Assembly (NCBI GenBank): GCA_001784435.1
Contig: MFQZ01000001.1
Coordinates: 16,032-80,031 of the forward strand
Reading direction: 5' to 3'
Length of the DNA stretch: 64,000 bases
DNA from: Candidatus Magasanikbacteria bacterium RIFOXYC2_FULL_42_28
GTDB taxonomy: Bacteria; Patescibacteriota; Patescibacteriia; Magasanikbacterales; GWA2-37-8
Position numbers and translations under genes: made by a program. Numbering within the stretch: the stretch's first letter is position 1; each line of letters starts with the position of its first letter. The notes under the pieces are model-generated. The model was not told the origin of the DNA. It saw only the letters and a list, made by a program, of their open reading frames with translations, and made no database searches. Below, piece by piece: positions 1-64,000 of the stretch.

Positions 1-96
1 TTTTACTATTATCTTCAACTCTAATCGCGTCGGTCTGCGGATGCCCAATTTTCTCCAACCACTCGGTCAAAGATATTTGTGTTTGGTATAATTTGG

Positions 97-813
97 TTAG
101 GTCCATATATTATGCTTCTTTAAAACAATCTCTCGCGCCACTTCGTATTCCTTCACATCTTTTATTTTAAACGGTAATTTAAAAAATATTTTTGGAAGCC
201 AGCCACTCATTCCCTTTCGGCCACGGACGATTTTAGAATATAGACACTCTGACAAATATATTCCGATTTTATTTTTTTCAAACATCGTGAGCCACAAATC
301 CCAGTCCTGGAATCTTTTGAGCGCGGGATCAAAACCGCAAAAATCTTTCATGCGAATAAGCGAGGTGGTATCAATGTAATTTTGTTTTTTTAACGCGCCA
401 GCATCAAACTCTTGGCTCGGCATTTTTTTCCAACCAAATTTATAATCGCAATACACATAACTATTTTCCGGATTTTTTTCTAAAACTTCCACCATTTTTG
501 CGAGCATTTCCGGCTGAGCAATGGTATCCGCATCCCAAAAAATTACATACTCACCATTTGCCTCTTTAAACCCACAATTACGCGCGACCGGAGCGCCTTG
601 GTTAGTTTGGTTAATAATTTTAATATTTAGACGTAAAAACTTTTCATCTGCCAAAATTTTTTTAATTTCCTCGCCAAAATTATCAGCACTGCCATCATTA
701 ACAATAATTACCTCCAAATTTTTATAGGTTTGGCAACGCAAAGAATCCAAACTTTTAATCAAAGTTTTGGCGTGATTATAAACAGGAATAATTACGGAAA
801 TTAGTTTAAACAT
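97..813 (-). CDS. Glycosyltransferase family 2
   Basis: N-terminal IIPVYN...DGSAD motif typical of GT-A fold family 2 glycosyltransferases; 238-aa ORF. Confidence 0.7.
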   Translation of the reverse strand: MFKLISVIIPVYNHAKTLIKSLDSLRCQTYKNLEVIIVNDGSADNFGEEIKKILADEKFLRLNIKIINQTNQGAPVARNCGFKEANGEYVIFWDADTIAQPEMLAKMVEVLEKNPENSYVYCDYKFGWKKMPSQEFDAGALKKQNYIDTTSLIRMKDFCGFDPALKRFQDWDLWLTMFEKNKIGIYLSECLYSKIVRGRKGMSGWLPKIFFKLPFKIKDVKEYEVAREIVLKKHNIWT

Positions 814-838
814 GATGAAAATATTGGATATTTGGTAT

Positions 839-866
839 TTGGATTTGATTTGACATTGGAAATTTG
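839..866. repeat. Solo copy of recurrent AT-rich motif TTGGATTTGATTTGACATTGGAAATTTG (contains TTGACA; TATAAT 16 nt downstream at 872-877 on plus strand)
   Basis: Same ~28-45 nt motif also at 31911-32025 (as inverted pair) and 60246-60288, each next to the start of a minus-strand gene. Confidence 0.5.
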
Positions 867-870
867 ATAT

Positions 871-1734
871 TTATAATATCACACTCTCCCGATCCTGCCC
901 CTTGGGTGGTAAAATATACAAATCGGTACGACCATACTCATCTAACCCAATCCCCTCACCTTGGCCAGATAGAACGGCCAGAAGGGGCTTGCAGTAACGA
1001 CAGGACTCGCCTTCCGGGCATTTAAAGCGATTTAACTGGCGGGCCAATTTCATTTGCATTGCCACATCCAAAACTCGCTTTTTGGACTCGGCTAAATCCG
1101 GCAAGGGCTTTTCAGTTAATTCATCATTAGTTTCCAAATACCAATAACTGGCCTTGGTCACTTGCCGTTTTTGGCAGTTGGTGACTAATAGATTATAAAT
1201 CGGCAATTGGAGCGACGCTTCGTCCTCTTCGCTTTTCCCGGTTTTAAAATCCACGATGTGAACGCTGTCGGTCTCGGGCAAATATTCCAGCCAGTCAATT
1301 TTCCCACACAAAATTATCCCCTCCTCTTCGGACAACCAATAATAAGGTAAGTCTTCTTTAATTTTTACCGCCGGTTTTTTTAAAATTCCCGGATGATTAT
1401 ACGCGCGTCGCAACATTTCTTCACCGCGCGCCCGATATTTATTTTCTGTCGTCTCATCCCAAAATCCACCGCGCTTACCGGAAAATTTTGGCCACAAGTC
1501 ATGAAATTTATCCAAAAGAGATAAATCAAAGCGCTTATCAGTCGGCAAGACCGAAATTGATTCTAACACTTCGTGTACTGCCGACCCCAAAGCCAGCGCC
1601 GGCGCCATTACTTTTATTTTATGATTTGTTTTGGGATCCTTGTAAACATTTTGATAATAATACAATTGCGGACATTTCAAAAAATCACTGGAAGACGAGT
1701 GTGAGACCCACACGGCGGAAAATTTATCAGGCAT
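871..1734 (-). CDS. PD-(D/E)XK nuclease family protein, Cas4/RecB-like with Cys cluster
   Basis: IVDFKTGK motif (D...E.K core), N-terminal Cys plus C-terminal CPEGESCRYC cluster resembling Cas4/AddB Fe-S nuclease domains; no CRISPR array nearby. Confidence 0.55.
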   Translation of the reverse strand: MPDKFSAVWVSHSSSSDFLKCPQLYYYQNVYKDPKTNHKIKVMAPALALGSAVHEVLESISVLPTDKRFDLSLLDKFHDLWPKFSGKRGGFWDETTENKYRARGEEMLRRAYNHPGILKKPAVKIKEDLPYYWLSEEEGIILCGKIDWLEYLPETDSVHIVDFKTGKSEEDEASLQLPIYNLLVTNCQKRQVTKASYWYLETNDELTEKPLPDLAESKKRVLDVAMQMKLARQLNRFKCPEGESCRYCKPLLAVLSGQGEGIGLDEYGRTDLYILPPKGQDRESVIL

Positions 1735-1869
1735 AATTTATAATTAAAGATTGAAGAATAAAGAATAAAGAATAAATAATTAACTAATTCACTAATTTCT
1801 AATTCGCTAATATAATGCCAAAGTAATTTAAGAATTTATAATTTTATTAGTTAATTAGTGAATTAGGAC

Positions 1870-3297
1870 TTAGCAAATTTTCGCAAACAATCGTTTTAAC
1901 AAATCTCTATCAACTGCGCCAAAAACAAATAATAAAATACCATATATAATCGCCACCAACGGAATAACAATCATAAAACTAATTTTGACGATTGATAAAT
2001 AGGCGATAACACCCATAATTACCGCCGGAATAAATGTCCGCCATAAATATTTCCACAATTCCGCGTAAGGTAAAATTATTTTTTTAGCGACGAGAATGGT
2101 ACCGGCGATTGCTAAAAACCCATTGCCGATAACGGCCGAAATCGCCGCGCCGACAATTCCCCAAATTGGAATCAAAATCAAATTTGAGATAACGCTCACA
2201 GTCAAAGCGGCTAATAACAAACCGGTTTGAGTTTTTTGTCTATCAGTGGCGTTTAAGGTGGCGCCGGTAACAAAACCCACATAGCCGAATATCAAACTTA
2301 GCAACAAAATTCTAAGCACCAGAACCGACGGTGCGTATTGCGCTCCGTAAATTGTGGTCAAGGTCGGGTAAGCCACGGCCGACAAGCCGAACGCCAAGGG
2401 AAAAACTACGGCGAATAAATAGCGCGTGGCTTTTACAAATAATTCGCCAACGCGGGCGCGATCAGTAATAAAAAATGAACTCATCGCCGGATAAACACTC
2501 GCCGTCAGGGCCGCCGGAATAAATTGGAACGCAAAAGTTATTTTAAAGGGCACGCTCCAATAACCCAACTCTGTCGGCGATAATAATTTTGACATTATAA
2601 TTGAATCAGAATAAGAATATAAACGCGTAATTAATCCCGCGATTGCAAACGGCCAAGCCATTACTAAAAATTTTTGTAATAATCCAAAATCAATTTTAGG
2701 AATAACTGGCGCGCCTAAAATTCTCCTTGCCATGAAGCCGGCATAAATTGCATTTACGCCAGCTGGTATTGTGTACGCCAAGATTAACCAATACAACGGA
2801 GCACCTAAATACAAGGCAACGCCGCCGATTATAGCGGTCAAAAATTGCGAACCGATTAAACCGGCGCCTTCAAACAACAAATTTTTCTTGGCGCGTAAAA
2901 TTCCATAAAAAGTGGCGTGAATATTATCAAAAAACATCGTGATGCCGGAAAGATAAATCATTGATTTTGTCAGCGCGTCGTAACCAAGCAAATTCGCGCA
3001 AATTATCAAAACTCCGTAAGAAATTACACCAAAAATTAATTTTGTGCCGAGAACGGTATTTAAATACGCGGAAGAATTAGTGTCAAAACGCGCGGCTTCG
3101 CGCGTCAAAACCGGACCCAAACCAAAATCGGCCACTACCGTAAAAATCGTGGTAAAAGCAATGGCAAAAAAATACACGCCGGTATTTTCCACACCAATCG
3201 CTCGCGCGATAAAAATAAAATAAACAAAAGAAATCGCCCGCTGTAAAACCGCGGCCACGGTTAAAAAGGTAGTATTTTGTGAAACTGAATAGGACAT
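1870..3297 (-). CDS. MOP-superfamily flippase (MurJ/Wzx-like polysaccharide or lipid II flippase)
   Basis: 475-aa polytopic membrane protein with the hydrophobic profile of the polysaccharide-biosynthesis/MurJ family; adjacent to two FemAB-family genes. Confidence 0.6.
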   Translation of the reverse strand: MSYSVSQNTTFLTVAAVLQRAISFVYFIFIARAIGVENTGVYFFAIAFTTIFTVVADFGLGPVLTREAARFDTNSSAYLNTVLGTKLIFGVISYGVLIICANLLGYDALTKSMIYLSGITMFFDNIHATFYGILRAKKNLLFEGAGLIGSQFLTAIIGGVALYLGAPLYWLILAYTIPAGVNAIYAGFMARRILGAPVIPKIDFGLLQKFLVMAWPFAIAGLITRLYSYSDSIIMSKLLSPTELGYWSVPFKITFAFQFIPAALTASVYPAMSSFFITDRARVGELFVKATRYLFAVVFPLAFGLSAVAYPTLTTIYGAQYAPSVLVLRILLLSLIFGYVGFVTGATLNATDRQKTQTGLLLAALTVSVISNLILIPIWGIVGAAISAVIGNGFLAIAGTILVAKKIILPYAELWKYLWRTFIPAVIMGVIAYLSIVKISFMIVIPLVAIIYGILLFVFGAVDRDLLKRLFAKIC

Positions 3298-3298
3298 A

Positions 3299-4312
3299 TT
3301 AACAACGCAAACGACGAATTAAACAATAAATTAAATAAATAGTCGAACGCAAAGGCAAATCAAAGGTACCAGGATCTTCGTGATAGGTGGCGTTAAAACC
3401 GACTTTAAATCGCGAAACGCCGGCGTAGCGATGCGTCGGATCATACTGATAGGCACCGCCGTTGGAAACATTGGGCGCGACGCCAAAAAAATCATAAAAT
3501 TTATACCCAGTCGATTTTGCAAATTTAATCGCTTCCCACTGCGCCAAATACGGCGCCATTAATTGGCGATATTCGTGGTCAGACGCGCCGTATAAATAAT
3601 AAATTGTTTCGCCAAATCCAAACAAACAAACTGATGCTAAAGCGACATCATTATCAAAAATAGTAATTTGTGTGACCGCCGGATGACTCACGGCGACGTG
3701 ATAGGTTGATTCGGGGTGCAAAATAAAATTGTCGCGCTCGCCGGTCTTTTTAAATAAATCCCAAAATACTTTAAAATTTTTCGCGCGCGAAACAATCAGA
3801 TTTTTTCGCTGCGCCAAATTTATATTATAACGTGTCTTGGGGTGAAATGATTTTAAAATTTCGTCTTCATTTTTTATTAAATCCAATATCATGGTTGCTG
3901 GTGGGTTGATATCGGTAATTAACTTCATCCTCTTCTTAATATTCGATGAAAAAAAATCCAATATTGTCGGCTCTAACCGAACAAACACACATCCTTTTTC
4001 ATGCAGATAATTAAATAATCCGTTAAGGGATTCCTCCGCTCCCTGCGACGGTCGGTCGGAATGACAGTGAAAAACCGGCCCCTTGTGAATTTGAGCGTAT
4101 TTAAATCCCAAGAATAAATTCTTATAAACTACCTGCGCTAGTAATTTTACCTCACCTTCTTCAACTAACAAACGTTCAACTTTTTGCCCGATTGATTCCA
4201 AAATTTCTCCCCATTCAAACGATTGCAAAAAATTAGCCGACGCTGAATTTGCCAACTTATTCCATTCATTTTTGTCGGTAATTATTTTAATCATATTAGC
4301 GATCGCAACCAC
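3299..4312 (-). CDS. FemAB-family peptidoglycan bridge-forming aminoacyltransferase (paralog 1)
   Basis: 337 aa; C-terminal FKxGFN/YDFFG-like region and overall architecture resembling FemX/FemAB family; tandem with a paralog. Confidence 0.55.
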   Translation of the reverse strand: MVAIANMIKIITDKNEWNKLANSASANFLQSFEWGEILESIGQKVERLLVEEGEVKLLAQVVYKNLFLGFKYAQIHKGPVFHCHSDRPSQGAEESLNGLFNYLHEKGCVFVRLEPTILDFFSSNIKKRMKLITDINPPATMILDLIKNEDEILKSFHPKTRYNINLAQRKNLIVSRAKNFKVFWDLFKKTGERDNFILHPESTYHVAVSHPAVTQITIFDNDVALASVCLFGFGETIYYLYGASDHEYRQLMAPYLAQWEAIKFAKSTGYKFYDFFGVAPNVSNGGAYQYDPTHRYAGVSRFKVGFNATYHEDPGTFDLPLRSTIYLIYCLIRRLRC

Positions 4313-5280
4313 CGTTGAAAATTATATAAACGATATCGCCACGGACAAGCTACTAAATCATGCGTCCCGGGACGTTCCACAATTTTTCCGCCAAAACCAA
4401 GTTTAAATTTAGTAAAACCGGCGTAACGATGAACGCGATTATAATCATAATCAGTTCCGACAGTGATAACGCGTGGGGCAATACCAAAAAAATCATAGTA
4501 TCGCAAACCCTCCGCGCGCGCTAAGGAGATTATTTTTTCTTGAATTAAATACGAAGCTGACAAATGCCCGTGCCGACGCGAAGCGGCCGCGAATAAATAA
4601 ACAAGCATATCTCCCCATTGCCAAAATATCGCAGACGCCACCGGCTCGTTACCATGATACGCGACTAATTGACGACTGGACGCGCTCGCTAAAATTTTTT
4701 CATAGTGAATCTGCGGATGAGTTAAAAAATCATCATGGCGTGAAACTTCCTTAAGCAACGACCAAAATATTCCCAGGTTTTTTCCGACCACCACGCTTAC
4801 GCCCCGCTTGTTCGCCTGGTTGATTTCGTAGCGAGTTTTTTTATCTAAATTTTCCAAATACTTTTCTTGACTGCCAATTAATTCCAAAACCAAAGTTGTG
4901 CTGGGATTAACATCTCTAACTTTTTTCATGGTAACCGCGCCCGGAACCAACTCCGGTTCAATACGTAAAAATATATAGCCGGCGTTTCGCGCCCAATTTT
5001 GCAATAACTCATAAATTCGCACCCGAATATCTTTGGCCAAACCGCGTTTTAACACCGGCCCATTCGGACAAAATCCATATTTTAATCCCAATGGCAAACG
5101 CGCTTCCATAATTTGCGCCATTGCTAAAATCTCTTCGCCTTCTACCAAAGCCAGACGCCTGACTTTTTTACCCTCGGATAACAAAACTTCACCCCAATCC
5201 CAAGATTGCGGAAAAGTGGCGCCGAGCGTTAACAAAAAACTATCCCAATCGTCTTTTTTGGTGACCTCTTTCATTTCCAT
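4291..5280 (-). CDS. FemAB-family peptidoglycan bridge-forming aminoacyltransferase (paralog 2)
   Basis: 329 aa; collinear similarity to upstream paralog (WGEVL, YDFFG, RYAGF motifs shared). Confidence 0.55.
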   Translation of the reverse strand: MEMKEVTKKDDWDSFLLTLGATFPQSWDWGEVLLSEGKKVRRLALVEGEEILAMAQIMEARLPLGLKYGFCPNGPVLKRGLAKDIRVRIYELLQNWARNAGYIFLRIEPELVPGAVTMKKVRDVNPSTTLVLELIGSQEKYLENLDKKTRYEINQANKRGVSVVVGKNLGIFWSLLKEVSRHDDFLTHPQIHYEKILASASSRQLVAYHGNEPVASAIFWQWGDMLVYLFAAASRRHGHLSASYLIQEKIISLARAEGLRYYDFFGIAPRVITVGTDYDYNRVHRYAGFTKFKLGFGGKIVERPGTHDLVACPWRYRLYNFQRWLRSLI

Positions 5281-5350
5281 AACAACTCTATTTTAACATA
5301 AAAAACAGACCTTGTAAAAGGCCTGCTTATTCGTGTAAATTCGTGGTTCA

Positions 5351-5746
5351 TTAACGTTTGGACCACTGCGGTGCGCGCCGAGCTTTTTTCAAACCAAATT
5401 TCTTTCTTTCTTTGATGCGCGGATCGCGTGTCAATAGTCCCACTGATTTTAAGGTCTTTTTTACGGTCTCATCTTCTTTAACTAGGGCGCGCGCGACACC
5501 CAAACAAATTGCTGTGGCCTGGCCTTTTTTCCCGCCACCGGCTACTTTCGTGGACAAATCATAGGCCTTTTCTTTACCAAGCAATTTAAGCGGTTGTAAA
5601 ACAATATCTTGTAATTCGGCATAAGTAAAATACTGCGCGAACTCCATGCCATTTACCGTTATTTTGCCGGTCCCCCGCTCCAAACGCACGCGCGCGGAAG
5701 CGCGTTTGCGCCGACCGATAGTACGATTCTTTATATCAGCAGTCAT
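5351..5746 (-). CDS. rpsI: 30S ribosomal protein S9
   Basis: C-terminal GGGKKGQAxAI...GLKKARRAPQWSKR signature of S9. Confidence 0.95.
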   Translation of the reverse strand: MTADIKNRTIGRRKRASARVRLERGTGKITVNGMEFAQYFTYAELQDIVLQPLKLLGKEKAYDLSTKVAGGGKKGQATAICLGVARALVKEDETVKKTLKSVGLLTRDPRIKERKKFGLKKARRAPQWSKR

Positions 5747-5748
5747 AA

Positions 5749-6105
5749 TTATTTTGTTTTAAATGTCAATCTATTCAAACGTCCAGCGCGCAATTTATTT
5801 TTTGGCAACATTTTTATCACCGCGTGGCGGACAACTTCTTCCGGGTTCTCTTTTAAAACTTTTTTCAACGGAATTTCTTTCAAACCGCCCGGATGCATGG
5901 AGTGATGTCGAAAAAGTTTCTGATCTATTTTTTTACCGGTCAAAACAATGCCGGCCGAGTTTTCTACTACCACTTTATCACCACCATCCACATGCGGTTC
6001 ATAGGTGGCTTTGTGCTTGCCCATAAGTACGGTCGCGATTTTGGTCGCGAGCCGTCCCGGTTTTTCACCAGTGGCGTCAAAAACTACTGTCTTTCTTTTG
6101 GACAT
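5749..6105 (-). CDS. rplM: 50S ribosomal protein L13
   Basis: MSKRKTVVFDATGEKPGRLAT...L13 N-terminal signature; immediately upstream of rpsI as in the conserved L13-S9 operon. Confidence 0.9.
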   Translation of the reverse strand: MSKRKTVVFDATGEKPGRLATKIATVLMGKHKATYEPHVDGGDKVVVENSAGIVLTGKKIDQKLFRHHSMHPGGLKEIPLKKVLKENPEEVVRHAVIKMLPKNKLRAGRLNRLTFKTK

Positions 6106-6116
6106 ATCTTGTACAA

Positions 6117-6467
6117 TTAAACTAATTCAATAACCGACTGCTCGCCGCCATCACCGCGACGCACGCCGATTTTAGTAATTCTGGTATAACCACCTTGACG
6201 GTCAGCATAACGCGGACCGATTACCTCCATCATTTTTTTAATCACCTTAGCGGTATATAAAAATGTCCCCAAATAACGGCGGGCGGCCAAATTATTCTGT
6301 TTGGCCTTAGTGATAAGGCGCTCCGCTAACGGACGCAAGGCCTTGGCTTTGCCGGTGGTGGTAGTAATCTTTTCGTACAACACCAAACTTTCCACCAAAT
6401 TGGCGAGAAGTGAACGGCGTGCCGCTGTTTTACGGCCTAATGTTATTTTTTTCTTTTGATGACGCAT
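6117..6467 (-). CDS. rplQ: 50S ribosomal protein L17
   Basis: MRHQKKKITLGRKTAARRSLLANLV N-terminus matches L17 family; follows rpoA as in alpha operon. Confidence 0.9.
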   Translation of the reverse strand: MRHQKKKITLGRKTAARRSLLANLVESLVLYEKITTTTGKAKALRPLAERLITKAKQNNLAARRYLGTFLYTAKVIKKMMEVIGPRYADRQGGYTRITKIGVRRGDGGEQSVIELV

Positions 6468-6478
6468 ATCTTACAAAA

Positions 6479-7303
6479 TTACTTTTTCTTAGCGGTTTTC
6501 TTTTTAACACTTTTTTCTTTTTTATCCACTTTTTCTTCGGTTTCAATTTTACCTTCGGCCACTTCGGGGTCAACATCAGGTTTTTCCATGGTCATTTCCG
6601 ATTGATTCATCCCATCTTTTAAACTACCGAGCACAGTGGAAAAATGATCAATCAATATCTGCGTTGCTTGGGCAGCAGCTGACTGTGGGGTGATAGTGCC
6701 GTCAGTTTCAATATTTAATACTAATTTCTCGTAGTTAGTAATATCCCCCAAACGAGTATATTCAACTTTATAGCCGACATCTTTAATCGGAGAATAAACC
6801 GAATCAATTAAAATCGTGCCTAATTCATTATTATCTTTATTTTTTTCTTCCACCGGTTTATAACCACGGCCCCGACCGACGGTAATTTCCATTTCCAAAC
6901 CCTTGGTACCGGTCAAATTGCAAATAACCAAATCTTTGTTAATCACTTCCACATCGGCATTTTTTTCAATATCAGCGCCCGTAACCGGACCTTTGCCTTT
7001 TTTAACCAAATTTAATTTCACCGGCTCATCGGAATAAACACGAACCGACAACTGTTTTAAATTTAAGATAATTTCCACGACGTCTTCTTTTACGCCTTCA
7101 ACCGCGGAAAATTCATGGGACACGCCCCGAATTTTGAATGACTCTACCGAAGAACCCGGCAAAGAAGAGAGCAACACCCGGCGAAGCGCGTTACCGAGAG
7201 TGGTGCCATAGCCATGGTAACACGGCATCACGGTAAGCGAACCGGAAAACTCATCAGCACCCGGCTGAAATTCTATTTTTGATGGCAATAAGAAATTTTC
7301 CAT
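6479..7303 (-). CDS. rpoA: DNA-directed RNA polymerase alpha subunit, NTD only with lysine-rich tail (no recognizable alpha-CTD)
   Basis: N-terminal dimerisation/assembly domain motifs (GYGTTLGNALRRVLLSS); protein is only 274 aa and ends in KKEKSVKKKTAKKK instead of the ~80-aa alpha-CTD. Confidence 0.85.
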   Translation of the reverse strand: MENFLLPSKIEFQPGADEFSGSLTVMPCYHGYGTTLGNALRRVLLSSLPGSSVESFKIRGVSHEFSAVEGVKEDVVEIILNLKQLSVRVYSDEPVKLNLVKKGKGPVTGADIEKNADVEVINKDLVICNLTGTKGLEMEITVGRGRGYKPVEEKNKDNNELGTILIDSVYSPIKDVGYKVEYTRLGDITNYEKLVLNIETDGTITPQSAAAQATQILIDHFSTVLGSLKDGMNQSEMTMEKPDVDPEVAEGKIETEEKVDKKEKSVKKKTAKKK

Positions 7304-7312
7304 ACAAAAAAA

Positions 7313-7921
7313 TTAACGAGAATAAAATTCAACAATTGATTTAGCGTTGAATGGCTGGCCGGACAGGGTTGGATTATTTAAAATTTTAGCCGACAAGGCC
7401 TTGACGTCCAAACCGATCCAGGCCGGGGGTTCAACTTTATTTAACCCCTCTTTTAAAATTTCAACGATTTTTTTGTTAACTGATTTTTCATAAATTGCCA
7501 CGGTATCGCCCACTTTAACACGGTAAGAAGGAATGTTAACTTTTTGACCGTTCACGCTTACGTGACCATGGCCGACGAGTTGTCGACCGGCCGCGCGTGA
7601 ACTGGCAAACCCGGCGCGATAAGCGACATTGTCCAAACGTGATTCCAAATATTGAATCACAAACACGCCGGTATCACCGGTTTTCTTTGACGCTTCCGCC
7701 ACATAATTAGAAAACTGACGTTCTAAAATTCCGTAAAGACGTTTAACTTTTTGTTTTTCCAACAACTGCTTACCGTAGCCGGAAACTTTGGGACGGCGCT
7801 TAGACACACCGTGCACACCGGGCGGATAACTGCGTTTCGTTACCGGACATTTCGGAGAATCACAAAGTTTCTCGCCATACTTGCGACACAATTTATGTTT
7901 TGGTCTTAAATCTCTACCCAT
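7313..7921 (-). CDS. rpsD: 30S ribosomal protein S4
   Basis: MGRDLRPKHKLCRKYGEKLC... zinc-ribbon-like N-terminus and S4 domain; alpha operon position. Confidence 0.9.
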   Translation of the reverse strand: MGRDLRPKHKLCRKYGEKLCDSPKCPVTKRSYPPGVHGVSKRRPKVSGYGKQLLEKQKVKRLYGILERQFSNYVAEASKKTGDTGVFVIQYLESRLDNVAYRAGFASSRAAGRQLVGHGHVSVNGQKVNIPSYRVKVGDTVAIYEKSVNKKIVEILKEGLNKVEPPAWIGLDVKALSAKILNNPTLSGQPFNAKSIVEFYSR

Positions 7922-7941
7922 AACAAAAAAATTAAAGTAAT

Positions 7942-8394
7942 TTAGACGCGACGGCGTTTAGGAGGCCGACAGCCGTTGTGAGGAATCGGGGTAACATCGT
8001 TAATCGCTACCACATTCAAACCGTGAGTATGTAAAGCGCGAATCGCGCCTTCGCGACCACCACCTACTCCTTTTATAAACACACTCACTTCTTTGATACC
8101 ATAATCAACCACTTTATCAATGCAATCTTTGGCCACTTGCGAGGCGGCGTACGGAGTGGCTTTTTTGGGGCCTTTAAAACCAACTTTACCGGCGGATGAC
8201 CAACTCAAAACATTGCCGGTCGGATCGGCCAAAGTAATAATGGTATTATTGTAAGATGCTTGAACATAAGCGTGCGCGCGCGGAACTTGACGCACGGCTT
8301 TTTTCTTTTTGGTCTTGACCACTTTAGTCGCCGGCGCAGCCGCGTCAGTAACCGCTGGTTTAGTGGTGTCAGTTTTAATTTTTTCTTCGGACAT
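7942..8394 (-). CDS. rpsK: 30S ribosomal protein S11 with Lys/Ala-rich N-terminal extension
   Basis: C-terminal GLNVVAINDVTPIPHNGCRPPKRRRV signature of S11. Confidence 0.9.
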   Translation of the reverse strand: MSEEKIKTDTTKPAVTDAAAPATKVVKTKKKKAVRQVPRAHAYVQASYNNTIITLADPTGNVLSWSSAGKVGFKGPKKATPYAASQVAKDCIDKVVDYGIKEVSVFIKGVGGGREGAIRALHTHGLNVVAINDVTPIPHNGCRPPKRRRV

Positions 8395-8421
8395 ATATCA
8401 ATATATCAAAGTTGGGATAAA

Positions 8422-8805
8422 TTAAGTTTTTGTCTCTTTCTTCTTACCGGAAACAGCAGTTTTGCGCACATTACCACGCACGGTGCGGGAGTTAGTTTTG
8501 GTACGTTGACCACGAACCGGCAAATGCTTCATGTGGCGCAATCCAATATAACTTTTGATGTCTTTCAGCCGTTTAATGTTAAACATCACTTCCCGACGCA
8601 AATTGCCTTCAGTGGTATATTCTTTTTCCACAATATCGCGCAATAAATCTTCTTGAGCCGGAGTTAAATCCTTAACGCGGATATTCCAATCAATCTTGGC
8701 TTTTTCCAAAATTTTATTGGTGAGGGTCTGACCGATGCCGTAAACATAGTTCAACGACACGCCGATTTTTTTCTCCTTAGGGATATTTGTTCCTGCAATT
8801 CTCAT
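8422..8805 (-). CDS. rpsM: 30S ribosomal protein S13
   Basis: MRIAGTNIPKEKKIGVSLNYVYGIG N-terminus of S13; the longer ORF to 8880 overlaps rpmJ and is an artefactual extension. Confidence 0.9.
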   Translation of the reverse strand: MRIAGTNIPKEKKIGVSLNYVYGIGQTLTNKILEKAKIDWNIRVKDLTPAQEDLLRDIVEKEYTTEGNLRREVMFNIKRLKDIKSYIGLRHMKHLPVRGQRTKTNSRTVRGNVRKTAVSGKKKETKT

Positions 8806-8845
8806 AAAAACTTTATAAACTTTATGAACTTTAAAAACTTTTATT

Positions 8846-8959
8846 TTAACCTTGTCTTTGTTTATGTTTGGGATTAGCACAAATTACGCGCACCCGACCT
8901 TTGCGGCGCACGGTTTTACACTTTAAACAGATTTTTTTTACTGAAGCTTGTACTCTCAT
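8846..8959 (-). CDS. rpmJ: 50S ribosomal protein L36
   Basis: Manual translation of minus strand: [37 protein letters not shown], classic L36 zinc-ribbon (C-x2-C...C...H); not in the supplied ORF track because <60 aa. Confidence 0.9.
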
Positions 8960-9101
8960 AATCGATTAAATAGAATTTTTTCATTTAAAAAACACCAACC
9001 ACTGCCGCGATATCAGCGCCGGATTCTTTTCTCCCGACTAAGTCGGGATACTGAATCCAACTACACCGCACTGGTTGATACTCCTTAATCTTAATTGAAT
9101 T

Positions 9102-9317
9102 TTAGAATCGAAATGTTATTCGTCCTTTGGTCAGATCGTAAGGCGTCATCTCTACTTTTACGCCATCGCCAATACTAAGACGAATTTTATTAAGGCGCAT
9201 TTTGCCCGACAAATGGGCGATTATTGTTTGGCCGCTTTCGAGGGTTACTCGAAAAGTACCAGCTGGCAATAATTCAGCAATCGTGCCTTTGATTTCAATT
9301 GTGTCTTGTTTTGACAT
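9102..9317 (-). CDS. infA: Translation initiation factor IF-1
   Basis: 71 aa S1-like OB fold, ...[34 protein letters not shown] matches IF-1. Confidence 0.9.
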
Positions 9318-9417
9318 TAATGAAATTTTCGTTCGGGGCTATTTTAAGCCAATTTTATTATTTTGTCAAGGGCGGGATGGCCTGTGGATAACATTTACTA
9401 CCGTTATTACAAACAAT

Positions 9418-9900
9418 TTACTCACTTTTTTGGCTAATTTCAGCTAAATTATCAGGCAAAATAACTACTCTATACACCCAAAATTTATACAAAAAGAAAT
9501 TCCAACTGACCGCAAAAATAACATTTAAAGTCCGCAATATTAAATAGGCAACATCTACTGTGTGGACACCAAACCCTAACGGCCATGATACACCCACCGC
9601 GTCTATCCACAACCACATCCACGCAATTGAAAAAAAATAATTGGCAATTAATAACATAATAAATCTTTTCATCTGACGCGTGGTGTTACCGCTGGATTTA
9701 AAAGACCAAAATTTATGCGCGTAAAACACATAAACAACCACAACAATTTGCCCCAGCGCCACCGCGATTGTCGGTTTTAATTTTAAAAATTCTTTAAAAA
9801 ATATCAAAACGAGAATATCCAAAACAAACGCGCTGCTACCGGCGAGAAAATAATTAATAAAACGATGAACGTAAAGATAGTTGTAAAGTTTTTTAAACAC
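9418..9900 (-). CDS. GtrA-family membrane protein (polysaccharide/glycolipid flippase accessory)
   Basis: 160 aa, four predicted TM helices, size and hydropathy typical of GtrA-like proteins. Confidence 0.5.
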   Translation of the reverse strand: MFKKLYNYLYVHRFINYFLAGSSAFVLDILVLIFFKEFLKLKPTIAVALGQIVVVVYVFYAHKFWSFKSSGNTTRQMKRFIMLLIANYFFSIAWMWLWIDAVGVSWPLGFGVHTVDVAYLILRTLNVIFAVSWNFFLYKFWVYRVVILPDNLAEISQKSE

Positions 9901-9902
9901 AA

Positions 9903-11753
9903 TTATTCTAAAATCGCTTTAATCCTACGCACCCCGGCCGAAACCGCTTCTTCTTTCGTAATTTTAAACTTGCCCAAAGTACCAGTGTGCTCCACATGCG
10001 GTCCGCCACAAATTTCACGGCTAAAAGTTAAAGAATTTTCATGGACATGCGCCGGTTCACCGGGATCGCCGATAGTGTACACTTTTACTTTGGCTTCATA
10101 TTTATCACCAAATAATCCAATCGCACCTTTTTTGCCCGCTTCCTCGACTGACATTTCGGCAAACGAGACATTATAATCGTGACTAATAGCGTAATTTAAC
10201 AATTCCTCCACGCGCTTTTTTTGTTCATCGGTTAATTTTTCCGGATGTGAAAAATCAAAACGCAGGCGTTCGGCGGTAATATTACTCCCCTTTTGTTCCA
10301 CATGCTTACCCAAAACTTCGCGCAAAACCGCGTGGAGTAAATGCGTGGCAGTATGGTATTTGGTGGACATCTCACTGTGATCGGCCAAGCCACCGGCAAA
10401 TTTTTGCTCAGCGCCAGCGCGCGATAATTCTTGATGTGCTTTGAAAGCGGTTTCAAATCCATTCACATCTACTTTCAAACCATTTTCGTTCGCCAACTCC
10501 AAAGTCATTTCTAACGGAAAACCGTAACTCTCAAATAAACGAAACGCTTGCTTGCCGGAAATTTCGCTTACCACTTTGCCGGTTTTTTCCAGCGCGATTC
10601 TAAAACCATCCAATAATTTTTCCAATTCTTTTAAACCACTCTCAATCGTATTTCTAAATTTACTTTCTTCTTGGGCGATTTCGTTTAAAACAAATTCGCG
10701 ATTACGATTAACTTCCGGATAAACATCGGTAAAAATTTTAATTACCACTTCGGCAATTTGCGAACAGAAATTTTCTTTTAACCCCAAATTTCGTCCATGG
10801 CGAACTGCGCGCCGAATTAACCGGCGTACAATATACCCCTGATCAACATTGCTTGGCGCAACGCCTCGGTCATCGCCCATGATCATCGTGGCCGTGCGAA
10901 TGTGGTCGGCGATAATACGCATTGATTTGGTAATTTCCGGTGATTCAATATATTCGCGTCCGGAAATTGATTCTATTTTTTGGATTATCGGCCAAAAAGT
11001 GTCGATTTGAAAAACATCAGAAAATCCATTTAATACTACGAGTGTGCGTTCCAAGCCCATACCGGTATCAACATTTTTTTGCGTGAGTGGAACATATTTG
11101 CCTTCGGCGTTTTTATTATACTGCATGAAGACATCATTCCAAATTTCCAACCAATTATCTTCGTCAGTCGCCGGGTTACTGGACTCCGGCGGAAATTCAC
11201 TCTTACCCATCCAAAAAAACATCTCCGTATCCGGACCGCACGGGCCGGTTTGTCCGGCCGGACCCCACCAGTTATTAACCCTTGACAAAAAGGCGATTTT
11301 GTGCATTGGCACACCCAAGTTTTCCCAAATTTTGGCTGATTGCTCATCTTTGGGCGCGTTCTCATCTCCCAAAAATACCGAAACGGCCAGTTTGCGCTTA
11401 TCCAAGCCCAGCCACATTTCGGATGTTAAAAATTCCCAACTCCATTCAATGGCTTCTTGTTTAAAATAATCACCCAGCGACCAATTTCCCATCATTTCAA
11501 AAAAAGTATCATGACGATTGTCCCCCACCTCGTCAATATCTTGCGTGCGAATACATTTTTGGACATTGGCCAAACGTTTACCCTCCGGATGTGTCTCCCC
11601 CATTAAATATGGTACCAGCGGATGCATACCGGCCGTGGTAAACAAAACCGTCGGATCATTTTCCGGAATCAAAGGCGCGGACGCGATAATGGCGTGATTT
11701 TTGCTTTTGAAAAAATCCAAATATTTTTGACGAAGTTCGTGGGATGTGATCAT
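9903..11753 (-). CDS. alaS: Alanine--tRNA ligase, short form lacking C-Ala domain
   Basis: Class II aaRS core (FTTAGMHP, GNWSLGDYFK), editing-domain HxxxH (HTATHLLHAVL) and CGGPHV motifs; 616 aa vs ~870 aa for canonical AlaRS. Confidence 0.9.
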   Translation of the reverse strand: MITSHELRQKYLDFFKSKNHAIIASAPLIPENDPTVLFTTAGMHPLVPYLMGETHPEGKRLANVQKCIRTQDIDEVGDNRHDTFFEMMGNWSLGDYFKQEAIEWSWEFLTSEMWLGLDKRKLAVSVFLGDENAPKDEQSAKIWENLGVPMHKIAFLSRVNNWWGPAGQTGPCGPDTEMFFWMGKSEFPPESSNPATDEDNWLEIWNDVFMQYNKNAEGKYVPLTQKNVDTGMGLERTLVVLNGFSDVFQIDTFWPIIQKIESISGREYIESPEITKSMRIIADHIRTATMIMGDDRGVAPSNVDQGYIVRRLIRRAVRHGRNLGLKENFCSQIAEVVIKIFTDVYPEVNRNREFVLNEIAQEESKFRNTIESGLKELEKLLDGFRIALEKTGKVVSEISGKQAFRLFESYGFPLEMTLELANENGLKVDVNGFETAFKAHQELSRAGAEQKFAGGLADHSEMSTKYHTATHLLHAVLREVLGKHVEQKGSNITAERLRFDFSHPEKLTDEQKKRVEELLNYAISHDYNVSFAEMSVEEAGKKGAIGLFGDKYEAKVKVYTIGDPGEPAHVHENSLTFSREICGGPHVEHTGTLGKFKITKEEAVSAGVRRIKAILE

Positions 11754-11812
11754 ATTTTAATTTCAGATTTTAGATTTATGATTTCAGATTTGTATCTAAA
11801 TTATGCAAGTAT

Positions 11813-13324
11813 TTAATTTATCTTTAACAATTTTTTCGCCTCTTCTCGACCAAAATTAAATTCCACCCAGCTGGCATCAGACGACAAAATTTTTAGCAGA
11901 TTATATTTATATTTAAACGCCGCTCCCGCAAAATCTTTGGGGAAGTCCTCGTCGTTTGTATAAAATTTTGAATAGGAAACCTGCTCTTTGGTAAACCCAC
12001 GGTCAAACGCCCGCTTGATTTCCGGCAAAGCATCCACGGAAAGCCCGCTAAGCAAATATGATAAATCCAAATTTTTCTGTTCACCGGCAATCATCCTGTC
12101 TACATTTTTACGCGCGATTATTTTATCAACATTTAAACTGGCCACCAAAGTAAAGGCCAATAACCCCAAAACCAAATACAAACCAAACAGCCGACGAAAT
12201 TCAACTTTAAAAATCACCGCAATAAAATAAATCGCTTGAACCAAAATTACCAAATATATAAACCATTCCACGTAAAGGCGCAAAACCGTAAAACCATACG
12301 CATCTTGATACAAATTCATGCGTTTTAAGGCGGACAACGCGACCAGACACACTTGCGCTGACAAAAATAACTGCAAAAATCCCATGAGCCGGGCGCCATT
12401 ATGCGCGCAATAGGACCGATACACGTAAAACAAAAGCGCGAAAGAAATAACCAAAACCCCAACCAACTGGAAAAAACCTTGCCGAGCGTATTTGGCGTAA
12501 GTCAATCCGTTTTGCAAAACAAATTCGCTTGAGCCGAAAAGATATTTGATTTGAATGATTACAAACAGTAAAAATAGCGCGTTAATAAGCCCAAGCACGA
12601 TGCTCGCGATAAAATTATCATGCGCCTTTACTTTATTTACATATTCAAGTAAGGAATGTTCGCGAGACAGTGTCGCGTAAAACAGTCCAGAAAGAAAAAC
12701 AAAAATCACGAACCCGCGCAAAACCCGCCCCACCGCCGCGGGCGTAATGTTAATTTTAAAAACATTATCCAACAAATCCGCGAATATCCGATCCGCACTG
12801 TAAAACAACACGCCGAATAATAATAAAATCGGAAAAGCGATAAGAAGCGCGGTAGCAATTTTTTTATAATTTTTACTGGGTACGGAATTAGATTGCGACA
12901 AATCTTTATACACCAACACCATCTTGCCGAACCACAAAGCAAAATTACGCAAAACCGGAATATTTAATAATTTGAATTTATATCCGGCCGGATTGTGTAA
13001 AGTCGCCAAAACAAACAATAAAACTGATAAAATAAACACCACCCACGGCACTGCCATTTTTACCAAAGCGTTATTGTATAAAACCACATCAAAACTCAAT
13101 ATCAAAATTGGCAAGGTTAGAAGCAAAGCCAATTTTTGACGTAATTGATTGGTGATAAACGCCAAGGCCAAAAACGCGTAAATAAAAACAAACACAAAAA
13201 CAAACCAACCTAAGCCGAGTTGGCGATTGTTGAAAAATACATCAAAAAATATCGCGGCCAAAAGCGCCAAGGCGATATAGGCCAAACGAGACCAACGTTT
13301 ATCGTGAATATTTTCGTGAAACAT
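11813..13324 (-). CDS. Polytopic integral membrane protein, unknown function
   Basis: 503 aa, >=10 hydrophobic segments; no recognisable catalytic motif. Confidence 0.4.
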   Translation of the reverse strand: MFHENIHDKRWSRLAYIALALLAAIFFDVFFNNRQLGLGWFVFVFVFIYAFLALAFITNQLRQKLALLLTLPILILSFDVVLYNNALVKMAVPWVVFILSVLLFVLATLHNPAGYKFKLLNIPVLRNFALWFGKMVLVYKDLSQSNSVPSKNYKKIATALLIAFPILLLFGVLFYSADRIFADLLDNVFKINITPAAVGRVLRGFVIFVFLSGLFYATLSREHSLLEYVNKVKAHDNFIASIVLGLINALFLLFVIIQIKYLFGSSEFVLQNGLTYAKYARQGFFQLVGVLVISFALLFYVYRSYCAHNGARLMGFLQLFLSAQVCLVALSALKRMNLYQDAYGFTVLRLYVEWFIYLVILVQAIYFIAVIFKVEFRRLFGLYLVLGLLAFTLVASLNVDKIIARKNVDRMIAGEQKNLDLSYLLSGLSVDALPEIKRAFDRGFTKEQVSYSKFYTNDEDFPKDFAGAAFKYKYNLLKILSSDASWVEFNFGREEAKKLLKIN

Positions 13325-13329
13325 ATAAA

Positions 13330-14697
13330 TTATTGAATACCTGGTTTGTAATTAAAAAAATCAACAAACACATTTGATATATTAAGTAGCGGAAAATTTT
13401 CCGATGGGTACGCCACCCAAACTTTGGGCTGATAGCTCATCACAATGCTAAAAGCATTACGATATGACTCCTCAAACGAAACCATGCCATTGAGCAAAGA
13501 TTTATCATCTTCTTGAGTCGGTGCGATATCACTATTCAACCTGGCACCAATTTTTAAATTGACAAAACTTCCATAATTAATCATTTGATCGTGCATACTC
13601 TGCAACCCCGCCGTCTCCGCATTAAGATTATTGAGACGCTTAATCTCACTTCTTATAACAGATAAATTTGATTGGTAATGGGAATCAAATTCACCCAAAT
13701 TATTCATGTAAGAAATTACATTTCCATGTGAGTTTACAATTTCTTTTCGTTTAAAAAAATCTGCGTCAATTTTATTCAATGCGTCTTCGGCTTTACCATT
13801 TTTATATAAAAGGTCAGAAGCATCACGCGCATCAACTAATTTTGACACCCCCGTTTGAAACAAATTGTATTGAGGCGATACGTCAAAATTTTTCACAGCC
13901 AAATCGTCAACTGTGGTTTTTAAAGTAACTAATCTCTTTTTATAATCGACTATACTTTCATCCGCACTCTTTAAAACTCGAGCCCATTTCACAGCATACT
14001 CTAACGCCGGCCGCGATATATTTATTTTTGCAACCAAATCCTTCAAATTATCGACATTAATAGTAAGCAGTTCATTGTCTTCTTTAATGCCTTGAATTTT
14101 GGAATAAACAACATCCAATGCCGCCAAATTTTCTTTTACACCGGCCGGTGCCGCTACGCCGCGTTTTTCTATAAGATTTTCCAATTGATGTTTATACCAA
14201 AGTAAATCGCGACGCATGAATGAAAGTCTTTTTTTCAATGCCGGAATAAAATTATAATAATCCAAATCAACTGATAATGAAGTTAATTTATCCTGTATTT
14301 CTGACGCGGTAAAGCACTGGATTCCTTTTATTTGTTTGTTGGGATTTTTTAATACTTCTACGCCATATCTTATCTTCGCTAAATCAAATATGATTGGATC
14401 ATAAATGACAGCGCCAAAACTCTCTATACTTAAACGTTTATCATTTAATTCTTTTAGTGCATCCTCCATTTCAACAATCGTCATTTGTTTTTTTTCAGGT
14501 TGCAGTTGAGTAGTAGAGACAATACTGGTGATTTCCGCTAGCGCAATTTGATTCGTATCGGAAAAATTAGCAACTAAATTTGCCTGCTTTGAGTATCTAA
14601 ATACCAAAACTAAAATTATTACAAATAAAACTAATATTGGCACAAAAAACGTAAATACCACCACCAATTTCTTGTTCATAAAATTTCGGATTAACAC
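13330..14697 (-). CDS. Hypothetical protein with N-terminal TM anchor and extended helical/coiled-coil region
   Basis: N-terminal hydrophobic segment (VVVFTFFVPILVLFVIILVLVF) followed by charged helical sequence. Confidence 0.35.
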   Translation of the reverse strand: MLIRNFMNKKLVVVFTFFVPILVLFVIILVLVFRYSKQANLVANFSDTNQIALAEITSIVSTTQLQPEKKQMTIVEMEDALKELNDKRLSIESFGAVIYDPIIFDLAKIRYGVEVLKNPNKQIKGIQCFTASEIQDKLTSLSVDLDYYNFIPALKKRLSFMRRDLLWYKHQLENLIEKRGVAAPAGVKENLAALDVVYSKIQGIKEDNELLTINVDNLKDLVAKINISRPALEYAVKWARVLKSADESIVDYKKRLVTLKTTVDDLAVKNFDVSPQYNLFQTGVSKLVDARDASDLLYKNGKAEDALNKIDADFFKRKEIVNSHGNVISYMNNLGEFDSHYQSNLSVIRSEIKRLNNLNAETAGLQSMHDQMINYGSFVNLKIGARLNSDIAPTQEDDKSLLNGMVSFEESYRNAFSIVMSYQPKVWVAYPSENFPLLNISNVFVDFFNYKPGIQ

Positions 14698-14706
14698 AGA
14701 ACTACG

Positions 14707-16020
14707 TCATTTACTCAAGATTTCTCCCCCACCCAAACATTCGCCTTTCAAGTAAAAAACAGCAAATTGCCCTGGAGTGACGGCGCGTTGGGGTTTGGTG
14801 AATTTGACGACGAGAGATTGCTCCCCGTATCGTGAGTACGGGGCAGGCTGTCGCTCGGAATGACAACTGGTTACGACACAATCTTGCAATTCTTGACGAT
14901 GACGGAGCCGTACTTTACATTTTAGCGGTAATTTTGGGGTTTGTCCAGCGAGCCAGTTTATGCCCGAGACAGTTATTTCTTTTTTAAATAAAAGTGGATC
15001 GTCGTTTGTGCCGACGATTATGGTGTTGTTTTTTGGGTTTTTTTCGATAACGAACAGTGGTTTTTGTTCCCGGGTGATTGCTCCCACCACCCCCTCGCCC
15101 CCTCCTCGGGCAGGAGGGGAGAAACGAACGCCGACGCGTTCGCCGATGGTGTAAAACGGCAGGCCATCATGTTCACCCAATAATTCGCCACTCGTGGAAA
15201 TAATTTTCCCCGGCTTGGCTTTTACTTTTCCTTTTAAAAATTCTCGCATTGGCATTTCGCCGACAAAACAAATTCCCATGCTTTCGGCTTTATCGGCCGT
15301 GGGTAAATTAAATTTTTTTGCGAGTGCGCGCACTTCAAGTTTAGTGTAACCGCCAATTGGAAAAAGTGTTTTACTTAATTGTTTTTGGGTGAGTTGGTTT
15401 AAGAAATAAGTTTGGTCTTTGTTGGTGTCGGCGGATTGTAATAATTTACAGGCGACTTTGGGACAGAGATCCCGACTTTCGTCGGGATGACAAGTGACGG
15501 GCTTGCCCGGCGTAACGCAGTGAAGCCGGGCGTAATGTCCCGTCGCGAGTTTATCAAAACCTAACTTTTGCGCTTTTTCTAACCAGGCGCCAAATTTTAC
15601 AAATTTATTACATAAAATATCCGGGTTGGGCGTACGGCCGGCAGAATATTGTTTGTAACAATAATCTAACACCATTTTTTTATATTCTTTGACAAAATCC
15701 AAACGGAGTAATGGTATTTTTAATTTCGCGGCCACACGGAGGGCGTCTTGATAATCGGCGTGCCAGCAGGGCTCCGTTCCGACTACGTCGGAACTACGCC
15801 CTGTAAACACACTACCAGAAAAACTTGCCGGGCGTAGTCCAGAGGACGAAGCCCAACTTGTGGGGCGTAGCCGTTCAGGCGAAGCCCCATAATTAACCAT
15901 AAAAGCACCGGTCACATCATAACCAGCTTTTACGAGCAAGGCCGCGGCAACGCTTGAATCCACTCCGCCGGACATTGCGACCAAAATTTTTTCTTTTCTT
16001 TTACTGGCCATACTGACCAT
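14707..16020 (-). CDS. mnmA: tRNA-specific 2-thiouridylase MnmA carrying in-frame GC-rich insertions
   Basis: PP-loop SGGVDSSV, GRTPNPDILCNKFVKF catalytic Cys region, C-terminal PQRAVTPGQFAVFY...CLGGGEI all match MnmA; three GC-rich palindromic segments add ~30, ~10 and ~10 residues relative to E. coli MnmA (from memory). Confidence 0.85.
   Translation of the reverse strand: MVSMASKRKEKILVAMSGGVDSSVAAALLVKAGYDVTGAFMVNYGASPERLRPTSWASSSGLRPASFSGSVFTGRSSDVVGTEPCWHADYQDALRVAAKLKIPLLRLDFVKEYKKMVLDYCYKQYSAGRTPNPDILCNKFVKFGAWLEKAQKLGFDKLATGHYARLHCVTPGKPVTCHPDESRDLCPKVACKLLQSADTNKDQTYFLNQLTQKQLSKTLFPIGGYTKLEVRALAKKFNLPTADKAESMGICFVGEMPMREFLKGKVKAKPGKIISTSGELLGEHDGLPFYTIGERVGVRFSPPARGGGEGVVGAITREQKPLFVIEKNPKNNTIIVGTNDDPLLFKKEITVSGINWLAGQTPKLPLKCKVRLRHRQELQDCVVTSCHSERQPAPYSRYGEQSLVVKFTKPQRAVTPGQFAVFYLKGECLGGGEILSK
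14805..14866. repeat. GC-rich palindromic element inside mnmA 3' region (family related to 17731-17835)
   Basis: tgacgacgagag...ccccgtatcgtgagtacgggg hairpin...gtcgctcggaatgacaa; right end nearly identical to cctcgctcgggatgacaa at 17810-17832. Confidence 0.5.
15099..15119. repeat. Perfect GC hairpin cccctcct-cgggc-aggagggg inside mnmA coding sequence
   Basis: 8-bp G/C stem in a gene that is otherwise AT-rich; encodes the extra PPARGGGEG segment. Confidence 0.5.
15771..15890. repeat. GC-rich palindromic insertion inside mnmA 5' region
   Basis: ccgactacgtcgg palindrome and ggactacgccc...gggcgtagtcc inverted repeat; motif tccgacTacgtcgga resembles attccgacGacgaagga of the 17731 element. Confidence 0.5.
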
Positions 16021-16055
16021 TATATTACATTTTCAGGCAAAAATCAAGATAAAAC

Positions 16056-16086
16056 AAAAAACCACGCCTTTTAAAACGTGGTTTTT
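16056..16086 (-). terminator. Rho-independent terminator downstream of DUF805 gene
   Basis: accacg-N12-cgtggt stem followed by T-run on minus strand. Confidence 0.55.
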
Positions 16087-16096
16087 AAGAACAAAA

Positions 16097-16483
16097 TTAC
16101 ATACTTGCCGGAGCCGATGGCGTGGCGCCAGCACCTTTTGGACTGGGACCGTATTGATTATCGCCCGGCTTACTATCTAGAACTGTTAAGACGAAAAACC
16201 AAATACCGCCGACGAGCGGAATCAAATTTATAAAAATCCACCAACCGCTTTTACCAACATCGTGTAAACGACGAACAGTCAAAGCCCAACTTGGCACGGC
16301 TATCGCCAAAGCATATGATACATACAAACCATATCCTACTGTATAGGAAACTGCGGTTGTGCCACCATAAAATAACACGGCTACGATCACGGTATTTATT
16401 AACGCGAACATCCAATACTCCGCCCGGCTAGCCCGCCCGCTAAACACTGCGTATTTTTTTAAAACGTCTATATACCAATGCAT
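16097..16483 (-). CDS. DUF805-family inner membrane protein
   Basis: FSGRASRAEYWMF signature and 3-4 TM helices typical of DUF805 (YhaH-like). Confidence 0.65.
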   Translation of the reverse strand: MHWYIDVLKKYAVFSGRASRAEYWMFALINTVIVAVLFYGGTTAVSYTVGYGLYVSYALAIAVPSWALTVRRLHDVGKSGWWIFINLIPLVGGIWFFVLTVLDSKPGDNQYGPSPKGAGATPSAPASM

Positions 16484-16501
16484 ATTGATATTGTTAAATT
16501 G

Positions 16502-16571
16502 ATTGATGCGATGGGCGCATCCTAATTTAAATATATATTTAAATATATATTCAAGTATATACTTGAATATA
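16502..16571. promoter_or_regulatory. Cluster of three palindromes upstream of DUF805 gene (gatgcg-N5-cgcatc; ATTTAAATATATATTTAAAT; TATATTCAAGTATATACTTGAATATA)
   Basis: Perfect 20-nt and 26-nt AT palindromes; the 28-nt string atcctaatttaaatatatatttaaata is repeated at 54616-54643 and the core at 47478-47503. Confidence 0.45.
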
Positions 16572-16637
16572 TACAGAAACTTGCCTACCGGTAAGCAAAT
16601 TATAATTGTAAACAGTTTAATTATACCACAAACTAAT

Positions 16638-17711
16638 CTAATTGGCTACTAATTCTTCAATAATCTTTATCACCTGTTCCGGTTTGGCAATCGGTAAAAC
16701 TTCATGTAACCTCTGTCCAAGCGAAGCGCGTTTGTCCGGGTTATTAATTAATTCCTTAACCATTTGGGTTAATTTAAGCCCGCTATCGTGGGTTTCGTCT
16801 AATGCCAATACCGCGTTTTGGGAGCTTAATTTTTTCACGTTTTCTTCTTGGTGCGTGCCGTTCATCGGAATTAAAATAGCCGCTTTTTTTAAAGCGGCGA
16901 GCTCGGTAATCGTAGCAAATCCGGCGCGCGCCACTACCACGTCAGCCGCCGCGTAGGCAGAAGACATCTCGCTTGTAAAAAATTTATAAACATGATAATT
17001 GGAAAAAACATTTACGGCGCGTTCGTTTAATTCCGCCGGACGCTCACGACCGATCAAATGAATAACCTCATAATCACGTGGCCAACCACCGACACTTTCC
17101 ATAATTAATTTATTAACCGTCATAGATCCGGTACCGCCACCTAACGCAAAAATAACCGGCCCCGTGGCTGATAGGCCAAATTGCTTACGCCCTTGCGCCA
17201 CATCACAAGTTAAATCCCGCGCCGGGTTGCCCAACCACTGCGTTTTATGAGCGGGAAATTTACTAACAGTTTCTTGTAAAGCGGTAGTAATTTTGTCCGC
17301 GGCTCTGGCCATCAAACGATTGGCAAGCCCGGGGACGACATCTTGCTGGTGAATCCAAGTTGGAATTCCGAGTAACCACCCGGCCCAATGCAACGGCACA
17401 CTCACAAATCCCCCACCGGAAATTAATAAATCCGGTTTTTCTTGCCACAAAAAAAACAAAGAATTAAAAAACGCTAAAATAATTTTAAAAATATCAATAA
17501 TATTCCATAACGAAAAATACCGGCGCCATTTGCCGGCAATAATCGTATAAAACGAAAGGCCGCTTTCTTTTACCAATTCTTTTTCCGGACCATTTTTCGT
17601 CCCCACCCAAATAAATTCCGCGCCCGAATTATGACGCTTATAAATTTCGGCAATGGCCAAAAGCGGTACGACCGGCCCCAGTGTTCCACCACCGGACAAA
17701 ATTATTTTCAT
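16638..17711 (-). CDS. murG: Undecaprenyldiphospho-muramoylpentapeptide beta-N-acetylglucosaminyltransferase MurG
   Basis: GT28 N-terminal ILSGGGTLGPVVPLLAIAE and C-terminal GGGTGS...donor-binding region. Confidence 0.8.
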   Translation of the reverse strand: MKIILSGGGTLGPVVPLLAIAEIYKRHNSGAEFIWVGTKNGPEKELVKESGLSFYTIIAGKWRRYFSLWNIIDIFKIILAFFNSLFFLWQEKPDLLISGGGFVSVPLHWAGWLLGIPTWIHQQDVVPGLANRLMARAADKITTALQETVSKFPAHKTQWLGNPARDLTCDVAQGRKQFGLSATGPVIFALGGGTGSMTVNKLIMESVGGWPRDYEVIHLIGRERPAELNERAVNVFSNYHVYKFFTSEMSSAYAAADVVVARAGFATITELAALKKAAILIPMNGTHQEENVKKLSSQNAVLALDETHDSGLKLTQMVKELINNPDKRASLGQRLHEVLPIAKPEQVIKIIEELVAN

Positions 17712-17730
17712 AATGAGTTACAAAGACCAC

Positions 17731-17835
17731 CTGTCATTCCGACGACGAAGGAGGAATCTCTATCCCGTTGGACAATTTTACGGAAAAATGGAGATCCCTC
17801 GTCGGCGCGAGCCTCGCTCGGGATGACAAATGACA
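17731..17835. repeat. GC-rich imperfect palindromic element in rpoD-murG spacer
   Basis: tgtcattccgacgacgaagg ... cctcgtcggcgcgagcctcgctcgggatgacaaatgacaa; arms pair with 1-2 mismatches; related copies embedded in mnmA. Confidence 0.5.
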
Positions 17836-17837
17836 AA

Positions 17838-19181
17838 TTATAAGTAATCTCTCAACTTAGAAATCAAATCCGTGCCTTGAATTTTTTCCAAGGCCTTGGC
17901 CTCAATTTGGCGAATACGTTCGCGCGTAACACCAAATTCATTGCCGACCTCTTCCAAAGTGTGGGTAACACCATCGCCTAAACCAAAGCGCATTTCCAAG
18001 ATTTTCTGCTCGCGTGGCGCTAATGTTTGCACCACCTGTTTCACGTAATCGCGCAAAATTTGCAAACCGGCCGCGCGTGATGGCGAAATATTTTTGACAT
18101 CTTCAATAAAATCAGCCAATTGTGTATCTTCGTCATCATCGCCCACCGCGGCTTCCAAAGAAACCGTTTCCTGCGAAATTTTCATGATGTGGGTAATTTT
18201 TTCCACCTCTTCACCCATTTCCGCGGCTAATTCTTCCGGAGTCGGATCGCGCCCTAAGTCCTGCGTCAAACGGCGCTGGACTTGCTGGAAGCGATTGATT
18301 GTTTCCACCATATGCACCGGAATCCTGATCGTGCGTGATTGATCGGCCAGCGCGCGAGTGATGGCTTGGCGAATCCACCAAGTGGCATAGGTGGAAAATT
18401 TATAACCCTTGCGATAGTCAAATTTTTTAACAGCGCGAAACAAACCGATGTTGCCCTCTTGAATTAAATCCAAAAGCGACAAACTTTTGCCCACAAATTT
18501 TTTGGCAATTGATACCACTAAACGTAAGTTGGCTTCAATTAATTTGCGCTCCGCCGCCTGTTCGCCTCTTTCTTTGCGTTTGGCCAATGATACTTCTTGC
18601 TCGCCGGTAAGCAAAGGAATTTTACCAATTTCCCGCAAATACATTTGAATTGAGTCCGAAGAAATTTCGCCTAAATCAAACGGCGTGTCCATATCCGGCT
18701 GGCTGCCTTGGAATTCTTTTAAAATCGCGCCGTGTTCTTTTTTCGCGCCCAAAATTCCGGTCGCCGCTTCAACAATGGCGACACCATTTTTTTCAAAAGC
18801 CGCGAGTAGTCCTTCGTATAAATCCAAATAGCACTCCGGCCGAGGCAAGAATGTTAACAATTCCACTTCGGTAACAAATCCCCGGCTCCGGCCTTTGGCC
18901 ACGAGCGTCCATAGTTGTTCCACGGTTGGCTCCACCACTATTTCCGGTTCAACTTTTTTAGCTTTTTGTAATTTAAAAAATTTTTTCTTTTTATTTTTCA
19001 ATAAAAAATGCGCCCGCGCGCGGGTGTGTTTGGCAGTTGATTTTTTGTCGACCGTGGGCTTGGCTTTTTTTTGAACAATTTTACGCTGTCCAATTTTTTT
19101 GGCTTTCGTGGCCGTCTTTTTAGACGGGCGAGCCGAAGTTTTGGATTTCTGATTTTTCAATTTTTTCCCCCGCTTGATCAT
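17838..19181 (-). CDS. rpoD: RNA polymerase sigma factor RpoD (sigma-70) with Lys-rich N-terminal extension
   Basis: Regions 1.2-4 conserved: [40 protein letters not shown]; C-terminal region 4 HTH. Confidence 0.9.
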
Positions 19182-19189
19182 AAAAAAAT

Positions 19190-21040
19190 TTACTTCAAAT
19201 TTTGAAATTCAATTAAAAGTTTATTTTGCTCATCGCGATTTCCAGATTTTTCCGCTTCTACCATTTGATGTTGCACTTCGGCTCGACGTCTTTTTAGCCA
19301 TTCATCTTTAATTTCTCGCACGAGCGCCAACACTTCCTCTTTCGCCCGCTCTTCATCATAATCCACAAACTCGAGTTCAGCCCGCATTTGCCAAGGGTTT
19401 ATATCAAAATCGGCCGTCAAAGTCAAATCAGACGCCTTCTTGATATTCGCGTTTATATTATACTGGTTTTTTAGCCATTCGTAAAGCGGTTCCGCACCAG
19501 AACCGGCATATGCCCCAACTGGCAAGATATCTGTTATACAAGAAAACAAGGCGGGATATTTCAAAACTGCTAACACACAACGTTCGCGACGACGTTCAAA
19601 ACTATCAGTAATAACTGGTTTAATAGTGGTTGTGACATCTTTTTTTGATTGAGGTAAGCGCGTTCTCTTTTGCAAATCTACAAGATTTTCTTTCATAACC
19701 ACAATATTAGTATCAAGCTTTTCAGCTATTAATTTTAACCAATGATCACGTATGATTGAATAAGGAATCAGACCAACGAATGATAAAAAATCATCAGCAA
19801 CTGTTTGCTTGTCTTTTGGTGATGATAAATTTTTTCCAACCAAAACCATATCAAAAAGCCATTCCATGATTTCACGCGCATTCTTTACTGCCATAAACCA
19901 AACATCTGGATTTTTTTTCAAACACTCATCTGCATCCTTTCCTGCGCCTTCAGGAATTTTTATAATACCAACATTTAAACCCTCTTTAATAGCCACCCCA
20001 ACAACTCTCTTCACCGCATTAACTCCGGCGCCATCAGCATCAAATGCCATTTTTATATTATTTGTATACCTCTTAATTAGTCCAAATTGATTACTTCTTT
20101 GTTGTTCCGATTCAGATAAAGTATCATCCGTTTCAAGCTTAAATGCCGTTCCCGAAGCCGCCACCACATTTTTCATTCCAGCCTGATGACAGGCAATCAC
20201 ATCCATTTGCCCTTCCACCATCACCACCAAATCTTTTGACTTAATTTCCGTTTTCGCTTTATTCAACCCATACAACACGCGCGATTTATCATATACCAAA
20301 GTTTGCGGAGTATTGACATATTTTCCACCCGCTTCCAAATTTTCATGCAATTGCCGTCCGGTAAAACCAACCACATCACCGTGCACATTCCAAATTGGAA
20401 ACATAATCCGATCACGAAAGCGGTCATAATATCTGGCTAAGTTATTTACCAAAACGGGCTTGCCCGGCGTAGCCGAAGGCGAAGACGGGTCTTTTTTAAT
20501 TGTGAGCCCAGCCGCCACCATATCATCAATTCCAATTCCTTTTTTTAATAAATATTGCGTTAACAAATCCCATTGATCAGGAATATATCCAACTTGCCAA
20601 TCCGCGATTGTTTCCGTTTTTAATTGCCGTCGCTCCAAATATTCGCGCGCTTCTTTTGACGCCGGCATGTCTAACAAAAATCGATGATAAAAATATGCGG
20701 CCTTGGCATTAACTTCCAAAATCCGATTTTTCTGACTTTTATTAACTTCACTTTGAAAATTATTATCTAATTTTACGCCCGCTCGATCCGCCAATAGTTT
20801 CAACGCCTCGGGAAAATCCAGCCCCTCCATTTCTTGCGCGAAAGAAAATATATCCCCTGATTTAGAGCACCCAAAACAATGCCAAAATTGCCGTTCAGCG
20901 TTTACCATAAACGACGGGGTTTTTTCCTTATGAAACGGACAGCACGCCTTCCAATATATACCCGCCTTTTTTAAAGGCAGATATTCGCCAATGAGCGTGA
21001 CAATGTCCAATTTATCTTTGATTGATTGCGTGTCGGTCAT
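19190..21040 (-). CDS. dnaG: DNA primase DnaG
   Basis: N-terminal zinc finger [12 protein letters not shown]...CFGC, TOPRIM region ([11 protein letters not shown]); immediately upstream of rpoD as in MMS operon. Confidence 0.9.
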
Positions 21041-21068
21041 AATAATTTTAATTGCGAAATCTCTTCAC

Positions 21069-22994
21069 TCATCCATTGTTCTCTGGGCCAAATTGTTCCA
21101 TTCGCATAAGTAATTTCGCTTCATCCATGTTATAAACATATTCACCTTTTCTAGTGCCTCGTTGCGTGCCAGTACAATTAACCTGCGTAAGTGAAAAAGA
21201 AAATGCATTGTTATTTTGCCATTTATTATCTCCTACATATTCCGCAGTATATCGCCCAGAATGATAACCGGAAATAGCCAAATTCGTCAACGATTGAATG
21301 TCGATAATATCATAATACACGCCACTATTGCAAACTCCGCCGTGCACCAACGCCACCAGCGCCAAATATCGCCCATCCGGACTAGGAAACAAATCCACCG
21401 CCGCGCCAAAAACATCATCCATAATTTTACGAATCTGACCGGACTTTGTATCTAATTGAAATAAAACACTATGACAGTTTTGCGCGCCACAATCAAAGGA
21501 AGTGTTCGCTAAAAAATATACCATTCCATCAACACTGGAGGTTGCGCTACTAATTCTTATAGATCGATCTGGCTCGAAATTTGATATTGCGTCAATAGTA
21601 ATATCGTTTTGTGCTGAAGCATAATTTAATTTAGTCACAAAACCATGCGCCGCTAAAAAAAACCCAATAACAAACAACAAAATCGGCCACCAAATATTCC
21701 CCCACTTTTTCTTCTGACTATTTTCCAAAACACAACTAACTAAATTCTGTGTTTGTTGCTCGTAATTTTTTAAATTCAACTTGCCGACCACAGGCACATT
21801 GCCTGTCCCGGCGTTATAAGCAACTACAGATTTTTTAAAACTCTCAGTGCTTTTTTTGTATTTCGTAGTATTTAACCATTTAAAATAACTTACGCCAGCG
21901 GCGACATTTTGGTTGGCATTAAACAGGTCAGATATGGGCGAGTAAAATGGTTTGCTATCGTCATTCAAATCAATCTTTAGCTGATTAGTTAGTTGAAATA
22001 TGCCACGACCCAAACGATCATCGGATGCCGGACCGCCGGTGGCATACACTTTATAGCGCGATTCGCAACCGGCCAAAGCCAAAACATACGAACTTTCAAT
22101 ATTTAATTTTTGCGCCCAAAATTTAATCAACTCAATTATTTTTTCTCTTTCTTGACCTTGGATTTCCACAAACGAAGACAAAACATAGCCAATTTTGCCG
22201 TGCGCCCCCACTTTATGCCAAACATAAGATTTGCCCGCGATAAATTTTCCAATGACCACCTCCTCTAAAATGTTAATCTGTTCACCATCTGCTAAACTTT
22301 CTAAAATTTTCGATTCATCATCTGGTTGCGAACGTAAATTGACTGATGAAGACAAAATAATATCCTGATATAATTTAATCCGACCAATTTTATAGTTCAT
22401 TTCAATGGTAGATTTAAATTGCACAATCACAGATTCCACCTTTTTATCTTGTGGCCGCTTTATCGTAATCATGATAGTGTCAGTGTCAGTTTTAGTTTCA
22501 ATTGATTTTTGACTGTGAGTATTATCGTTATATTTTACTTCTAAATTTTCAATTTCAATATTCTTATAAATAAAGTCAATCGCCGACGCGTCGTGTGACA
22601 ATGACAAAACTAATTTTTCTTTTATGTCAGGATTCATCTCCTCAACAGAAATATTCTCCAACATCGGCGCTTCATCTACCCAAAATCGCAATTTATGGGC
22701 GCCAGCCTTAAGCGGTAGTAAAATAATAACCGACTTGCTGGAATTTTTTAATTCATTGCCATTCCAAGTCCCTGGTCCTTTAAACTCGCGCTTTTTACCT
22801 GATAATTCCGTAAATAAATAATCGTCAACCTGCACAGCCAAATCATCATCGCTGAATAAACGTTTAAAATTCTGCCGCCAATTTTTCGCTTTAGCTTGAA
22901 TGGTAATCAAATAAATACCGTCGGCGAAAACGTTAAAATCCCAAACCTCTTGATCGCTAACAACACGATTGAATATTTGTGATTGATTTGGCAT
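21069..22994 (-). CDS. Lytic transglycosylase (SLT domain) with SH3b-like domain and central TM segment
   Basis: SLT motifs AGCESRY...GRGIFQLT...AYNAGTGNV; SH3b-like VNLRSQPDDESKILESLADGEQINILEE; hydrophobic WWPILLFVIGFFLAAHGFV at ~aa 435-455. Confidence 0.65.
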   Translation of the reverse strand: MPNQSQIFNRVVSDQEVWDFNVFADGIYLITIQAKAKNWRQNFKRLFSDDDLAVQVDDYLFTELSGKKREFKGPGTWNGNELKNSSKSVIILLPLKAGAHKLRFWVDEAPMLENISVEEMNPDIKEKLVLSLSHDASAIDFIYKNIEIENLEVKYNDNTHSQKSIETKTDTDTIMITIKRPQDKKVESVIVQFKSTIEMNYKIGRIKLYQDIILSSSVNLRSQPDDESKILESLADGEQINILEEVVIGKFIAGKSYVWHKVGAHGKIGYVLSSFVEIQGQEREKIIELIKFWAQKLNIESSYVLALAGCESRYKVYATGGPASDDRLGRGIFQLTNQLKIDLNDDSKPFYSPISDLFNANQNVAAGVSYFKWLNTTKYKKSTESFKKSVVAYNAGTGNVPVVGKLNLKNYEQQTQNLVSCVLENSQKKKWGNIWWPILLFVIGFFLAAHGFVTKLNYASAQNDITIDAISNFEPDRSIRISSATSSVDGMVYFLANTSFDCGAQNCHSVLFQLDTKSGQIRKIMDDVFGAAVDLFPSPDGRYLALVALVHGGVCNSGVYYDIIDIQSLTNLAISGYHSGRYTAEYVGDNKWQNNNAFSFSLTQVNCTGTQRGTRKGEYVYNMDEAKLLMRMEQFGPENNG

Positions 22995-23026
22995 AATTTA
23001 ATTTTAGATTTATATGAGAATTTTTT

Positions 23027-23150
23027 CCTTATGAAACGGACAGCACGCTTTCCAATAGATACCGGCCTTTTAAATCGGCAGATATTCGCCAATGAGCGTG
23101 ACTATGTCCAATTTATCTTTGATTGATTGCGTGTCGGTCATGGGAAATTT
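23027..23150 (-). pseudogene. Degenerate duplicate of dnaG 5' end (first ~41 codons; premature stop)
   Basis: ~90% identical over ~124 nt to 20917-21040; translates [23 protein letters not shown] ; direct repeat flanking the SLT gene insertion. Confidence 0.8.
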
Positions 23151-23154
23151 AAAA

Positions 23155-23949
23155 TTAACTATTTGTATCACCCTCACTACCGCTATTCAATTTTTTAATT
23201 TTTAAACAATATCGTGTACGAACTGATGAACGCGTTGCAATTCCCGATCCCATGAATGGACGAGGGACAAATGTATATTGAAAATTATAAACACTCTTTA
23301 ATTTTTCCAGTTCCTTACTCACATAAACACTGTGCTGTGTTGAAACAGGAAATATGCTAGCCAAACCACCCTGATGTAATTTGCTTATTATCATACCAAA
23401 AAATGAGTTCAGTTTGCGTTCAAGATTATCCGTGTTAAGAAGACCGGTACTACTATCCTCAAAAACATACGGAAATTCACCCCAAGTATTTACTATTAAA
23501 TCAAACTCTTCTGTCGGGTGGCCTTGCTCATCTTGGTGTTTTAATTCTAAAATTGATCGCCATTTAAGATCATCTTTTGATAAATTTTTTAAATTTCTAT
23601 TACGACGATAGTTTTTCGCTATTTTTTTACGTAAACCGGTGGTAAAAACTTTTATTCTGTCCCCAAACTCGGTTCTTAGTTGATCAGCATATAAGCCGGC
23701 ACCACCACCCATATCTAACACTCTGAATTTTCTATTCTGAAATTCTTTTTCTGATAAACGCTGTCTAATATATTCAATAAATGATTGTTCATGTAATGCC
23801 GCCACATCTAATCTACTGGTATGCTCGTCGCCCTCTGTTCGATCATATTGATAAGGTGGTTCTGATAACCCCTTTTCGCTGTGTTCTCCTGTAAAAACAG
23901 TATGCAATTCTTCATCGGAAATATCATGCGGCCAATGTCGTTCTGACAT
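23155..23949 (-). CDS. Class I SAM-dependent methyltransferase
   Basis: Motif I VLDMGGGAGLYA. Confidence 0.6.
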   Translation of the reverse strand: MSERHWPHDISDEELHTVFTGEHSEKGLSEPPYQYDRTEGDEHTSRLDVAALHEQSFIEYIRQRLSEKEFQNRKFRVLDMGGGAGLYADQLRTEFGDRIKVFTTGLRKKIAKNYRRNRNLKNLSKDDLKWRSILELKHQDEQGHPTEEFDLIVNTWGEFPYVFEDSSTGLLNTDNLERKLNSFFGMIISKLHQGGLASIFPVSTQHSVYVSKELEKLKSVYNFQYTFVPRPFMGSGIATRSSVRTRYCLKIKKLNSGSEGDTNS

Positions 23950-23964
23950 ATAAAAAATATTTAT

Positions 23965-25209
23965 TTATTCTTTTCTAAGCGCCGTCACCGGATCCAAACC
24001 GGCGGCTTTCTTTGCTGGGTAAAGGCCAAAAAATAATCCAATGACCGCCGAAAACCCAACGGCCAAAATTATTGATTGAATGGGGATAACATACGCCCAG
24101 ACGAAGTTATAATAGACCGCAATCAAATAAATTACAAGGGCAAAAATCGCGCCTAAAATTATTCCCACGAGTCCCCCGCCCAAAGTTAAAAGCACTGCCT
24201 CACTTAAAAATTGTCGCAAAATATCTGAGTTAGTCGCCCCTAAGGCCTTCCTCAAACCAATTTCAAAAGTCCGTTCGGTAACCGACACATACATTATATT
24301 CATAATCCCCACCCCACCAACCAGAAGCGACACGCACACGAGCGCCACGAGCAACATCGTAATTCCGTTCACGACCGAGCCCAAAATATCCGCCGCCTCT
24401 TTCATCGTGTTAACGGCAAAATCATCTTTATTCGGATCAGTAATATCGTGATTGTCGCGAATAATTTCTTCCAAATCCGTAACGGTCGCTGCCATGGCCG
24501 AGCGGTCTTTTACTTTGGCAATTATAGAGCGAAAATAATCCACGCCTAAAATTTTCTTTTGCAAAGTTGTTACCGGCACAATGGCCATATTGTCCATATC
24601 CATCCCAAAAGACGCGCCCCGCTTAACAGTAACGCCCAACACCCGAAACGCTTTTCCCTTCATATATATAGTTTGACCCACCGCATCGCTGTCGCCAAAT
24701 AATTCCTCTTTTAACACTGGGCCCAAAACAGCGACTTGCGCGAGCGACTCCTCTTCTTCTTTCGTAAACATTCTCCCGTCCGACAAATCCAATTTTTCCA
24801 CTTCTTGTAAATTATATCCTTCGCCCATGAGTAGTGAAATTTTGGTTTGGTCTTCGTATTTAATCGCCGCCTGCCCCATTGCCCAACCATACGCCGCAAC
24901 AATATTGTGGTGATTACGCACATCTTCCAAATCATGATTTTTTAAAGTGGTAATATTAATACCGGTGCTCTGACCAAAAGCATTATCACTGGAAGTTTTT
25001 TTCGTGGCCGGCACTTTTACTTCAATGCTAATCGTGTCCGGCGAAAAAGTTTCCAATTGCGACATTACCATTCGATCCAATCCCCGCCCGGCGGCCATAA
25101 TGGCGATGACGACCGCGATGCCGATGCTTAAACCCAAAACAGTCAAGACGGTTCTGGTCTTTTGAGATTTAAGGGCAGTGATAGCTAATTTGATGGGAGT
25201 AAAATTCAT
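23965..25209 (-). CDS. ABC transporter permease, MacB/FtsX-like (paralog 1)
   Basis: 414 aa; N-terminal TM, large periplasmic domain, C-terminal FtsX 3-TM bundle; tandem paralog at 25670-26914. Confidence 0.75.
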   Translation of the reverse strand: MNFTPIKLAITALKSQKTRTVLTVLGLSIGIAVVIAIMAAGRGLDRMVMSQLETFSPDTISIEVKVPATKKTSSDNAFGQSTGINITTLKNHDLEDVRNHHNIVAAYGWAMGQAAIKYEDQTKISLLMGEGYNLQEVEKLDLSDGRMFTKEEEESLAQVAVLGPVLKEELFGDSDAVGQTIYMKGKAFRVLGVTVKRGASFGMDMDNMAIVPVTTLQKKILGVDYFRSIIAKVKDRSAMAATVTDLEEIIRDNHDITDPNKDDFAVNTMKEAADILGSVVNGITMLLVALVCVSLLVGGVGIMNIMYVSVTERTFEIGLRKALGATNSDILRQFLSEAVLLTLGGGLVGIILGAIFALVIYLIAVYYNFVWAYVIPIQSIILAVGFSAVIGLFFGLYPAKKAAGLDPVTALRKE

Positions 25210-25212
25210 GTT

Positions 25213-25672
25213 TAAACTCTAAATACTAAACCCTAAATTCTAAACAAACCCAAAATACAAATAATAAATGTTCAAATTTTCGAAATAATTGCGCCAAATA
25301 TTTTCATAAGCTGTGTTGCTTCATCAATTAAAATTTTTCTTTCCGCTTCGTGTATTGTTAACGCGTCCACTAATCTCAACCACAAAACTGATTCTTTTGC
25401 TTCTTTGCGACAAATCTTAATTCTCATTACAAAATCCTTTTTACTTAACGACTCACTTGCTTCAATATAATTCGCAGCAACCGAACCTGACGAACGAATT
25501 AATTGCTTGGCATATTCTATATTTGATATATTTCTTGGTAATTTTTTTACAAATAATTTTGTATTATAAGCAAATTTAAATATTCTATCGTGTAAATCAA
25601 ACACCGGTTTTGGATTTTGTATTTCAGACATTTGAACTTGTTTAGAATTTAGGGTTTAGAGTTTAGTATTTA
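25213..25672. mobile_element. Miniature element: four-helix-bundle protein gene flanked by 35-bp imperfect inverted repeats built from TTTAG-type units
   Basis: Left taaactctaaatactaaaccctaaattctaaacaa (25213-25247) vs reverse complement of right (25638-25672) taaatactaaactctaaaccctaaattctaaacaa; sits exactly between stop of one permease paralog and start of the other. Confidence 0.5.
25272..25631 (-). CDS. Four-helix-bundle protein (23S rRNA intervening-sequence protein family)
   Basis: 119 aa all-helical protein, A..YIEA..S.S...F....I...EA.ES.YWL motif characteristic of this family. Confidence 0.65.
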   Translation of the reverse strand: MSEIQNPKPVFDLHDRIFKFAYNTKLFVKKLPRNISNIEYAKQLIRSSGSVAANYIEASESLSKKDFVMRIKICRKEAKESVLWLRLVDALTIHEAERKILIDEATQLMKIFGAIISKI

Positions 25673-26914
25673 TTCGTACCTAAGCGCTTCAATAGGATTT
25701 AATTTTGCCGCCTTCCGCGCCGGCACAATCCCAAACAACATTCCGATCCCAACCGATACCACACAACCCAAGACAATCGACGGGATACTAATAATAAAAT
25801 CCCAGTCATAGCCAAGCGAACGCACCACCAGTGAAATTATATAAGAAATAAAAATACCAGAAATAATTCCGATCACGCCACCAATAAAAGTTATCATCAC
25901 GGTCTCAACTAAAAATTGTTCAATAATATTACGATTGGTCGCCCCAACGGCTTTGCGCAAACCAATTTCACGCGTGCGTTCTTGCACCGCCGCGAGCATG
26001 ATATTCATAATCCCAACGCCACCCACGACAAGCGCAATCGCCGCCACGGCTGCTAAAAATAATTTTAAAGCGTTGGTAATTTGCGTAATTGCTTCCAAAC
26101 CCTGCGCCATTGATCGCACCGAAAAATCATCCTCTTCCGGCCGGTCAATTTTGTGGCGTTCGCGTAAAAATATCCGCGCGTCTTCCATCGCCGCGTCAAC
26201 ATTGTCCGGATTATCCACTTTTAAACGCGCGAAGCTAATATAATCAATGCCCAATAATAATTTTTGCGCGGTATTAAGTGGCACAAAAATTTGGTCATCT
26301 TGATTTTGAAAACCAGACACACCGCGTGTTTTCATCACACCAATAACATTAAACGAGGATTTTTTTATTTTAATTTGCGCGCCCACCGGATCTTCTTCGC
26401 CAAATAATTCTTTGGCCACCGTACTGCCTAACACGGCCACGCGCGCCATACTACGCTCTTCTTCTTCGGTAAAAAATCTCCCATTTTCAACTTTGGCATT
26501 TTCCACTTCCACAATAGACGCGTTAACGCCGGTAAAACTGGTGTCGGTTTGATTGTCACCCCAAACAATCGTATCAGTGCCTTTGACATAGCCGGTGCCG
26601 GCAACAACGTGCGCCGAACCGCTCCGAATTAATTCGCGGATATCACTGTCTTTCAAAGTCGTAACCACAATTCCCATCGCTGACGCCGGTGGGCCTTTTT
26701 CATCAGACGCGCCCGGAAGCACACCAATTAAATCCGAACCCAAACTTTTTACTTGATTTAAAATCATCCCCTGCGCGCCCGCACCGGCTGACAAAACAAT
26801 TATCACCGACATCACACCAATTATCACCCCAAGCATAGTTAAAAATGACCGAATTTTATTCCGGCCCAATACTCGCCAGATGGCGTGGATGTTGTCGAGG
26901 AGGTGCATAATCAC
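25670..26914 (-). CDS. ABC transporter permease, MacB/FtsX-like (paralog 2)
   Basis: 414 aa; same architecture as 23965-25209. Confidence 0.75.
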   Translation of the reverse strand: MIMHLLDNIHAIWRVLGRNKIRSFLTMLGVIIGVMSVIIVLSAGAGAQGMILNQVKSLGSDLIGVLPGASDEKGPPASAMGIVVTTLKDSDIRELIRSGSAHVVAGTGYVKGTDTIVWGDNQTDTSFTGVNASIVEVENAKVENGRFFTEEEERSMARVAVLGSTVAKELFGEEDPVGAQIKIKKSSFNVIGVMKTRGVSGFQNQDDQIFVPLNTAQKLLLGIDYISFARLKVDNPDNVDAAMEDARIFLRERHKIDRPEEDDFSVRSMAQGLEAITQITNALKLFLAAVAAIALVVGGVGIMNIMLAAVQERTREIGLRKAVGATNRNIIEQFLVETVMITFIGGVIGIISGIFISYIISLVVRSLGYDWDFIISIPSIVLGCVVSVGIGMLFGIVPARKAAKLNPIEALRYE

Positions 26915-27633
26915 TTTTTCAAATCCGTCGCGCCGGCCGCAATTTGGCGATTAGTTATCAGCGCGTCTTCCACAATTTCGCCATCTTTTAATTTAATCGC
27001 CCGCTTGGCGTGAGCGGCGGTGTATTGTTCGTGCGTGACCAAAATTATGGTGTTGCCTTTATCGTTTAAATCCTGCAAAATTTTCATCACTTGTAAACCG
27101 GATTTAGAATCCAAATTACCGGTCGGTTCATCGGCAAAAATTACGGATGGTTCGTTGACAAGCGCGCGCGCGATGGCCACGCGTTGTTTTTCACCGCCGG
27201 ATAATTGATTGGTAAAATATTCTAAACGATGTGCCAAACCAACCGACTCTAACGCCGCGGTCGCTTTTTGTTTGCGTTCACTTTCGGAATATTTAGCATA
27301 CACGAGCGGTAACATTACATTTTCCAATACGGTCGTGCGGGGCAATAAATTAAACGCTTGAAAAACAAAACCAACCGACTTACTTCGCATCTGCGCTAAT
27401 TCGTCATCGGTTAAACTACTAACATCACGCCCATCAAAAATATATTTTCCCGATGATAATTTATCCAAAAAACCCAAAATGTGCATCAGGGTGGATTTAC
27501 CCGAGCCCGACGGCCCCATAATCGCCACAAACTCCCCGCGCTCAATTTGAAAATTCAAACCGGCCAAAACAGGCGTTACCACGCCTTCGTTTTCGTATTG
27601 CTTTTTTAGGTTTTGGATTTGGATAAGTGACAT
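26911..27633 (-). CDS. ABC transporter ATP-binding protein (MacB/LolD type)
   Basis: Walker A GPSGSGKST, signature LSGGEKQRVAIARAL, Walker B IIFADEPTGNLD. Confidence 0.9.
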   Translation of the reverse strand: MSLIQIQNLKKQYENEGVVTPVLAGLNFQIERGEFVAIMGPSGSGKSTLMHILGFLDKLSSGKYIFDGRDVSSLTDDELAQMRSKSVGFVFQAFNLLPRTTVLENVMLPLVYAKYSESERKQKATAALESVGLAHRLEYFTNQLSGGEKQRVAIARALVNEPSVIFADEPTGNLDSKSGLQVMKILQDLNDKGNTIILVTHEQYTAAHAKRAIKLKDGEIVEDALITNRQIAAGATDLKK

Positions 27634-27639
27634 ATTTTT

Positions 27640-28596
27640 TTACATTATTTTTTTTCTTGTCACTTTGTATTTTACAGTGTTGTCTATGGATGGCAGCTTG
27701 ATATCTACGCCACTTTTATTTTCGCTTTTAACATGAACAACTTCTGATAATATTGGTAGATGTGCCTCTAAAAATTTAAATTTGCCTGGATGGATTCGTT
27801 TAAGTACCTCTGGATCCAAAAGGTAAACCGCCACACTGTCAGATAAATCTTCCGCTGGATCAAATGCTGCATAATCAGATACACAGGGTTGACTGGTAGT
27901 TTTTTGGATGGCGCGCCCACCAGGAGCAATTACTGCCTGCTCAACTTTTTTCCAACCAAATTCATTTTCCCAATCAGCCAAAAGTTTATCCCCAAAAACA
28001 TGTCCAATTTCGTGAGCAACCGTCGCCTCAAAACTTGAGGGAAGCCCGGTGCGGTGTTTATCTTGTCTCAAGCCATGTGGGTAAATTTGTATTGCTTGAT
28101 AATTATTCCTTAATGTTGCCTCACCACTTGTCAATTCCCCAGTGAGCTCATTTTGTTTGTCTGTTTTTCCTATAAATATGTATTTTACTTTTTTGATTAT
28201 TTCTCCATTATTTATTCTAGCGGCAGTCATGATAATATTTACTATTTGTGCTTTGTGCTGATCAGATAGGGACTCGCCAAAATTATATACATCAACTTCT
28301 ATGGTGTCGGCTTCTCCAATACGAGCTGTAATTGTTGTCTGTTCTTTAGGTAGACCTAGTTCATTTTTTATCTTATCACTTAACCACCAGCACTCCCCAG
28401 CCAGCTTAACCTTTAACGCTGTTATGATCGCCCTTTCCAACTCGTCATCTGATAAACTTGGTCTTATATTTATTACAACTGCATTAGGGTCATCATCATC
28501 ACAAACAAATCTTAAATCATCAAAATTTTGATATTCTTTCGGCCGGTATCCTTTTGCCTCACTTGTATTTATCATAGATAAAAAATAAATTGCCAA
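27640..28596 (-). CDS. Putative zinc metallopeptidase (HExxH)
   Basis: TVAHEIGHVFGDKL zincin motif; embedded in ABC exporter operon. Confidence 0.45.
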   Translation of the reverse strand: MAIYFLSMINTSEAKGYRPKEYQNFDDLRFVCDDDDPNAVVINIRPSLSDDELERAIITALKVKLAGECWWLSDKIKNELGLPKEQTTITARIGEADTIEVDVYNFGESLSDQHKAQIVNIIMTAARINNGEIIKKVKYIFIGKTDKQNELTGELTSGEATLRNNYQAIQIYPHGLRQDKHRTGLPSSFEATVAHEIGHVFGDKLLADWENEFGWKKVEQAVIAPGGRAIQKTTSQPCVSDYAAFDPAEDLSDSVAVYLLDPEVLKRIHPGKFKFLEAHLPILSEVVHVKSENKSGVDIKLPSIDNTVKYKVTRKKIM

Positions 28597-28602
28597 AAAA
28601 CC

Positions 28603-30366
28603 TCACGGCGCTTTCACACTCACCACCACATCTTGCCCATCACTTAACCCCAACAAAATTTCTGTTTTACCGCCATCGGCTTTTAACCCAATTTCAACAG
28701 TCACTTCGCTCACCTCGCCATTATTTAACACTTTTACTTTTTTCTCACCATTGGATTTAATCGCGCGGCTCGGTACAAACAAAACATTTTCTTTTTTGTC
28801 AGTAGTAATTTTTACATTCGCGGTCATTCCCGCCTTGACCGCCTTAGTTCCGACAAACGGAACGGCGGCGGTCCCCATTATATTATCGCTCGCATCCAAC
28901 GTTACCGTCACTTTGTAATAAACCACATCTTGAATAACCGTTGATGCTGGCTCCAGATTGATAATCTTTCCGGAAAATTTAACATCGTTTCCAAACGCAT
29001 CCAAAGTAATTTCCGCGTTGTCATTTAATTGTAATTTGGAAATATCGGTCTCCGGAATATCCACTTCAATTTGGTAATTAGGCGCGAGCAGTTGAATCAT
29101 CGTATCCGCGCCGGTAATAAATTCACCTTTTTTCTTATTAATTTTCGTCACGATGCCAGCAATCGGCGCGCGAATAATTGCTTTATCGCGACTGGCGACA
29201 GCGGACGAAAGCGCGGCTCGAAGCGCGGCCACATCCACTTCGCGTGGTGGATTTATTTTGCTGTCATAATTCGCTTGCGCTTGATCATACGCCGCTTGTT
29301 TATATGCCACCGAATTTATCGCATTGGCTTTAGCAGTTGCCAAATCTTTCACCGCTTTATCATAAGCAACCAAATAAGTGGAATAACTATTTTTTGCGTC
29401 CAACAATGCCTGCTTTTTGGCAATAGTGTTAGTATATTGAGTGTTAACGGCCGTGCGCGTCGCGTCAATGGTGGTTTTGTGGCCATCTAAAATTGTTTGA
29501 GTAAGCGCGCCCAAAGGTGGCGTAAAATTCAAAACATCGCCAACGAGTGCCAACAAAGAAATGTCCTTGGCCAAAGCATCTTCGGCTAAAAGTAACGCCG
29601 CGTCAATATCAGCATGAGCCGACACGGTTGTTAAAACCAAAATTTTATTTTTCACATTATCACGGCCTTGACGAGCAACAGCGTAAGCGGTTTTGGCAAA
29701 TGATAATTTTGAACTATCCAAGACCGACAAATAACTTTCAAAACTATCATTACCCAAAGTATTGTCAATACCCAAAATATTATCGGATTGCGTTAAACCA
29801 TTTTCAATGTTAGACAGCGCGGTTTGAAGCGACGCCACCGCTCCAGCATAAGCGCTATCCACAATTTGATTATTGTCACCACCCTCGACTAATTTCAAAT
29901 TATTCTGCGCGGTATCTACCACTGCTTGTGCCGCCGTAACGCTCGCCTCGGCATCGGTTTTACTTTGCTCATAAGCCGACCGCGCGCTATCCACCGCCGC
30001 TTGATAATATTTTTTATCCGCGTCCGACAAACCCACTAATTTTTGATTTAAATTCGCGCTCGCCTGCGCCACGCCGGCGTTTAATTCGGCCAAACGCAAA
30101 TTAGCGAGCATTGTTCCCACTTTCACAATATCACCCTCTTGAACATTCGCCGCATCCACAATTCCGCCAATTTCAAATTTCAAAGCCAAATCCGTAGCCG
30201 ATTCCACTTTACCGGTGGCTTCCACGGTTTGCTCCAAATTACCGCGTTCTACTTTGACGGTTTCGTATTGAGGCACGGCGGATTGCTTGGAACGATATAT
30301 AAAAAATCCTACAACCAAAACTAAAGTTATCGCACCAATAATTATATATTTACTTTTTTTAGTCAT
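28603..30366 (-). CDS. HlyD/MacA-family periplasmic adaptor with very long Ala/Gln-rich coiled coil
   Basis: N-terminal TM anchor, biotinyl/lipoyl-like half-motifs (GKVESATDLALKFEIGGIV...GDIVKVGTMLANL), extended coiled coil, C-terminal beta-barrel. Confidence 0.7.
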   Translation of the reverse strand: MTKKSKYIIIGAITLVLVVGFFIYRSKQSAVPQYETVKVERGNLEQTVEATGKVESATDLALKFEIGGIVDAANVQEGDIVKVGTMLANLRLAELNAGVAQASANLNQKLVGLSDADKKYYQAAVDSARSAYEQSKTDAEASVTAAQAVVDTAQNNLKLVEGGDNNQIVDSAYAGAVASLQTALSNIENGLTQSDNILGIDNTLGNDSFESYLSVLDSSKLSFAKTAYAVARQGRDNVKNKILVLTTVSAHADIDAALLLAEDALAKDISLLALVGDVLNFTPPLGALTQTILDGHKTTIDATRTAVNTQYTNTIAKKQALLDAKNSYSTYLVAYDKAVKDLATAKANAINSVAYKQAAYDQAQANYDSKINPPREVDVAALRAALSSAVASRDKAIIRAPIAGIVTKINKKKGEFITGADTMIQLLAPNYQIEVDIPETDISKLQLNDNAEITLDAFGNDVKFSGKIINLEPASTVIQDVVYYKVTVTLDASDNIMGTAAVPFVGTKAVKAGMTANVKITTDKKENVLFVPSRAIKSNGEKKVKVLNNGEVSEVTVEIGLKADGGKTEILLGLSDGQDVVVSVKAP

Positions 30367-30415
30367 AAAATTTTACATTTTAATTTGTCATTTTGATTTT
30401 TGATATTTACATTTT

Positions 30416-31909
30416 TCATTTTAACATCTCCCACTCCTGCGCATTTTTTAAATATTCACTTTTAATCTTCTCGAAATATTCAGCGACAGCATCGTGCTCA
30501 TTCGGCACTTTTCCATCCAAAATTGCCTCTTCCAGCGCGTCTTTAATTCTGCCAACGGTCGGTCCGGGTTTTAATTTACACGCAATCATAATTTCATCAC
30601 CACGAAACGGCGACTGGAACGCGCGCAATTTATCTTTTTCAGATAACTCGTCAATTTTTGCGCGCAGATGAATATAATTGCCTTGACGCTTGGTTAATTT
30701 ATGGGGATTACCAGTCGTAATATCCGACACCCCTAAAATCAATAAATCTTCTAGTTCTTCATCCAAATTTACCACAAGGCGCCGCACAGCCGAGTCGGAA
30801 ATACCATCATCCATCAGCGCGATGGGCTGTAAATGCCAACGCACCAATTTGGCAAGATATTTTGTCAAATCAGTAGAAAAACGCAAACGCCGCGCCAAAC
30901 CATGGACTAATTTTTTACCAAAATGATCATGCTGATAAAAAGTCCAACCAATGCCTTTGACAAATTTTTTCGTACCCGGTTTACCAATGTCGTGCAAAAG
31001 CCCGGCCAAACGCAAATTAACTTTTTCCGAACGCTCGGCAATATTGTCCACTACTTTAAAAGTATGAGTTAAAATATTTTTGTGTAGATGGCCAAAAACT
31101 TCTTCCACGCCGTCAAGCACGGCCACTTCAGGCAAAACCAAATCCAACAGACGAGTTTGAAACATTAACGCCAAACACACCGACGGCTGGCGCACGGCTA
31201 ACATTTTTAATAATTCTTCTTGGACGCGTTCAGCCGAAATTATTTTTAGTCGCGCGCGATTTTCAAAAATTGATTTCAAAGTTTTACTTTCAATCCCAAA
31301 TTCCAATTGTCCGGCAAACCTGATAGCGCGCATCATACGCAGTGGGTCATCAGAAAATGTCTCATCCGGCGCGAGCGGTGTGCGTAAAATTTTGTCTGCC
31401 AAATCTTTTTGGCCGTTGAATGGGTCAATTATATTTTTCTTAATGGTAGCGACGGTAGGCGCTTTGGCCACCGCAAAAACTTTCACCGGCACGGCCATGG
31501 CATTCACCGTAAAATCACGCCGTTTTAAATCCTCTGCCAACGTGGCTGTCTCCACTTTTGGTTTACGCGAAGTAGCATGATAACTTTCACTGCGCGCGCC
31601 GGCAAATTCCAAAACAATTTGATTTTCGCCATCGCCCAAACAATAACGCGCCGTATCAAAATCCGGAAATTCCACCAAGCTTCCACCGGCGTCGCCTTCG
31701 GCTATGCCAGTCAAGCTCTCCTGCTTAAATTCTTCATCAAATTTTTTCGCAAATTCCAAACCACTGCCTTCTACCACAAAATCAATGTCTTTTTTTTGCT
31801 CTCGGCCTAATAAAAAATCGCGCACAAAACCGCCCACCACATAAATCTGGGTTTTGTTTTGTTTGGCAACTTTATCAATTATTTTAAAGATTTTTGTGAT
31901 ATCAGACAT
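30416..31909 (-). CDS. cca: CCA tRNA nucleotidyltransferase / polyA polymerase family with HD domain
   Basis: Pol-beta NT motif YVVGGFVRDFLLG...DIDFVV; HD domain HLHKN...H...D; supplied ORF extends to 31942 (MEIGNLDFEIN) but those codons are repeat-motif sequence, likely start is MSDITKIF at 31909. Confidence 0.8.
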   Translation of the reverse strand: MSDITKIFKIIDKVAKQNKTQIYVVGGFVRDFLLGREQKKDIDFVVEGSGLEFAKKFDEEFKQESLTGIAEGDAGGSLVEFPDFDTARYCLGDGENQIVLEFAGARSESYHATSRKPKVETATLAEDLKRRDFTVNAMAVPVKVFAVAKAPTVATIKKNIIDPFNGQKDLADKILRTPLAPDETFSDDPLRMMRAIRFAGQLEFGIESKTLKSIFENRARLKIISAERVQEELLKMLAVRQPSVCLALMFQTRLLDLVLPEVAVLDGVEEVFGHLHKNILTHTFKVVDNIAERSEKVNLRLAGLLHDIGKPGTKKFVKGIGWTFYQHDHFGKKLVHGLARRLRFSTDLTKYLAKLVRWHLQPIALMDDGISDSAVRRLVVNLDEELEDLLILGVSDITTGNPHKLTKRQGNYIHLRAKIDELSEKDKLRAFQSPFRGDEIMIACKLKPGPTVGRIKDALEEAILDGKVPNEHDAVAEYFEKIKSEYLKNAQEWEMLK

Positions 31910-31910
31910 A

Positions 31911-32025
31911 TTAATTTCAAAATCCAAATTTCCAATTTCCAAAATAATGTCAAAGCCAAAATGTCAAATTTGATATTTTGATTTTGGATTTGATTTGACA
32001 TTGGAAATTGGAAATTTGACATTAC
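31911..32025. repeat. ~115-bp AT-rich foldback (inverted pair of the TTTGACATTGGAAATTTGGATTTTGAAATTAA motif) between pilT and cca
   Basis: Left arm ttaatttcaaaatccaaatttccaa...aatgtcaaagcc is reverse complement of right arm ...tttgacattggaaattggaaatttgacatt; solo copies at 839-866 and 60246-60288. Confidence 0.55.
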
Positions 32026-33053
32026 ACCCGCCTCGCTCTCCCGCTCCTTTTCTCCGCCGTCTCACTCGTAATCCACCCTTCTTTTACCAACTGCTTCAAC
32101 GAATTTTCCATCGTGATCATCCCTTCTTTACCGCCGGTCTGAATCGCGGATTTAATTTGACTCACATTATTTTCTTTAATCATATTAGCCACGGCCGGGG
32201 TATTTATCAAAATTTCGCGCGCCGGTACCCGCCCACCGTCTTTGGCCGGCAATAATTCTTGTGCCACAATCATGCGCAACACGCTCCCCAACTGAATTAA
32301 CACCTGCTTCTGGCGCGAACCATCAAACACATCCACAATACGCTCCACGGCCTCGGCCGCGCTACTCGTGTGCAAAGTTGACAAAACCAAATGCCCGGTC
32401 TCGGCCGCGGTCAAAACCGTCGCGATGGTCTCGGGGTCGCGCATTTCGCCCACCAAAATCACATTCGGGTCTTGCCGTAAAACATGTTTTAATGCCTCGG
32501 CAAATGATTTAGTATCCGTACCCACCTCGCGTTGTTCAATCAAACATTTTTTATCTTTAAACACAAATTCAATCGGATCTTCAATGGTCATAATATGCGC
32601 TTTGCGATTTTTATTTATTTCTTCCACAATGGACGCGAGGGTCGTGGATTTACCACAACCGGTCGGTCCGGTTACCAGAACCAAACCATCTAAAAATTCC
32701 GGCACTTGCGCCAAGGCCGGTTCAAAATGTAAATCTTTCGGCGTGGGAATTTCTTCCGGAATCAAACGCGCGGACAAACCAATCTTTTCTTCCTGCTGAT
32801 GCAAATTAACGCGAAACCGCGTGCCATCCTGTTCATACCCAAAATCCAATTCCAAATCATTCTCATAACGCGTCCATTGCTCTTTGGACAACATGGCCTT
32901 AATCGCCGTTGTCAATTCCGTATTATTCAATGGCTTTTCATCCAAAGCCGACAATTCACCTTCCAAACGCAACATCGGCAATTCGCCACCAATCAAATGT
33001 AAATCCGAAGCGTCTTTTTTGATTGCGTCCTTAAAAAAACTTTTGATATTCAT
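32022..33053 (-). CDS. pilT: Type IV pilus retraction ATPase PilT
   Basis: Walker A GPTGCGKSTTLA, Asp box, His box and VLVGEMRD motifs of PilT/PilU family. Confidence 0.85.
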   Translation of the reverse strand: MNIKSFFKDAIKKDASDLHLIGGELPMLRLEGELSALDEKPLNNTELTTAIKAMLSKEQWTRYENDLELDFGYEQDGTRFRVNLHQQEEKIGLSARLIPEEIPTPKDLHFEPALAQVPEFLDGLVLVTGPTGCGKSTTLASIVEEINKNRKAHIMTIEDPIEFVFKDKKCLIEQREVGTDTKSFAEALKHVLRQDPNVILVGEMRDPETIATVLTAAETGHLVLSTLHTSSAAEAVERIVDVFDGSRQKQVLIQLGSVLRMIVAQELLPAKDGGRVPAREILINTPAVANMIKENNVSQIKSAIQTGGKEGMITMENSLKQLVKEGWITSETAEKRSGRARRV

Positions 33054-33096
33054 ATAATAAATTGCTTATATTTAATTCGTGAATAAAATTCGTGGT

Positions 33097-33741
33097 TTAT
33101 ATACCTTTATGTTCTAAAATTACTTTTATAGTGCGGGCGATAATTTTACAGTCATTCCAAACGATTTTTAGACCGCTACCGGTTCGACATAATTCGTAAT
33201 ATTCGCCGTCCATTTCTTTATCGCCAATTCCAGCTGGCCAATGCCCTTTATAACTTTGAAAAATTCCGGTCAAGCCGGCGGTTAAATATTTTTTTGTTAA
33301 ATTACCAGCGCGCAAACATTCTTCATATTCAACCGGTGGCTTGGGACGCGGACCAACCAAACTCATATCGCCGATCAATACATTAAAAAGTTGCGGTGCT
33401 TCGTCCAAGTAAACCCGTTTTAAAATTCTGCCAACCCGAGTAAAATTTTTATCATTTTCTACAAAAGCGGTATGGATGCTACCAAACTCCCGACGACATT
33501 GCTCATAAGCCGATAAGTGACAGGTGCGAATTTTGTAAAAATCAAATGGTTTGCCGGCGGAAATTCTTTTCTCGCAGTATAACCAAGGACCGCGCGCTGC
33601 GCCATCAAAGATTTTTTCAATGACTGACAAAATATAAGCCACCATTAGAAAAGGCGCGAGTAAGATCAGAAAAAAGATAGAAAAAATAACATCAAATAAC
33701 CGTTTAAAGAGCGGTATTTGAACGGGCGCGTCAATGTTCAT
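33097..33741 (-). CDS. Bacterial sugar transferase (polyprenyl-phosphate glycosyl-1-phosphate transferase, WbaP C-terminal type)
   Basis: N-terminal TM, DMSLVGPRP motif characteristic of PF02397. Confidence 0.75.
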   Translation of the reverse strand: MNIDAPVQIPLFKRLFDVIFSIFFLILLAPFLMVAYILSVIEKIFDGAARGPWLYCEKRISAGKPFDFYKIRTCHLSAYEQCRREFGSIHTAFVENDKNFTRVGRILKRVYLDEAPQLFNVLIGDMSLVGPRPKPPVEYEECLRAGNLTKKYLTAGLTGIFQSYKGHWPAGIGDKEMDGEYYELCRTGSGLKIVWNDCKIIARTIKVILEHKGI

Positions 33742-33835
33742 AACAGAGTTATTTTAACATAAAAACAATAAAAAGCCAATGGCCTGAGGCGCACTTGATT
33801 TTAGAGGTAAAATATGGTATTTTATAAAGCACAGA

Positions 33836-33912
33836 CGGGCTGTAGCGTAGTTTGGTAGCGCGCATGCATGGGGTGCATGAGGTCGCGGGTTCAAATCCCG
33901 CCAGCCCGACCA
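33836..33912 (+). tRNA. tRNA-Pro (anticodon GGG), CCA encoded
   Basis: Manual cloverleaf: acceptor CGGGCUG/CAGCCCG, anticodon stem CAUGC/GCAUG, loop AUGGGGU, T-loop GCGGGUUCAAAUCCCGC, 3' ACCA. Confidence 0.8.
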
Positions 33913-33937
33913 AAATTAAACTTCTGGGTAATTTTTT

Positions 33938-35104
33938 ATGCCTCGCGTCAAACTTTACGAACATTCAGCCAAAACCATAATATCAAAAGCGCTACCTCTC
34001 CCCTATCGCGGTATTAGAATTGATGAAAATACGGATTTAAAAAAATTAGTCGCGTCATTGCCTAAAAATAAAACTTACGTGGTGAAAGTTGACCAAGGAG
34101 TTAAAAAACGGATGAAAAATGGGTTGGTAGTTTTAAATATCAGTCCGGCCGAAATTCCAGCGGCGTTGAAAAAATTAAAATTAAAAAAATTTGATAATTT
34201 TTTGGTAGAAGAATTTTTACCACATAAGCCCAACGAGGAAAAATATTTTTCTTTGGAGCGCCAGCGCGATGGTATTGTCGCCAGTGTGTCAGATAAAGGC
34301 GGGATTGATATTGAAGACAATCCGGACTCAATCAAAACATTTATTTTAGAACCCAAAAATTATTCGGCTTTGGAAAAATTAACCGGATTATCGCCGGACA
34401 TGCTCCAAAAAATCCGCCAAACATTTGACGAACTTTGTTTTTCTTTTTTAGAAATAAATCCGCTCGTGGTAAAAAATGAAACTCCATATTTTTTGGATTT
34501 AGCTGCGACTGTGGATAGTGCCGGAGAATTTTTTGTAAGTGGCACTTGGGGCGAAAAAGACATCGTCGCCATGGCGCTTAAAACTACCGAAGAAAAAACC
34601 GTTAAAATTTTGAAAGATAACAGCCCGGCGGCTTTGTCGCTTGCAGTTATCAACCCCAATGGCTCAATCTTTTTGCTTTTATCCGGAGGCGGTGCCAGTT
34701 TAGTGGTGGCGGACGAGGTAGCCAATTTAGGCGCGGCAAATGAGCTCGCCAATTACGGCGAATACAGTGGCAACCCGAGCGAAGAAGAGACATATTTATA
34801 CACTCTGGAAATTATTTCTTTACTCAAAAAATCCCGCGCTAAACGAAAAATTTTAATTATCGGCGGTGGCGTGGCGAATTTTACTGATGTGCGTGCCACT
34901 TTTCGCGGTATTATTCGCGCGCTTGAAAAAAATAAAATTACTTTACAAAAAATGTCCACGAAAATTTTTGTGCGCCGGGGCGGACCGGGGCAGACCGAGG
35001 GTCTGGCCAGTATGCAAAAATTTTTAAATGACAATAATTTTGACGGCGGTGTTTACGGACCGGAATTGCCTTTACAAAAAATCGTGGAACTGGCCTTATG
35101 CTAA
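33938..35104 (+). CDS. aclB: ATP-citrate lyase subunit B-like (ATP-grasp; ACLY N-terminal homolog)
   Basis: Collinear matches to ACLY N-terminus: FLVEEFLPH, YLEINPLVV, FLDLAATVD, GGGASLVV, ANELANYGEYSGNPSE, ILIIGGGVANFTDVRATFRGIIRAL, IFVRRGGPGQTEGL. Confidence 0.8.
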   Translation: MPRVKLYEHSAKTIISKALPLPYRGIRIDENTDLKKLVASLPKNKTYVVKVDQGVKKRMKNGLVVLNISPAEIPAALKKLKLKKFDNFLVEEFLPHKPNEEKYFSLERQRDGIVASVSDKGGIDIEDNPDSIKTFILEPKNYSALEKLTGLSPDMLQKIRQTFDELCFSFLEINPLVVKNETPYFLDLAATVDSAGEFFVSGTWGEKDIVAMALKTTEEKTVKILKDNSPAALSLAVINPNGSIFLLLSGGGASLVVADEVANLGAANELANYGEYSGNPSEEETYLYTLEIISLLKKSRAKRKILIIGGGVANFTDVRATFRGIIRALEKNKITLQKMSTKIFVRRGGPGQTEGLASMQKFLNDNNFDGGVYGPELPLQKIVELALC

Positions 35105-36870
35105 ATATTCAACAACTGCGAAAATTAGAACCGCAAATAATCGCGCTTGGTAATCACCGGCCGATTTTGCAGTCAATGTTGGATTTTGATTTTTATTGTG
35201 GCCGAACCGAGCCGACACTTAAAGCAATTATCGGCACCGGTAAAAAATTTGAGAAATTTTTCTTTGGGAAACGTGAAATCTTAATTCCGGTATATCATGA
35301 TTTAAGTCATGATATAAAAATTAACGCCACTATCAACGGCTTAATCAACGTCAATTCCGGTAGACGCACGCTCGCCTCTATGCGCGCGGCCATATCAGCT
35401 TATCCCAATTTAAAAACAGCCGTACTATTTGCCGAAAATGTGCCGGAAAAACATTCTTTGGAAATGGACAAATTAGCCAAAACCAAAAACATCACCATCA
35501 CCGGTCCGGCCAGTGTGGGCATTTTAATCCCCAATCATTTAAAAATCGGCCCGATCGGGGGCGTAGACCATCGCCAGTTATTATCGGCGAAATTATTTGA
35601 CACGGGCGCGACCGCGGTGTTGTGTTCGTCCGGCGGTATGAGCAACGAAATTATCAACTTACTCGCCCACGCCAACATTCCCCTCTCGTTTGCCGTGGCG
35701 TTTGGTGGTGATCGCTTTCCGGTGCTTACTCCCAAAGAAGCATTTTTGGCCGCGGAAAATGACCCCAACACTAAACAAATTGTTTACTTCGGCGAATTAG
35801 GCGGATATGATGAATACGAACTAGCCGAATTATTAAAAAAGAAAATCATTACTAAGCCCGTTATCGCCTACATCGCCGGCAGTGTGTCCGCGGTCTTTAA
35901 AGAACCACCCCAATTTGGCCATGCCAAAGCGTTGGCGCAACGCGGGGCCGAAACCGCCGTGGCCAAAGCCGAAGCCCTTACTGATGCCGGCGCGCTCGTA
36001 GGAAAATCATTTGCTCAATTTTTAAATTTAATTACTAAAAATATTATGACTCAAAAATCTCCACCCCAAACCCAAATTGATTTATCAGACCGCCGCGCTT
36101 CGCTATTTACCTGTCGCATTTCCGGTGATAAAAACGGTAGTCCGACAATTTTAGGACAAGAATTGGTCGCGGCTGTAAAAACCATGAGTTATTCCGAAAT
36201 GGTCATCGCCTTACTACTTGGTAAAAAACCTAAATCAAAAGAATTGGCGCAATTTACCGATTTGGCACTAAAACTTTTAATTGACCACGGGCCGTATGTG
36301 TCTGGCGCGGTCAACACGATGATTACCGCGCGCGCGGGCAAGGATTTGGTATCGGCCTTGTGCGCCGGACTACTCACCATTGGCGACCGTTTTGGCGGAG
36401 CGATTAACGAAGCGGCCTTGAATTGGTTCACAGCGGTAAATCAAAAAATAGCCGCCGCAAATTTCGTAGAAAATTTTGCCAGCGCCAAAAAAATTATCGC
36501 CGGCATCGGCCATAAAAAATACAGTTCGCACCAGCCGGATGAACGGGTAAAATTAATTTTGGAATTTGCGAAAAAATTAAAATTCCACCCGCATTTGGAT
36601 TTTGCGTTAGGAGTAGCCAAAATAACTTTGGCCAAAAAAGCTAATTTGATTTTAAATGTGGACGGCGCTTTGGCAGCGGTGCTGTTGGATTTGTTACAAG
36701 AAAAAGAAAATTACCAAAAAGAAGAATTGTCCGAACTAATCGCTTCCGGATTTTTTAATTCACTATTCATCCTCGCCCGCAGTGTCGGGTTCGCGGCGCA
36801 TTTCTTGGAACAACGCCGGCTGGATGAAGGGCTGTTCCGCTTGCCGGAGGATAGTGTGAATAATGGTTAA
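35098..36870 (+). CDS. aclA: ATP-citrate lyase subunit A-like (CoA-binding, phosphohistidine, citrate-synthase-like lyase domain)
   Basis: Phosphohistidine loop QFGHAKA; C-terminal HGPYVSGAVNTMITARAGKDLVSALCAGLLTIGDRFGGAINEAA nearly identical in pattern to ACLY citryl-CoA lyase domain. Confidence 0.8.
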   Translation: MLNIQQLRKLEPQIIALGNHRPILQSMLDFDFYCGRTEPTLKAIIGTGKKFEKFFFGKREILIPVYHDLSHDIKINATINGLINVNSGRRTLASMRAAISAYPNLKTAVLFAENVPEKHSLEMDKLAKTKNITITGPASVGILIPNHLKIGPIGGVDHRQLLSAKLFDTGATAVLCSSGGMSNEIINLLAHANIPLSFAVAFGGDRFPVLTPKEAFLAAENDPNTKQIVYFGELGGYDEYELAELLKKKIITKPVIAYIAGSVSAVFKEPPQFGHAKALAQRGAETAVAKAEALTDAGALVGKSFAQFLNLITKNIMTQKSPPQTQIDLSDRRASLFTCRISGDKNGSPTILGQELVAAVKTMSYSEMVIALLLGKKPKSKELAQFTDLALKLLIDHGPYVSGAVNTMITARAGKDLVSALCAGLLTIGDRFGGAINEAALNWFTAVNQKIAAANFVENFASAKKIIAGIGHKKYSSHQPDERVKLILEFAKKLKFHPHLDFALGVAKITLAKKANLILNVDGALAAVLLDLLQEKENYQKEELSELIASGFFNSLFILARSVGFAAHFLEQRRLDEGLFRLPEDSVNNG

Positions 36871-36893
36871 AAAACCAACAATGCAACTTAAAC

Positions 36894-36925
36894 AAAAACA
36901 CCTCTGCCAACAGAGGTGTTTTTGT
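36894..36925 (+). terminator. Rho-independent terminator after aclA
   Basis: acacctctg-ccaa-cagaggtgt stem-loop followed by TTTTGT. Confidence 0.6.
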
Positions 36926-36933
36926 GGTATAAT
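36925..36933 (+). promoter_or_regulatory. Extended -10 (TGgTATAAT) ~30 nt upstream of corA
   Basis: tgg tataat at 36925-36933; corA ATG at 36963. Confidence 0.4.
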
Positions 36934-36962
36934 ATAATTGTTTACAAATCTAATCGCTAAAT

Positions 36963-37973
36963 ATGCCAACCGCCAAAAACAACGCGCCAAAAAATAACAT
37001 CGACCTGTTTGACTACGACGCTAAGAATTTCATAGAAAAACGCGTCAAGTCCATTGATGATTGTATCCCCTACAAAAATACTCCGAGCGTTACCTGGATT
37101 AACATTGACCGCACGCCACCTTTGGCATTTTTAGAAAAATTGCAACTGGGATTTGATTTACATCCGGTTATCGTAGAAGACATTACCGGTCCCAACCAAC
37201 GCCCCAAAGTGGAAATTTTAGATGACTACATCTATGTGGTTTTTCGTATGCTTACCATTGACGAAGAACACAAAAAAGTTATGAGCGAACAGGTAAGTTT
37301 GGTATTGTCGCATAAATTTCTAATCACTTTTCAACAAAACGTCGTGGGCGATACTTTTGAACCGGTGCGCGCGTTAATCCGTAAACCCACTACGCGTATT
37401 CGACATTTGGACACCGACTATCTTGCTTACGAACTAATTAATTCAGTCGTGGAAAATTATTTTAAAATTTTAGAATATTTCTCGGAAAAAATTGAGAAAC
37501 TGGAGCAAGAAATTATTACCAATCCGACGAGTCGCAATTTAAACCATATCCACTCTTTAAAACGAGGGCTACTGTCTTTTCGTAAATCCATTTGGCCGCT
37601 ACGCGAAGTTATCGGCATTTTGGAACGAGGCGAATCAACTTTAATTAAAAAATCCACCCGTATTTATTTGCGCGATTCTTACGAACGATTAATTCAAGTG
37701 ATCGATTCGGTGGAAACTTACCGCGATATTTTATCGGGGCTATTAGATGTATATTTATCCAGTGTGTCTAACCGCACCAATTCGGTCATGCGCGTGCTGA
37801 CGGTCATTACCACTATTTTCATGCCCTTGTCGTTTTTGGCCGGCTTTTATGGCATGAATTTCACCAATTTACCGGGGATGCATACCTCCTACGGCCCAGC
37901 TGTAGTCACCGCCATAATGCTCGTCATAATGGTGATAATGTTATCCTACTTCCGCAAAAAAGAATGGCTATAA
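36963..37973 (+). CDS. corA: Magnesium/cobalt transporter CorA
   Basis: C-terminal two TM helices with YGMNF (GMN) motif. Confidence 0.85.
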   Translation: MPTAKNNAPKNNIDLFDYDAKNFIEKRVKSIDDCIPYKNTPSVTWINIDRTPPLAFLEKLQLGFDLHPVIVEDITGPNQRPKVEILDDYIYVVFRMLTIDEEHKKVMSEQVSLVLSHKFLITFQQNVVGDTFEPVRALIRKPTTRIRHLDTDYLAYELINSVVENYFKILEYFSEKIEKLEQEIITNPTSRNLNHIHSLKRGLLSFRKSIWPLREVIGILERGESTLIKKSTRIYLRDSYERLIQVIDSVETYRDILSGLLDVYLSSVSNRTNSVMRVLTVITTIFMPLSFLAGFYGMNFTNLPGMHTSYGPAVVTAIMLVIMVIMLSYFRKKEWL

Positions 37974-38713
37974 ATATGTGGCGTAAATCCATATTAATTA
38001 TTCTGATTGTCGTCATTGCCATTGGTGTTTATCTCAATCGCTCTTACGCGCATTTTTTTAATTATATCACTGATCACTTTCAAACTAACCCCACTATTAA
38101 TTACAACTACGAAATTGGAATTGGACCACCGATAAAATATGTGGCTCTGGGTGACAGCTTGACTGCCGGCACCGGCACCAATGAACCGACCGACAGTTTT
38201 CCTTATCAACTATCACAAAAAATAGCAGCTGACGGACACAGAGTTGAATTAATGAATTTGGGGATACCGGGCGGAAAGGCCGACAACATAATCAGTGGGC
38301 AAATTGAAAAAACCATCGCGTTTAAGCCAAATTTAATTACTATCCTAATTGGGGTTAATGATCTGCAGGACAAAATAAAAAAGACGATGTTTGCGCAGAA
38401 TTTAGACAAAATTATCGTAGAGCTAAAAGCCAAAACAACCGCCCGCATCATCGTCGCGAGTATACCTCATTTAGGCGCCTACCCGGCCTTACTTTGGCCA
38501 CATTACCAATATTTTAATTACCAAACACAAAAATTTAACACGGTAATTCAAAATATTGCCACTGCCAATTCCGTGGAATTTATTGATTTATATTCTTACA
38601 ATAAAAATTTAGAAAAAACCGGCGACAATTTTTATTCACCGGATTATTTTCATCCTAATAAAAACGGCTACCGCGCCTGGGCCGAATTTTTCTATGCAAA
38701 TTACCGTAAATAA
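37964..38713 (+). CDS. SGNH/GDSL-family hydrolase (putative O-acetyl esterase/transferase partner)
   Basis: Block I VALGDSLTAGTG with catalytic Ser; N-terminal TM anchor; overlaps downstream acyltransferase-3 gene. Confidence 0.7.
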   Translation: MAINMWRKSILIILIVVIAIGVYLNRSYAHFFNYITDHFQTNPTINYNYEIGIGPPIKYVALGDSLTAGTGTNEPTDSFPYQLSQKIAADGHRVELMNLGIPGGKADNIISGQIEKTIAFKPNLITILIGVNDLQDKIKKTMFAQNLDKIIVELKAKTTARIIVASIPHLGAYPALLWPHYQYFNYQTQKFNTVIQNIATANSVEFIDLYSYNKNLEKTGDNFYSPDYFHPNKNGYRAWAEFFYANYRK

Positions 38714-39815
38714 CCCCGAACAACAAACGTTAATTTTTGGAATTATTTTTTTAGTGGCGCTAATAGCATTTTTACGATTTCGAAAAAATAATGGCGATTT
38801 ATTCCCCACCACAACGACGAACGAATTAAAAGGAGTGGCGATTATCGCGATCGTCTTGGCGCATATCGGCTATTTTTTATCGACCAATACGAAATTTCTA
38901 TTCCCCTATTCAATTTTCGCCGGCGCCGGGGTTGATTTATTTTTATTTTTGTCCGGCTTTGGCTTGGCGGCTTCGGCACTAAAAAAAGAAATCTCCACAA
39001 TTGAATTTTATAAAAAACGACTGAAAAAAATATTAGTACCGATGTGGGTGACAATGGTGATATTATTAATCGCTGATTGGCTGATTTTGGGGATCAAATA
39101 TCCGACTAACGCGATTGTCAAAAATTTTCTCGGTTTTTTCCAAACAGCCGATTTATTTAACGACATCAATTCCCCGCTTTGGTTTATCACTTTAATTTTC
39201 GCTTATTATTTATTATTTCCATTAGTGTTCAACAGGCGCGCGCCCTGGATTTCGGCATTAATTTTATTTTTTTTAGGATATTATTTTGTCCAAGCGCCCC
39301 ACGAAAAATTGCAAGATATTTTGCATCTGTGGAAATGGCATATTTTGGCTTTCCCGGTGGGCGTGGCGTTTGCCGATTTGCTTAATACCAAACTACTAAA
39401 CAACACGGTTGCTAAATCAAAAAAATATTTTTCGCGCTTTGCTAAAACTACGTTTATCGCCCGGTTACTTTTGGCGAGCGCACTTTTAATAACTGGCTGG
39501 TATGTGGCGGTTGATTTGCGTATCGGCTCGGGCTGGTGGTATGAAGAAAAAATTTGTGTTTTAGTGGCGTTACTGGTACTATTGGCTTTTATGATATTAC
39601 CGTTGCGTTTTACAATTTTAGAAATTTTGGGATCATGCTCCTACGAAATTTACTTAATACACTGGCCACTTTTGTATCGTTATGATTTATTTTATAAATA
39701 CCTGCCGGCCGGATTAGCGACCATATTATATTTTGCTCTTTTTATCGGCTTGGGATTATTACTGCAAAAAGGAACGGAATTAATCGCAAAAAAAACCCGA
39801 CTGGGGAGGGCTTGA
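38694..39815 (+). CDS. Acyltransferase family 3 membrane protein (OatA/OafA-like)
   Basis: 373 aa, ~10 TM helices, conserved IIAIVLAHIGYF-type N-terminal helix with His. Confidence 0.65.
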   Translation: MQITVNNPEQQTLIFGIIFLVALIAFLRFRKNNGDLFPTTTTNELKGVAIIAIVLAHIGYFLSTNTKFLFPYSIFAGAGVDLFLFLSGFGLAASALKKEISTIEFYKKRLKKILVPMWVTMVILLIADWLILGIKYPTNAIVKNFLGFFQTADLFNDINSPLWFITLIFAYYLLFPLVFNRRAPWISALILFFLGYYFVQAPHEKLQDILHLWKWHILAFPVGVAFADLLNTKLLNNTVAKSKKYFSRFAKTTFIARLLLASALLITGWYVAVDLRIGSGWWYEEKICVLVALLVLLAFMILPLRFTILEILGSCSYEIYLIHWPLLYRYDLFYKYLPAGLATILYFALFIGLGLLLQKGTELIAKKTRLGRA

Positions 39816-39950
39816 TTTTATCTACTAGTCGTGCTAAAATTGGAAACGTTTAAATCGTCCGCCAAAGGCGCTGCGCCTGCCTCTGGCACGGGACACCCGC
39901 CTGTGGCGGGGGCTTGATTACGCAAAAAAATAACATACAAAATAAACAAA

Positions 39951-40023
39951 CGGGCTATAGCGCAGTTGGTAGCGCGCGTGGTTCGGGACCACGAGGCCGT
40001 GGGTTCAAATCCCACTAGCCCGA
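39951..40023 (+). tRNA. tRNA-Pro (anticodon CGG)
   Basis: Manual cloverleaf: acceptor CGGGCUA/UAGCCCG, D-arm GCGC-AGUUGGUA-GCGC, anticodon stem CGUGG/CCACG loop UUCGGGA, T-arm GUGGGUUCAAAUCCCAC. Confidence 0.8.
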
Positions 40024-40028
40024 CACAT

Positions 40029-40370
40029 TAAAAAAGAAAGCAAATGCTTTCTTTTTTAATGTGTCGCAGTCACTGAACGACGTGCGAACCTTTTTTGAAA
40101 AAAATATTATTGGCCAATAATCGAGTTTCCGCGCCCCGTCCGGCGGACGGGGCAACAAACAAGTTTGTTTTTTTCTGAAAGAAAAAGCGGAAACCGTGAA
40201 CCCGTTTGCCCCGACCAAGTCGTGGCAAAATTGTTCGCGACAAGCCCCCCCCCTGTCCGTTTGTGTTGAAAATTACTTTTTGCCTACCACCGCCAGAGGC
40301 GGGCAGGCGTATCGGGCGGGCGTGTCTGAGTGGCTGGTGGGTGGATATTAGTATTTAAATACTAATACGC
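40029..40370. repeat. Left copy of ~340-bp inverted repeat (IR-L) bounding accessory island; begins with hairpin aaaaaagaaagcaaatgctttctttttt
   Basis: ~88% identical to reverse complement of 54624-54968; contains conserved hairpins (ccccgtcc-ggcg-ggacgggg; ccgcc-aga-ggcgg) and ends inward with palindrome tattagtatttaaatactaata. Confidence 0.85.
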
Positions 40371-40376
40371 ATTTTT

Positions 40377-40781
40377 TTAAAACTTATACCACTTTTTACG
40401 ATTACACTTCTGACACGCTAATTGTAGATTTTTTATATGGTTTGATCCGTAACTTTCTGACGGTACTTTTTTCAGCTTTCCATTTTGCATCATTGGTCTC
40501 ATCTTCCGCAAACTCTTACTTAATTGATTGCTCGCCACCGGAATAATATGATCTATCTGCTGACCTTTGGTAATTTTACAAATCTCGCAAATACCCCCTG
40601 AACGCTTTAAAAGTATTTGCAATAATTTTGGTTTTAACAAATTATATTCTTGTCTTTTAATCGCCGAACTGCGAAAATCAAAATAATCACAGTACTTGCT
40701 CCCCAATAATTTTTCGTCACCGCCGGTCAATTTATCGGCAAAATATTTTTTATCTGCCTTATATTTAAAATGTAAAGGCAT
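40377..40781 (-). CDS. HNH endonuclease
   Basis: CEIC...DHIIP...N...N...CQKCNRKK HNH zinc-finger nuclease motif. Confidence 0.75.
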   Translation of the reverse strand: MPLHFKYKADKKYFADKLTGGDEKLLGSKYCDYFDFRSSAIKRQEYNLLKPKLLQILLKRSGGICEICKITKGQQIDHIIPVASNQLSKSLRKMRPMMQNGKLKKVPSESYGSNHIKNLQLACQKCNRKKWYKF

Positions 40782-40791
40782 AATTTATAAT

Positions 40792-40965
40792 TTATTTTTT
40801 CCAATCCCTAACCACAAACCCACCACGCGTCTTTTTCACCGTCACTTTTTGTTTTTCTTTCCACCCCAACACGCGCAAAATTTCAATTGGAATAGTGACG
40901 GAAAAACTATCCCCTATTTTGATTATTTTTCTGATTTCTTGTTTGTTTAATTTTTGGAGTGGCAT
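40792..40965 (-). CDS. AbrB/MazE/SpoVT-type swapped-hairpin DNA-binding protein (57 aa)
   Basis: Manual translation MPLQKLNKQEIRKIIKIGDSFSVTIPIEILRVLGWKEKQKVTVKKTRGGFVVRDWKK; IGDSxxVTIP motif typical of AbrB/MazE fold; 10 nt upstream of HNH gene. Confidence 0.55.
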   Translation of the reverse strand: MPLQKLNKQEIRKIIKIGDSFSVTIPIEILRVLGWKEKQKVTVKKTRGGFVVRDWKK

Positions 40966-40999
40966 ATATATTTAAATAATGATTAAAAAAATTATCCTA

Positions 41000-41365
41000 T
41001 CAAAATTTTGACGCCTTTGCGAATTTTTTGGTTATAACCCAGTTTAAGCCAGCACCTAACCCCCAACCGACAAGGCCAATTAAAATAGGGAAATAAATAT
41101 GTAATCGTTCAAAATAAATTTCAAATAACGCCGCCGGCAAAAGTCCGAACAAAATCCAAAGATATTTATTTTTATCACCAAAAATGGTAAAAATAAAAAT
41201 TAGAAAAAAAATGTAGGCAAGTGGTAGACCAATTAGAACAGTCATATCAACATACCCGCCAATATGAAAAAAACTATCATAAAATTCCCCGACACTATAC
41301 GAACTAAAATAAGCCAAAACCAACACCGCCGTCAACAATAAAATATTTTTAACTACTTTATTCAT
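41000..41365 (-). CDS. Small membrane protein (4 TM), unknown function
   Basis: 121 aa, four hydrophobic helices. Confidence 0.4.
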   Translation of the reverse strand: MNKVVKNILLLTAVLVLAYFSSYSVGEFYDSFFHIGGYVDMTVLIGLPLAYIFFLIFIFTIFGDKNKYLWILFGLLPAALFEIYFERLHIYFPILIGLVGWGLGAGLNWVITKKFAKASKF

Positions 41366-41374
41366 AAATTTAAA

Positions 41375-43789
41375 TTAATTATTTAATAACCAGTTAAGAT
41401 CTTCTAATAGCACGGCATAGGCCGGAGCGGTAATGGCTTTGTCGCGTTTGTTCGTTAATTCTCTTAAAAAGTTTAGCCCTAAAATTTTGTCAATCCTTTG
41501 GGTCAACCTTTCAATTCTTTCCGCTCGTCTAGGGGCGGGAAATTTTGGTGGTTTGGCTTTGATGGTTTCAATTATCATTTCCAAACGAATGGCGTTTTTT
41601 AATTTGTTTATTAAACTATTTTTGGTGGACAAATTTTTTATCCAGCCCAAAATAAACATTTTTTCAATGTCGGCAATAGTACTGGACGGGGTGGCGATTA
41701 GTTGATAAATGATCGTAGCCGTGGCGGTATTGCCGGCGAAATCAGTGGCGGTAGCGAAAAAAATATGGTTGCCTAATTTTTGGGTGAACAAATCAATTGG
41801 CTCGCCCACGACTACTATTTTACCATCTAACGACCAAACCTGCGACTGGATGCCAGAGTCGGCGTCGGTGCTGGAAACGGAAACTGCCAAACTGTCCACG
41901 CGAGTATAATTCTGTGCCAAAGGCGAATTAATAGTTACTATTGGCGAAATAGTATCTCCAGCTGGTTTTACTTCTAAAACAGACGGCTCGGCATTGTCTA
42001 CTATAAACTCCAAATCGGCAATTTCGTCTGACAAAATTGTGCTTTGGTAATTACTACTTACGGATTGGCTATCGCTGACATAACTAGCGACAATCGTGTA
42101 TTCTCCGCCATCACCGGTACCTTGGGCTTGAATTTTATATTCGCCATCCAGTGGGTTTGGAACGGTAATGTATTCGTTGTCTGTAGCAAAACCAGAATAA
42201 AAAGCACCTTCAATTTCGTTGAATTCTTCGCCGGTATTAAAGTCCTTACCTACGCGCTTACCGTCCGGGGCGATGACGACAATGTCGGCTGGGGAGAGGA
42301 TTTTGATGAGGAGAATTTTGACATTGGGAAAATAAGAATGATTAACTTCAACCGGATCGTTAATATCTGATAGCTGACCTATGATTATTTTTTCCGCCTC
42401 GGTTGGTAAATTTCTATGCCCAGAATTATAAACAACCGTGCGTAAATCATTATTGTAGGCACTAACATATCTACTACTGCGCAGAGGAACCGTATCATCT
42501 CCATCGCCTAATTCCAACCCCAAATCAGCGGTTGTACCATCATATCCATCAGGGAATCCATCTTCCCACACTGGCTTAATAGGTGAATCAACTACCCGAA
42601 TCGTGTTTATGGTGTTACTTGTGTCTAAATTACCAACGATATTAAAAATTGAAACGCCGGAATTAAATAATCGATCAATATTAGCGTTTAACTCTTCTAA
42701 AAACGGATTAACCGGATAATTATTGGGATATGCACGCATTTGGCCGGTGCTTTTGTCTTTTAAATAATCATAAATCGGTAACAATTCTTGGGCTGATGCT
42801 ATTGGTTCACGATGAACATAATCAAAAATATCCATATAGCCGGATTTTTTAGCTTCTCTTGAAAAAAATGATTCTTTTAGGTTGTCTTCTATATTAACTC
42901 CAAACTCCTCCGCCTCCCAAGTTAAATACGATGCTGGTGCCCCCAAATGCGGCGTCCCTAAAAATATCAATTGGTCGACATCTTGAATATAATCATCAGA
43001 TTGGATATATTGCCGCGCGACTAATCCACCCATAGAGTGTCCGACCAAATCCACTTTATCGCACTGGCAATTTTCTTTTACCTCATCAATTTTTTCTTTT
43101 AATTGAAAAGCCGTGTCCACATTGGACTGGCGCCACTCATATGGGAAAGTAAATAAATCATAGCCGAGGCGATAACCATTAGCCACGAAAGTATCCACCA
43201 AATTATCATAGGTATGAAAAATAGGATCAATCACCCACTCACCATTTTTTTGTTCGCTTCCCATAACGCCGGGAATAATAATAACCGGATCGCTTTTTAC
43301 ATTTACTTCGTATTCGCCACTCGCGGGCAAGCGCGCGCTATTGCCAAAACTGTCGGTGGTTTCAAAATGAAACGAATAATGTCCGCGTACGAGAGTGGGA
43401 GATGATGTAAAAATATATTCTATGCCACCATAATAACCACAATTTAAATAATTTTCTTCGCCATTGGGACCAAAACCTAACCAACACTGATCCGCACTGG
43501 CGTTTCTGATCATTGGATAAGAGGCACCATCAATAACGACATTGATATCCAGCGGCGCGTCGTTGTCTTGGTCGGTATAAATCATTTTAAAATCCGGCAC
43601 GGAAGAAATATACCAAGAATATGGCTGCTCATCGATATAAAGATTGGCTTGGTCGTAGGTATGCGACAGGGTTGGTGGTTGATTGTCGGGGATTATAATG
43701 GCCGCCTGTATGACCAATGGCGCGAATAAAAACGCAACAAAAAAAGCCACGGAAATCATGACCTTTTTTGACCAAAAATTATGGTTCAT
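41375..43789 (-). CDS. Secreted alpha/beta-hydrolase lipase (GxSxG) with C-terminal Ig-like/Big-type domains
   Basis: Signal peptide MISVAFFVAFLFAPLVIQA; PGVMGS and VGHSMGGLVARQY lipase-class-2/PGAP1-like motifs; C-terminal beta-rich repeats (SVSSTDADSG...). Confidence 0.6.
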   Translation of the reverse strand: MNHNFWSKKVMISVAFFVAFLFAPLVIQAAIIIPDNQPPTLSHTYDQANLYIDEQPYSWYISSVPDFKMIYTDQDNDAPLDINVVIDGASYPMIRNASADQCWLGFGPNGEENYLNCGYYGGIEYIFTSSPTLVRGHYSFHFETTDSFGNSARLPASGEYEVNVKSDPVIIIPGVMGSEQKNGEWVIDPIFHTYDNLVDTFVANGYRLGYDLFTFPYEWRQSNVDTAFQLKEKIDEVKENCQCDKVDLVGHSMGGLVARQYIQSDDYIQDVDQLIFLGTPHLGAPASYLTWEAEEFGVNIEDNLKESFFSREAKKSGYMDIFDYVHREPIASAQELLPIYDYLKDKSTGQMRAYPNNYPVNPFLEELNANIDRLFNSGVSIFNIVGNLDTSNTINTIRVVDSPIKPVWEDGFPDGYDGTTADLGLELGDGDDTVPLRSSRYVSAYNNDLRTVVYNSGHRNLPTEAEKIIIGQLSDINDPVEVNHSYFPNVKILLIKILSPADIVVIAPDGKRVGKDFNTGEEFNEIEGAFYSGFATDNEYITVPNPLDGEYKIQAQGTGDGGEYTIVASYVSDSQSVSSNYQSTILSDEIADLEFIVDNAEPSVLEVKPAGDTISPIVTINSPLAQNYTRVDSLAVSVSSTDADSGIQSQVWSLDGKIVVVGEPIDLFTQKLGNHIFFATATDFAGNTATATIIYQLIATPSSTIADIEKMFILGWIKNLSTKNSLINKLKNAIRLEMIIETIKAKPPKFPAPRRAERIERLTQRIDKILGLNFLRELTNKRDKAITAPAYAVLLEDLNWLLNN

Positions 43790-43835
43790 ATTTTTTCCCT
43801 CCTTTAAAAATAAAATTCAAATATAGTTTTGACGA

Positions 43836-44222
43836 TCACATACTCCCCAATTTCGCCTTAACAATTTTCACCACCGCGTCCGGCCGCACATCCACTTTGG
43901 AAATAAAATCAATCGCTCCCATCGCTACGCCCTTTTCTTTATTGCCGGCCACCCGTACATTGGACAATAGATACACGGGTATATTTTTTGTGGCCGGATT
44001 ACTTTTCATCTCCGCTAAAATATCAAAGCCACTTTTATTATCATCCAATTGCAAATCCAACAATAATAAATCCGGTTTTATTTCCGCAACCATTTTACGG
44101 CCACTGTCAAAAGTATCGGCCGTTATTAAATCCAATCCTTCCACTTTAAATTTCAGCACATACATATTGGTAATTATCGGCTCATCTTCAATTAACAATA
44201 TTTTTACTTTTTTATTGTTCAT
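43836..44222 (-). CDS. Single-domain response regulator (CheY-like receiver)
   Basis: KILLIEDEP...DLLLLDLQL...K receiver motifs with phospho-acceptor Asp. Confidence 0.75.
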   Translation of the reverse strand: MNNKKVKILLIEDEPIITNMYVLKFKVEGLDLITADTFDSGRKMVAEIKPDLLLLDLQLDDNKSGFDILAEMKSNPATKNIPVYLLSNVRVAGNKEKGVAMGAIDFISKVDVRPDAVVKIVKAKLGSM

Positions 44223-44252
44223 ATTTTTTTAAAATAAAAATTAAACGCTTTT

Positions 44253-46058
44253 TTATTTTTTGGCCAAAATTTCCAAGGCCTTGGTCTCGGGTATAACCGG
44301 AATAGCCGGGATAGTAACGGTAAAAGTAGTACCCTTATCCACCCCCGCACTTTCAAGTGTAATCGCGCCATTATGCGCTTTCACAATTTTTCGCGCGATA
44401 AACAACCCCAAACCAGAACCATCCGGATGCACTAACATCGCCCGTTTGGCGCGTTGGAATTTTTGGAATAAATTGCGTTCCTCTTCTTCGCTTACGCCAA
44501 TACCGGTGTCTTTTATTTCAAATACAACATTCTCGCCACTACCATAAACACGCACGGTCGCCCCGCCTTTTTCCGTGTATTGGCAAGCATCATCAATTAA
44601 ATTCATAAATACTTGCAAAAGTAAAGTTGGATCAGCGGGGAAATACGGCGTGAGTTTCTCAGGCGCAATATATTTTAAATATAATTCTTTTTTGTCATAA
44701 TTCGGTTTAAGAGTGTTAATGGCTTCGGCGACTAACTTTTCCACATTAACCGGTACCAATTTTAACGATAACCCCATTTCTGCTTCCATCGCGTCCATTA
44801 AATCGGCGACGATATTCTTCAGACGGTCGGCCGAAATTAACATATTATTCTGCTGTTCTTTTTGTTCTTTGTCCGATAATTTCTCAAAATCGCCGTCGGC
44901 TTGCATTGACAATAAACCAATCATCGCGGACAATGGCGTGCGTAATTGATGCGAGGCAATATCCAAAAATTCGCTTTTTTGTTTGTCTAATTCTTTTAAA
45001 CTGACATTGGCCGTGTCCAATTGATTATTGCTCACTTCCAAAGATTCGGCCAGTCCTTTGAGCGCGGAATTTTTTTCTTTTAAATTTAAATTGGCGTCGT
45101 CTAATTTAAGGTTGGTGCGTTTCAGATCATTGGCAAGTTTGGCCATTTCTTCGCGAGCTTGAATTTCTTTTTTGACAGAACGAACAAGGAAATAGCCGAG
45201 CGTTGTCACTAAAATAAAAGTAAACACAACAACCACACGGACATTTTCTATCCGTCTGATAAATAAAATTGACAGCACTAAAAAGCCAAGTGCGGAAACT
45301 AACGCCTGAGTGCCAAACATTTTAACATTAAATGCGTTAAATTTAACGATAATATAGGCAAGGAAAGCAACAAATACCGGAGCACCGAAGAGGCCATATT
45401 GACCCAGTGTCCAATCTGCGGTAATACTTTGAACCAAATTGCCCCAAGAAAAAGCCAAAAGAAATAAAGAAATCCCCGAAACAATAAGCAATATCTGTTT
45501 CCTAAATTCTTTATCCGCCTTTATATATTTGGCCACAGAAAATATTAACATCCAAATTATAAAAATAAATTCTATAATATAGCCATACTGAACAAGTGCG
45601 CCCTCAATCGCTGCCCTATCGCAGTTAGTGTGGTCAAAGGCGGATACGCCCAAACTGGTCGGGGCGAGTAATACCATCGGCAAAAGCATTAAAGCAATTA
45701 TAATTTTATTTTTAAAATTTATATCTTTTTTATTTATAAATACATAAACAAAATAAAGACAGCCAGCGTAAATTAACGGCTCTATTAGTACTTCCAAAGC
45801 CCAAAATACCATTATCAATTCCGGCTTTTCGCTCGCCCACAAAACTAGGTCGGCATATACCCAAAAAGAAAAAACTGCCAAGATAAAAAATAGTGCTTGA
45901 TTAATTAGTGATTTTTTATCTTTAAGTAAAATAAAAAAACCGATAATCACAGAAAAGATTAGTGGCAGAAGGTGGGAATAGTAAACAAAGCTTCCAAAAA
46001 CATTCGCGGAAATAATTAAAAACTTTGCATTGTCCCAATTGCAAGATAAATAATCCAT
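44253..46058 (-). CDS. Sensor histidine kinase with N-terminal ~7-TM sensing domain
   Basis: H-box HQLRTPLSAM, N/G1/G2 HATPase boxes (DTGIGV, GSGLGL); long polytopic N-terminus. Confidence 0.8.
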   Translation of the reverse strand: MDYLSCNWDNAKFLIISANVFGSFVYYSHLLPLIFSVIIGFFILLKDKKSLINQALFFILAVFSFWVYADLVLWASEKPELIMVFWALEVLIEPLIYAGCLYFVYVFINKKDINFKNKIIIALMLLPMVLLAPTSLGVSAFDHTNCDRAAIEGALVQYGYIIEFIFIIWMLIFSVAKYIKADKEFRKQILLIVSGISLFLLAFSWGNLVQSITADWTLGQYGLFGAPVFVAFLAYIIVKFNAFNVKMFGTQALVSALGFLVLSILFIRRIENVRVVVVFTFILVTTLGYFLVRSVKKEIQAREEMAKLANDLKRTNLKLDDANLNLKEKNSALKGLAESLEVSNNQLDTANVSLKELDKQKSEFLDIASHQLRTPLSAMIGLLSMQADGDFEKLSDKEQKEQQNNMLISADRLKNIVADLMDAMEAEMGLSLKLVPVNVEKLVAEAINTLKPNYDKKELYLKYIAPEKLTPYFPADPTLLLQVFMNLIDDACQYTEKGGATVRVYGSGENVVFEIKDTGIGVSEEEERNLFQKFQRAKRAMLVHPDGSGLGLFIARKIVKAHNGAITLESAGVDKGTTFTVTIPAIPVIPETKALEILAKK

Positions 46059-46088
46059 AAAATAATTGCTTAAATAAATAGTGCTAAT

Positions 46089-46634
46089 TTATTTAGTGGG
46101 TTGTGCACGCTTGTTGGCATGATGCCTATGATAAGCAGTTTGAAAAAATTTTGGAATGTGTGGCAAATAATTGTCAAAAAAAGATTTCGGTAAAAATTGA
46201 ACCGATCTAACTACTTTTCTGCACCTATCGCTTTTGCAAAGACAACGCATATACCATAACTTCTCACTTTCAATGGTAGAATAATCAAGCGTAATTTCCT
46301 CACCCTGTTTGATGTGCTTTAGAGCCACCACAGTAACTGTGCCCTTAATAGCAGAATTGGGGTGGCAAGAATGGTTTAAATATTTAAATGGCACTGCCGG
46401 ATCTATCCACAAATTCTTTTTTATACCTATCCAGTCTTCACCATACATTGCCGTCTTCATGTCTTTAACCACCCAATGAACAAGTTCGCCTTTAATTATT
46501 GCCACTGTCTCACCCTTTTTAATATCTTTAGAGGCAAAAAGGCCAAACCCGTCAATACGGCTCTTAGATATATAAATTTTTTTATGTTTAAAATTTGTTC
46601 TATCCATACACGATTTATAAAATATGACATCCAA
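46089..46634 (-). CDS. SET-domain protein-lysine methyltransferase with post-SET Cys cluster
   Basis: NHSCHPN, EEITLDY, post-SET CLCKSDRC motifs. Confidence 0.7.
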   Translation of the reverse strand: MDVIFYKSCMDRTNFKHKKIYISKSRIDGFGLFASKDIKKGETVAIIKGELVHWVVKDMKTAMYGEDWIGIKKNLWIDPAVPFKYLNHSCHPNSAIKGTVTVVALKHIKQGEEITLDYSTIESEKLWYMRCLCKSDRCRKVVRSVQFLPKSFFDNYLPHIPKFFQTAYHRHHANKRAQPTK

Positions 46635-46654
46635 ATGAATAATAATTCAACCAA

Positions 46655-47032
46655 TTATCCAAATCTATAAAGCAAAGCCAGCGAAAATAATCCGGCGACT
46701 ATTCCAGCAATCTCGTAAGCATTTAAGCGTTCATTAAAAAATAATACGCCAACTATAACCAGTGCCAAAATCGTCGTAACTCCGTAGATAACACCGAGCG
46801 TGCCTAACTTAATATTTTTCATTACAAAAAACCACCCTACTGCAGTTAAAGAATATACCACAAAACCAATTATAAATAATTTATAATCAATATACTTGGT
46901 TTTATCATCGCCCGATAATTTGATAAAATAATCACCCAAAACGCCAACCAAACTTAAAGCGATAACTAATAAAAACGCATAAAAATAACTCATAAAATCA
47001 TCTAAAAAAATAATGACTACGGGGATGCGCAC
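46655..47032 (-). CDS. Small multidrug-resistance/DMT-like 4-TM transporter
   Basis: 125 aa, four TM helices, size/topology of SMR/EamA half-transporters. Confidence 0.45.
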   Translation of the reverse strand: MRIPVVIIFLDDFMSYFYAFLLVIALSLVGVLGDYFIKLSGDDKTKYIDYKLFIIGFVVYSLTAVGWFFVMKNIKLGTLGVIYGVTTILALVIVGVLFFNERLNAYEIAGIVAGLFSLALLYRFG

Positions 47033-47385
47033 TGGTCGGTGCCTTCATCTCCTGAATTCTCGCATAAAAACTCTAAGCAAGAGGCGTCGCCTGTGCAGGA
47101 AGGAATTGGGCAATCGCTAACTTCGCCAGCGCAATTTGGCAAATTATAGGCCTTCTTTTCTATTATTTTGTAATAACTTGTGCGCTCTTCTGGGTCAGCC
47201 GGACATTCGCTGTCTTCGGATGGATCGCACTCAGACACAAAACACCGTTCAGCCAATTGATCGCACGGCACTTGTAAACGAACGTAATAATCACGTTTAT
47301 TTACATAGCGATAATAAACTACCGCAATTGACGCGACTATGGCTGTAAAAAATATTATAAAAAATATTTTAGATTTTTTGTCCAT
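47017..47385 (-). CDS. Cys-rich secreted/membrane-anchored small protein
   Basis: N-terminal TM anchor, 12 Cys in 122 aa (CDQLAERCFVSECD...CAGEVSDCPIPSCTGDASCLEFLC). Confidence 0.35.
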   Translation of the reverse strand: MDKKSKIFFIIFFTAIVASIAVVYYRYVNKRDYYVRLQVPCDQLAERCFVSECDPSEDSECPADPEERTSYYKIIEKKAYNLPNCAGEVSDCPIPSCTGDASCLEFLCENSGDEGTDQCASP

Positions 47386-47477
47386 AATGTTAAAAATGCC
47401 TTAAATTAAGGGTACTTTTACTATATCACATTTTTCAAATATTTACCACCAACATTAACCCATGGATACTAGACGCT

Positions 47478-47503
47478 ATGATTTAAATATATATTTAAAT
47501 CAT
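47478..47503. promoter_or_regulatory. Perfect 26-nt palindrome ATGATTTAAATATATATTTAAATCAT
   Basis: Core ATTTAAATATATATTTAAAT identical to sites at 16525-16544 and 54624-54643; lies between two island genes upstream of the Cys-rich gene. Confidence 0.45.
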
Positions 47504-47506
47504 GAT

Positions 47507-47983
47507 TTAATTTTTGCCTTCAAAATCAATTAATATCTGTAAATAACGCTTTTGTAGTTCAATATTGGCATACTCTGCTGGAAACATTGAAATTTTACCA
47601 CCGTTGTTAATAATATCGTCAATGCCGTCAAAATAAAACCCGTCCAATGTGGCAATAAACAAATAAGACGGATTCCACGATTTACTCATTCGCACGGCGT
47701 CTTCTAAAACATATTTTAAATTTAAATTACGCATATATTTTACCTCAACCAGCTGAACTTTTTTTGTTTTCTGATTGATAACTGCGAAATCTGGTGCTGT
47801 TCGTAGCGTCTCAATAATGTCGTTATTTTTCTTATCGTGTCCTTGTTGGACTAATTCAGGAATTATTTTTTCATAACCAAATTCCAAAACCGTAAAATCT
47901 TTGGTTTCGCGCAACATTTGCGCGAAGATTGTCTCGGCAATTTTACCTTTGACTAAATTTCTGGCAAAAGTTATGTTGCTCAT
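47507..47983 (-). CDS. Small putative PD-(D/E)XK-fold nuclease-like protein
   Basis: Pattern GKIAE...PDFAV...VQLVEVKY resembling the D...(E/Q)xK core of Hjc/Mrr-like nucleases; inference only. Confidence 0.3.
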   Translation of the reverse strand: MSNITFARNLVKGKIAETIFAQMLRETKDFTVLEFGYEKIIPELVQQGHDKKNNDIIETLRTAPDFAVINQKTKKVQLVEVKYMRNLNLKYVLEDAVRMSKSWNPSYLFIATLDGFYFDGIDDIINNGGKISMFPAEYANIELQKRYLQILIDFEGKN

Positions 47984-47986
47984 AAG

Positions 47987-50900
47987 TTATTCAATTACTT
48001 TTTTTAATTCCCAAAAACGATTGCTGCCTTTTACTAACAACTCATTAATTAAATTAACAACACCGTCTTTAGTTTGTGAATTTTTATACAATGTTTTTAA
48101 TGCCGTTGTGATACTATCGCCATAAAGAGAATAAGCAAAATAACCAGGCCCAGCGACCACTTGTTGCATCAAATAAAGCTCCAAAATTATTAAAGTGTCT
48201 TCCGGCGCGGCATTGGCAAAATCCGGCAATCTATTGATGACGCCATGTTCCCATTCAATGTCGCCGTTACTTTTTTCCAACGATTGTTTAAAGTGCAAAA
48301 CCAACCATTTTAAATCTGTAAACAATCTTTGTTTTTCTCCAACCCAAAAACCAAAATAAGCAAAAATTTCATTTTCGCCGTCAATGGGGTTTGCCAAAAT
48401 CCAATCCCACAGGTTACTTAATTTCCCCCTAATAACATCCGCGTTAATTTTATTAACCAACATAAATTCAGCCGGATCATCACGGGATATGAAATGTCGC
48501 CCAATATACGATACGAACTCGCCGTGGCGTTTTTGTCCGGCTGTGTCCCAAAACAATTTAAATATTGGTGAATTAAAATCAAAATTACCATAATGAACAT
48601 AAGCCAAAGCCAAATGAATAGCCAGCCCTTCATCTAATTCTTTGGAATAATGACGCTTGGTATATTCGTTACTTGGCATTTCAATCAAGCGTTTATAAAT
48701 ATTACTCAAATCATCAAATAATTCTTCATACAAATCAGCAGTTAAATAACCCTCAACCGCGGCCAAAAATAAATCCTTTTTTGCTAGCGCAGACGAAAAT
48801 ATTTTGGGAATCATCTTTTTCATCCATTCTTTATCACGATAATAAAAAGTCGGAAGATAACGACCAAATAAAAACATTACCGCGCGAGTATTTTCTATTT
48901 CTAAAATTTGCTCATAAATCTTTTTAACATCTTCGCTAATCTTGGCTATATCTTCTTTGGTAAAATTATTTTTCCCGTCCAAATACACAAATAATGCCAA
49001 CGATTCAAACGCGCGGCCACGGACAGAATTAATAGCGTGAGTGAACGGATCACTGCCGTTTTCAACATTCTCACTTTCTGGATCAGGGTCAGAATGGCGG
49101 AGTAAATATGAAATTATAGCAAGGATCCGTTTCCTATTCTTTTTGAAATCAATCAATTGACCGCTATGTTTACCTGATAAGATAATTTTTAATAACTCGG
49201 AAATTTCACCATGCACGCCCGCCCAATCGACCAACCATGTGCTACCAAGCTCTGCCCTGCCTTTACGCACGCTTAAAAATTGTGTTAGCGCAGAAGAACT
49301 TTTGATAACATCAAACAAATCTAATAGTTTTTCCAAATCGAGGCCGCCACTATACTCGTCTTGACGAATAACTGCTTCAATGCCGTGTAAAAATGAATAG
49401 GTATAATGCTGATCTAAAATATCTCTCTGAAAAAATAAATTAGCATTATCAAGATATGCCCCCGGTCTTTTGGCAATATCCTGCACGAGCATATTGCCCA
49501 TACCGTCGGCACTTAGTGGATTTAAAAAATTCCGTTCTCCATCTTTTTTATATAAACTCTCCGGCGACCATTCCGATAATAATTTATCCACCATCGTTGA
49601 TATTTCCATTTTATTCAACTCCGGCAAATCTATCGGAGCACGCGGTCTGACCATTCCGCCAGTAACAGGTCCGTATCCTGCAATAGGTTCAAATTTTTGA
49701 TCTAATTCTTTGTCAAAAATTTGTTTCGCCATATTTTTTTTCACATCTGTCAAATTATCAAATATACTAGACAGGATTTCCCAGCCATCACTTTTATACA
49801 TTGTTTCATCTTTTTTATCTGTCCGCTCTTTACCGAAATAATTAAAAACCTGCTTAACGTATTCTTCTTTGTCTGTTTTGTCTAAATCAAAAAAGCATTT
49901 ATTTAAGGCATGACAATATTCTGGACTATACAACTCATAATATTTTTCTTCATCAGCGAATATATCAAAAAAAGCTTTTTTCAATTCATCTTTAAACACT
50001 TCCGGACACAAGCTCCATATAAAAAGACGGAAACGATAAAACGATTGAGTATTTGGCAAATTTTTTATATACAAACCATGCAATCTTTGGGCATCGTCGC
50101 ATTTTCCATTGAATAAGGACTTCGCTAATTTGGTAATTGTCGCTGCTAAATCGTGTACATTATCACGCAATGAAAGATGGGCTTTGATATTTAAATCAAG
50201 CACAAAAAAATCAACATCAAACAGATAATAATTTTCTTTGGCATCAAAATATTTACTATCTGATCTGCCGGAAGAAACTGCAATATCTTTTAAAATATTC
50301 AAAAGTAATTTAAATGTCCGCTCTACATAATCGTCGTCTATCAAACTAAGATAATTAAATACTTTTGTATGCTCTAAATCGTTAATATAAAAAGGATTAT
50401 CAGAAAAATTATTGGTTTTATCTCGTTCGGCTTGGCTACGAATTGTTAGCACCGCCTCGGCCAATTCTAACAATCCGCTGTATTCTTTTGCTACAGACAA
50501 TTCTTTGAGTATTTCTTCATATTCAAATCCCCACCGACTAAACGGTGCCAACAGTTTCACCCATTCATTATTCTTTATCATTCCTGTTAATTTTACAATT
50601 TGCGCAGCTGGTAATTTGGAACAAATATGCAAAAAAATATCAACTACTTCCGGATTAAAATTTTTGACCGACATGCTGACAGTCAAAATTATATCCGCGA
50701 CTTTTTCTGGATTATTTTCTGCCATTCGCTCTAAATATCCTAACTCTGGTAAGGAATATGAATATCTAGTTGGATCTGCAGATTTTTGTTTTATAGCGTT
50801 TAAAAAACCGCCATTCCACAACCAGTCAAGCCAACGTTCGTCGGCTTTTGTAAAAAAATATCTATATGCGTCCGAATTAAAAGATAAAATTAAAAAAACT

Positions 50901-51532
50901 CTATCAGCATCAACAAAAAGCGGATCGCAGACAAGAATCCTATCAATTATATTATGAATTGAAATTTGTTGAGGCAGCAATACACACCAAACATTTGTCA
51001 AAATAACAACCAATTTTTTAAAATGAGTGTAGCCAAATTTTGACACATCATAAAGTTCAACTTGTAAATTGTTAATTTTCTTAATAAAATCACTATGTTT
51101 CGACGAATCTCTAAAGTGGTGCGCAATTTGTGTAAAAATAAAATATAAGTCATTCAGAGTAGTAGCAATCTCATCTATCTGCTCCTCGTTGCTATCGATT
51201 TTATTTTCGGCAATTATTTTTTTCAAAAAATCTTTTCTATGCATCTCTCGACTTTCTTTTGGCAGATTGATAATATCATTTTTATACTGATAGAGAATTT
51301 CTCTTAATGAGTGGGCAGCTTGTGATAGATAATCTGGGTTCTTGGAACGATTATTATCGTTTAGTAAAAAAATAGCACCTCTATACAAAATAGATGGTGC
51401 GATAGCAGGACAAAAAATACTGACCCTATTCAGTTTATCCAAATATGATACCAACCACTCGATTTTTTCTTTAGGAATAAAATCTCCACGATCAGAAATA
51501 GCGTCCTTTAATTCGCTGTTCATAATTACCAC
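47987..51532 (-). CDS. Large uncharacterised protein (1181 aa), no recognisable motifs
   Basis: Long uninterrupted ORF tightly packed (3-nt gap) with downstream nuclease-like gene and 63 nt after putative REase; no Walker A/helicase/DDE motifs seen. Confidence 0.5.
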   Translation of the reverse strand: MVIMNSELKDAISDRGDFIPKEKIEWLVSYLDKLNRVSIFCPAIAPSILYRGAIFLLNDNNRSKNPDYLSQAAHSLREILYQYKNDIINLPKESREMHRKDFLKKIIAENKIDSNEEQIDEIATTLNDLYFIFTQIAHHFRDSSKHSDFIKKINNLQVELYDVSKFGYTHFKKLVVILTNVWCVLLPQQISIHNIIDRILVCDPLFVDADRVFLILSFNSDAYRYFFTKADERWLDWLWNGGFLNAIKQKSADPTRYSYSLPELGYLERMAENNPEKVADIILTVSMSVKNFNPEVVDIFLHICSKLPAAQIVKLTGMIKNNEWVKLLAPFSRWGFEYEEILKELSVAKEYSGLLELAEAVLTIRSQAERDKTNNFSDNPFYINDLEHTKVFNYLSLIDDDYVERTFKLLLNILKDIAVSSGRSDSKYFDAKENYYLFDVDFFVLDLNIKAHLSLRDNVHDLAATITKLAKSLFNGKCDDAQRLHGLYIKNLPNTQSFYRFRLFIWSLCPEVFKDELKKAFFDIFADEEKYYELYSPEYCHALNKCFFDLDKTDKEEYVKQVFNYFGKERTDKKDETMYKSDGWEILSSIFDNLTDVKKNMAKQIFDKELDQKFEPIAGYGPVTGGMVRPRAPIDLPELNKMEISTMVDKLLSEWSPESLYKKDGERNFLNPLSADGMGNMLVQDIAKRPGAYLDNANLFFQRDILDQHYTYSFLHGIEAVIRQDEYSGGLDLEKLLDLFDVIKSSSALTQFLSVRKGRAELGSTWLVDWAGVHGEISELLKIILSGKHSGQLIDFKKNRKRILAIISYLLRHSDPDPESENVENGSDPFTHAINSVRGRAFESLALFVYLDGKNNFTKEDIAKISEDVKKIYEQILEIENTRAVMFLFGRYLPTFYYRDKEWMKKMIPKIFSSALAKKDLFLAAVEGYLTADLYEELFDDLSNIYKRLIEMPSNEYTKRHYSKELDEGLAIHLALAYVHYGNFDFNSPIFKLFWDTAGQKRHGEFVSYIGRHFISRDDPAEFMLVNKINADVIRGKLSNLWDWILANPIDGENEIFAYFGFWVGEKQRLFTDLKWLVLHFKQSLEKSNGDIEWEHGVINRLPDFANAAPEDTLIILELYLMQQVVAGPGYFAYSLYGDSITTALKTLYKNSQTKDGVVNLINELLVKGSNRFWELKKVIE

Positions 51533-51595
51533 GTTGTTTTATTTATTTTAGCCATTATTGTGTTCCAACATTTTTTGGTAACAATATCTATATTT

Positions 51596-52654
51596 TTACC
51601 AACTGCCAGCTGTCTTAAGTTTAAAATAGCCCCGCTCTTTAATAAAAGGCAATAGCTCAGAATTAGACGGGAACTCTAAATTAAATTCTCTCTCAACGTC
51701 TCTTAGTAAAAACTTACCGAGATTATTCCTGTATTTATCACTTAAACAAATTTTATACCACTGATCCAGATCGTTCATGGTAATAATGCCTTGAATTTTT
51801 TCGCCCCAGCCCACTTGGGATAATAAGTTTTCTATCGCGGTTTTTTCAGAATCAACACAAACTACCACTATCCTATCGGCGGCAATTCCAGTGGCCACAT
51901 CTTCTATAATTTCAGGTGTCAACGTCAAATGTTTTACCTGGACAGCCAAACCAAAATTAGCCCACATATCCAAACCCCTGTCAGCAGCATTGGCCACGCC
52001 AGCCCTATATAAAGCCGCCGGCAATGTTATTTTGGTATTTTTAGCATCAATTCCCAAAACCATTTTAATAAAAGGCTCAAAATCTTGAAGAAGCTGCTTA
52101 TTGTCATTTAAAATTTCCAAAGTTATTTGCGCGCGCAATGCCCTAACAATTGTAGAAAATAGGGCATAAACTAAAATCTCATAAATTTTATCCGTGCTTC
52201 TTTTTAATCCAGGATCTAAAACAAAAAAATTGACTAACTTTTTTAAATCAAAAGTTGAAGCCGTTGACTTGCTAACATATAAATTCACATCGTGCACAGA
52301 AGACAATCTGGTGTTAAGGGCGTTGTAAATATAGGCCTCCACCAATCCACTTTCCCGTTTATTAAAATTCCCTAAATCACGCAATAAACTTGGCGGTATT
52401 GCGTTAATCTCAAAAATGTTATCCTGAAATTTTTGGCTTGACGTGCAAACTCTGCCGACCAAACGACCAGAAACCTCATCTCGCCATTTTTTTGAAACAT
52501 TGCGATAAGATTCCAAATCAAGAAGAACCCAACGTCTTTTGTCCGTTCTATGGTGAAATAAAATTTCAGCAATTTGAATTGGTTTGTACAAATGAACGCG
52601 TGATTTGCGTATTATTGTATCAAGCGCATTTTTTGCGATATTAATTTTAGGCAT
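51596..52654 (-). CDS. Putative type II restriction endonuclease (context-based)
   Basis: 352-aa ORF overlapping the 3' end of the C5-methyltransferase gene by 8 nt, typical R-M operon arrangement; possible D...QVK catalytic core (DMWANFGLAVQVKH). Confidence 0.35.
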   Translation of the reverse strand: MPKINIAKNALDTIIRKSRVHLYKPIQIAEILFHHRTDKRRWVLLDLESYRNVSKKWRDEVSGRLVGRVCTSSQKFQDNIFEINAIPPSLLRDLGNFNKRESGLVEAYIYNALNTRLSSVHDVNLYVSKSTASTFDLKKLVNFFVLDPGLKRSTDKIYEILVYALFSTIVRALRAQITLEILNDNKQLLQDFEPFIKMVLGIDAKNTKITLPAALYRAGVANAADRGLDMWANFGLAVQVKHLTLTPEIIEDVATGIAADRIVVVCVDSEKTAIENLLSQVGWGEKIQGIITMNDLDQWYKICLSDKYRNNLGKFLLRDVEREFNLEFPSNSELLPFIKERGYFKLKTAGSW

Positions 52655-54422
52655 ACACTCTTTCTTTTTTTATAATTAATGAGTCAATTTTAGAAGATTC
52701 TCTTACTGGCATTTTTTTCATTGCTTCTACCATCGCGCGAGCAACCGCTTGAATTTTTGGAACGACAACGCTATTACCGGCCTGCTTCCGCGCTTGTGTA
52801 TCAGGAACAACAATACGAAAAGTATCTGGAAAACCTTGGAGACGCAACAGCTCTCTTGGTGTCAAACGTCTTTCCCCATTAACTGTCAGATAATTATAAG
52901 AACCGTTGGCTCTTAAGGCACACGAGTATGGGTGCATTCCGATATTACCACCCTTATTTTCATGCCAGACAGACGGCTTTGGTGCCGGCACTTTCCCCTG
53001 CTCTACCAACCTCTTCTGCAATTTTTGTTTAAAACTTTCACTCAAATAATGTTTTTTATCTATCTGACTTTTTGGTTCCAAAATATCAGATAGCGTTTTC
53101 GTCTCTGAAACACCCGTGGGAAACTCAAAAGGATAATTTTCCTTGAAACCAACTATGATTATACGCTCTCTTTTCTGCGGGACACCAAAGTCAAGACCGT
53201 TGAGAACATTAAAGTGAACAAAGTATCCCAAACTTTTCAAAGATTCTATAATTATTTTAAATGTGCGCCCATCATCATGCGAAGTTAATTGTTTAACATT
53301 CTCCAACAAAAAAGCTTTCGGCTGTTTGGCTTTTAATATTCTTTCAACATCAAAAAATAAAGTGCCGCGAGTATCAGCGAACCCTCGTTTTTTGCCAATT
53401 ATACTAAACGCTTGGCAGGGAAAACCGCCGGTGAGGATATCGTGATCAGGTATTTCGTCCGCAGAAATTTTTGTTATATCTCCGTGTGGTTTATCCCCAA
53501 AATTTGCTTCATACATAACTTGACACGGCTCATCAAATTCGGATGTAAATACACACTTGCCGCCATTGCGTTCAAAAGCAATTCTGACACCGCCGATGCC
53601 AGCGAATAAATCTATAAAACGAAATGAGTTATTGTCGGTTGAAAAATCATCATTCAAATTACTTTTATAAAAATATGCTCGTCTTGTGTCTGTAAGTAGA
53701 CTAAACAAAGAAACTTGCAAACCTTCCGCGACATACTCGGCATTAACAAATTCTGTATTATTTATTTCAGCTAATACGCTATGTGCGTGGTCTTTTGACA
53801 CTATAATAAAATCATCAACATTAACACCCATTAATTGTCCGGCCTCGGCAATTCTTTTAACTACCTGCTTGTCTTCATCACTTGGACTCACATCACCGGA
53901 AGGGTGATTATGAATAACAATCACGCTCGCGGCTCGAAGTTCTATCGCCAGTGCAAAAATTTCGCGAGGGTGAACAATATTTTTATCAAGCGTCCCAATA
54001 AAAATTGTTTCTTTCTTTATCAATGCTTTGCGCGCATTTAAATACAAACAAACAAGATGTTCTTGTTTTTTATCTTTCAAATCGGCGACTAATTTAACCG
54101 CATCTTTTGCAGATAGAACCAAATCATCGGGAGCATTTTGTCTGTCATTAAGTCTTTTTGCAAGTGCCACCATGGAAAGAATCTGTAAGGCCTTTGCCTG
54201 TCCGATTCCGTGAATCTTCATTAAATCTTCAACCGAGACATTTATCAAATTATCACCAAACTTTTTAAGAATTTTTTGCGCCAAAACTTTAACGTTAACA
54301 TTTTTGGTGCCGCTTCCAAGTTGAATAGCTAAAAGTTCACCATCGGTTAAGGCATCTGGTCCTTTTTCTAAAAATTTTTCTCTGGGGCGGTCAAATTTTG
54401 GTGTATCTTTTAATTTTGTCAT
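52647..54422 (-). CDS. Fusion protein: RadC-like JAB/MPN domain (N-term) + DNA (cytosine-5)-methyltransferase (C-term)
   Basis: RadC HhH + JAMM motif VIVIHNHPSGDVSPSDED; C5-MTase motifs I FIDLFAGIGG, IV GFPCQAFS, VI ENV, VIII QKRERIIIVG, X GNSVVVP; single uninterrupted 591-aa ORF. Confidence 0.8.
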   Translation of the reverse strand: MTKLKDTPKFDRPREKFLEKGPDALTDGELLAIQLGSGTKNVNVKVLAQKILKKFGDNLINVSVEDLMKIHGIGQAKALQILSMVALAKRLNDRQNAPDDLVLSAKDAVKLVADLKDKKQEHLVCLYLNARKALIKKETIFIGTLDKNIVHPREIFALAIELRAASVIVIHNHPSGDVSPSDEDKQVVKRIAEAGQLMGVNVDDFIIVSKDHAHSVLAEINNTEFVNAEYVAEGLQVSLFSLLTDTRRAYFYKSNLNDDFSTDNNSFRFIDLFAGIGGVRIAFERNGGKCVFTSEFDEPCQVMYEANFGDKPHGDITKISADEIPDHDILTGGFPCQAFSIIGKKRGFADTRGTLFFDVERILKAKQPKAFLLENVKQLTSHDDGRTFKIIIESLKSLGYFVHFNVLNGLDFGVPQKRERIIIVGFKENYPFEFPTGVSETKTLSDILEPKSQIDKKHYLSESFKQKLQKRLVEQGKVPAPKPSVWHENKGGNIGMHPYSCALRANGSYNYLTVNGERRLTPRELLRLQGFPDTFRIVVPDTQARKQAGNSVVVPKIQAVARAMVEAMKKMPVRESSKIDSLIIKKERVYA

Positions 54423-54623
54423 AATTTAAAAAACCTGCCAATGCTTATAAAAATCTACAATGCATATGCCGACCGTTTGTGGCCATTTAGTCGGTGAGTG
54501 TAATTTGGTACCCAGACGATAATATTCTACCACAATTCGCCAAACCAATCAACAACGAAGGGATGATTGCTTTTGACCAATTAGTTGCGTTAATTGAGAT
54601 AATAAACCGCAATAATTTATCCT

Positions 54624-54968
54624 AATTTAAATATATATTTAAATACTAATACGCCCCACACACCGCCCACCCAAACAAGCCCGCCCAATACACCCACCCG
54701 CCTCTGGCGGGGACAAGCAAAAAGTAATTTTCAATACAAACGGACAGGGGGGGCTGGTCGCGGACAATTTGCCACGACTTGGTCGGGGCAAACGGGTTCG
54801 CGGTTTCCGCTTTTTCTTTCAGAAAAAAACAAACTTGTTTGTTCGCCAGTCCGCTGGACTGGCAGGCGGAAACTCGATTGCTGGCCAATAATATTTTTTT
54901 CAAAAAAGGTTCGCACGTCGTTCAGTGACTGCGACAAAACAAAAAAGAAAGTGGGTGCTTTCTTTTTT
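54624..54968. repeat. Right copy of ~340-bp inverted repeat (IR-R); inner end is the 28-nt AT palindrome string, outer end hairpin aaaaaagaaagtgggtgctttctttttt
   Basis: Reverse complement aligns with 40029-40370; hairpin maintained by compensatory pairs (gccagtcc-agcg-ggactggc vs ccccgtcc-ggcg-ggacgggg). Confidence 0.85.
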
Positions 54969-54992
54969 GTTTGTTTTAAATTTTAATTTTAT

Positions 54993-56003
54993 CTACCCGC
55001 AAATCGTCTCAATCAGCTTAGCACAAACCTGATACGGATCCATATTGGCGGCCGGACGCCGATCTTCCAAATACCCCATCCCGCTATTGGCTGTGGCCAT
55101 TGGGATGCGAATAGACGCGCCCCGATCAGAAACGCCATAACGAAAATCCGTCATACTGGAAGTTTCGTGTTTGCCGGTTAGCCGTTCTTCGTTGTGAGCG
55201 CCGTAAACCGCGATGTGCTCGCTATGCTTTAATTTTAATTTCTCGCAAGCGGCTTTGACAACTTCAATTCCGCCCGGAGCACGCATCGCATTAGTAGAAA
55301 AATTAGTGTGCGCTCCCGCTCCGTTCCAATCCCCTTTTACCGGTTTGGGGTCAAGCGTGGCTGACACTTTAAAATCTTCGGCAACGCGATACAATAACCA
55401 CCGACAAAGCCACAGCTGGTCGGCGGCCGCGAGCGGTCCAAGTGGTCCCACTTGAAATTCCCACTGCCCGGGCATAACTTCGGAATTGATACCAGAAAGC
55501 GTGATACCGGCTTTTAAACACAGCTCCATGTGTTTCTCTACAATCGGCCGGCCAAACACTTCATCCGCGCCCACACCGCAATAATATCCGCCCTGCGGGG
55601 CCGGGAAACCATTGCTGGGCCAACCCAGAGGTTTGACGCCCTCAAAAAAAGTATATTCTTGTTCAATACCAAACCAACTGTCATGACTTTTAAATTCTTC
55701 GGCTACGCCACGCAAATGCGCGCGGGTATTGCTCACGTGCACTGAACCATCAGCATTTAACACTTCACATAATACCAAAATATTTTCCCCGCCGCGAATG
55801 GGATCAGGAATATAAGTAGCGGGCTTTAATTGGCAGTCACTAAAATGACCTTCGGCCTGATAGGTACTGGAACCATCAAATCCCCAATCCGGTAAATCAG
55901 CCAAAGAACGAACCGGCCCATCCACGATTTTCGTTTTTGAGCGTAATTTGGCGCTGGGCTTTTGCCCGTCCACCCAAATGTACTCGGCCATGATTTTGGA
56001 CAT
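54993..56003 (-). CDS. glnII: Glutamine synthetase type II (eukaryote-like GSII)
   Basis: 336 aa; MAEYIWVDG N-terminus and overall collinearity with GSII rather than dodecameric GSI. Confidence 0.75.
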   Translation of the reverse strand: MSKIMAEYIWVDGQKPSAKLRSKTKIVDGPVRSLADLPDWGFDGSSTYQAEGHFSDCQLKPATYIPDPIRGGENILVLCEVLNADGSVHVSNTRAHLRGVAEEFKSHDSWFGIEQEYTFFEGVKPLGWPSNGFPAPQGGYYCGVGADEVFGRPIVEKHMELCLKAGITLSGINSEVMPGQWEFQVGPLGPLAAADQLWLCRWLLYRVAEDFKVSATLDPKPVKGDWNGAGAHTNFSTNAMRAPGGIEVVKAACEKLKLKHSEHIAVYGAHNEERLTGKHETSSMTDFRYGVSDRGASIRIPMATANSGMGYLEDRRPAANMDPYQVCAKLIETICG

Positions 56004-56153
56004 ATTTTTTATATATTAAAAATTAATTTAAAAAGCGATTATGGAACAGTAGCATAGGTAGTGGCCTTTGCCAATAAAAGTTATCCACAGCCCAATATCT
56101 TGAATTAAAAAAAACAAAAAAGAGCATTAGCGGCTCTTTCTTCGCACAATATT

Positions 56154-56681
56154 TTATATTACCAACCGCATCGGCGACGGACGAGATGGCCTAGTTGTGG
56201 GCATAGGATTTCTTCCGCCAATACCGGATAGATTATTGGATTGCCGACCAAGCGGACTGGCGCTAACACGATGAGGGGGAGAAATAGTATCGGCTAACTG
56301 TGGTCGCGCCAAATGTAAGGCCGATGGTGTCTCTGCCGGTTTAACATCTGCCGACTTCTTGTAACGATCAACCACTTGCTTGGCCACTTTTAATTTATAA
56401 GCAGAAAAATTATGCGGGTCTTTCAGATGGTCGCTGGTTAATTTGTGCTTAATGGCCTTGGCTTGATAATCCGACAATCCACCCTGATATTTGACCGCTC
56501 TTTTAATTAGCGGGTTATCAAATTTATCGGTAATTTTACTAATAGAACCCTCGTCCAACACATTTAAAGTGCCACCCTGATGAGAAGCGTGCACCAATTT
56601 GGTATGCAAACTCATGTGCCCGCCGATATTGGTTCTGGCGCTAAAATTTTGTCCAATTTGGGGTAAATCTTTTAAACTCAT
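56154..56681 (-). CDS. Hypothetical protein with Pro/Ser-rich disordered C-terminus
   Basis: 175-aa ORF, no recognisable domain. Confidence 0.3.
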   Translation of the reverse strand: MSLKDLPQIGQNFSARTNIGGHMSLHTKLVHASHQGGTLNVLDEGSISKITDKFDNPLIKRAVKYQGGLSDYQAKAIKHKLTSDHLKDPHNFSAYKLKVAKQVVDRYKKSADVKPAETPSALHLARPQLADTISPPHRVSASPLGRQSNNLSGIGGRNPMPTTRPSRPSPMRLVI

Positions 56682-56717
56682 AAACTTTAACTATTTTATT
56701 TAATATATTATAACAAA

Positions 56718-57614
56718 CTAAGCCAACGATGACAAATACGCCACCAGCGCTTCTTGCCAGGACCGCATTGGCTCGGTTTTGGTATTTAATAACACGGAAT
56801 ACAACGGACGTTTAGCGGCCCGCGGGAATTCACTTGCTAAAACCGGAATCAATTTTGGCTGTTTATTTAAAATTTTAAAAATCTCGCCGGCCCAGCCATA
56901 CCAATTACAGCTGCCGCTATTTACTCCATGATAAATACCATACGGCTTTTTTTGCTCTACTAAAAGACGAGTAAAATATGCCAAATCCAGAGAGTAAGTC
57001 GGGCAACCCTCTTCTTCGTTAACAACTTTGATCTTGCCATCATTTTTCTTTTCTACCATGATGTCCACAAAACTTTTTTTAGCATTGGCGGTTTTATCGC
57101 TCGGACCAAACAAACGCGACGGACGAATAACATAATATTTACCGCCCACGACTGCGACGAATTTTTCTCCTTCCCATTTGGATTGACCATACACGCTAAT
57201 GGGATCGGGCCTATCATTTTCAGCATACCCTTCTATTTTGTCACCCCGAAAAACATAATCCGAGGAATAATTAACAAATATCGCGCCGATTTCTTTGGAC
57301 GCCTTGGCCAATTTACCGGGCGTAAAAGAATTTAATTGAAAACACTTGGCCTTTTCTGCCTCATCGGTCTCGGCCTTATCAACGGCATTATAACCGGTAG
57401 CATTAATTATTATATCCGGTTTTTGCGCGATTACCCGTCGGCCAATTTGCGCGCTCGTAACATCGGCTTCGTTTCTATCCCAGCCGACCACAATATATTC
57501 CGGTAAATTAAACTCGGCCACAAGCGCTTGGCCTAAGGTACCCTGGCACCCTAAAATTAAAACTTTTTTTAGGGGCGTTTCAGCCGGCTTGGACAATTTT
57601 TTGGTATTCATCAT
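56718..57614 (-). CDS. rfbD: dTDP-4-dehydrorhamnose reductase
   Basis: Rossmann KVLILGCQGTLGQAL; RmlD-like length and motifs; adjacent to rfbB. Confidence 0.7.
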   Translation of the reverse strand: MMNTKKLSKPAETPLKKVLILGCQGTLGQALVAEFNLPEYIVVGWDRNEADVTSAQIGRRVIAQKPDIIINATGYNAVDKAETDEAEKAKCFQLNSFTPGKLAKASKEIGAIFVNYSSDYVFRGDKIEGYAENDRPDPISVYGQSKWEGEKFVAVVGGKYYVIRPSRLFGPSDKTANAKKSFVDIMVEKKNDGKIKVVNEEEGCPTYSLDLAYFTRLLVEQKKPYGIYHGVNSGSCNWYGWAGEIFKILNKQPKLIPVLASEFPRAAKRPLYSVLLNTKTEPMRSWQEALVAYLSSLA

Positions 57615-57987
57615 AATCTTCTATATAATCGCTCCGATCCGGACTATAATTGGTAGACGATAACGCAAGCAAAATTGCGTCCGCAGAAAAATCTTTAAAC
57701 CCATGCCAGACATAATTGCCGATATAAACCGCATCACCGGGCGCGAGTAAAATATCTTCTTTGCCCTTGCCCTGATCAATAATCGCCACACAACTTCCGA
57801 TTTGCATCACAAACAATTCTTTTTCAATTTTATGGCAATGCTCACCGGTATTGACCTGGCAATTATTAATATAATACATCCGCTTTACTTCAAAATCAAG
57901 ATAATCTTTCAGTTCAAAAAAGGCGTAATCTGCTTTGGCGTTTTTCAATGTTTTGGCCCCTAATTTTTTAAATACTAAATTCATCAT
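57580..57987 (-). CDS. Cupin-fold sugar 3,4-ketoisomerase/epimerase (WxcM/FdtA-like)
   Basis: 135-aa cupin with His-containing motifs (GEHCH, VWHGF) typical of FdtA/WxcM C-terminal domain. Confidence 0.5.
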   Translation of the reverse strand: MMNLVFKKLGAKTLKNAKADYAFFELKDYLDFEVKRMYYINNCQVNTGEHCHKIEKELFVMQIGSCVAIIDQGKGKEDILLAPGDAVYIGNYVWHGFKDFSADAILLALSSTNYSPDRSDYIEDYDEYQKIVQAG

Positions 57988-59072
57988 ATAATTTCCTCTT
58001 TAAGAATTTGTTGTTTGTGCGCGAGCGCGGCTTTGGCGCGGGTGGGCGCGTGATTAATTTGGTAGGCGTCCTCGTGTTTAGACCATAATTTTTCCACCCA
58101 ATCAGTGTTGGTTAAATACCAATTAATCGTCTGTGACAAACCAACTTCAAATGAATCATACCCATACTCCGGTTTCCAACCCAGCGCCAATAATTTTTTG
58201 GCGTCAATCGCATAACGCAAATCATTGCCCGGACGATCTTCAACAAACTGAATCATATCATCGGGCTTATTCATCAAACGCAAAAGCATTTTGGCAATAT
58301 CCAAATTATTACGCTCGTTATCCACGCCCACATTATAAATTTCACCCGGCACGCCGGTTTGCAACATCAAATCCAAGGCCGCGCAATGGTCAGTAACATA
58401 AATCCAGTCGCGCACATTATTGCCAGCGCCATGAATTAAAATCGGTTTATTTTTTAACAAACGAAAAATAGACGACGGAATTAATTTTTCCGGATATTGA
58501 TAGGGGCCATAATTATTAGAGCAGTGCGTTACCACCACCGGAATTTTGTGCGTGGCAAAAAACGCCCGGCAAAGCAGATCCCCACCGGCCTTGGCCGCGG
58601 CATAAGGCACGTTGGGGGTCATGGGCGTGTCTTCCGTAAATTTGTTGGGGTCGTCTAGAGCCAGCGAACCATAAACCTCGTCCGTGGAAACATTCACAAA
58701 TTTTTGAATCGGGAAATTGCGACAAATATTTAAAAGTGAAAGCACGCCGAAAGTGTTAGTCATCACAAACTCGGACGCGTCGCCAAAAATTGATCGGTCC
58801 ACATGGGTCTCGGCCGCGAAATTGATAATATGATCAATCTGATATTTTTTTACCACTTCGGCCAATAAATCATAGTTGCAGATATTACCTTTGATAAAAG
58901 TATAACGAGTGGATAATTGTAAATTGATTTCAATGGCGCGCAAATTATCTTCGTTGCCGGCATAAGTGAGTTTATCAAAATTCACCACCTCAACGTGCGG
59001 ATATTTCGTCAAAATATAATGAATGAAATTGGAGCCGATAAAGCCGGCGCCGCCAGTTACTAATATTTTCAT
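57984..59072 (-). CDS. rfbB: dTDP-glucose 4,6-dehydratase
   Basis: MKILVTGGAGFIGSNF Rossmann, SDR-extended YxxxK region, RmlB-like length (362 aa). Confidence 0.85.
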   Translation of the reverse strand: MKILVTGGAGFIGSNFIHYILTKYPHVEVVNFDKLTYAGNEDNLRAIEINLQLSTRYTFIKGNICNYDLLAEVVKKYQIDHIINFAAETHVDRSIFGDASEFVMTNTFGVLSLLNICRNFPIQKFVNVSTDEVYGSLALDDPNKFTEDTPMTPNVPYAAAKAGGDLLCRAFFATHKIPVVVTHCSNNYGPYQYPEKLIPSSIFRLLKNKPILIHGAGNNVRDWIYVTDHCAALDLMLQTGVPGEIYNVGVDNERNNLDIAKMLLRLMNKPDDMIQFVEDRPGNDLRYAIDAKKLLALGWKPEYGYDSFEVGLSQTINWYLTNTDWVEKLWSKHEDAYQINHAPTRAKAALAHKQQILKEEII

Positions 59073-59148
59073 AATTGAAATGAGTGAGAGAAATGACTTA
59101 ATTTATTAAGACATTTCCGAGCGAATGAAGATTATATCCTTAGATATA

Positions 59149-60264
59149 CTACCACCAAACAATTAATCTTAAAAAATAATAATATAATTTAAATATCGCG
59201 TTAACAAAAAATTTTAGTGGCGCCGAAATAACCAATTCCGCCGAACCAATTGTGGCCACAACTTGAGCCAACAATTGCCGATCACTCATTTTTCGTGTCC
59301 GTAAATTATTTCGTCGCAGTTCACGCCAAATTTGCCAATTTTTGGAACTAAGCCAATACCTATAAACCCGTAATAATTCCGATAGCCAACCGCCCCCACC
59401 GGCCACAATCATTAGGCCTAAATTATACACTATTTCCAGTGGCCAAGTCAAAATTAGCGTGGGCCATTTATAAAATAGATATTTCAGTGCGTGACGGTTG
59501 CGTTCTAACCAATAAAACTTTTCCAAATTTTTGCTAAAGGTATATTCGTGAAAAAATTCCGCCTGACTGGCCAACACCACTCTAAACCCATTGATTTTCA
59601 AACGAAGTGAATATTCCGTGTCCTCATGATACAAATAAAACTCCTCGTGCCACTTACCAAATTTTTTTAACAAATCAACGCGCAACATCGTCGCGGCGCC
59701 AGAAGCATAGCCAATATCTTTGATTGTCGGCAAAATCACTTTATCAACTCGCTCGCGATAATTCGCGCAATAACCAATTCCTAAATAATGAAAATTATTA
59801 CCAGCGCTATTTATCAAATTTGTTTCCGGATAAAGACGAATTAAACTTTGCACCTGCCCGATATTTTTATCACTCGCAAACGCGCTGGCCATCTCGTTAA
59901 TCGCGTCGGGTGCTAAAAATCCATCGGCATTATGCAAAAAAACATAATCGCAATCATTGTCTATCGCCCATTGCAGGCCGACATTATTTCCGGCCGGAAA
60001 TCCTAAATTTTTTGCTTGCGCTAAAACAACAGTTTCCGGTAGGATGTTTTTATTTTTTAATACTTCACTTTCAATAAAAGATAACTGTGACACCTCGTCC
60101 GGCTTATACGAATTATAAACAACCACCAAACGCAAATTCTCACGCGCGTAATTTTGCTTTACTATCGCCTCCAAAGCCCGCGCCAAAAATTTACTCGGCT
60201 CATCCGACCACACCAGATACACAATCGCCACTTTGGCATTCAAATTTTGGATTTGGTTTGACAT
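59149..60264 (-). CDS. Glycosyltransferase family 2 with C-terminal membrane segment
   Basis: GT2 DxD region (VFLHNADGF), N-terminal codons MSNQIQN lie inside the recurrent repeat motif. Confidence 0.6.
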   Translation of the reverse strand: MSNQIQNLNAKVAIVYLVWSDEPSKFLARALEAIVKQNYARENLRLVVVYNSYKPDEVSQLSFIESEVLKNKNILPETVVLAQAKNLGFPAGNNVGLQWAIDNDCDYVFLHNADGFLAPDAINEMASAFASDKNIGQVQSLIRLYPETNLINSAGNNFHYLGIGYCANYRERVDKVILPTIKDIGYASGAATMLRVDLLKKFGKWHEEFYLYHEDTEYSLRLKINGFRVVLASQAEFFHEYTFSKNLEKFYWLERNRHALKYLFYKWPTLILTWPLEIVYNLGLMIVAGGGGWLSELLRVYRYWLSSKNWQIWRELRRNNLRTRKMSDRQLLAQVVATIGSAELVISAPLKFFVNAIFKLYYYFLRLIVWW

Positions 60265-60288
60265 TGGAAATTTGGATTTTGAAATTAA
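60246..60288. repeat. Solo copy of motif TTTTGGATTTGGTTTGACATTGGAAATTTGGATTTTGAAATTAA overlapping GT2 start codon
   Basis: Shares 30+ nt with the arms of the 31911-32025 foldback. Confidence 0.5.
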
Positions 60289-61106
60289 CGATAGAACTTA
60301 TACTCTCCCCGCCACTTCCAAAAATATTTCAACCAACTGACAAAATGCGTGCGCGCGTATTTATTTTTTATAAGTGCCATAATTACTCCTGGCACCTTGG
60401 CCGAGGCGCGACCATGAACATGACGCAAAACCACCGCGTGAAAATAATACACCGCCCAGCCCTTTTGCCACATCCGCCAACACCAGTCCATATCCTCAAA
60501 ATACATCCAAAACCGATCGTCAAAACCACCCACTTCAGCTAACGCCAATTGGCGCGCGAACATCGCCGAACCCATCACGCAGTCCACCGGCATCGTTTGA
60601 TTGTGTTCAAAATCTTTCATTAAATAATGATCAGCCACTTTTTTGCCCCGCCCCTTTTGCCCCCATTTGGTGCGCGAAAATATTGGTTGTAAAAAAGTGG
60701 GGAAGCGCCAGCAAGAGTGTTGGAGCGAACCGTCCGGATAAATAATTTTAGGCCCAGCCATGCCAATTTTAGGATTTTTTTCCATAAAATCGTACAGCTG
60801 GCGCAAAAAATTTTGACCGACGCTAAATTCCGTGTCCGGATTCAAAACAAAATAATATTTCGCGTCGACGGTCGCGAAGGCGCGATTATGAGATTTACCA
60901 AAACCAAAATTTTTGGCCTGCTTAACAACAGTCAAATTGGAAAATTTTTGCGTTAAATCATCCACTGAATCAGTGGAAGCGTTGTCTACAATTACGGTAG
61001 CAATATTCAAACCGGAATTTTTTGAATCCAAAAACAAAGAGGTCAGGGCTCGCTCAATTTCTGATTTTTCATTCGTATTGACAATGGTAACGCAAATATC
61101 AAACAT
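60285..61106 (-). CDS. Glycosyltransferase family 2
   Basis: TVIVDNASTD...NFGFG GT2 signature. Confidence 0.7.
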   Translation of the reverse strand: MFDICVTIVNTNEKSEIERALTSLFLDSKNSGLNIATVIVDNASTDSVDDLTQKFSNLTVVKQAKNFGFGKSHNRAFATVDAKYYFVLNPDTEFSVGQNFLRQLYDFMEKNPKIGMAGPKIIYPDGSLQHSCWRFPTFLQPIFSRTKWGQKGRGKKVADHYLMKDFEHNQTMPVDCVMGSAMFARQLALAEVGGFDDRFWMYFEDMDWCWRMWQKGWAVYYFHAVVLRHVHGRASAKVPGVIMALIKNKYARTHFVSWLKYFWKWRGEYKFYR

Positions 61107-61107
61107 A

Positions 61108-62202
61108 CTACAAAAACCATCTTCTAATCCCTTGCCAATGCAAATGCCGACTACTCACTACCGCATGGCGCGCTTCTTTGGTATATTTCCAATTACGAAT
61201 AATGTCGCCCCAGCCATTTATTACTACTTTGGGGTTAGTAAATAAAAGATAAATAAATTTCTTAAATTCATACCAAAAAATAAACGGGAAGTCGCGTAAA
61301 ATATTTTCCCAATATTCATTTTTATACAGGGTGCGTAAATGATTTTTGTAAGAATGATATGATACAAAATACGGCTGATTGGTTTTATTTTTTAACGCCG
61401 CATAATCCCCCATTTCTTTTGGCCCGGCGCCAGTGCGATCATGATACGCCACCGCGTCAAGCAACACATACGAAACAAAACCGGCATTGCGCAAACGATA
61501 CGCTAAATCCAAATCTTCTTTATACGAATGATAAGTGGGATCAAATAAATTATTCCCGGGTAAAAGTATCTTGTCAATTAACGACTTGCGAAGCATTGCT
61601 AATGCTCCCGACACGCCAAAAACTTCTAAAATCGGTAAACCATACATCTCCCGCACTGCCTTACTTTCGCTGTCCGTCGCCCACGTTTGACGCGTTTGCC
61701 ATTCCACCGCCCGCCGATTACGAAATAAACGCACGCCAATGGCGTCAATTTGCGAGGTAAAGCCGGTTTGGGCAACCTCAAAATTATTTAGCAAATTACC
61801 ATTAAACGCTAAACGCGCTCGTTCAAAATCCCAACGCATGAGTCGCGGCGCCACCGCGCCGGCATCTTGATGCATGTCCATAAATGCTGTCATCCTTTCT
61901 AAAACATCAGGCATTAAATACATGTCGGCGTTCAAAAGTAAAAAATAGGGCGTCTTCACTTCGGCAAACGCTTGATTATGACCAACAGCAAAACCAAAAT
62001 TTTCTGAATTGCGGATGATGCGATAGGTAATACCGCTGTCTTTTAATCCCAATTCTAATAATTCCACGGTCTGATCGGTAGAAGCATTATCAATAATAAT
62101 CAACTCCCAATCTTTAAAAGTTTGGAGTTTGAGCGACGAGATTATAAATTGAATATAATTTTCGCCGTTGTGTACGACTAAACTAATCGTTAATTTTGGC
62201 AT
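61108..62202 (-). CDS. Glycosyltransferase family 2
   Basis: IIIDNASTD, ENFGFAVGHN, DxD LNADM motifs. Confidence 0.7.
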   Translation of the reverse strand: MPKLTISLVVHNGENYIQFIISSLKLQTFKDWELIIIDNASTDQTVELLELGLKDSGITYRIIRNSENFGFAVGHNQAFAEVKTPYFLLLNADMYLMPDVLERMTAFMDMHQDAGAVAPRLMRWDFERARLAFNGNLLNNFEVAQTGFTSQIDAIGVRLFRNRRAVEWQTRQTWATDSESKAVREMYGLPILEVFGVSGALAMLRKSLIDKILLPGNNLFDPTYHSYKEDLDLAYRLRNAGFVSYVLLDAVAYHDRTGAGPKEMGDYAALKNKTNQPYFVSYHSYKNHLRTLYKNEYWENILRDFPFIFWYEFKKFIYLLFTNPKVVINGWGDIIRNWKYTKEARHAVVSSRHLHWQGIRRWFL

Positions 62203-63055
62203 AGTGTTTATTTAATTTGCTTGCTATCAATACTAATAAAATCCCCAACGGTTTGATAGTTAAAATTACCATCCATTTATACCACGGCTCCCACTTCTGA
62301 AAATATTTTACCATACTGGCCGTAAACCATTTTTGTTTTTGTAAACTTGGTAATTTTTTAAATGATTGACCGACGTAATCAACACAACTAATTATCGGCG
62401 TATAAATCACCTCATATCCCAACCGCTTCGCTTCACGACAAGTATCCACATCTTCAAACCAGATAAAATAGCGGGGGTCAAACGCGAAGCCCAATTTATC
62501 AAATAACTCGCGTCGCATTAACATAAACGACCCGCGCACACTATCTACCGCTTGCTCACTATCATGATTTAAATCATGATATAAATACTTATTTAACAAA
62601 CTTGGGAATAAATGAGACAATTTTAATAAAATAATAATTTGATCAAACAATTTTGGAAAACGACGTGGCGAGGTATCAGGATTAAACTCGCCGGTTTCTT
62701 TCACTAATTTACAACTGGCAATACCCAACCGCGGATGTTTATCGGCCCAAGTAATTAAAGTTTTTAAACTATCGGGCGCGACGCGCATGTCCGGATTTAA
62801 AAATAACAAATAACGCCCACTGGAAATTTTTGCCGCCACGTTATTCGCCCCGCCAAATCCGATATTTTTATTATTTAAAATTATTTTAACTTCGGAAAAT
62901 TTTGATTTAATTTCTGCCACTGAACCATCGCTAGAGCCATTATCAGAAATAATCTGTTCAAAATTTAAACCAACCGCGCCATTTTTCACAGACGCAATTT
63001 GAGCAATAATCCTTTCTTTGTCATTGGTATTCACTGTAATTACCGAGATATCCAT
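62183..63055 (-). CDS. Glycosyltransferase family 2
   Basis: ISDNGSSDGS, NIGFGGANN, DxD NPDM motifs. Confidence 0.7.
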   Translation of the reverse strand: MDISVITVNTNDKERIIAQIASVKNGAVGLNFEQIISDNGSSDGSVAEIKSKFSEVKIILNNKNIGFGGANNVAAKISSGRYLLFLNPDMRVAPDSLKTLITWADKHPRLGIASCKLVKETGEFNPDTSPRRFPKLFDQIIILLKLSHLFPSLLNKYLYHDLNHDSEQAVDSVRGSFMLMRRELFDKLGFAFDPRYFIWFEDVDTCREAKRLGYEVIYTPIISCVDYVGQSFKKLPSLQKQKWFTASMVKYFQKWEPWYKWMVILTIKPLGILLVLIASKLNKHYAKIND

Positions 63056-63113
63056 ACCACAAAAATATACAAAACATCATTGGCTTTGCCGACAAATTAA
63101 CCTAAAAACAAAA

Positions 63114-63392
63114 TCAAACTTTATAAATGCGCGCGCCATCCTTGGTAGCCCGAGATAATAAAATTGCCACCTCGTCGCCCTTACCGCCATTCTCAACATT
63201 GACGTGATTTACCTGTATCGAAGTAACCACATCGGTAAATTCGTCTTCACCGCGCTTCACTTTGATTTTGTCGCCGACCGCGAGCGTGCCGGATAAGCGC
63301 ACGACCGCCACATTTAGGCGATCAAAAAAATGCACAACTTTTCCGACTGCTTGCTCGACTTTAGATTTTCTTTTAAAAAAATCCCAAAACAT
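63114..63392 (-). CDS. Small hypothetical protein (beta-barrel-like)
   Basis: 92-aa ORF; no confident family assignment. Confidence 0.3.
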   Translation of the reverse strand: MFWDFFKRKSKVEQAVGKVVHFFDRLNVAVVRLSGTLAVGDKIKVKRGEDEFTDVVTSIQVNHVNVENGGKGDEVAILLSRATKDGARIYKV

Positions 63393-63414
63393 ATTCGACC
63401 TTTTAATTAATAAA

Positions 63415-63993
63415 CTAATTTTTACTGATATTTACTATCATGCCGGCGGCAGTCAAAGCCGTGAGCAAAGCCGAACCACCATGACTCACAAATGGCAACG
63501 GCACACCGGTCAAAGGTAGCACCCCCACCATCGCCCCAATATTCAAAAATGATTGCCACACGAGCCAGCTGATAATCCCAATGGCCAGTAATTTCCCGAA
63601 ATTATCACGAGCGGACTTGGCAATTTTTAAACCCCGCCAACCGATTGCCACAATAAAAATTACCAAGCCGGCGGCAAAAATGAATCCCAATTCTTCACTC
63701 AAAACAGCATAAATTGAATCCGCGCTCACTTCGGGTAAATACTGAAATTTCTGACGTGATTGCCCCAATCCCAACCCCCAAAAACCGCCCGAGCCAATCG
63801 CCAAAAACGCTTGGTTGATGTGATAGCCGATGCCTTGCGGATCAAGTTCGGGATGTAAAAAAATAGACAGACGTTGCAAACGATAAGGAGCCGCGAAAAC
63901 CAACGAGGTAAAAACCAGCACCCCGAGCGCGCCGAGCACGGCCAAATACTTAACCGGCACTTTAGCGACAAACAACATACAAAACAATATCAC
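63415..63993 (-). CDS. SEDS-family peptidoglycan glycosyltransferase (RodA/FtsW), C-terminal part; 5' end beyond window
   Basis: GIGYHINQAFLAIGSGGFWGLGLGQS ... PFVSHGGSALL motifs of FtsW/RodA. Confidence 0.75.
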   Translation of the reverse strand: MILFCMLFVAKVPVKYLAVLGALGVLVFTSLVFAAPYRLQRLSIFLHPELDPQGIGYHINQAFLAIGSGGFWGLGLGQSRQKFQYLPEVSADSIYAVLSEELGFIFAAGLVIFIVAIGWRGLKIAKSARDNFGKLLAIGIISWLVWQSFLNIGAMVGVLPLTGVPLPFVSHGGSALLTALTAAGMIVNISKN

Positions 63994-64000
63994 TACGAGT

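Follow-up and report, generated by a model that had tools for sequence, protein, structure and literature searches.

Human ATP-citrate lyase (ACLY; PDB 6HXH, 6POE, 6UUZ) is a single chain of 1101 aa that contains a regulatory linker, and in which an ATP-grasp module is followed by citrate-binding, CoA-binding/ligase plus phospho-histidine, and citrate-synthase-homology modules. Roles have been ascribed in this enzyme to H760 (loop), E599, D1026, H900, R1065, and R976 (PMC10115795). Two-subunit ATP-citrate lyases (ACLs) are represented by ACLY-A/B of the archaeon Methanosaeta (Methanothrix) concilii (PDB 6HXI, 6ZNW), an organism not known for the reductive TCA (rTCA) cycle, and by AclBA of Chlorobium limicola (PDB 6HXJ), the classical rTCA ACL, which works within a complete rTCA cycle. 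Homologous chemistry is performed as two half-reactions in Hydrogenobacter thermophilus, by citryl-CoA synthetase (CCS) and a separate citryl-CoA lyase (CCL; PDB 6HXQ, 6HXP). ACL genes have also been recorded in metagenome-assembled genomes (MAGs) of Patescibacteria and DPANN. Enrichment of aclAB has been reported in Saccharimonadia (PMC12577380), and for Patescibacteria and DPANN it has been proposed that citrate is taken up from the community and converted to acetyl-CoA and oxaloacetate (PMC13014828); both the occurrence of aclAB in Patescibacteria and the citrate-scavenging proposal were, therefore, already known (PMC13014828, PMC12577380). Finally, the eukaryotic ACLA/B has been placed with DPANN, and ACLY with Thermoplasmatota-E3 (PMC11976288).

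The locus described here lies in a 64-kb stretch of DNA (the window) from a Magasanikbacteria-like bacterium of the Patescibacteria (CPR), and a small-genome bacterium was also the host envisaged in a preliminary description made from the sequence. Genes for ribosomal proteins, RpoA, AlaRS, MurG, sigma-70, DnaG, and glutamine synthetase are present in the window, which is core chromosome. The two adjacent plus-strand genes of that description, aclB and aclA, were both recovered at exactly the positions it gave, with a 7-nt overlap (ATGCTAA) between the aclB stop and the aclA start. The features of the locus are as follows:

33836-33912, plus strand: tRNA-Pro (GGG), found by ARAGORN and by the Rfam tRNA model (65.5 bits)
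33938-35104, plus strand: aclB, predicted ACL small (beta) subunit, 388 aa; ATP-grasp residues 6-204, citrate-binding residues 216-387
35098-36870, plus strand: aclA, predicted ACL large (alpha) subunit, 590 aa; CoA-binding/CoA-ligase region with phospho-His loop, and fused citryl-CoA-lyase module
35920-35922, plus strand: His275 codon of AclA, equivalent by residue mapping to human His760, the catalytic phospho-histidine (loop PQFGHAKA)
36166-36840, plus strand: predicted citryl-CoA-lyase/citrate-synthase-homology module of AclA, residues 357-581 (Pfam Citrate_synt)
36963-37973, plus strand: corA (CorA TIGR00383, 289 bits)
37964-38713, plus strand: SGNH/GDSL hydrolase gene (Lipase_GDSL_2)
38694-39815, plus strand: Acyl_transf_3 (AT3) membrane acyltransferase gene (PF01757)
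39951-40024, plus strand: tRNA-Pro (CGG), found by ARAGORN and Rfam

The pair had been described as lying between two tRNA-Pro genes and next to an island. Both tRNAs are indeed present, the GGG gene ending 25 nt upstream of aclB, but the corA, SGNH/GDSL, and AT3 genes form a three-gene block (36963-39815) that separates aclA from the second tRNA. The low-GC island, at ~44-54 kb of the window, starts ~7 kb further downstream and does not adjoin aclBA. A promoter/terminator scan of 33600-40200 returned no excess over shuffled sequence (15 vs 15.1; 11 vs 9.8) and is therefore uninformative on transcription units.

The module order of human ACLY is preserved at this locus, divided over two polypeptides. 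Pfam analysis of AclB identified the ACL ATP-grasp domain (PF24948; 108 bits, cut-off 83, 6e-31) and Citrate_bind (PF16114; 191 bits, cut-off 26.8, 1.6e-56), while that of AclA identified Ligase_CoA (PF00549; residues 176-299, 4e-13) and a C-terminal Citrate_synt domain (PF00285; residues 357-581, 2.6e-23). Searches of the PDB with phmmer gave human ACLY as the top match of both subunits, at 39-40% identity. For AclB it scored 212 bits (E 1e-61), followed by the M. concilii (192 bits) and C. limicola (146 bits) enzymes and the CCS large subunit (51 bits). For AclA, the alignment with human ACLY is full-length (500-1091) and scores 389 bits (E 5e-115), the lower matches being M. concilii (348), C. 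limicola (230), the succinyl-CoA synthetase (SCS) alpha subunit (88), CCS (74), and CCL (73 bits). The second-best structural relative is thus the M. concilii ACL, which is archaeal and has a larger large subunit (631 vs 590 aa). C. limicola AclBA shares the two-subunit architecture but is much more distant, and a Chlorobiaceae representative is ~32% identical to the protein described here. The gene order aclB-aclA is also that of C. limicola.

Residue mapping from human ACLY revealed that 17 of 18 catalytic and ligand positions are identical; the sole change, R976 to K473 in AclA, is conservative and keeps the positive charge. AclB retains the nucleotide/Mg2+ positions K50, R58, E101, N174, and D187 (human K58, R66, E118, N203, and D216) as well as the citrate positions G278, N314, T316, and R347 (human G309, N346, T348, and R379), the human residues being citrate and MgATP ligands in the ACLY structures. 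In AclA, E113 corresponds to human E599, the Glu partner of the phospho-His, and H275 to human H760, and both are invariant across 22 CPR homologues. The lyase module contributes H397, H472, R483, D522, R561, and R581 (human H900, H975, R986, D1026, R1065, and R1085). The ACLY motifs quoted in the preliminary description are all present, with a single small difference (FLEINPLVV in the window, YLEINPLVV in human).

That description had allowed for a paralog of SCS or citrate synthase lacking the lyase residues, and a related reading is that aclBA are an SCS or CCS/CCL paralog without true ACL activity. Such a reading could draw on the NCBIfam results, which consist solely of sub-threshold SCS, citryl-CoA lyase, and citrate synthase matches, and on the records of some relatives, which are named 'succinyl-CoA synthetase alpha subunit' or 'citrate/2-methylcitrate synthase'. 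These names, however, arise because NCBIfam has no ACL model, and its matches all fall far under the curated cut-offs, whereas the ACL-specific Pfam domains Citrate_bind and Citrate_synth_N both exceed theirs. Furthermore, ACL structures outscore those of SCS, CCS, or CCL 3-5-fold, the H. thermophilus CCS and CCL reaching only 51-74 bits. The lyase, a separate protein in H. thermophilus, is here joined to the CoA-ligase module within the 590-aa alpha subunit, which is the ACL arrangement, and none of the catalytic residues of the lyase domain is missing. As far as sequence goes, the paralog reading is already refuted, and we regard it as scarcely credible. Domains, PDB scores, and residues agree with the original identification of a genuine aclB-aclA ACL with intact synthetase and citryl-CoA-lyase modules, and aclBA almost certainly encode a complete, intact heteromeric ATP-citrate lyase (EC 2.3.3.8, AclB/AclA type).

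A genome-collection scan with the alignment as query found AclBA relatives in at least 389 species-level genomes, the best 80 of which are Magasanik-, Levy-, Woese-, Saccharibacteria or other Patescibacteria-like MAGs. The view of ACL as confined to a few lineages with the rTCA cycle is thus not supported. The nearest named homologues are from Candidatus Magasanikbacteria (65-79%), and further ones come from Woesebacteria, Levybacteria, Dojkabacteria, and Saccharibacteria ('ATP citrate synthase', MBP6005557.1). Many of the relatives' records are labelled 'hypothetical protein'. aclB adjoins aclA in 82 of 84 loci.

In a neighbour-joining (NJ) tree with 100 bootstraps, labelled from cluster look-ups, the CPR sequences group in a clade of their own (bootstrap 86), separate from the one that holds human ACLY; the deep nodes are weak (13-52). 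The CPR clade is deep and diverse (44-98% pairwise identity), and the ACLs already recorded in Patescibacteria and DPANN MAGs, including a Candidatus Magasanikbacteria relative at 66%, fall in the same clade. Chlorobiaceae and Nitrospinota together lie on a separate, long branch (bootstrap 100). One representative (P0134; 619/631 aa) groups weakly with the eukaryotes and not with the CPR clade; we guess that it is Methanothrix-like. The term 'eukaryote-like' used initially does not, therefore, denote a special relationship: ACLY outscores the Chlorobium ACL, yet in the tree the CPR sequences are neither nested in nor sister to the eukaryotes, within the limits of an NJ tree with weak deep nodes. 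On these sequence comparisons, aclBA appear to belong to a large, CPR-specific ACL clade.

The greater similarity to human ACLY than to Chlorobium ACL, the two flanking tRNA-Pro genes, and a restriction-modification island at ~10 kb from aclBA could be taken to mean that the pair was recently acquired from a eukaryote or archaeon on a tRNA-flanked island. Its composition argues against this: the GC contents of the two genes (0.41 and 0.45) are typical of the window (0.41 ± 0.04), and their codon-usage distances rank 26 and 27 among 49 window genes, so that the check on recent transfer suggested earlier gave a negative answer. The anticodons of the flanking tRNAs differ (GGG, CGG), contrary to a duplicated attachment site, and the depth and diversity of the CPR clade also speak against import. 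Moreover, gene order is shared with the nearest relative (locus L068; AclA 79% identical over the best segment), in which PilT, tRNA-Pro(GGG), aclBA, and tRNA-Pro(CGG) follow one another with the GGG tRNA directly upstream of aclB. An apparent split of aclA in L068 reflects a stretch of N in the scaffold sequence, and the pseudogene that it suggested was rejected. The tRNA-Pro(CGG) gene lies beside aclA in L068 and in two further Magasanikbacteria relatives, L001 and L002. Recent transfer is thus highly improbable; aclBA are inherited within the lineage, and the pair in this window is an unexceptional member of a family with earlier records in Patescibacteria.

The same comparison bears on the genes downstream of aclA. 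The AT3 and SGNH pair resembles acetyl-CoA-dependent O-acetyltransferase systems. L068 has no CorA, SGNH, or AT3 gene between aclA and tRNA-Pro(CGG), and the block is likewise missing from L001 and L002; its linkage to aclBA is therefore lineage-specific, and a functional tie was rejected.

Gene neighbourhoods were compared across 80 CPR loci (the best of at least 389), in 20-kb neighbourhoods where a neighbour is a gene within three genes of aclBA. At least one cell-wall amino-sugar gene or acetyl-CoA enzyme neighbours aclBA in 48 of the 80. Among cell-wall genes these are MurB (30 loci), Ddl (4), GlmS (3), and GlmM (3), and among acetyl-CoA enzymes GNAT/NUDIX-GNAT acetyltransferases (16) and Tdh+Kbl (8-9). 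AT3 genes recur near aclBA in three other loci, and acetate-CoA ligase (Acs; NF003313, 745 bits) and an archaeal-type PEP carboxylase (TIGR02751, 484 bits) occur in three and four CPR aclBA loci, respectively. A GlmU candidate upstream of aclB in L070 and L076 was rejected, as its nucleotidyltransferase is ManC-like. The arrangements vary between lineages with no more than 50-60% AclA identity. The argument from gene context is correlative and reflects in part shared ancestry, because many of the MurB-linked loci are Levybacteria-like, and at the window's own locus neither MurB, GlmS, nor GNAT neighbours aclBA. A link between aclBA and cell-wall amino-sugar genes was not found in the literature searched.

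Textbooks treat ACL as the marker of the rTCA cycle, and metagenome surveys use it in that capacity; aclBA might on that basis be assigned to the CO2-fixing cycle of Chlorobi, Campylobacterota, Aquificota, and Nitrospirota. Neither the 64-kb window nor the 80 related 20-kb neighbourhoods, however, contain 2-oxoglutarate:ferredoxin oxidoreductase, fumarate reductase, PFOR, aconitase, IDH, or the remaining rTCA enzymes, and no other TCA enzyme of any kind was found in the window. The CPR clade stands apart from the Chlorobiaceae/Nitrospinota rTCA branch, and CPR genomes are small (~1-1.6 Mb). They are generally described as being without a TCA cycle. Patescibacteria have also been listed among ACL-only genomes (PMC13014828). 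On the content of the window and the 80 neighbourhoods, participation in an rTCA cycle is very unlikely, and the neighbourhoods point instead to a stand-alone acetyl-CoA/oxaloacetate node.

Judging from the conserved residues, AclB would bind MgATP and citrate, and His275 of AclA would be phosphorylated before handing its phosphate to citrate. [quoted passage not shown] Gene context and literature suggest that AclBA would act alone, outside the rTCA cycle, converting citrate from a host or community to oxaloacetate and to cytoplasmic acetyl-CoA for acetylations, notably in cell-wall amino-sugar and envelope glycan synthesis. The conversion of scavenged citrate that was put forward in the preliminary description is accordingly plausible, and the same role has been proposed elsewhere (PMC13014828); a citrate transporter was found neither in the window nor among the recurrent neighbours of aclBA. 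On gene context and literature, we lean slightly towards this reaction direction and towards a role in acetyl-CoA supply.

The opposite direction, in which AclBA would mainly be an ATP-yielding citrate synthase (acetyl-CoA + oxaloacetate + ADP + Pi to citrate + ATP + CoA), could conserve energy from acetyl-CoA or supply citrate, e.g., towards 2-oxoglutarate/glutamate, in a genome without a normal citrate synthase. The ACL reaction lies close to equilibrium, and an ACL that forms citrate has reportedly been described in Desulfobacter. On human ACLY, the retro-aldol step can run in both directions (PMC10115795), and glutamine synthetase is encoded in the window. Furthermore, both substrates are made by enzymes encoded among the neighbours, and Acs and Tdh+Kbl (acetyl-CoA) or PEP carboxylase (oxaloacetate) fit the citrate-forming direction equally well. 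AMP-forming Acs would, however, cost more ATP than reverse ACL returns, aconitase and IDH were seen in neither the window nor the 80 neighbourhoods, the most frequent neighbours (MurB, GNATs, GlmS, GlmM) use acetyl-CoA or act downstream of acetylation, and the published interpretation favors cleavage (PMC13014828). Hence, we consider a predominantly citrate-forming enzyme rather unlikely.

Taken as a whole, the best explanation is that aclBA encode a functional heteromeric ACL of the CPR clade, inherited within the lineage, with a stand-alone role in converting citrate to acetyl-CoA and oxaloacetate, and we judge this probable. A more far-reaching possibility, which the GlmS/GlmM/GNAT/MurB and AT3 context brings to mind and which we offer only tentatively, is that the CPR ACL is dedicated, in the manner of eukaryotes, to making cytoplasmic acetyl-CoA from imported citrate, feeding N- and O-acetylation of cell-wall amino sugars, and that ACL may be a widespread, conserved core enzyme of a metabolism that otherwise has no TCA cycle.

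In metagenome surveys, ACL is read almost by default as a sign of autotrophic carbon fixation through the rTCA cycle. Given a large, conserved clade of CPR ACLs that stand alone, many of these assignments in groundwater and soil data would not be indicative of CO2 fixation. In CPR biology, ACL marks a likely entry of host- or community-derived citrate into the acetyl-CoA and oxaloacetate pools, and its recurrent linkage to peptidoglycan and amino-sugar genes suggests a concrete and testable use for ACL-derived acetyl-CoA. If citrate does feed acetylation in this manner, the reliance of these ultra-small cells on a host or community would have citrate as a key currency.

Both plus-strand ORFs of the preliminary description are present at exactly 33938-36870, in the following arrangement:

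The aclBA pair and flanking tRNA genes
33836-33912, tRNA-Pro, anticodon GGG
33938-35104, plus strand, aclB, ORF of 388 aa
35098-36870, plus strand, aclA, ORF of 590 aa
39951-40024, tRNA-Pro, anticodon CGG

The aclA start codon overlaps the aclB stop codon within 7 shared nucleotides (ATGCTAA), which suggests that the two genes are translationally coupled; a short overlap is the commonest junction among related loci, being 4 nt in 17 of them. The pair does lie between two tRNA-Pro genes, although three genes, corA, one for an SGNH/GDSL protein and one for an Acyl_transf_3 (AT3) protein, intervene between aclA and the CGG copy.

Pfam domains, PDB ranking and retained catalytic and ligand residues support the ATP-citrate lyase (ACL) identity of aclBA, a predicted assignment that we consider secure. 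AclB carries the ACL-specific ATP-grasp domain PF24948 and the citrate-binding domain PF16114 (1.6e-56), and AclA a CoA-ligase domain and a C-terminal citrate-synthase domain. Human ACLY is the best match of both proteins among all PDB sequences (212 bits for AclB, 389 for AclA), with Methanosaeta concilii ACLY-A/B in second place (192 and 348) and Chlorobium limicola AclBA in third (146 and 230); citryl-CoA synthetase (CCS), citryl-CoA lyase (CCL) and succinyl-CoA synthetase (SCS) reach no more than 51-88 bits. Residues were mapped by rebuilding human ACLY segments from the PDB-match alignments, followed by global alignment. Human K58, R66, E118, N203 and D216, the nucleotide/Mg2+ ligands of ACLY structures, and G309, N346, T348 and R379, the citrate ligands, are all kept, as are the AclA equivalents of Glu599, phospho-His760 and the lyase-module residues H900, H975, R986, D1026, R1065 and R1085, the sole substitution being R976 to Lys. 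The roles of H760, E599, D1026, H900, R1065 and R976 are documented, and the exact share of the citrate-synthase-homology module in catalysis versus allostery is still debated (PMC10115795). At the sequence level, the conserved residues and PDB ranking rule out the refuting case of the preliminary description, an SCS or citrate synthase (CS) paralog devoid of the lyase residues. NCBIfam lacks an ACL model and returns only sub-threshold SCS, CCL and CS matches, hence the misleading names of many database relatives.

A motif and tblastn scan in which each GTDB species was represented by a single genome identified at least 389 loci encoding ACL relatives, the best 80 of which are all named as, or resemble, Patescibacteria (CPR). 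These 80 include 41 labelled 'uncultured Gammaproteobacteria' and two labelled 'bacterium'; since their AclA proteins are 53-96% identical to named CPR (Levy-/Patescibacteria) proteins, and they share CPR synteny and a GC content of 30-47%, the 43 labels look wrong, the former like a placeholder error. The apparently mislabelled 'Gammaproteobacteria' loci are L004, L006-L008, L010, L011, L058 (OZ246394.1, a 1.61 Mb chromosome) and some 35 others.

Among 1.84 billion cluster representatives, searched exhaustively, 141 clusters matched at E<=1e-30. In a neighbour-joining tree of full-length representatives (590 columns, 100 bootstraps, tips labelled by cluster look-ups), the window AclA falls in a CPR clade that includes Dojkabacteria (bootstrap 86), and the nearby branches hold a divergent form from Saccharibacteria and one DPANN archaeon (Norongarragalinales). 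Chlorobiaceae and a fused Nitrospinota protein form a separate long branch (bootstrap 100), and human ACLY is placed in another clade of mostly fused proteins, the deep nodes being weak (13-52). The proposed 'eukaryote-like' character, taken as a special relationship, is therefore not supported: because the CPR and human ACLY clades lie apart, the fact that the pair resembles human ACLY more closely than Chlorobium ACL reflects a branch-length effect without specific eukaryotic affinity. In a published analysis, eukaryotic ACLA/B adjoins DPANN and ACLY adjoins Thermoplasmatota-E3 (PMC11976288). The Nitrospinota protein (P0197; MAG protein MBI3583056.1) is a single ACL-like chain of 1023 aa grouping with Chlorobiaceae AclA, which suggests a bacterial fusion independent of that of eukaryotic ACLY.

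The window aclBA belongs, as an ordinary member, to a large clade of CPR ACLs; that this clade exists, and what it probably does, has already been published. Saccharimonadia MAGs are enriched in aclAB (PMC12577380); ACL-bearing genomes are mainly Micrarchaeota, Nanoarchaeota, Patescibacteria and others, for which uptake of community-released citrate and its conversion to acetyl-CoA and oxaloacetate have been proposed (PMC13014828); and a 2022 preprint placed CPR/DPANN citrate-cleavage enzymes, misannotated in GenBank as SCS or CS, with CCS/CCL. In view of these reports, the suggested citrate scavenging is not new (PMC13014828), and the supposed restriction of ACL to lineages using the reductive TCA cycle is outdated, CPR relatives being widespread. 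A reductive TCA role for aclBA is very unlikely; the 64-kb window encodes no TCA or acetyl-CoA enzyme other than ACL.

The window is core chromosome, encoding ribosomal proteins S13, S11, S4, L17, L13 and S9, RpoA, AlaRS, MnmA, MurG, sigma-70, DnaG, FemAB-like enzymes, FtsW and glutamine synthetase. Two contigs, one of 207 kb from ENA and one from a JGI metagenome, carry an identical AclA in the same gene order. Among named homologues, those of Candidatus Magasanikbacteria are nearest (65-79%), and Levy-, Woese-, Saccharibacteria and 'Patescibacteria group' MAGs come next. Recent transfer finds no support in GC content (0.41 for aclB and 0.45 for aclA, the window averaging 0.41 +/- 0.04), codon-usage distance (26th and 27th among 49 window genes) or synteny. 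Indeed, the nearest relative, L068 (Magasanikbacteria RIFOXYD2_FULL_41_14), shares the order MacB, ABC ATPase, HlyD, CCA-adding enzyme, PilT, tRNA-Pro(GGG), aclB, aclA, tRNA-Pro(CGG), and lacks corA, SGNH and AT3 genes between aclA and tRNA-Pro(CGG). Hence, the lineage has inherited aclBA vertically, and the corA-SGNH-AT3 block was inserted later. PilT, aclBA and tRNA-Pro(CGG) are also retained in two further related loci, L001 and L002. The L068 aclA is broken by an N run (~10480-10600) that shifts the frame; its splitting by ORF callers reflects an assembly gap, not a pseudogene.

The island with which the pair had been associated is a restriction-modification (R-M) island in a low-GC region farther downstream, unrelated to ACL. 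It is listed here with other features:

Other features of the window
23965-26914, minus strand, tandem pair of MacB/FtsX-type permease paralogs, each of 414 aa, with a 119-aa ORF between them that belongs to PF05635 ('23S rRNA intervening sequence protein' family), adjoined by an ABC ATPase and an HlyD-like protein
41375-43789, minus strand, 804-aa protein with PGAP1/LCAT/lipase-like matches and an OmpL47-type domain
46089-46634, minus strand, SET-domain protein (172-181 aa) adjoining a histidine kinase/response regulator pair
47987-51532, minus strand, 1181-aa ORF, lowest-GC part of the window (0.34)
51596-54422, minus strand, R-M pair: HaeII-family endonuclease (PF09554, 3e-124) and a 591-aa partner with UPF0758 N-terminal and RadC/JAB domains fused to a C-5 cytosine DNA methyltransferase
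54993-56003, minus strand, short glutamine synthetase (336 aa), highest GC of the window (0.50), adjoining dTDP-sugar epimerase/FdtA-type genes and a family-2 glycosyltransferase run

The RadC-methylase fusion is unusual. Neither the 1181-aa ORF nor the small ORFs flanking it has a Pfam match, and they probably share a mobile or defence island with the R-M genes.

ORFs were called in 80 related loci and clustered, and the neighbours that recur, many of them same-strand and within 200 nt, were annotated; 82 of 84 loci have aclA adjoining aclB.

Recurrent neighbours of aclBA in CPR loci
MurB: 30 loci within three genes; TIGR00179, above cut-off
GlmS: 3 loci within three genes (5-member cluster); 763 bits
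GlmM: 3 loci; 448 bits, at cut-off
Ddl: 4 loci; Pfam Dala_Dala_lig N and C domains
LysA: 1 locus within three genes (3-member cluster); above cut-off
GNAT and NUDIX-GNAT acetyltransferases: 16 loci; Pfam GNAT families
Threonine dehydrogenase and glycine C-acetyltransferase (Tdh and Kbl): 8-9 loci; just under equivalog cut-offs
Acetate-CoA ligase (Acs): 3 loci; above cut-off
Acyl_transf_3: 3 loci; Pfam PF01757
Archaeal-type PEP carboxylase: 4 loci; above cut-off

MurB, GlmS, GlmM, Ddl, GNAT or Tdh/Kbl, the only families in this tally, lie within three genes of aclA in 48 of the 80 loci. Levybacteria-like loci read [GreA-Tdh-Kbl, EF-G or Ddl]-aclBA-MurB, Saccharimonadia-like loci aclBA-GlmM-GNAT, GlmM-GNAT-aclBA or aclBA-GlmS, and Woesebacteria-like genomes have GlmS a few genes upstream; AclA identity among the linked sets falls as low as 50-54%. 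This recurrent linkage to peptidoglycan/amino-sugar genes and other acetyl-CoA enzymes is modestly new. Four loci (L004, L033, L054 and L062) carry, at about 4-9 kb in each, a conserved same-strand run of PEP carboxylase (TIGR02751), a dCTP deaminase-like gene, a 564-aa protein without a family match, and aclB-aclA; in this one sub-lineage of CPR, ACL is linked to an enzyme that produces oxaloacetate.

The gene context is compatible with both directions of the enzyme. We lean towards citrate cleavage; the reverse, ATP-yielding citrate synthesis, seems unlikely, although Acs and Tdh with Kbl as makers of acetyl-CoA, and PEP carboxylase as a maker of oxaloacetate, would supply it equally well. 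Given the recurrent amino-sugar, peptidoglycan and acetyl-CoA neighbours, ACL would fit within an acetyl-CoA/oxaloacetate node serving the acetylation of envelope amino sugars, a theme with which the downstream AT3 and SGNH pair of the window, though lineage-specific, agrees.

What the first reader, a model, noticed from the sequence alone, without database searches (positions are those of the whole stretch)
40029..54968. 14.9-kb accessory island at tRNA-Pro bounded by ~340-bp diverged inverted repeats, with no recognisable recombinase
Directly after tRNA-Pro(CGG) (39951-40023) a ~340-bp sequence (40029-40370) reappears as its reverse complement at 54624-54968 (~88% identity). The 14.25 kb between the two copies is entirely minus-strand, tightly packed cargo: an AbrB-like/HNH pair, a membrane protein, a large lipase, a histidine kinase plus receiver, a SET-domain protein, a small transporter, a Cys-rich protein, a nuclease-like protein, an 1181-aa unknown protein, a putative REase and a RadC::C5-MTase fusion. 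No integrase, transposase or tRNA-3' direct repeat is visible, so the mobilisation mechanism is unexplained. Possibilities are IR-mediated inversion, a novel transposition system, or the IRs acting as independent elements.
Basis: seen in the sequence. Interest (0 to 1): 0.8.

Follow-up and report, generated by a model that had tools for sequence, protein, structure and literature searches.

The report
Inverted-repeat-bounded defence island beside tRNA-Pro
A 14.9-kb block of foreign-looking defence and accessory genes in a Candidatus Magasanikbacteria genome is bracketed by two inverted copies of a conserved ~300-bp non-coding module; the same module pair brackets a different defence island beside another tRNA in a second metagenomic contig, next to a large serine recombinase, so this is probably a recombinase-less member of an undescribed mobile-island family.

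Summary
A tRNA-Pro(CGG) gene is followed by a ~340-bp sequence that recurs inverted 14.3 kb away at 88-90% identity. There are only two copies in the window, and independent assemblies confirm the arrangement. The interior is all minus-strand, low in GC and GCGC, and contains no recombinase.

A metagenome scan found the same module (84-87% identical) as a 100%-identical inverted pair in JGI contig Ga0265296_1000972. There it brackets a ~13-kb island with unrelated cargo (Type I R-M, GmrSD, a PD-(D/E)XK nuclease). That island has the same layout: a methylase-first operon at one end and a 95%-identical AbrB/MazE antitoxin plus toxin at the other. It lies beside tRNA-Glu. A large serine recombinase gene sits between the tRNA and the module, flanked by perfect 137-bp inverted repeats that start and stop at a TA. 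The module ends carry TA-centred dyad-symmetric sites.

Best reading (about 0.5): the repeats are conserved ends of a serine-recombinase-associated island family, and the window copy has lost its recombinase.

The island is a mosaic, because close relatives carry sub-modules in other contexts. What the hairpin-rich core does is unresolved, and evidence that it works as an RNA is inconclusive. No empty site or excision junction was found.

The parts
39951..40024 (+). tRNA-Pro(CGG); the island begins at its 3' end
   Evidence: ARAGORN; Rfam tRNA, 72.9 bits
40021..40066 (.). 46-bp perfect palindrome CGACACATTAAAAAAGAAAGC-AAAT-GCTTTCTTTTTTAATGTGTCG between the tRNA and the module. It looks like a terminator. 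It occupies the same position as the serine-recombinase cassette of the second instance and shares that cassette's terminal heptamers CGACACA / TGTGTCG.
   Evidence: Sequence; self-match in BLAST; comparison with L032
40030..40370 (+). Left copy of the repeated module, read inward. It consists of a conserved terminus TCACTGAACGAC (40070-40081), a hairpin-rich core to ~40226, a G-rich variable part to ~40344 and an AT palindrome at 40347-40366.
40377..40965 (-). AbrB/MazE-like antitoxin (40792-40965, 57 aa) followed by an HNH nuclease (40377-40781, 134 aa). This is a toxin-antitoxin-like pair at the tRNA-proximal end. The antitoxin is 95% identical in protein to the one at the matching end of the second island.
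41000..47385 (-). Accessory genes: membrane protein, LCAT/PGAP1 lipase, receiver domain protein, histidine kinase, SET-domain protein, EamA-like transporter and Cys-rich protein. Their codon usage is closer to the host's than that of the right-hand part.
47481..47506 (.). 26-nt perfect AT palindrome ATGATTTAAATATATATTTAAATCAT at a module junction. A 99%-identical relative (L102) diverges from the window about here.
   Evidence: (I6)
47507..51532 (-). 1181-aa all-alpha solenoid protein plus a 158-aa protein: a two-gene module of unknown function from a large uncharacterised family
51596..54422 (-). Type II restriction-modification system: RadC::C5-methyltransferase fusion (52647-54422) and HaeII-family endonuclease (51596-52654)
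   Evidence: The cassette is 68% identical in nucleotides to a viral contig.
54624..54968 (-). Right copy of the module, read inward. Its inner end carries the palindrome ATTTAAATATATATTTAAAT (54625-54644) ~200 bp upstream of the methylase start. Its conserved terminus TCACTGAACGAC is at 54928-54917.
54933..54975 (.). Outer hairpin of the right copy, homologous to the left one (same A6GAAAG stem, different loop). It is the only terminator-like site after glnII.
54993..56003 (-). glnII (type II glutamine synthetase), the right-hand flank. GC is 0.50, and its neighbourhood is not conserved even in a relative with 90% identical GlnII.

Best explanation
The 14.9-kb region is a horizontally acquired, mosaic defence and accessory island. 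Its two ~300-bp inverted repeats are the conserved terminal modules of an undescribed island family in Patescibacteria.

Family layout: tRNA gene; module reading inward; a methylase-first array of co-directional defence genes; an AbrB/MazE antitoxin plus a toxin; module reading inward from the other side.

In the one other member found, a large serine recombinase gene lies between the tRNA and the first module. The recombinase cassette and the island are each flanked by a TA dinucleotide. Both have related termini (YCAC-N3-ACAAC). The outer ends of the modules form TA-centred dyad-symmetric sites of the size that serine recombinases use.

Inference: the family moves, or once moved, by serine-recombinase strand exchange at these ends, as Tn4451 and SCC elements do. 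The window copy has lost the recombinase. In its place is a 46-bp palindrome with the same terminal heptamers, and the central TA is missing from both ends. So this copy is probably immobile, or mobilisable only in trans.

Shown: the repeats, the second instance, its recombinase, its TA-flanked nested repeats, the foreign composition and the mosaic structure.

Inferred: that the recombinase acts on these ends, that the window palindrome is a relic of the cassette, and what the 170-nt hairpin-rich core does. It could bind accessory proteins or be transcribed.
For: 1. Second instance. JGI contig Ga0265296_1000972 carries two inverted copies, 100% identical over 314 bp. They are 87% and 84% identical to the window's left and right copies.
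2. Same layout, different cargo. L032 holds the module followed by HsdM, HsdS, DUF3644, an Abi-like protein and the HsdR N-terminus. L015 holds the HsdR C-terminus, GmrSD, a PD-(D/E)XK nuclease, a 198-aa protein, AbrB (95% protein identity to the window's), a 186-aa protein and the module. That island is about 13 kb from repeat to repeat.
3. Both islands abut tRNA genes, but different ones (Pro-CGG and Glu-TTC). The interior is oriented oppositely relative to the tRNA in the two cases.
4. A large serine recombinase (Resolvase + Recombinase + Zn_ribbon_recom domains) lies between tRNA-Glu and the module. It is ~27% identical to phage serine integrases.
5. The recombinase is flanked by a 137-bp, 100% complementary inverted repeat whose arms begin and end at TA. 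Site 3 is a near-perfect palindrome with ~24-bp arms centred on TA.
6. Both islands are GCGC-poor relative to their flanks: window 2.7/kb against 7.5/kb; Ga interior 0.8-3.2/kb against 7.4/kb.
7. Identity is mosaic. In the core, left versus right is 92%. In the 3' part, the left copy is closer to the Ga copy (87%) than to its own partner (80%). The pair is therefore old and maintained, with conversion in the outer part.
8. The R-M cassette alone also occurs on a viral contig.
Against: - Only two instances are known, and no empty site, circular junction or excision product was seen.
- No recombinase lies in the 64-kb window (tblastn).
- Known large-serine-recombinase elements do not have long terminal inverted repeats, and 300 conserved bp is far more than a recombinase site needs.
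- In the window the TA centre is absent, and there is no target duplication.
- The link between the window's 46-bp palindrome and the recombinase cassette rests on a shared 7-mer plus an 8-of-12 match in the half-site.
- The tRNA-side half-site in Ga does not resemble the other half-sites.
- L101 shows AbrB-HNH without the module. L102 shows the 1181/158 pair in another context. The island therefore need not move as one unit.
- The 100% identity of the repeats in the Ga contig could partly reflect assembly consensus.
- No homologue of the module turned up in three k-mer scans of GTDB species representatives and JGI metagenomes (a fourth gave the single Ga contig), four k-mer scans of IMG/VR, BLAST of phage and plasmid records, or a search for mis-called ORFs over the element in 5.8 billion proteins.
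Confidence: 0.5

Rival explanations
1. The module is a structured non-coding RNA or a regulatory leader, not a recombination end. The upstream copy would supply the promoter and 5' leader of the methylase-first defence operon. The downstream copy, reading convergently into the toxin gene, would supply an antisense RNA or an insulator.
For: - Inward-strand folds are more stable than shuffles (z = -4.8 and -3.1).
- RNAalifold predicts 89 pairs on the inward strand and 73 on the other.
- One hairpin shows two compensatory pair changes between the window copies. A second hairpin keeps 7 bp in the Ga copy through U-A to C-G plus an indel (by eye).
- Eleven one-sided changes are G-U compatible on the inward strand.
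- In L032 the module ends 47 bp before the hsdM start. In the window it ends ~200 bp before the methylase start. Both upstream copies share the inner extension TTAGGATAAATT.
- The inner AT palindrome recurs upstream of other operons.
Against: - No Rfam family matches, even at E <= 10.
- Covariation is not significant with three distinct sequences: 161 of 500 shuffles reach the observed score.
- Structures predicted from one copy lose 12-19 pairs in the other.
- Local hairpins are strand-symmetric, so they fit DNA-level sites equally well.
- This reading does not explain why the module always comes as an inverted pair beside a tRNA and a recombinase.
Confidence: 0.2
2. The repeats bound an invertible segment. 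A serine recombinase encoded just outside, as gin and cin are, flips the whole island between sites at the outer ends of the repeats.
For: - In Ga the recombinase gene lies immediately outside one repeat.
- The repeat boundaries coincide with 12-2-12 dyad sites whose centre, TA, is palindromic and so gives no polarity.
- The interior is oriented oppositely relative to the tRNA in the two genomes.
Against: - The enzyme is a ~520-aa integrase-type large serine recombinase, not a ~190-aa invertase.
- Because both ends are the same module, inversion would change nothing obvious about expression.
- Each independent assembly shows one orientation only.
- The window has no recombinase.
Confidence: 0.1
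3. This is a composite or non-autonomous transposon. Two copies of a miniature element flank captured genes and are mobilised in trans by a DDE transposase encoded elsewhere. The TA flanks in Ga would suit an IS630/Tc1-like enzyme.
For: - In Ga both the island and the recombinase cassette are flanked by TA.
- R-M units flanked by long inverted repeats without a transposase have been described (Furuta et al. 2010, PMC2853133).
- I recall MITE-flanked integron units (not looked up here).
Against: - The module has no terminal inverted repeats of its own.
- There are only two copies per locus and none elsewhere in the window.
- No DDE transposase is present in either locus.
- The window shows no target duplication.
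Confidence: 0.1
4. The repeats have no function. They would be an old inverted segmental duplication of an intergenic region, and the genes between them would be ordinary variable chromosome.
For: - Gene order in these genomes is poorly conserved. A relative with 90% identical GlnII has entirely different neighbours.
- Codon usage in 41-46 kb is host-like.
Against: - The same pair recurs around different cargo in another genome at 84-87% identity.
- The core is conserved far above the 3' part.
- Hairpins are kept through compensated changes.
- Both interiors are GCGC-poor relative to their flanks.
Confidence: 0.1

Closest known systems
Large-serine-recombinase mobile elements: Tn4451/Tn4453 (TnpX), Tn5397 (TndX) and SCC / pseudo-SCC cassettes (CcrAB). 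My account of these elements comes from memory, not from a test here.
   Same: - A large serine recombinase gene lies at one end of the element (in the Ga instance).
- The element is flanked by the same crossover dinucleotide on both sides (TA here, GA in Tn4451).
- The insertion site resembles the element's own ends.
- The cargo is variable.
- Recombinase-less derivatives exist, as pseudo-SCC elements do. The window copy would be the equivalent.
   Different: - Those elements have no long terminal inverted repeats. Here the repeats are 314-340 bp for the island and 137 bp for the recombinase cassette.
- The recombinase lies outside the island's repeat pair.
- The target is the 3' end of a tRNA gene.
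- The host is a Patescibacterium.
- No circular form or empty site has been shown.
Restriction-modification units flanked by long inverted repeats with no transposase (Furuta, Abe and Kobayashi 2010, NAR; PMC2853133)
   Same: - Restriction-modification genes are bracketed by imperfect inverted repeats that are unique to the unit.
- No mobility gene lies inside.
- Those authors also proposed mobilisation in trans.
   Different: - Their repeats are 26-65 bp with 8-bp target duplications, and the units hold little beyond the R-M genes.
- Here the repeats are ~300 bp and hairpin-rich, and no target duplication is seen in the window.
- The unit is 13-15 kb with many genes.
- A second member has different cargo, and a candidate recombinase is identified.
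Serine-invertase segments (Mu G/gin, P1 C/cin with 0.6-kb inverted repeats), described from memory
   Same: - The recombinase gene lies just outside a segment bounded by inverted repeats.
- Dyad-symmetric ~26-bp sites with a 2-bp centre lie at the repeat boundary.
   Different: - The enzyme here is an integrase-type large serine recombinase.
- The segment is a whole defence island, not alternative tail-fibre exons.
- Only one orientation is seen within each organism.
tRNA-integrated genomic islands with tyrosine integrases
   Same: - The island lies at the 3' end of a tRNA gene.
- The composition is foreign.
- The cargo includes defence and toxin-antitoxin genes.
   Different: - There is no tyrosine integrase.
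- There is no direct repeat of the tRNA 3' end.
- The boundaries are inverted repeats, not direct ones.

Membership tests
Large-serine-recombinase integrative or transposable element (Tn4451/SCC type) | Encodes a large serine recombinase (Resolvase + Recombinase + zinc-ribbon domains) | tested here: not met
   None was found in the island or the 64-kb window (Pfam, NCBIfam, PHROGs and PADLOC scans; tblastn with the Ga recombinase). The feature is met only in the related locus L032.
Large-serine-recombinase integrative or transposable element (Tn4451/SCC type) | Identical 2-bp crossover dinucleotide on both sides, within dyad-symmetric sites | tested here: inconclusive
   It is present in the Ga contig: TA flanks both the cassette and the island, with 12-2-12 up to 24-2-24 dyads. 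In the window the terminus TCACTGAACGAC is conserved 9 of 12, but the TA is missing.
Large-serine-recombinase integrative or transposable element (Tn4451/SCC type) | Excised circular form or an empty target site in relatives | not testable with these tools
   No reads were available. No relative with a tRNA-Pro(CGG)|glnII junction was found.
Inverted-repeat-flanked R-M unit or non-autonomous terminal-repeat transposon | Imperfect terminal inverted repeats unique to the unit | tested here: met
Inverted-repeat-flanked R-M unit or non-autonomous terminal-repeat transposon | Short direct target-site duplication outside the repeats | tested here: not met
   The flanks of the window repeats share no direct repeat. 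Only TA is seen, and only in the Ga contig.
tRNA-targeting tyrosine-integrase genomic island | Tyrosine integrase next to the tRNA, and a direct repeat of the tRNA 3' end at the far boundary | tested here: not met
   There is no integrase. The tRNA-Pro 3' 22-mer matches only the two tRNA-Pro genes at up to 3 mismatches.
Serine-invertase (Din-type) invertible segment | Both orientations present in a population, with a small invertase adjacent | not testable with these tools
   Each assembly shows one orientation. The adjacent enzyme in Ga is a ~520-aa integrase-type recombinase.
Known structured RNA family (Rfam 15) | Match to a curated covariance model | tested here: not met
   Only tRNAs pass the gathering threshold. 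Nothing relevant appears at E <= 10 on the left window copy and the Ga copy.
Novel structured RNA | Statistically supported covariation in a conserved fold | tested here: inconclusive
   With three distinct sequences, 95.5% of cells pair, but 161 of 500 shuffles reach the observed covariation score. One compensatory change is visible at column level and two more by eye.

The most novel reading that the evidence does not exclude
The ~300-bp hairpin-rich module would be a new kind of cis-element, possibly a transcribed structured RNA. It would define the ends of a serine-recombinase-driven carrier of defence cassettes in CPR bacteria. That carrier would be a terminal-repeat-bearing serine-recombinase transposon family in which an autonomous 1.9-kb recombinase cassette (137-bp perfect repeats, TA-flanked) mobilises large non-autonomous islands that have related termini.
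Probability: 0.2. Interest if true: 0.8.

Novelty: new variant of a known kind. Interest (0 to 1): 0.6.

Why it matters
Very little is known about how the small-genome Patescibacteria (CPR) exchange defence systems, and few mobile elements have been described for them. The conserved pair of terminal modules frames interchangeable defence cargo: a Type II HaeII system plus unknown genes in one genome, and Type I R-M, GmrSD and nuclease genes in another. It lies beside tRNA genes and is linked to a large serine recombinase. Together these give a concrete, searchable signature for one such vehicle.

If the recombinase acts on the TA-centred sites, this would be a serine-recombinase element with long terminal inverted repeats, a combination I know of no precedent for. 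Its recombinase and sites might also be useful tools.

The 170-nt conserved hairpin core has no known counterpart. It is either a new protein-binding architecture or a new RNA.

Tried and rejected
- **Rfam.** Gathering threshold on the whole window, and E <= 10 on the left window copy and the Ga copy: nothing but tRNAs.
- **BLASTN of the module against phage and plasmid records:** no match.
- **Exact k-mer scans that found nothing:**
  - a 22-mer and a tRNA-Pro 44-mer in GTDB representatives
  - a 20-mer in JGI metagenomes
  - four patterns in IMG/VR gave no exact match or only chance matches
- **Mis-called ORF search.** I joined all stop-free translations of both copies into one 1095-aa query and searched 5.8 billion predicted proteins, hoping for ORFs wrongly called over homologous elements. 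There were no hits at E <= 1.
- **Synteny through GlnII and acyltransferase homologues.** Relatives at 83-90% protein identity have unrelated neighbourhoods or contigs too short to help, so no empty site was found.
- **The 1181-aa protein as a hidden recombinase: rejected.** It has no Pfam, NCBIfam, PHROGs, PADLOC or PDB sequence hit. The AlphaFold model (pLDDT 86.5) is an all-alpha solenoid that resembles only CAND1 and karyopherins, at TM ~0.2.
- **Specific avoidance of HaeII sites: not established.** There is 1 site against 3.3 expected from the island's own pentamer counts. The deficit mainly reflects general GCGC depletion.
- **A globally conserved RNA fold: not supported.** Single-sequence structures lose 12-19 pairs in the other copy, and covariation is not significant.
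- **Coding potential of the repeat: rejected.** Indels of 1-3 nt break every frame between the copies.

Full report
**1. The observation**

ARAGORN and Rfam place tRNA-Pro(CGG) at 39951-40024 on the plus strand. The repeat finder reports three collinear inverted blocks: 40030-40132/54866-54968, 40135-40229/54768-54862 and 40247-40344/54656-54753, at 91%, 94% and 85% complementarity. A gapped alignment gives 90% mean column identity, and BLAST gives 87.5% over 336 bp with E = 2e-115. Two core blocks each occur exactly twice in the window, against none in shuffles, and no third copy exists.

The host is a Candidatus Magasanikbacteria MAG from the Rifle aquifer, with NCBI locus tags A3J93_00845 onward. 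The arrangement is reproduced in an independent JGI assembly. Contig C687J26860_1000104 (57.3 kb) is 100% identical to window 39876-50965 over the 11 kb I could read. That stretch crosses the tRNA-Pro / left-repeat junction, and the contig's length implies that it runs through the right repeat as well. Logan unitigs break inside the repeats.

No recombinase of any class is detected. There is no partial tRNA-Pro copy at the far end.

**2. Is it an island?**

Composition says yes, though unevenly.
- GC is 0.370 inside and 0.411 / 0.420 outside.
- GCGC runs at 2.7/kb inside and 7.5 / 7.2 per kb outside.
- Tetranucleotide distance from the flanks peaks at 45-54 kb.
- HaeII sites (RGCGCY) number 60 in the window but only 1 in the island. 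Every other 14.9-kb window holds 10-17. The island's own pentamer counts predict only 3.3 sites, so this is mostly general GCGC depletion and not proven site avoidance.
- Codon usage and GC3 in the lipase and kinase genes (41-46 kb) are host-like. The 46-54.4 kb part has lower GC3.

Comparison with relatives gave no empty site. Genomes whose GlnII is 83-90% identical have unrelated neighbourhoods, and the closest acyltransferase relatives lie on very short contigs.

Two fragments from relatives show that the island is a mosaic.
- L102 (ENA, 5.3 kb, 2.2x coverage) is 99% identical to window 47510-48581, which covers the end of the 1181-aa gene and the 158-aa gene. It then continues into tyrS and argS instead of the window's 47.5-40.4 kb genes. 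The breakpoint lies at the stop codon of the 158-aa gene, where the window has a 26-nt AT palindrome.
- L101 (Logan, 1.2 kb) is 85% identical to window 40353-41458 (129aa-AbrB-HNH). It has no module after HNH, and homology stops at the TTAGTATTTA motif.

The methylase and endonuclease pair also occurs on an IMG/VR contig, without the RadC domain, at 68% nucleotide identity.

**3. Anatomy of the repeat**

Read inward (left copy on the plus strand, right copy on the minus strand), each window copy has five parts:
- An outer A6GAAAG hairpin. On the left it is a 46-bp perfect palindrome that starts inside the tRNA's last three bases. On the right it is the only terminator-like site after glnII.
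- A terminus, TCACTGAACGAC.
- A ~170-nt core dense in hairpins: a stem GTTTCCGC/GCGGAAAC enclosing three hairpins, then TTTGCCCCGACCAAGTCGTGGCAAA.
- A G-rich ~115-nt part containing CCGCCAGAGGCGG.
- An AT-rich palindrome at the inner edge.

The window copies are 92% identical in the core and 80% identical in the G-rich part.

**4. The second instance**

Two k-mers found nothing in GTDB representatives or JGI metagenomes, and a tRNA-based scan also failed. The 18-mer CCCCGACCAAGTCGTGGC then returned 38 JGI stretches. Two of these, L015 and L032, both from contig Ga0265296_1000972 (36.3 kb), align to the whole module at 87% (left copy) and 84% (right copy). The other stretches share only the ~20 nt around the 18-mer itself.

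The two copies in that contig are inverted and 100% identical over 314 bp.

L032 reads, in order:
- DnaE
- TsaD
- tRNA-Glu(TTC)
- a large serine recombinase on the minus strand
- the module, reading inward
- HsdM
- HsdS
- a DUF3644 protein
- an Abi_C-like protein
- the first 567 residues of HsdR, running off the end

L015 reads, in order:
- the last 469 residues of HsdR
- a 62-aa ORF
- GmrSD
- a PD-(D/E)XK nuclease
- a 198-aa protein
- an AbrB/MazE protein 95% identical to the window's
- a 186-aa protein with an R-x4-H motif (seen by eye)
- the module, inverted
- 121 bp to the contig end

The two HsdR halves add up to about a full-length HsdR, so the loci are nearly adjacent and the island is about 13 kb from repeat to repeat. 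This estimate rests on typical HsdR length.

The layout therefore matches the window: module, methylase-first co-directional defence genes, AbrB plus a toxin-like gene, inverted module. The cargo is otherwise unrelated, because only AbrB gives a tblastn hit. The island abuts a different tRNA, and its interior is oriented oppositely relative to that tRNA. The Ga interior is also GCGC-poor: 0.8-3.2/kb against 7.4/kb in its flank. The two upstream-type copies (window right, L032) share an inner extension, TTAGGATAAATT.

In the G-rich part, the window's left copy is closer to the Ga copy (87%) than to the window's right copy (80%). In the core, the two window copies are closest to each other (92%). 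I infer that the pair predates the split of the two elements and that the outer parts have been homogenised within the window.

**5. The recombinase lead**

The Ga recombinase has Resolvase, Recombinase and Zn_ribbon_recom domains. It is ~27% identical to phage large serine integrases. It is flanked by a 137-nt, 100% complementary inverted repeat at 3847-3983 and 5579-5715. The arms begin and end at a TA.
- Site 1: ...CCCCTTGGGGC TA CCACGACACAAC... (tRNA-Glu end, then cassette)
- Site 2: ...GTTGTGTCGTGG TA TCACTTTACAAC... (cassette, then module)
- Site 3, at the distal end of the island...GGATTTGGTTGTAAAGTGG TA TCACTTTACAACGAAATCC..., a near-perfect palindrome with ~24-bp arms

Both the 1.9-kb cassette and the island are therefore TA-flanked, and their termini are related (YCAC-N3-ACAAC). 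From memory, identical flanking dinucleotides and target sites that resemble the element's ends are hallmarks of Tn4451/TnpX-type serine-recombinase elements.

In the window, the space between tRNA-Pro and the module is the 46-bp palindrome. Its outermost and innermost heptamers (CGACACA / TGTGTCG) equal those of the Ga cassette arms. The adjoining half-site matches 8 of 12 positions, and the module terminus matches 9 of 12. The central TA is missing from both copies. tblastn finds no recombinase in the window.

My inference, at moderate to low confidence, is that the window palindromes are relics of such a cassette and that this island copy is immobile or depends on a recombinase acting in trans.

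**6. RNA or DNA?**

Inward-strand folds are more stable than shuffles (z = -4.8 and -3.1). RNAalifold predicts more pairs on the inward strand than on the opposite strand (89 against 73).

One hairpin shows two compensated pair changes between the window copies: CCCCGTCC/GGACGGGG against GCCAGTCC/GGACTGGC. Another keeps 7 bp in the Ga copy: TTTTTCT/AGAAAAA against TTTTCCT/AGGAAAA (by eye).

Against this, single-sequence structures lose 12-19 pairs in the other copy. The three-sequence alignment gives a positive (penalising) covariation term. In the pair-count test, 161 of 500 shuffles reach the observed covariation score. No Rfam family matches. The hairpins are real and conserved, but whether they act in RNA, single-stranded DNA or duplex DNA is open.

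**7. Other proteins**

The 1181-aa protein belongs to a large uncharacterised family: 1438 representative clusters at E <= 1e-3. It has no hits in any family library or among PDB sequences. Its model is a confident all-alpha solenoid (pLDDT 86.5) that resembles only HEAT-repeat proteins, at TM ~0.2. It is not a recombinase.

**8. Comparison with known systems, and verdict**

Three known systems come close.
- Recombinase-less derivatives of large-serine-recombinase elements (pseudo-SCC, Tn4451-type).
- The R-M units flanked by long inverted repeats with no transposase, described by Furuta et al. 2010 (PMC2853133).
- Din-type invertible segments.

This case differs from all three. The terminal modules are 300 bp long and hairpin-rich. 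They are conserved across genomes around different cargo, and they are linked to a tRNA and to a recombinase cassette that has its own perfect 137-bp repeats.

I rate it a new variant of a known kind, with interest 0.6. The main weaknesses are that only two instances are known, that there is no empty site or junction evidence, and that the role of the core is unresolved.

Noticed in passing
window 16525-16556, 47481-47506, 54625-54644; partial copy at 40964-40978: The 20-nt perfect palindrome ATTTAAATATATATTTAAAT occurs three times exactly. It lies upstream of operon starts and at module junctions: the inner edge of the right repeat, and the breakpoint with relative L102. Variants form the inner edge of every module copy, including a 32-nt perfect palindrome in L015. 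It could be a promoter or operator, or a recombination hotspot.
   Followed up: partly
window 33836-40024: A 6.2-kb plus-strand block is bracketed by two similar, directly oriented tRNA-Pro genes (GGG and CGG). It sits within an otherwise minus-strand window whose GC skew is negative nearly throughout. The block holds ATP-citrate-lyase-like genes, CorA, a GDSL lipase and an acyltransferase. A Logan contig covers only the stretch between the two tRNA genes. Its HaeII-site density is host-like.
   Followed up: partly
L032 3847-5715 (JGI contig Ga0265296_1000972): A 1.9-kb unit consists of a large serine recombinase gene flanked by perfect 137-bp inverted repeats and TA dinucleotides. The last ~45 codons of the gene lie inside one arm, and the ORF reads on into tRNA-Glu. 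It looks like an autonomous insertion cassette. I know of no described serine-recombinase element with such long perfect terminal repeats.
   Followed up: partly
window 52647-54422: A single 591-aa ORF fuses a RadC-like JAB domain (with UPF0758_N and HhH) to a C5 cytosine methyltransferase. The NCBI record lists only a 336-aa methyltransferase, and the viral homologue (L011, 76% identical) lacks the RadC part.
   Followed up: partly
window 47507-51532; L102 2-1051: The 1181-aa HEAT-like solenoid and the 158-aa protein travel together. In a 99%-identical relative they sit next to tyrS and argS. The solenoid belongs to a family of more than 1400 representative clusters with no annotation anywhere. 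The pair may be an uncharacterised two-gene defence module adjacent to the R-M system.
   Followed up: partly
window 54993-56003: glnII has GC 0.50 in a 0.41 genome. Its neighbours are completely different in relatives with 78-90% identical GlnII. This suggests that glnII is itself horizontally mobile or sits in a rearrangement hotspot.
   Followed up: partly
L015 4821-5572 against window 40377-40965: The AbrB/MazE antitoxin is 95% identical between the two islands, but its partner differs: an HNH nuclease in the window and a 186-aa protein with an R-x4-H (HEPN-like) motif in L015. This looks like toxin swapping behind a conserved antitoxin and promoter.
   Followed up: no

Follow-up and report, generated by a model that had tools for sequence, protein, structure and literature searches.

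The systems to which the present locus appears closest are restriction-modification (R-M) units that carry flanking inverted repeats and no transposase. Furuta, Abe and Kobayashi (2010) described R-M units with imperfect inverted repeats of 26-65 bp and 8-bp target duplications, one documented form of which is associated with a tRNA gene (PMC2853133). The DNA analyzed here, a 64,000-nucleotide stretch of Candidatus Magasanikbacteria bacterium RIFOXYC2_FULL_42_28 (hereafter the window), holds a gene island that by analogy most resembles these units: its R-M genes are bracketed by imperfect inverted repeats absent elsewhere nearby, and no mobility gene lies inside. The differences are considerable, however, as the arms are about 340 bp long (five to ten times longer), are internally structured and show no duplication. 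In addition, their outer ends are the least conserved part, and one and the same frame encloses unrelated multi-gene cargo in two genomes.

Other repeats invite comparison as well. REP/BIME, ERIC and the Correia elements of Neisseria are structured intergenic repeats of 35-160 bp that act as terminators or insulators and occur in tens to hundreds of copies per genome. Like them, the module described below is noncoding, palindromic and hairpin-forming, occupies the space between convergent genes and is readable from both strands; unlike them, it is known only as pairs, measures about 340 bp, contains a four-way junction and is tied to island borders. The att sites of large serine recombinases are about 50 bp long and flank their element as direct hybrid sites. 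A related island shares with such elements a recombinase at its border, beside a tRNA, and a TA break in the center of a palindrome of about 26 bp, whereas the repeats of the present locus are 340 bp long and inverted, not direct att sites, and tblastn detected no large-serine-recombinase gene in the window. Integron attC sites and the ends of IS200/IS605 elements are single-stranded DNA hairpins used as recombination sites. Some hairpins of the module likewise conserve structure over sequence, and cargo cassettes are likewise exchanged between fixed sites, but there is no IntI or HUH transposase here and the size, the multi-hairpin architecture and the highly conserved core are different; an attC identity was rejected on the grounds of the missing IntI, the size and the architecture.

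An earlier note on this DNA had placed an inverted repeat at 40063-40367, with copies differing at about 12% of positions. The repeat is real, the two copies being identical at 271/309 positions (87.7%) with small indels that amount to 7 gapped columns in total, and its arms are longer than had been thought. A repeat search of the window returned three collinear inverted arm pairs (40030-40344 versus 54656-54968), and with the flanking palindromes the arms extend over 40026-40367 on the plus strand (IR-L) and 54625-54972 on the minus strand (IR-R), each running from its outer to its inner end and each about 340 bp long. IR-L is the down-copy, which adjoins the last gene of the island, and IR-R, the up-copy, precedes the RadC-Dcm/HaeII operon. 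Within any one module, the outer and the inner end are unrelated. The interval 40063-40367 very probably lies within the left copy of paired mirror-image end modules, which frame a variable defense island in Uhrbacteria-like Patescibacteria. This conclusion is largely shown by the comparisons that follow, as is the one that the cargo has been swapped wholesale between genomes while the frame was kept.

The arrangement is not an assembly artifact, because across the arms the contigs from ENA, JGI and Logan match the window with 100% identity. All three assemblies have the island in the same orientation as the window; a second orientation, as expected of an invertible segment such as an inverton or shufflon, was not seen in any of them, and an invertase is absent from the window. 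No target-site duplication is visible, since the flanks, ...CCCGACA on one side and GTTTGTTTTAAATT on the other, share no direct repeat, although the palindromic end blurs the exact boundary. When compared with terminal-inverted-repeat transposons, the locus therefore has the inverted repeats and lacks both the target duplication and conserved outermost termini. A classical transposon end was rejected because the outer termini vary between genomes, there is no target duplication and there is no transposase. A MITE was rejected because own terminal inverted repeats and a target duplication are missing from each copy; moreover, the search of the window found IR-L and IR-R as its only two copies.

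Upstream of the tRNA-Pro gene, GC-rich mini-hairpins (CCGCC-AAA-GGCG and CCCGCC-TGT-GGCGGG, 39856-39960) show on the reverse strand a weak likeness to the hairpin-D segment of the module. This partial reverse match, 16 bits in nhmmer, was judged too weak for a third module copy. The JGI and Logan contigs both break at 39876-39912, that is, within this region and not at the repeat. Other repeats also occur in the window. A 68-nt family of ATTTGG/ATTTGA units (ATTTTGGATTTGATTTGACATTGGAAATT) is found at gene ends (812-879, 31957-32024 and 60220-60287), and one Logan contig ends inside one of its members. Inverted repeats of 42 nt made of TAAAC/TAAAT units (25213-25254 and 25631-25672, with a spacer of 376 nt) lie between two ORFs of 414 aa each (23965-25209 and 25670-26914). 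Finally, a 132-nt direct repeat, 91% identical (20920-21051 and 23021-23152), marks the starts of adjacent 616- and 641-aa ORFs, which are probably tandem paralogues.

The island between the arms (40377-54422, about 14 kb) has 36.5% GC, compared with 41%, and all its genes are on the minus strand. They encode a RadC-Dcm fusion, a HaeII restriction endonuclease, a 1181-aa protein, a 158-aa protein, a SET protein, a histidine kinase with its response regulator, an 804-aa lipase-like protein, a 57-aa AbrB/MazE-like protein and an HNH protein. The RadC-Dcm methyltransferase (52647-54422) belongs to a HaeII-type system and carries, fused to its N-terminus, a RadC (JAB) domain with helix-hairpin-helix motifs, an architecture unusual for a Type II m5C methylase. 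The 1181-aa protein (47507-51532) has no Pfam or PADLOC match and is followed by the 158-aa protein; another protein of 158 aa, with the same weak Pfam match (DUF4221), stands beside an AbrB-like gene in an unrelated contig (L012, 107-583). The two proteins may constitute an uncharacterised defense pair. No recombinase or transposase was found in the window with Pfam, PADLOC or tblastn.

On the outside, both host genes converge on the island. The tRNA-Pro(CGG) gene (39951-40024, plus strand) abuts IR-L with its 3' end, and a GlnII-type glutamine synthetase gene (54993-56003, minus strand), also a host gene, faces IR-R with its 3' end. The closest named homologue of this GlnII, 78% identical, is from Candidatus Uhrbacteria; the sample itself is Rifle groundwater. 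The loci around GlnII homologues of 83-90% identity contain neither the module nor the synteny. Because relatives this close have already lost synteny, the fact that the module has different chromosomal neighbors in different genomes is weak evidence of mobility.

Each module is built as a series of separate parts. From the outside inward, the frame consists of an outer hairpin, a chain of palindromic hairpins with a four-way junction, a G-rich/C-rich tract, the palindrome here called Pal and the cargo; on the far side, the AbrB-like gene and one variable gene are followed by the same module in inverted orientation. The first hairpin of each arm, T0, has a stem of 16-17 bp between an A-run and a T-run. 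In IR-L (40026-40061) its 16-bp stem is placed directly after tRNA-Pro, and in IR-R (54937-54972) it begins about 20 nt after the GlnII stop codon; three compensatory pairs distinguish the two. Next comes hairpin Ha (TCGCAGTC..GAC-G-TGCGA, 40064-40087), which is identical in both window copies and whose position in the relative is occupied by a different 18-bp palindrome. The four-way junction (40125-40194 in IR-L and 54803-54873 in IR-R) comprises a closing stem, GTTTCCGC/GCGGAAAC, around the hairpins H1 (40134-40152), H2 (40154-40169) and H3 (40170-40186), and the same fold is obtained for all four known copies and on both strands.

Several of the hairpins had been recognized in the earlier note. 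The elements it took to be unchanged, namely, CCGCC-AGA-GGCGG, the enclosing GTTTCCGC...GCGGAAAC stem and AACAAACAAGTTTGTT, are indeed identical in both copies, and the single-sequence folds contain the H1 pairing that it proposed to be kept by two double changes, from C-G to A-T and from C-G to G-C (CCCCGTCC-GGC-GGACGGGG at 40134-40152 in IR-L, GCCAGTCC-AGC-GGACTGGC at 54845-54863 in IR-R). Its list overlooked T0, with three more compensatory pairs, and the third hairpin of the junction, TTTTTCT-GAA-AGAAAAA; it is because this third enclosed hairpin exists that the enclosing stem closes a four-way junction.

Further inward, hairpin C (GTTTGCC.CGAC-CAA-GTCG.GGCAAA, 40204-40229) has an upper part that is invariant in all copies and a lower part that the relative has not kept. 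Hairpin D consists of CCGCC-AGA-GGCGG and a 6-bp extension (40282-40308; 54692-54718 in IR-R), and in IR-R five one-sided transitions in this extension give G-U pairs if the forward strand is read, but not the reverse. Inward of hairpin D lie a tract with a G-rich forward strand (40313-40344) and the inner AT palindrome TATTAGTATTTAAATACTAATA (40346-40367), a shortened form of the 20-bp Pal, ATTTAAATATATATTTAAAT, that ends IR-R (54625-54644). Most of Pal is thus lost from IR-L, whereas the inner junction of IR-R, ...TTTAAATTAGGATAAATT, is identical to that of the up-copy of the relative. The core stems are purely Watson-Crick with 3-nt loops, and several palindromes (ATTATTGGCCAATAAT, TATTAGTATTTAAATACTAATA) are loop-less. 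The module has retained seven to eight distinct hairpins, the palindrome ATTATTGGCCAATAAT has decayed without compensation both in IR-R and in the relative, and AT-rich stretches predicted to be unpaired, TTGAAAATTACTTTTTGC among them, do not vary between the four copies.

Further copies were sought in metagenomes. A scan with a 21-mer of the most conserved block gave 0 matches; because the collection also missed a JGI contig that contains the 21-mer (L009), absences from it are weak evidence. A second metagenome scan, with the junction pattern as the query, led to contig Ga0265296_1000972 (L011), which has two further copies arranged as an inverted pair. Identity between the two is 99%; against the window copies it is 82-84% when the entire aligned module is counted and 83-87% in local BLAST matches. 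They enclose an 11.8-kb island of the Type I R-M/GmrSD/Abi kind, with genes for hsdM, hsdS, DUF3644, AbiC (Abi_C), hsdR, GmrSD, PD-(D/E)XK and others, and a tblastn comparison of the two islands revealed no common protein except that of the AbrB-like gene. The layout is common to both genomes: the up-copy reads toward the first R-M gene, a unidirectional array follows, and the down-copy begins about 9 nt after the last island gene. Each inner junction is conserved according to the position type of its copy, the junction of IR-R being that of the up-copy L011c, although this conserved frame is known from n=2 genomes.

The outer side behaves differently. The outer approximately 65 nt are 59-67% identical between the genomes, compared with 86-93% for the interior, and the terminal hairpin of the window modules is replaced in the relative by unrelated sequence. 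The outer neighbors are also different, namely, DnaE, TsaD, tRNA-Glu and a serine recombinase in Ga0265296_1000972 versus tRNA-Pro and glnII in the window; one copy adjoins a tRNA 3' end in both genomes (tRNA-Pro in the window, tRNA-Glu in the relative).

The recombinase of the relative belongs to a cassette at L011 3777-5760, whose gene (3811-5370; PF00239/PF07508/PF13408) encodes Resolvase, Recombinase and Zn-ribbon domains and which has perfect 137-nt inverted repeats (3847-3983 and 5579-5715). The left arm of the cassette begins at the TA in the tRNA-Glu(TTC) discriminator position and also provides the CCA of this tRNA, while the right arm ends at GTGG-TA/TCAC (the slash marking the end), which is the loop, or center, of the outer palindrome of the module. 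If the two ends of the cassette were joined, they would make up a perfect palindrome of 26 bp whose half-sites resemble the outer palindrome. The dinucleotide TA is present at both cassette junctions and at the center of the outer palindrome in the relative; the homologous place in the window reads TGTGTCGCAG--TCAC, and the outer palindromes with a central TA are GTTGTAAAGTGG-TA-TCACTTTACAAC and GTTGTGTCGTGG-TA-CCACGACACAAC. By these features, the element resembles an IS-like cassette of a serine recombinase that crosses over at TA. It is also the one indirect lead in favor of the previous suggestion of a cruciform recognized by a recombinase.

The only protein common to both islands is encoded by the 57-aa AbrB/MazE-like gene (40792-40965, minus strand). 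Its product is identical at 54/57 residues between the two islands, and the gene is placed one gene in from the same copy type in both genomes. It is 81-100% conserved in seven of eight protein clusters found, two other matches being at 63-64%, and in the loci examined (40377-40965; L010 4821-5572; L012, L013, L018 and L019) a different gene follows each time, encoding HNH, 186-aa, 273-aa and 250-aa proteins and a NERD-like protein. A second, truncated copy occurs after hsdR in L010 (1440-1500). This pattern resembles that of a conserved antitoxin with swappable toxins or of a gene marking a cassette boundary. No further full module copies were found among the contigs with AbrB-like homologues that were examined: L012, L013 (SRR22388013, SRR22388305) and L017 stop at the AT palindrome, and L018 is without a module.

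Within the window, Pal is present at 16525-16544, 47481-47500 and 54625-54644, with half-sites at 40964 and 40352, and thus it bounds the cargo on both sides. Pal also precedes ordinary genes inside and outside the island (16525 and 47481), and it immediately adjoins the start codon (ATG) of the AbrB-like gene on the upstream side; with such positions, it probably serves as a promoter or operator, perhaps one that gives rise to leaderless mRNAs. Logan contigs end on Pal, indicating that it splits k=31 assemblies.

The pairing of the module was examined statistically. The folding z-scores relative to shuffled sequences are -8.1 and -7.6 on the two strands. In a permutation test, the structure was taken from one copy and the 39 substitutions were re-placed at random under four designs; 5 compensatory pairs were seen versus 0.6 expected (p<=0.003 in all four designs) and 7-10 broken pairs versus 14-18 expected, with a similar outcome on both strands. 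In total there are six double changes, of which three are in the outer hairpin, two in H1 and one in H3, the latter being a change from T-A to C-G in the relative (TTTTTCT/AGAAAAA to TTTTCCT/AGGAAAA). Four of the six are transversion pairs, for which a G-U intermediate is impossible, and all those seen sit in near-perfect palindromes.

The core alone gives a different picture, as 44/56 of its pairs never vary across the four known copies, which represent three independent lineages only. In a MAFFT alignment of these copies its covariation is not significant (121-206/500 shuffles reach the observed value) and one pair only is scored as compensatory; the gap placement hides two real compensations, including the second H1 change, which the single-sequence folds reveal. 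The divergence of the core between the genomes is 0.12-0.16 substitutions per site, about 4 times slower than that of the synonymous sites of the adjacent AbrB-like gene (dS = 0.58 over 35 synonymous sites, dN = 0.04). Because the core diverges more slowly than these sites, the module is constrained at the sequence level, unpaired stretches included. The element is thus structured, noncoding and under constraint. As for the earlier proposal of selection on secondary structure, the structure, the constraint and the kept pairing all stand, but the covariation of the core does not reach significance.

The noncoding status is confirmed by the short ORFs, which had been said not to be conserved: an ORF of IR-R encodes 85 aa and the same frame yields 27 aa in IR-L, with indels of 1 and 2 nt breaking every frame. 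Concatenated translations of all repeat ORFs had no protein match in 5.8 billion clusters, and a coding role was rejected on both counts. Searches for a known family were equally negative. With Rfam 15, which the earlier note had proposed to consult, no family passed its gathering threshold apart from tRNAs, and at E<=10 on 39900-40500 the best non-tRNA match had 25.7 bits against a threshold of 48. The idea of a guide or bridge RNA of a transposon finds no support: no Rfam model matches, and neither island contains IS110, TnpB, IscB or a transposase. Accordingly, an IS110 bridge RNA or TnpB-IscB omega RNA locus was rejected, as Pfam and PADLOC found no such genes in the window island and the island of the relative is likewise without them. 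No match to the module was obtained by blastn against phages and plasmids or in viral contigs by four DNA scans and two protein-anchored scans. A scan of genome contigs with the junction pattern gave a single match, to a Bacillota MAG whose homology ended with the pattern itself, and it was treated as a chance hit.

Whether RNA or DNA is the selected form was approached through the wobble pairs. Folding of the homologues with RNAalifold, as had been recommended, gave -75.2 kcal/mol with few broken pairs on the forward strand versus -64.3 kcal/mol on the reverse, so that substitutions are better tolerated on the former, mainly because the five transitions of the hairpin-D extension of IR-R are G-U there. 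The strand signal from wobbles is contradictory, however: in the relative, the base of H1 has a C-A mismatch that becomes G-U on the reverse strand, other changes point in that direction too, and the one-sided transitions favor the forward strand for one stem but the reverse for others. Because of this contradiction between stems, the wobbles do not tell RNA from DNA as the molecule under selection. During replication, template switching is able to generate perfect hairpins, to preserve them and to yield, in one step, substitutions that appear compensatory, transversion pairs included (PMC8794818). With the transversion pairs and the pure Watson-Crick stems, maintenance of DNA palindromes fits at least as well as selection on RNA, and the balance leans toward DNA symmetry when the 3-nt loops and the loop-less palindromes are considered too.

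Two features bear on transcription termination. On the reverse strand, the 50 nt that follow the AT palindrome (about 40296-40345 in IR-L) contain 56-60% C with 10-16% G in each of the four copies, in a genome of 41% GC; by composition alone, every copy thus has the C-rich, G-poor tract of >=50 nt characteristic of Rho-dependent terminators. For intrinsic termination, a hairpin followed by a U-run, a consensus scan flagged T0 of IR-R as terminator-like on the plus strand, that is, reading outward, and did not flag T0 of IR-L; the T-run belongs to the stem.

What the module does is a matter for tentative proposals, among which the one we prefer, although with limited confidence, is that of a boundary of the island backbone, acting in cis, at which outward transcription would end. 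Whichever way a transcript left the AT-rich foreign island, it would read the reverse strand of a module. It would meet the C-rich, G-poor and weakly structured tract, comparable to a Rho-loading site, then the strong hairpins and then the A/T-flanked outermost hairpin, so that transcription would stop before running antisense into the converging tRNA-Pro and glnII genes, which the outermost hairpin may in turn terminate. Pairing of the stems would be kept up by selection for stable hairpins, aided by template-switch repair of the palindromes, and the outermost palindrome may additionally be a recombinase target, as the relative suggests. Such a boundary agrees with an inverted pair kept around different cargo, with the constraint on the core, with folding z-scores near -8 and with six compensatory double changes and almost no disruption, as well as with the C-rich reverse-strand tract in every copy, the terminator-like T0 of IR-R, the converging host genes and the promoter/operator-like Pal. 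On the other hand, a terminator needs no 250 nt of sequence-level conservation, yet the unpaired TTGAAAATTACTTTTTGC is invariant; RNAalifold tolerates substitutions better on the forward strand; IR-L lacks most of Pal and its T0 went unflagged; and two genomes are known for the frame.

It is possible, if doubtful, that the modules are instead a substrate for DNA recombination, i.e., docking sites or long, imperfect terminal inverted repeats belonging to a nonautonomous island, which a recombinase acting in trans would integrate, invert or load with new cargo, the palindromes being sites for protein binding or cruciforms. An inverted pair around unrelated cargo at two different loci, a tRNA 3' end next to one copy in both genomes and Pal on both sides of the cargo would all be accounted for, and the serine recombinase cassette of the relative ends exactly at the center of the outer palindrome. 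In addition, Watson-Crick stems, loop-less palindromes and four transversion pairs out of six are more typical of DNA symmetry, and transposase-less R-M units with imperfect inverted repeats are documented (PMC2853133). Against this, the outermost 65 nt or so, the most important part of a transposon end, are the least conserved, the window shows neither a target-site duplication nor a recombinase or transposase, the two copies have diverged by 12%, three assemblies agree on one orientation, and a serine recombinase needs only about 50 bp, leaving about 250 nt unexplained. Another proposal is that the module is an sRNA gene of about 300 nt, present in two copies and transcribed on the reverse strand from the Pal end outward to the outermost hairpin, with a C-rich 5' region that would act in trans, its targets being, for instance, island mRNAs or G-rich ribosome-binding sites. 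Although we consider this unlikely, the strong conserved structure with its compensatory changes, a constraint about 4 times stronger than at synonymous sites and the missing conserved ORF speak for it, as does a gene-like layout of promoter-like Pal, unstructured C-rich 5' part, hairpins and a terminal A/T-flanked hairpin. However, nothing in Rfam matches even at E<=10, Pal is truncated at IR-L, the terminal hairpin has been replaced in the relative, the wobble-type changes give an inconsistent strand, the covariation of the core is not significant, and the bracketing of islands by an inverted pair would be left unexplained.

Less probable still is an undescribed structured element specific to Patescibacteria, either an RNA or a site that folds as ssDNA, coupled to the loading or exchange of defense cassettes at a Pal docking site, which would make the locus a cassette platform without a known integrase. 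The most improbable of the explanations considered is a neutral relic, namely, an old inverted duplication of intergenic DNA, left for example by island insertion or rearrangement, in which template switching keeps the pairing. Such switching does yield compensatory-looking changes in one step (PMC8794818), all the compensations are in near-perfect palindromes, and ATTATTGGCCAATAAT decayed uncompensated in IR-R and in the relative; but the pair persists in a second genome with different cargo and neighbors, the core evolves about 4 times more slowly than neighboring synonymous sites, its unpaired segments included, and the seven to eight hairpins are all kept.

The module is a test case for the question of whether "compensatory" substitutions in palindromes reflect selection on RNA or maintenance of the palindrome at the DNA level. 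Patescibacteria (CPR) have tiny genomes with few recognizable mobile elements, and how they acquire and exchange phage-defense genes is little understood. A frame that holds a Type II R-M island in one genome and Type I R-M/GmrSD/Abi in another would provide a handle on the exchange of defense genes in these bacteria, and the module itself a bait for finding further such islands.
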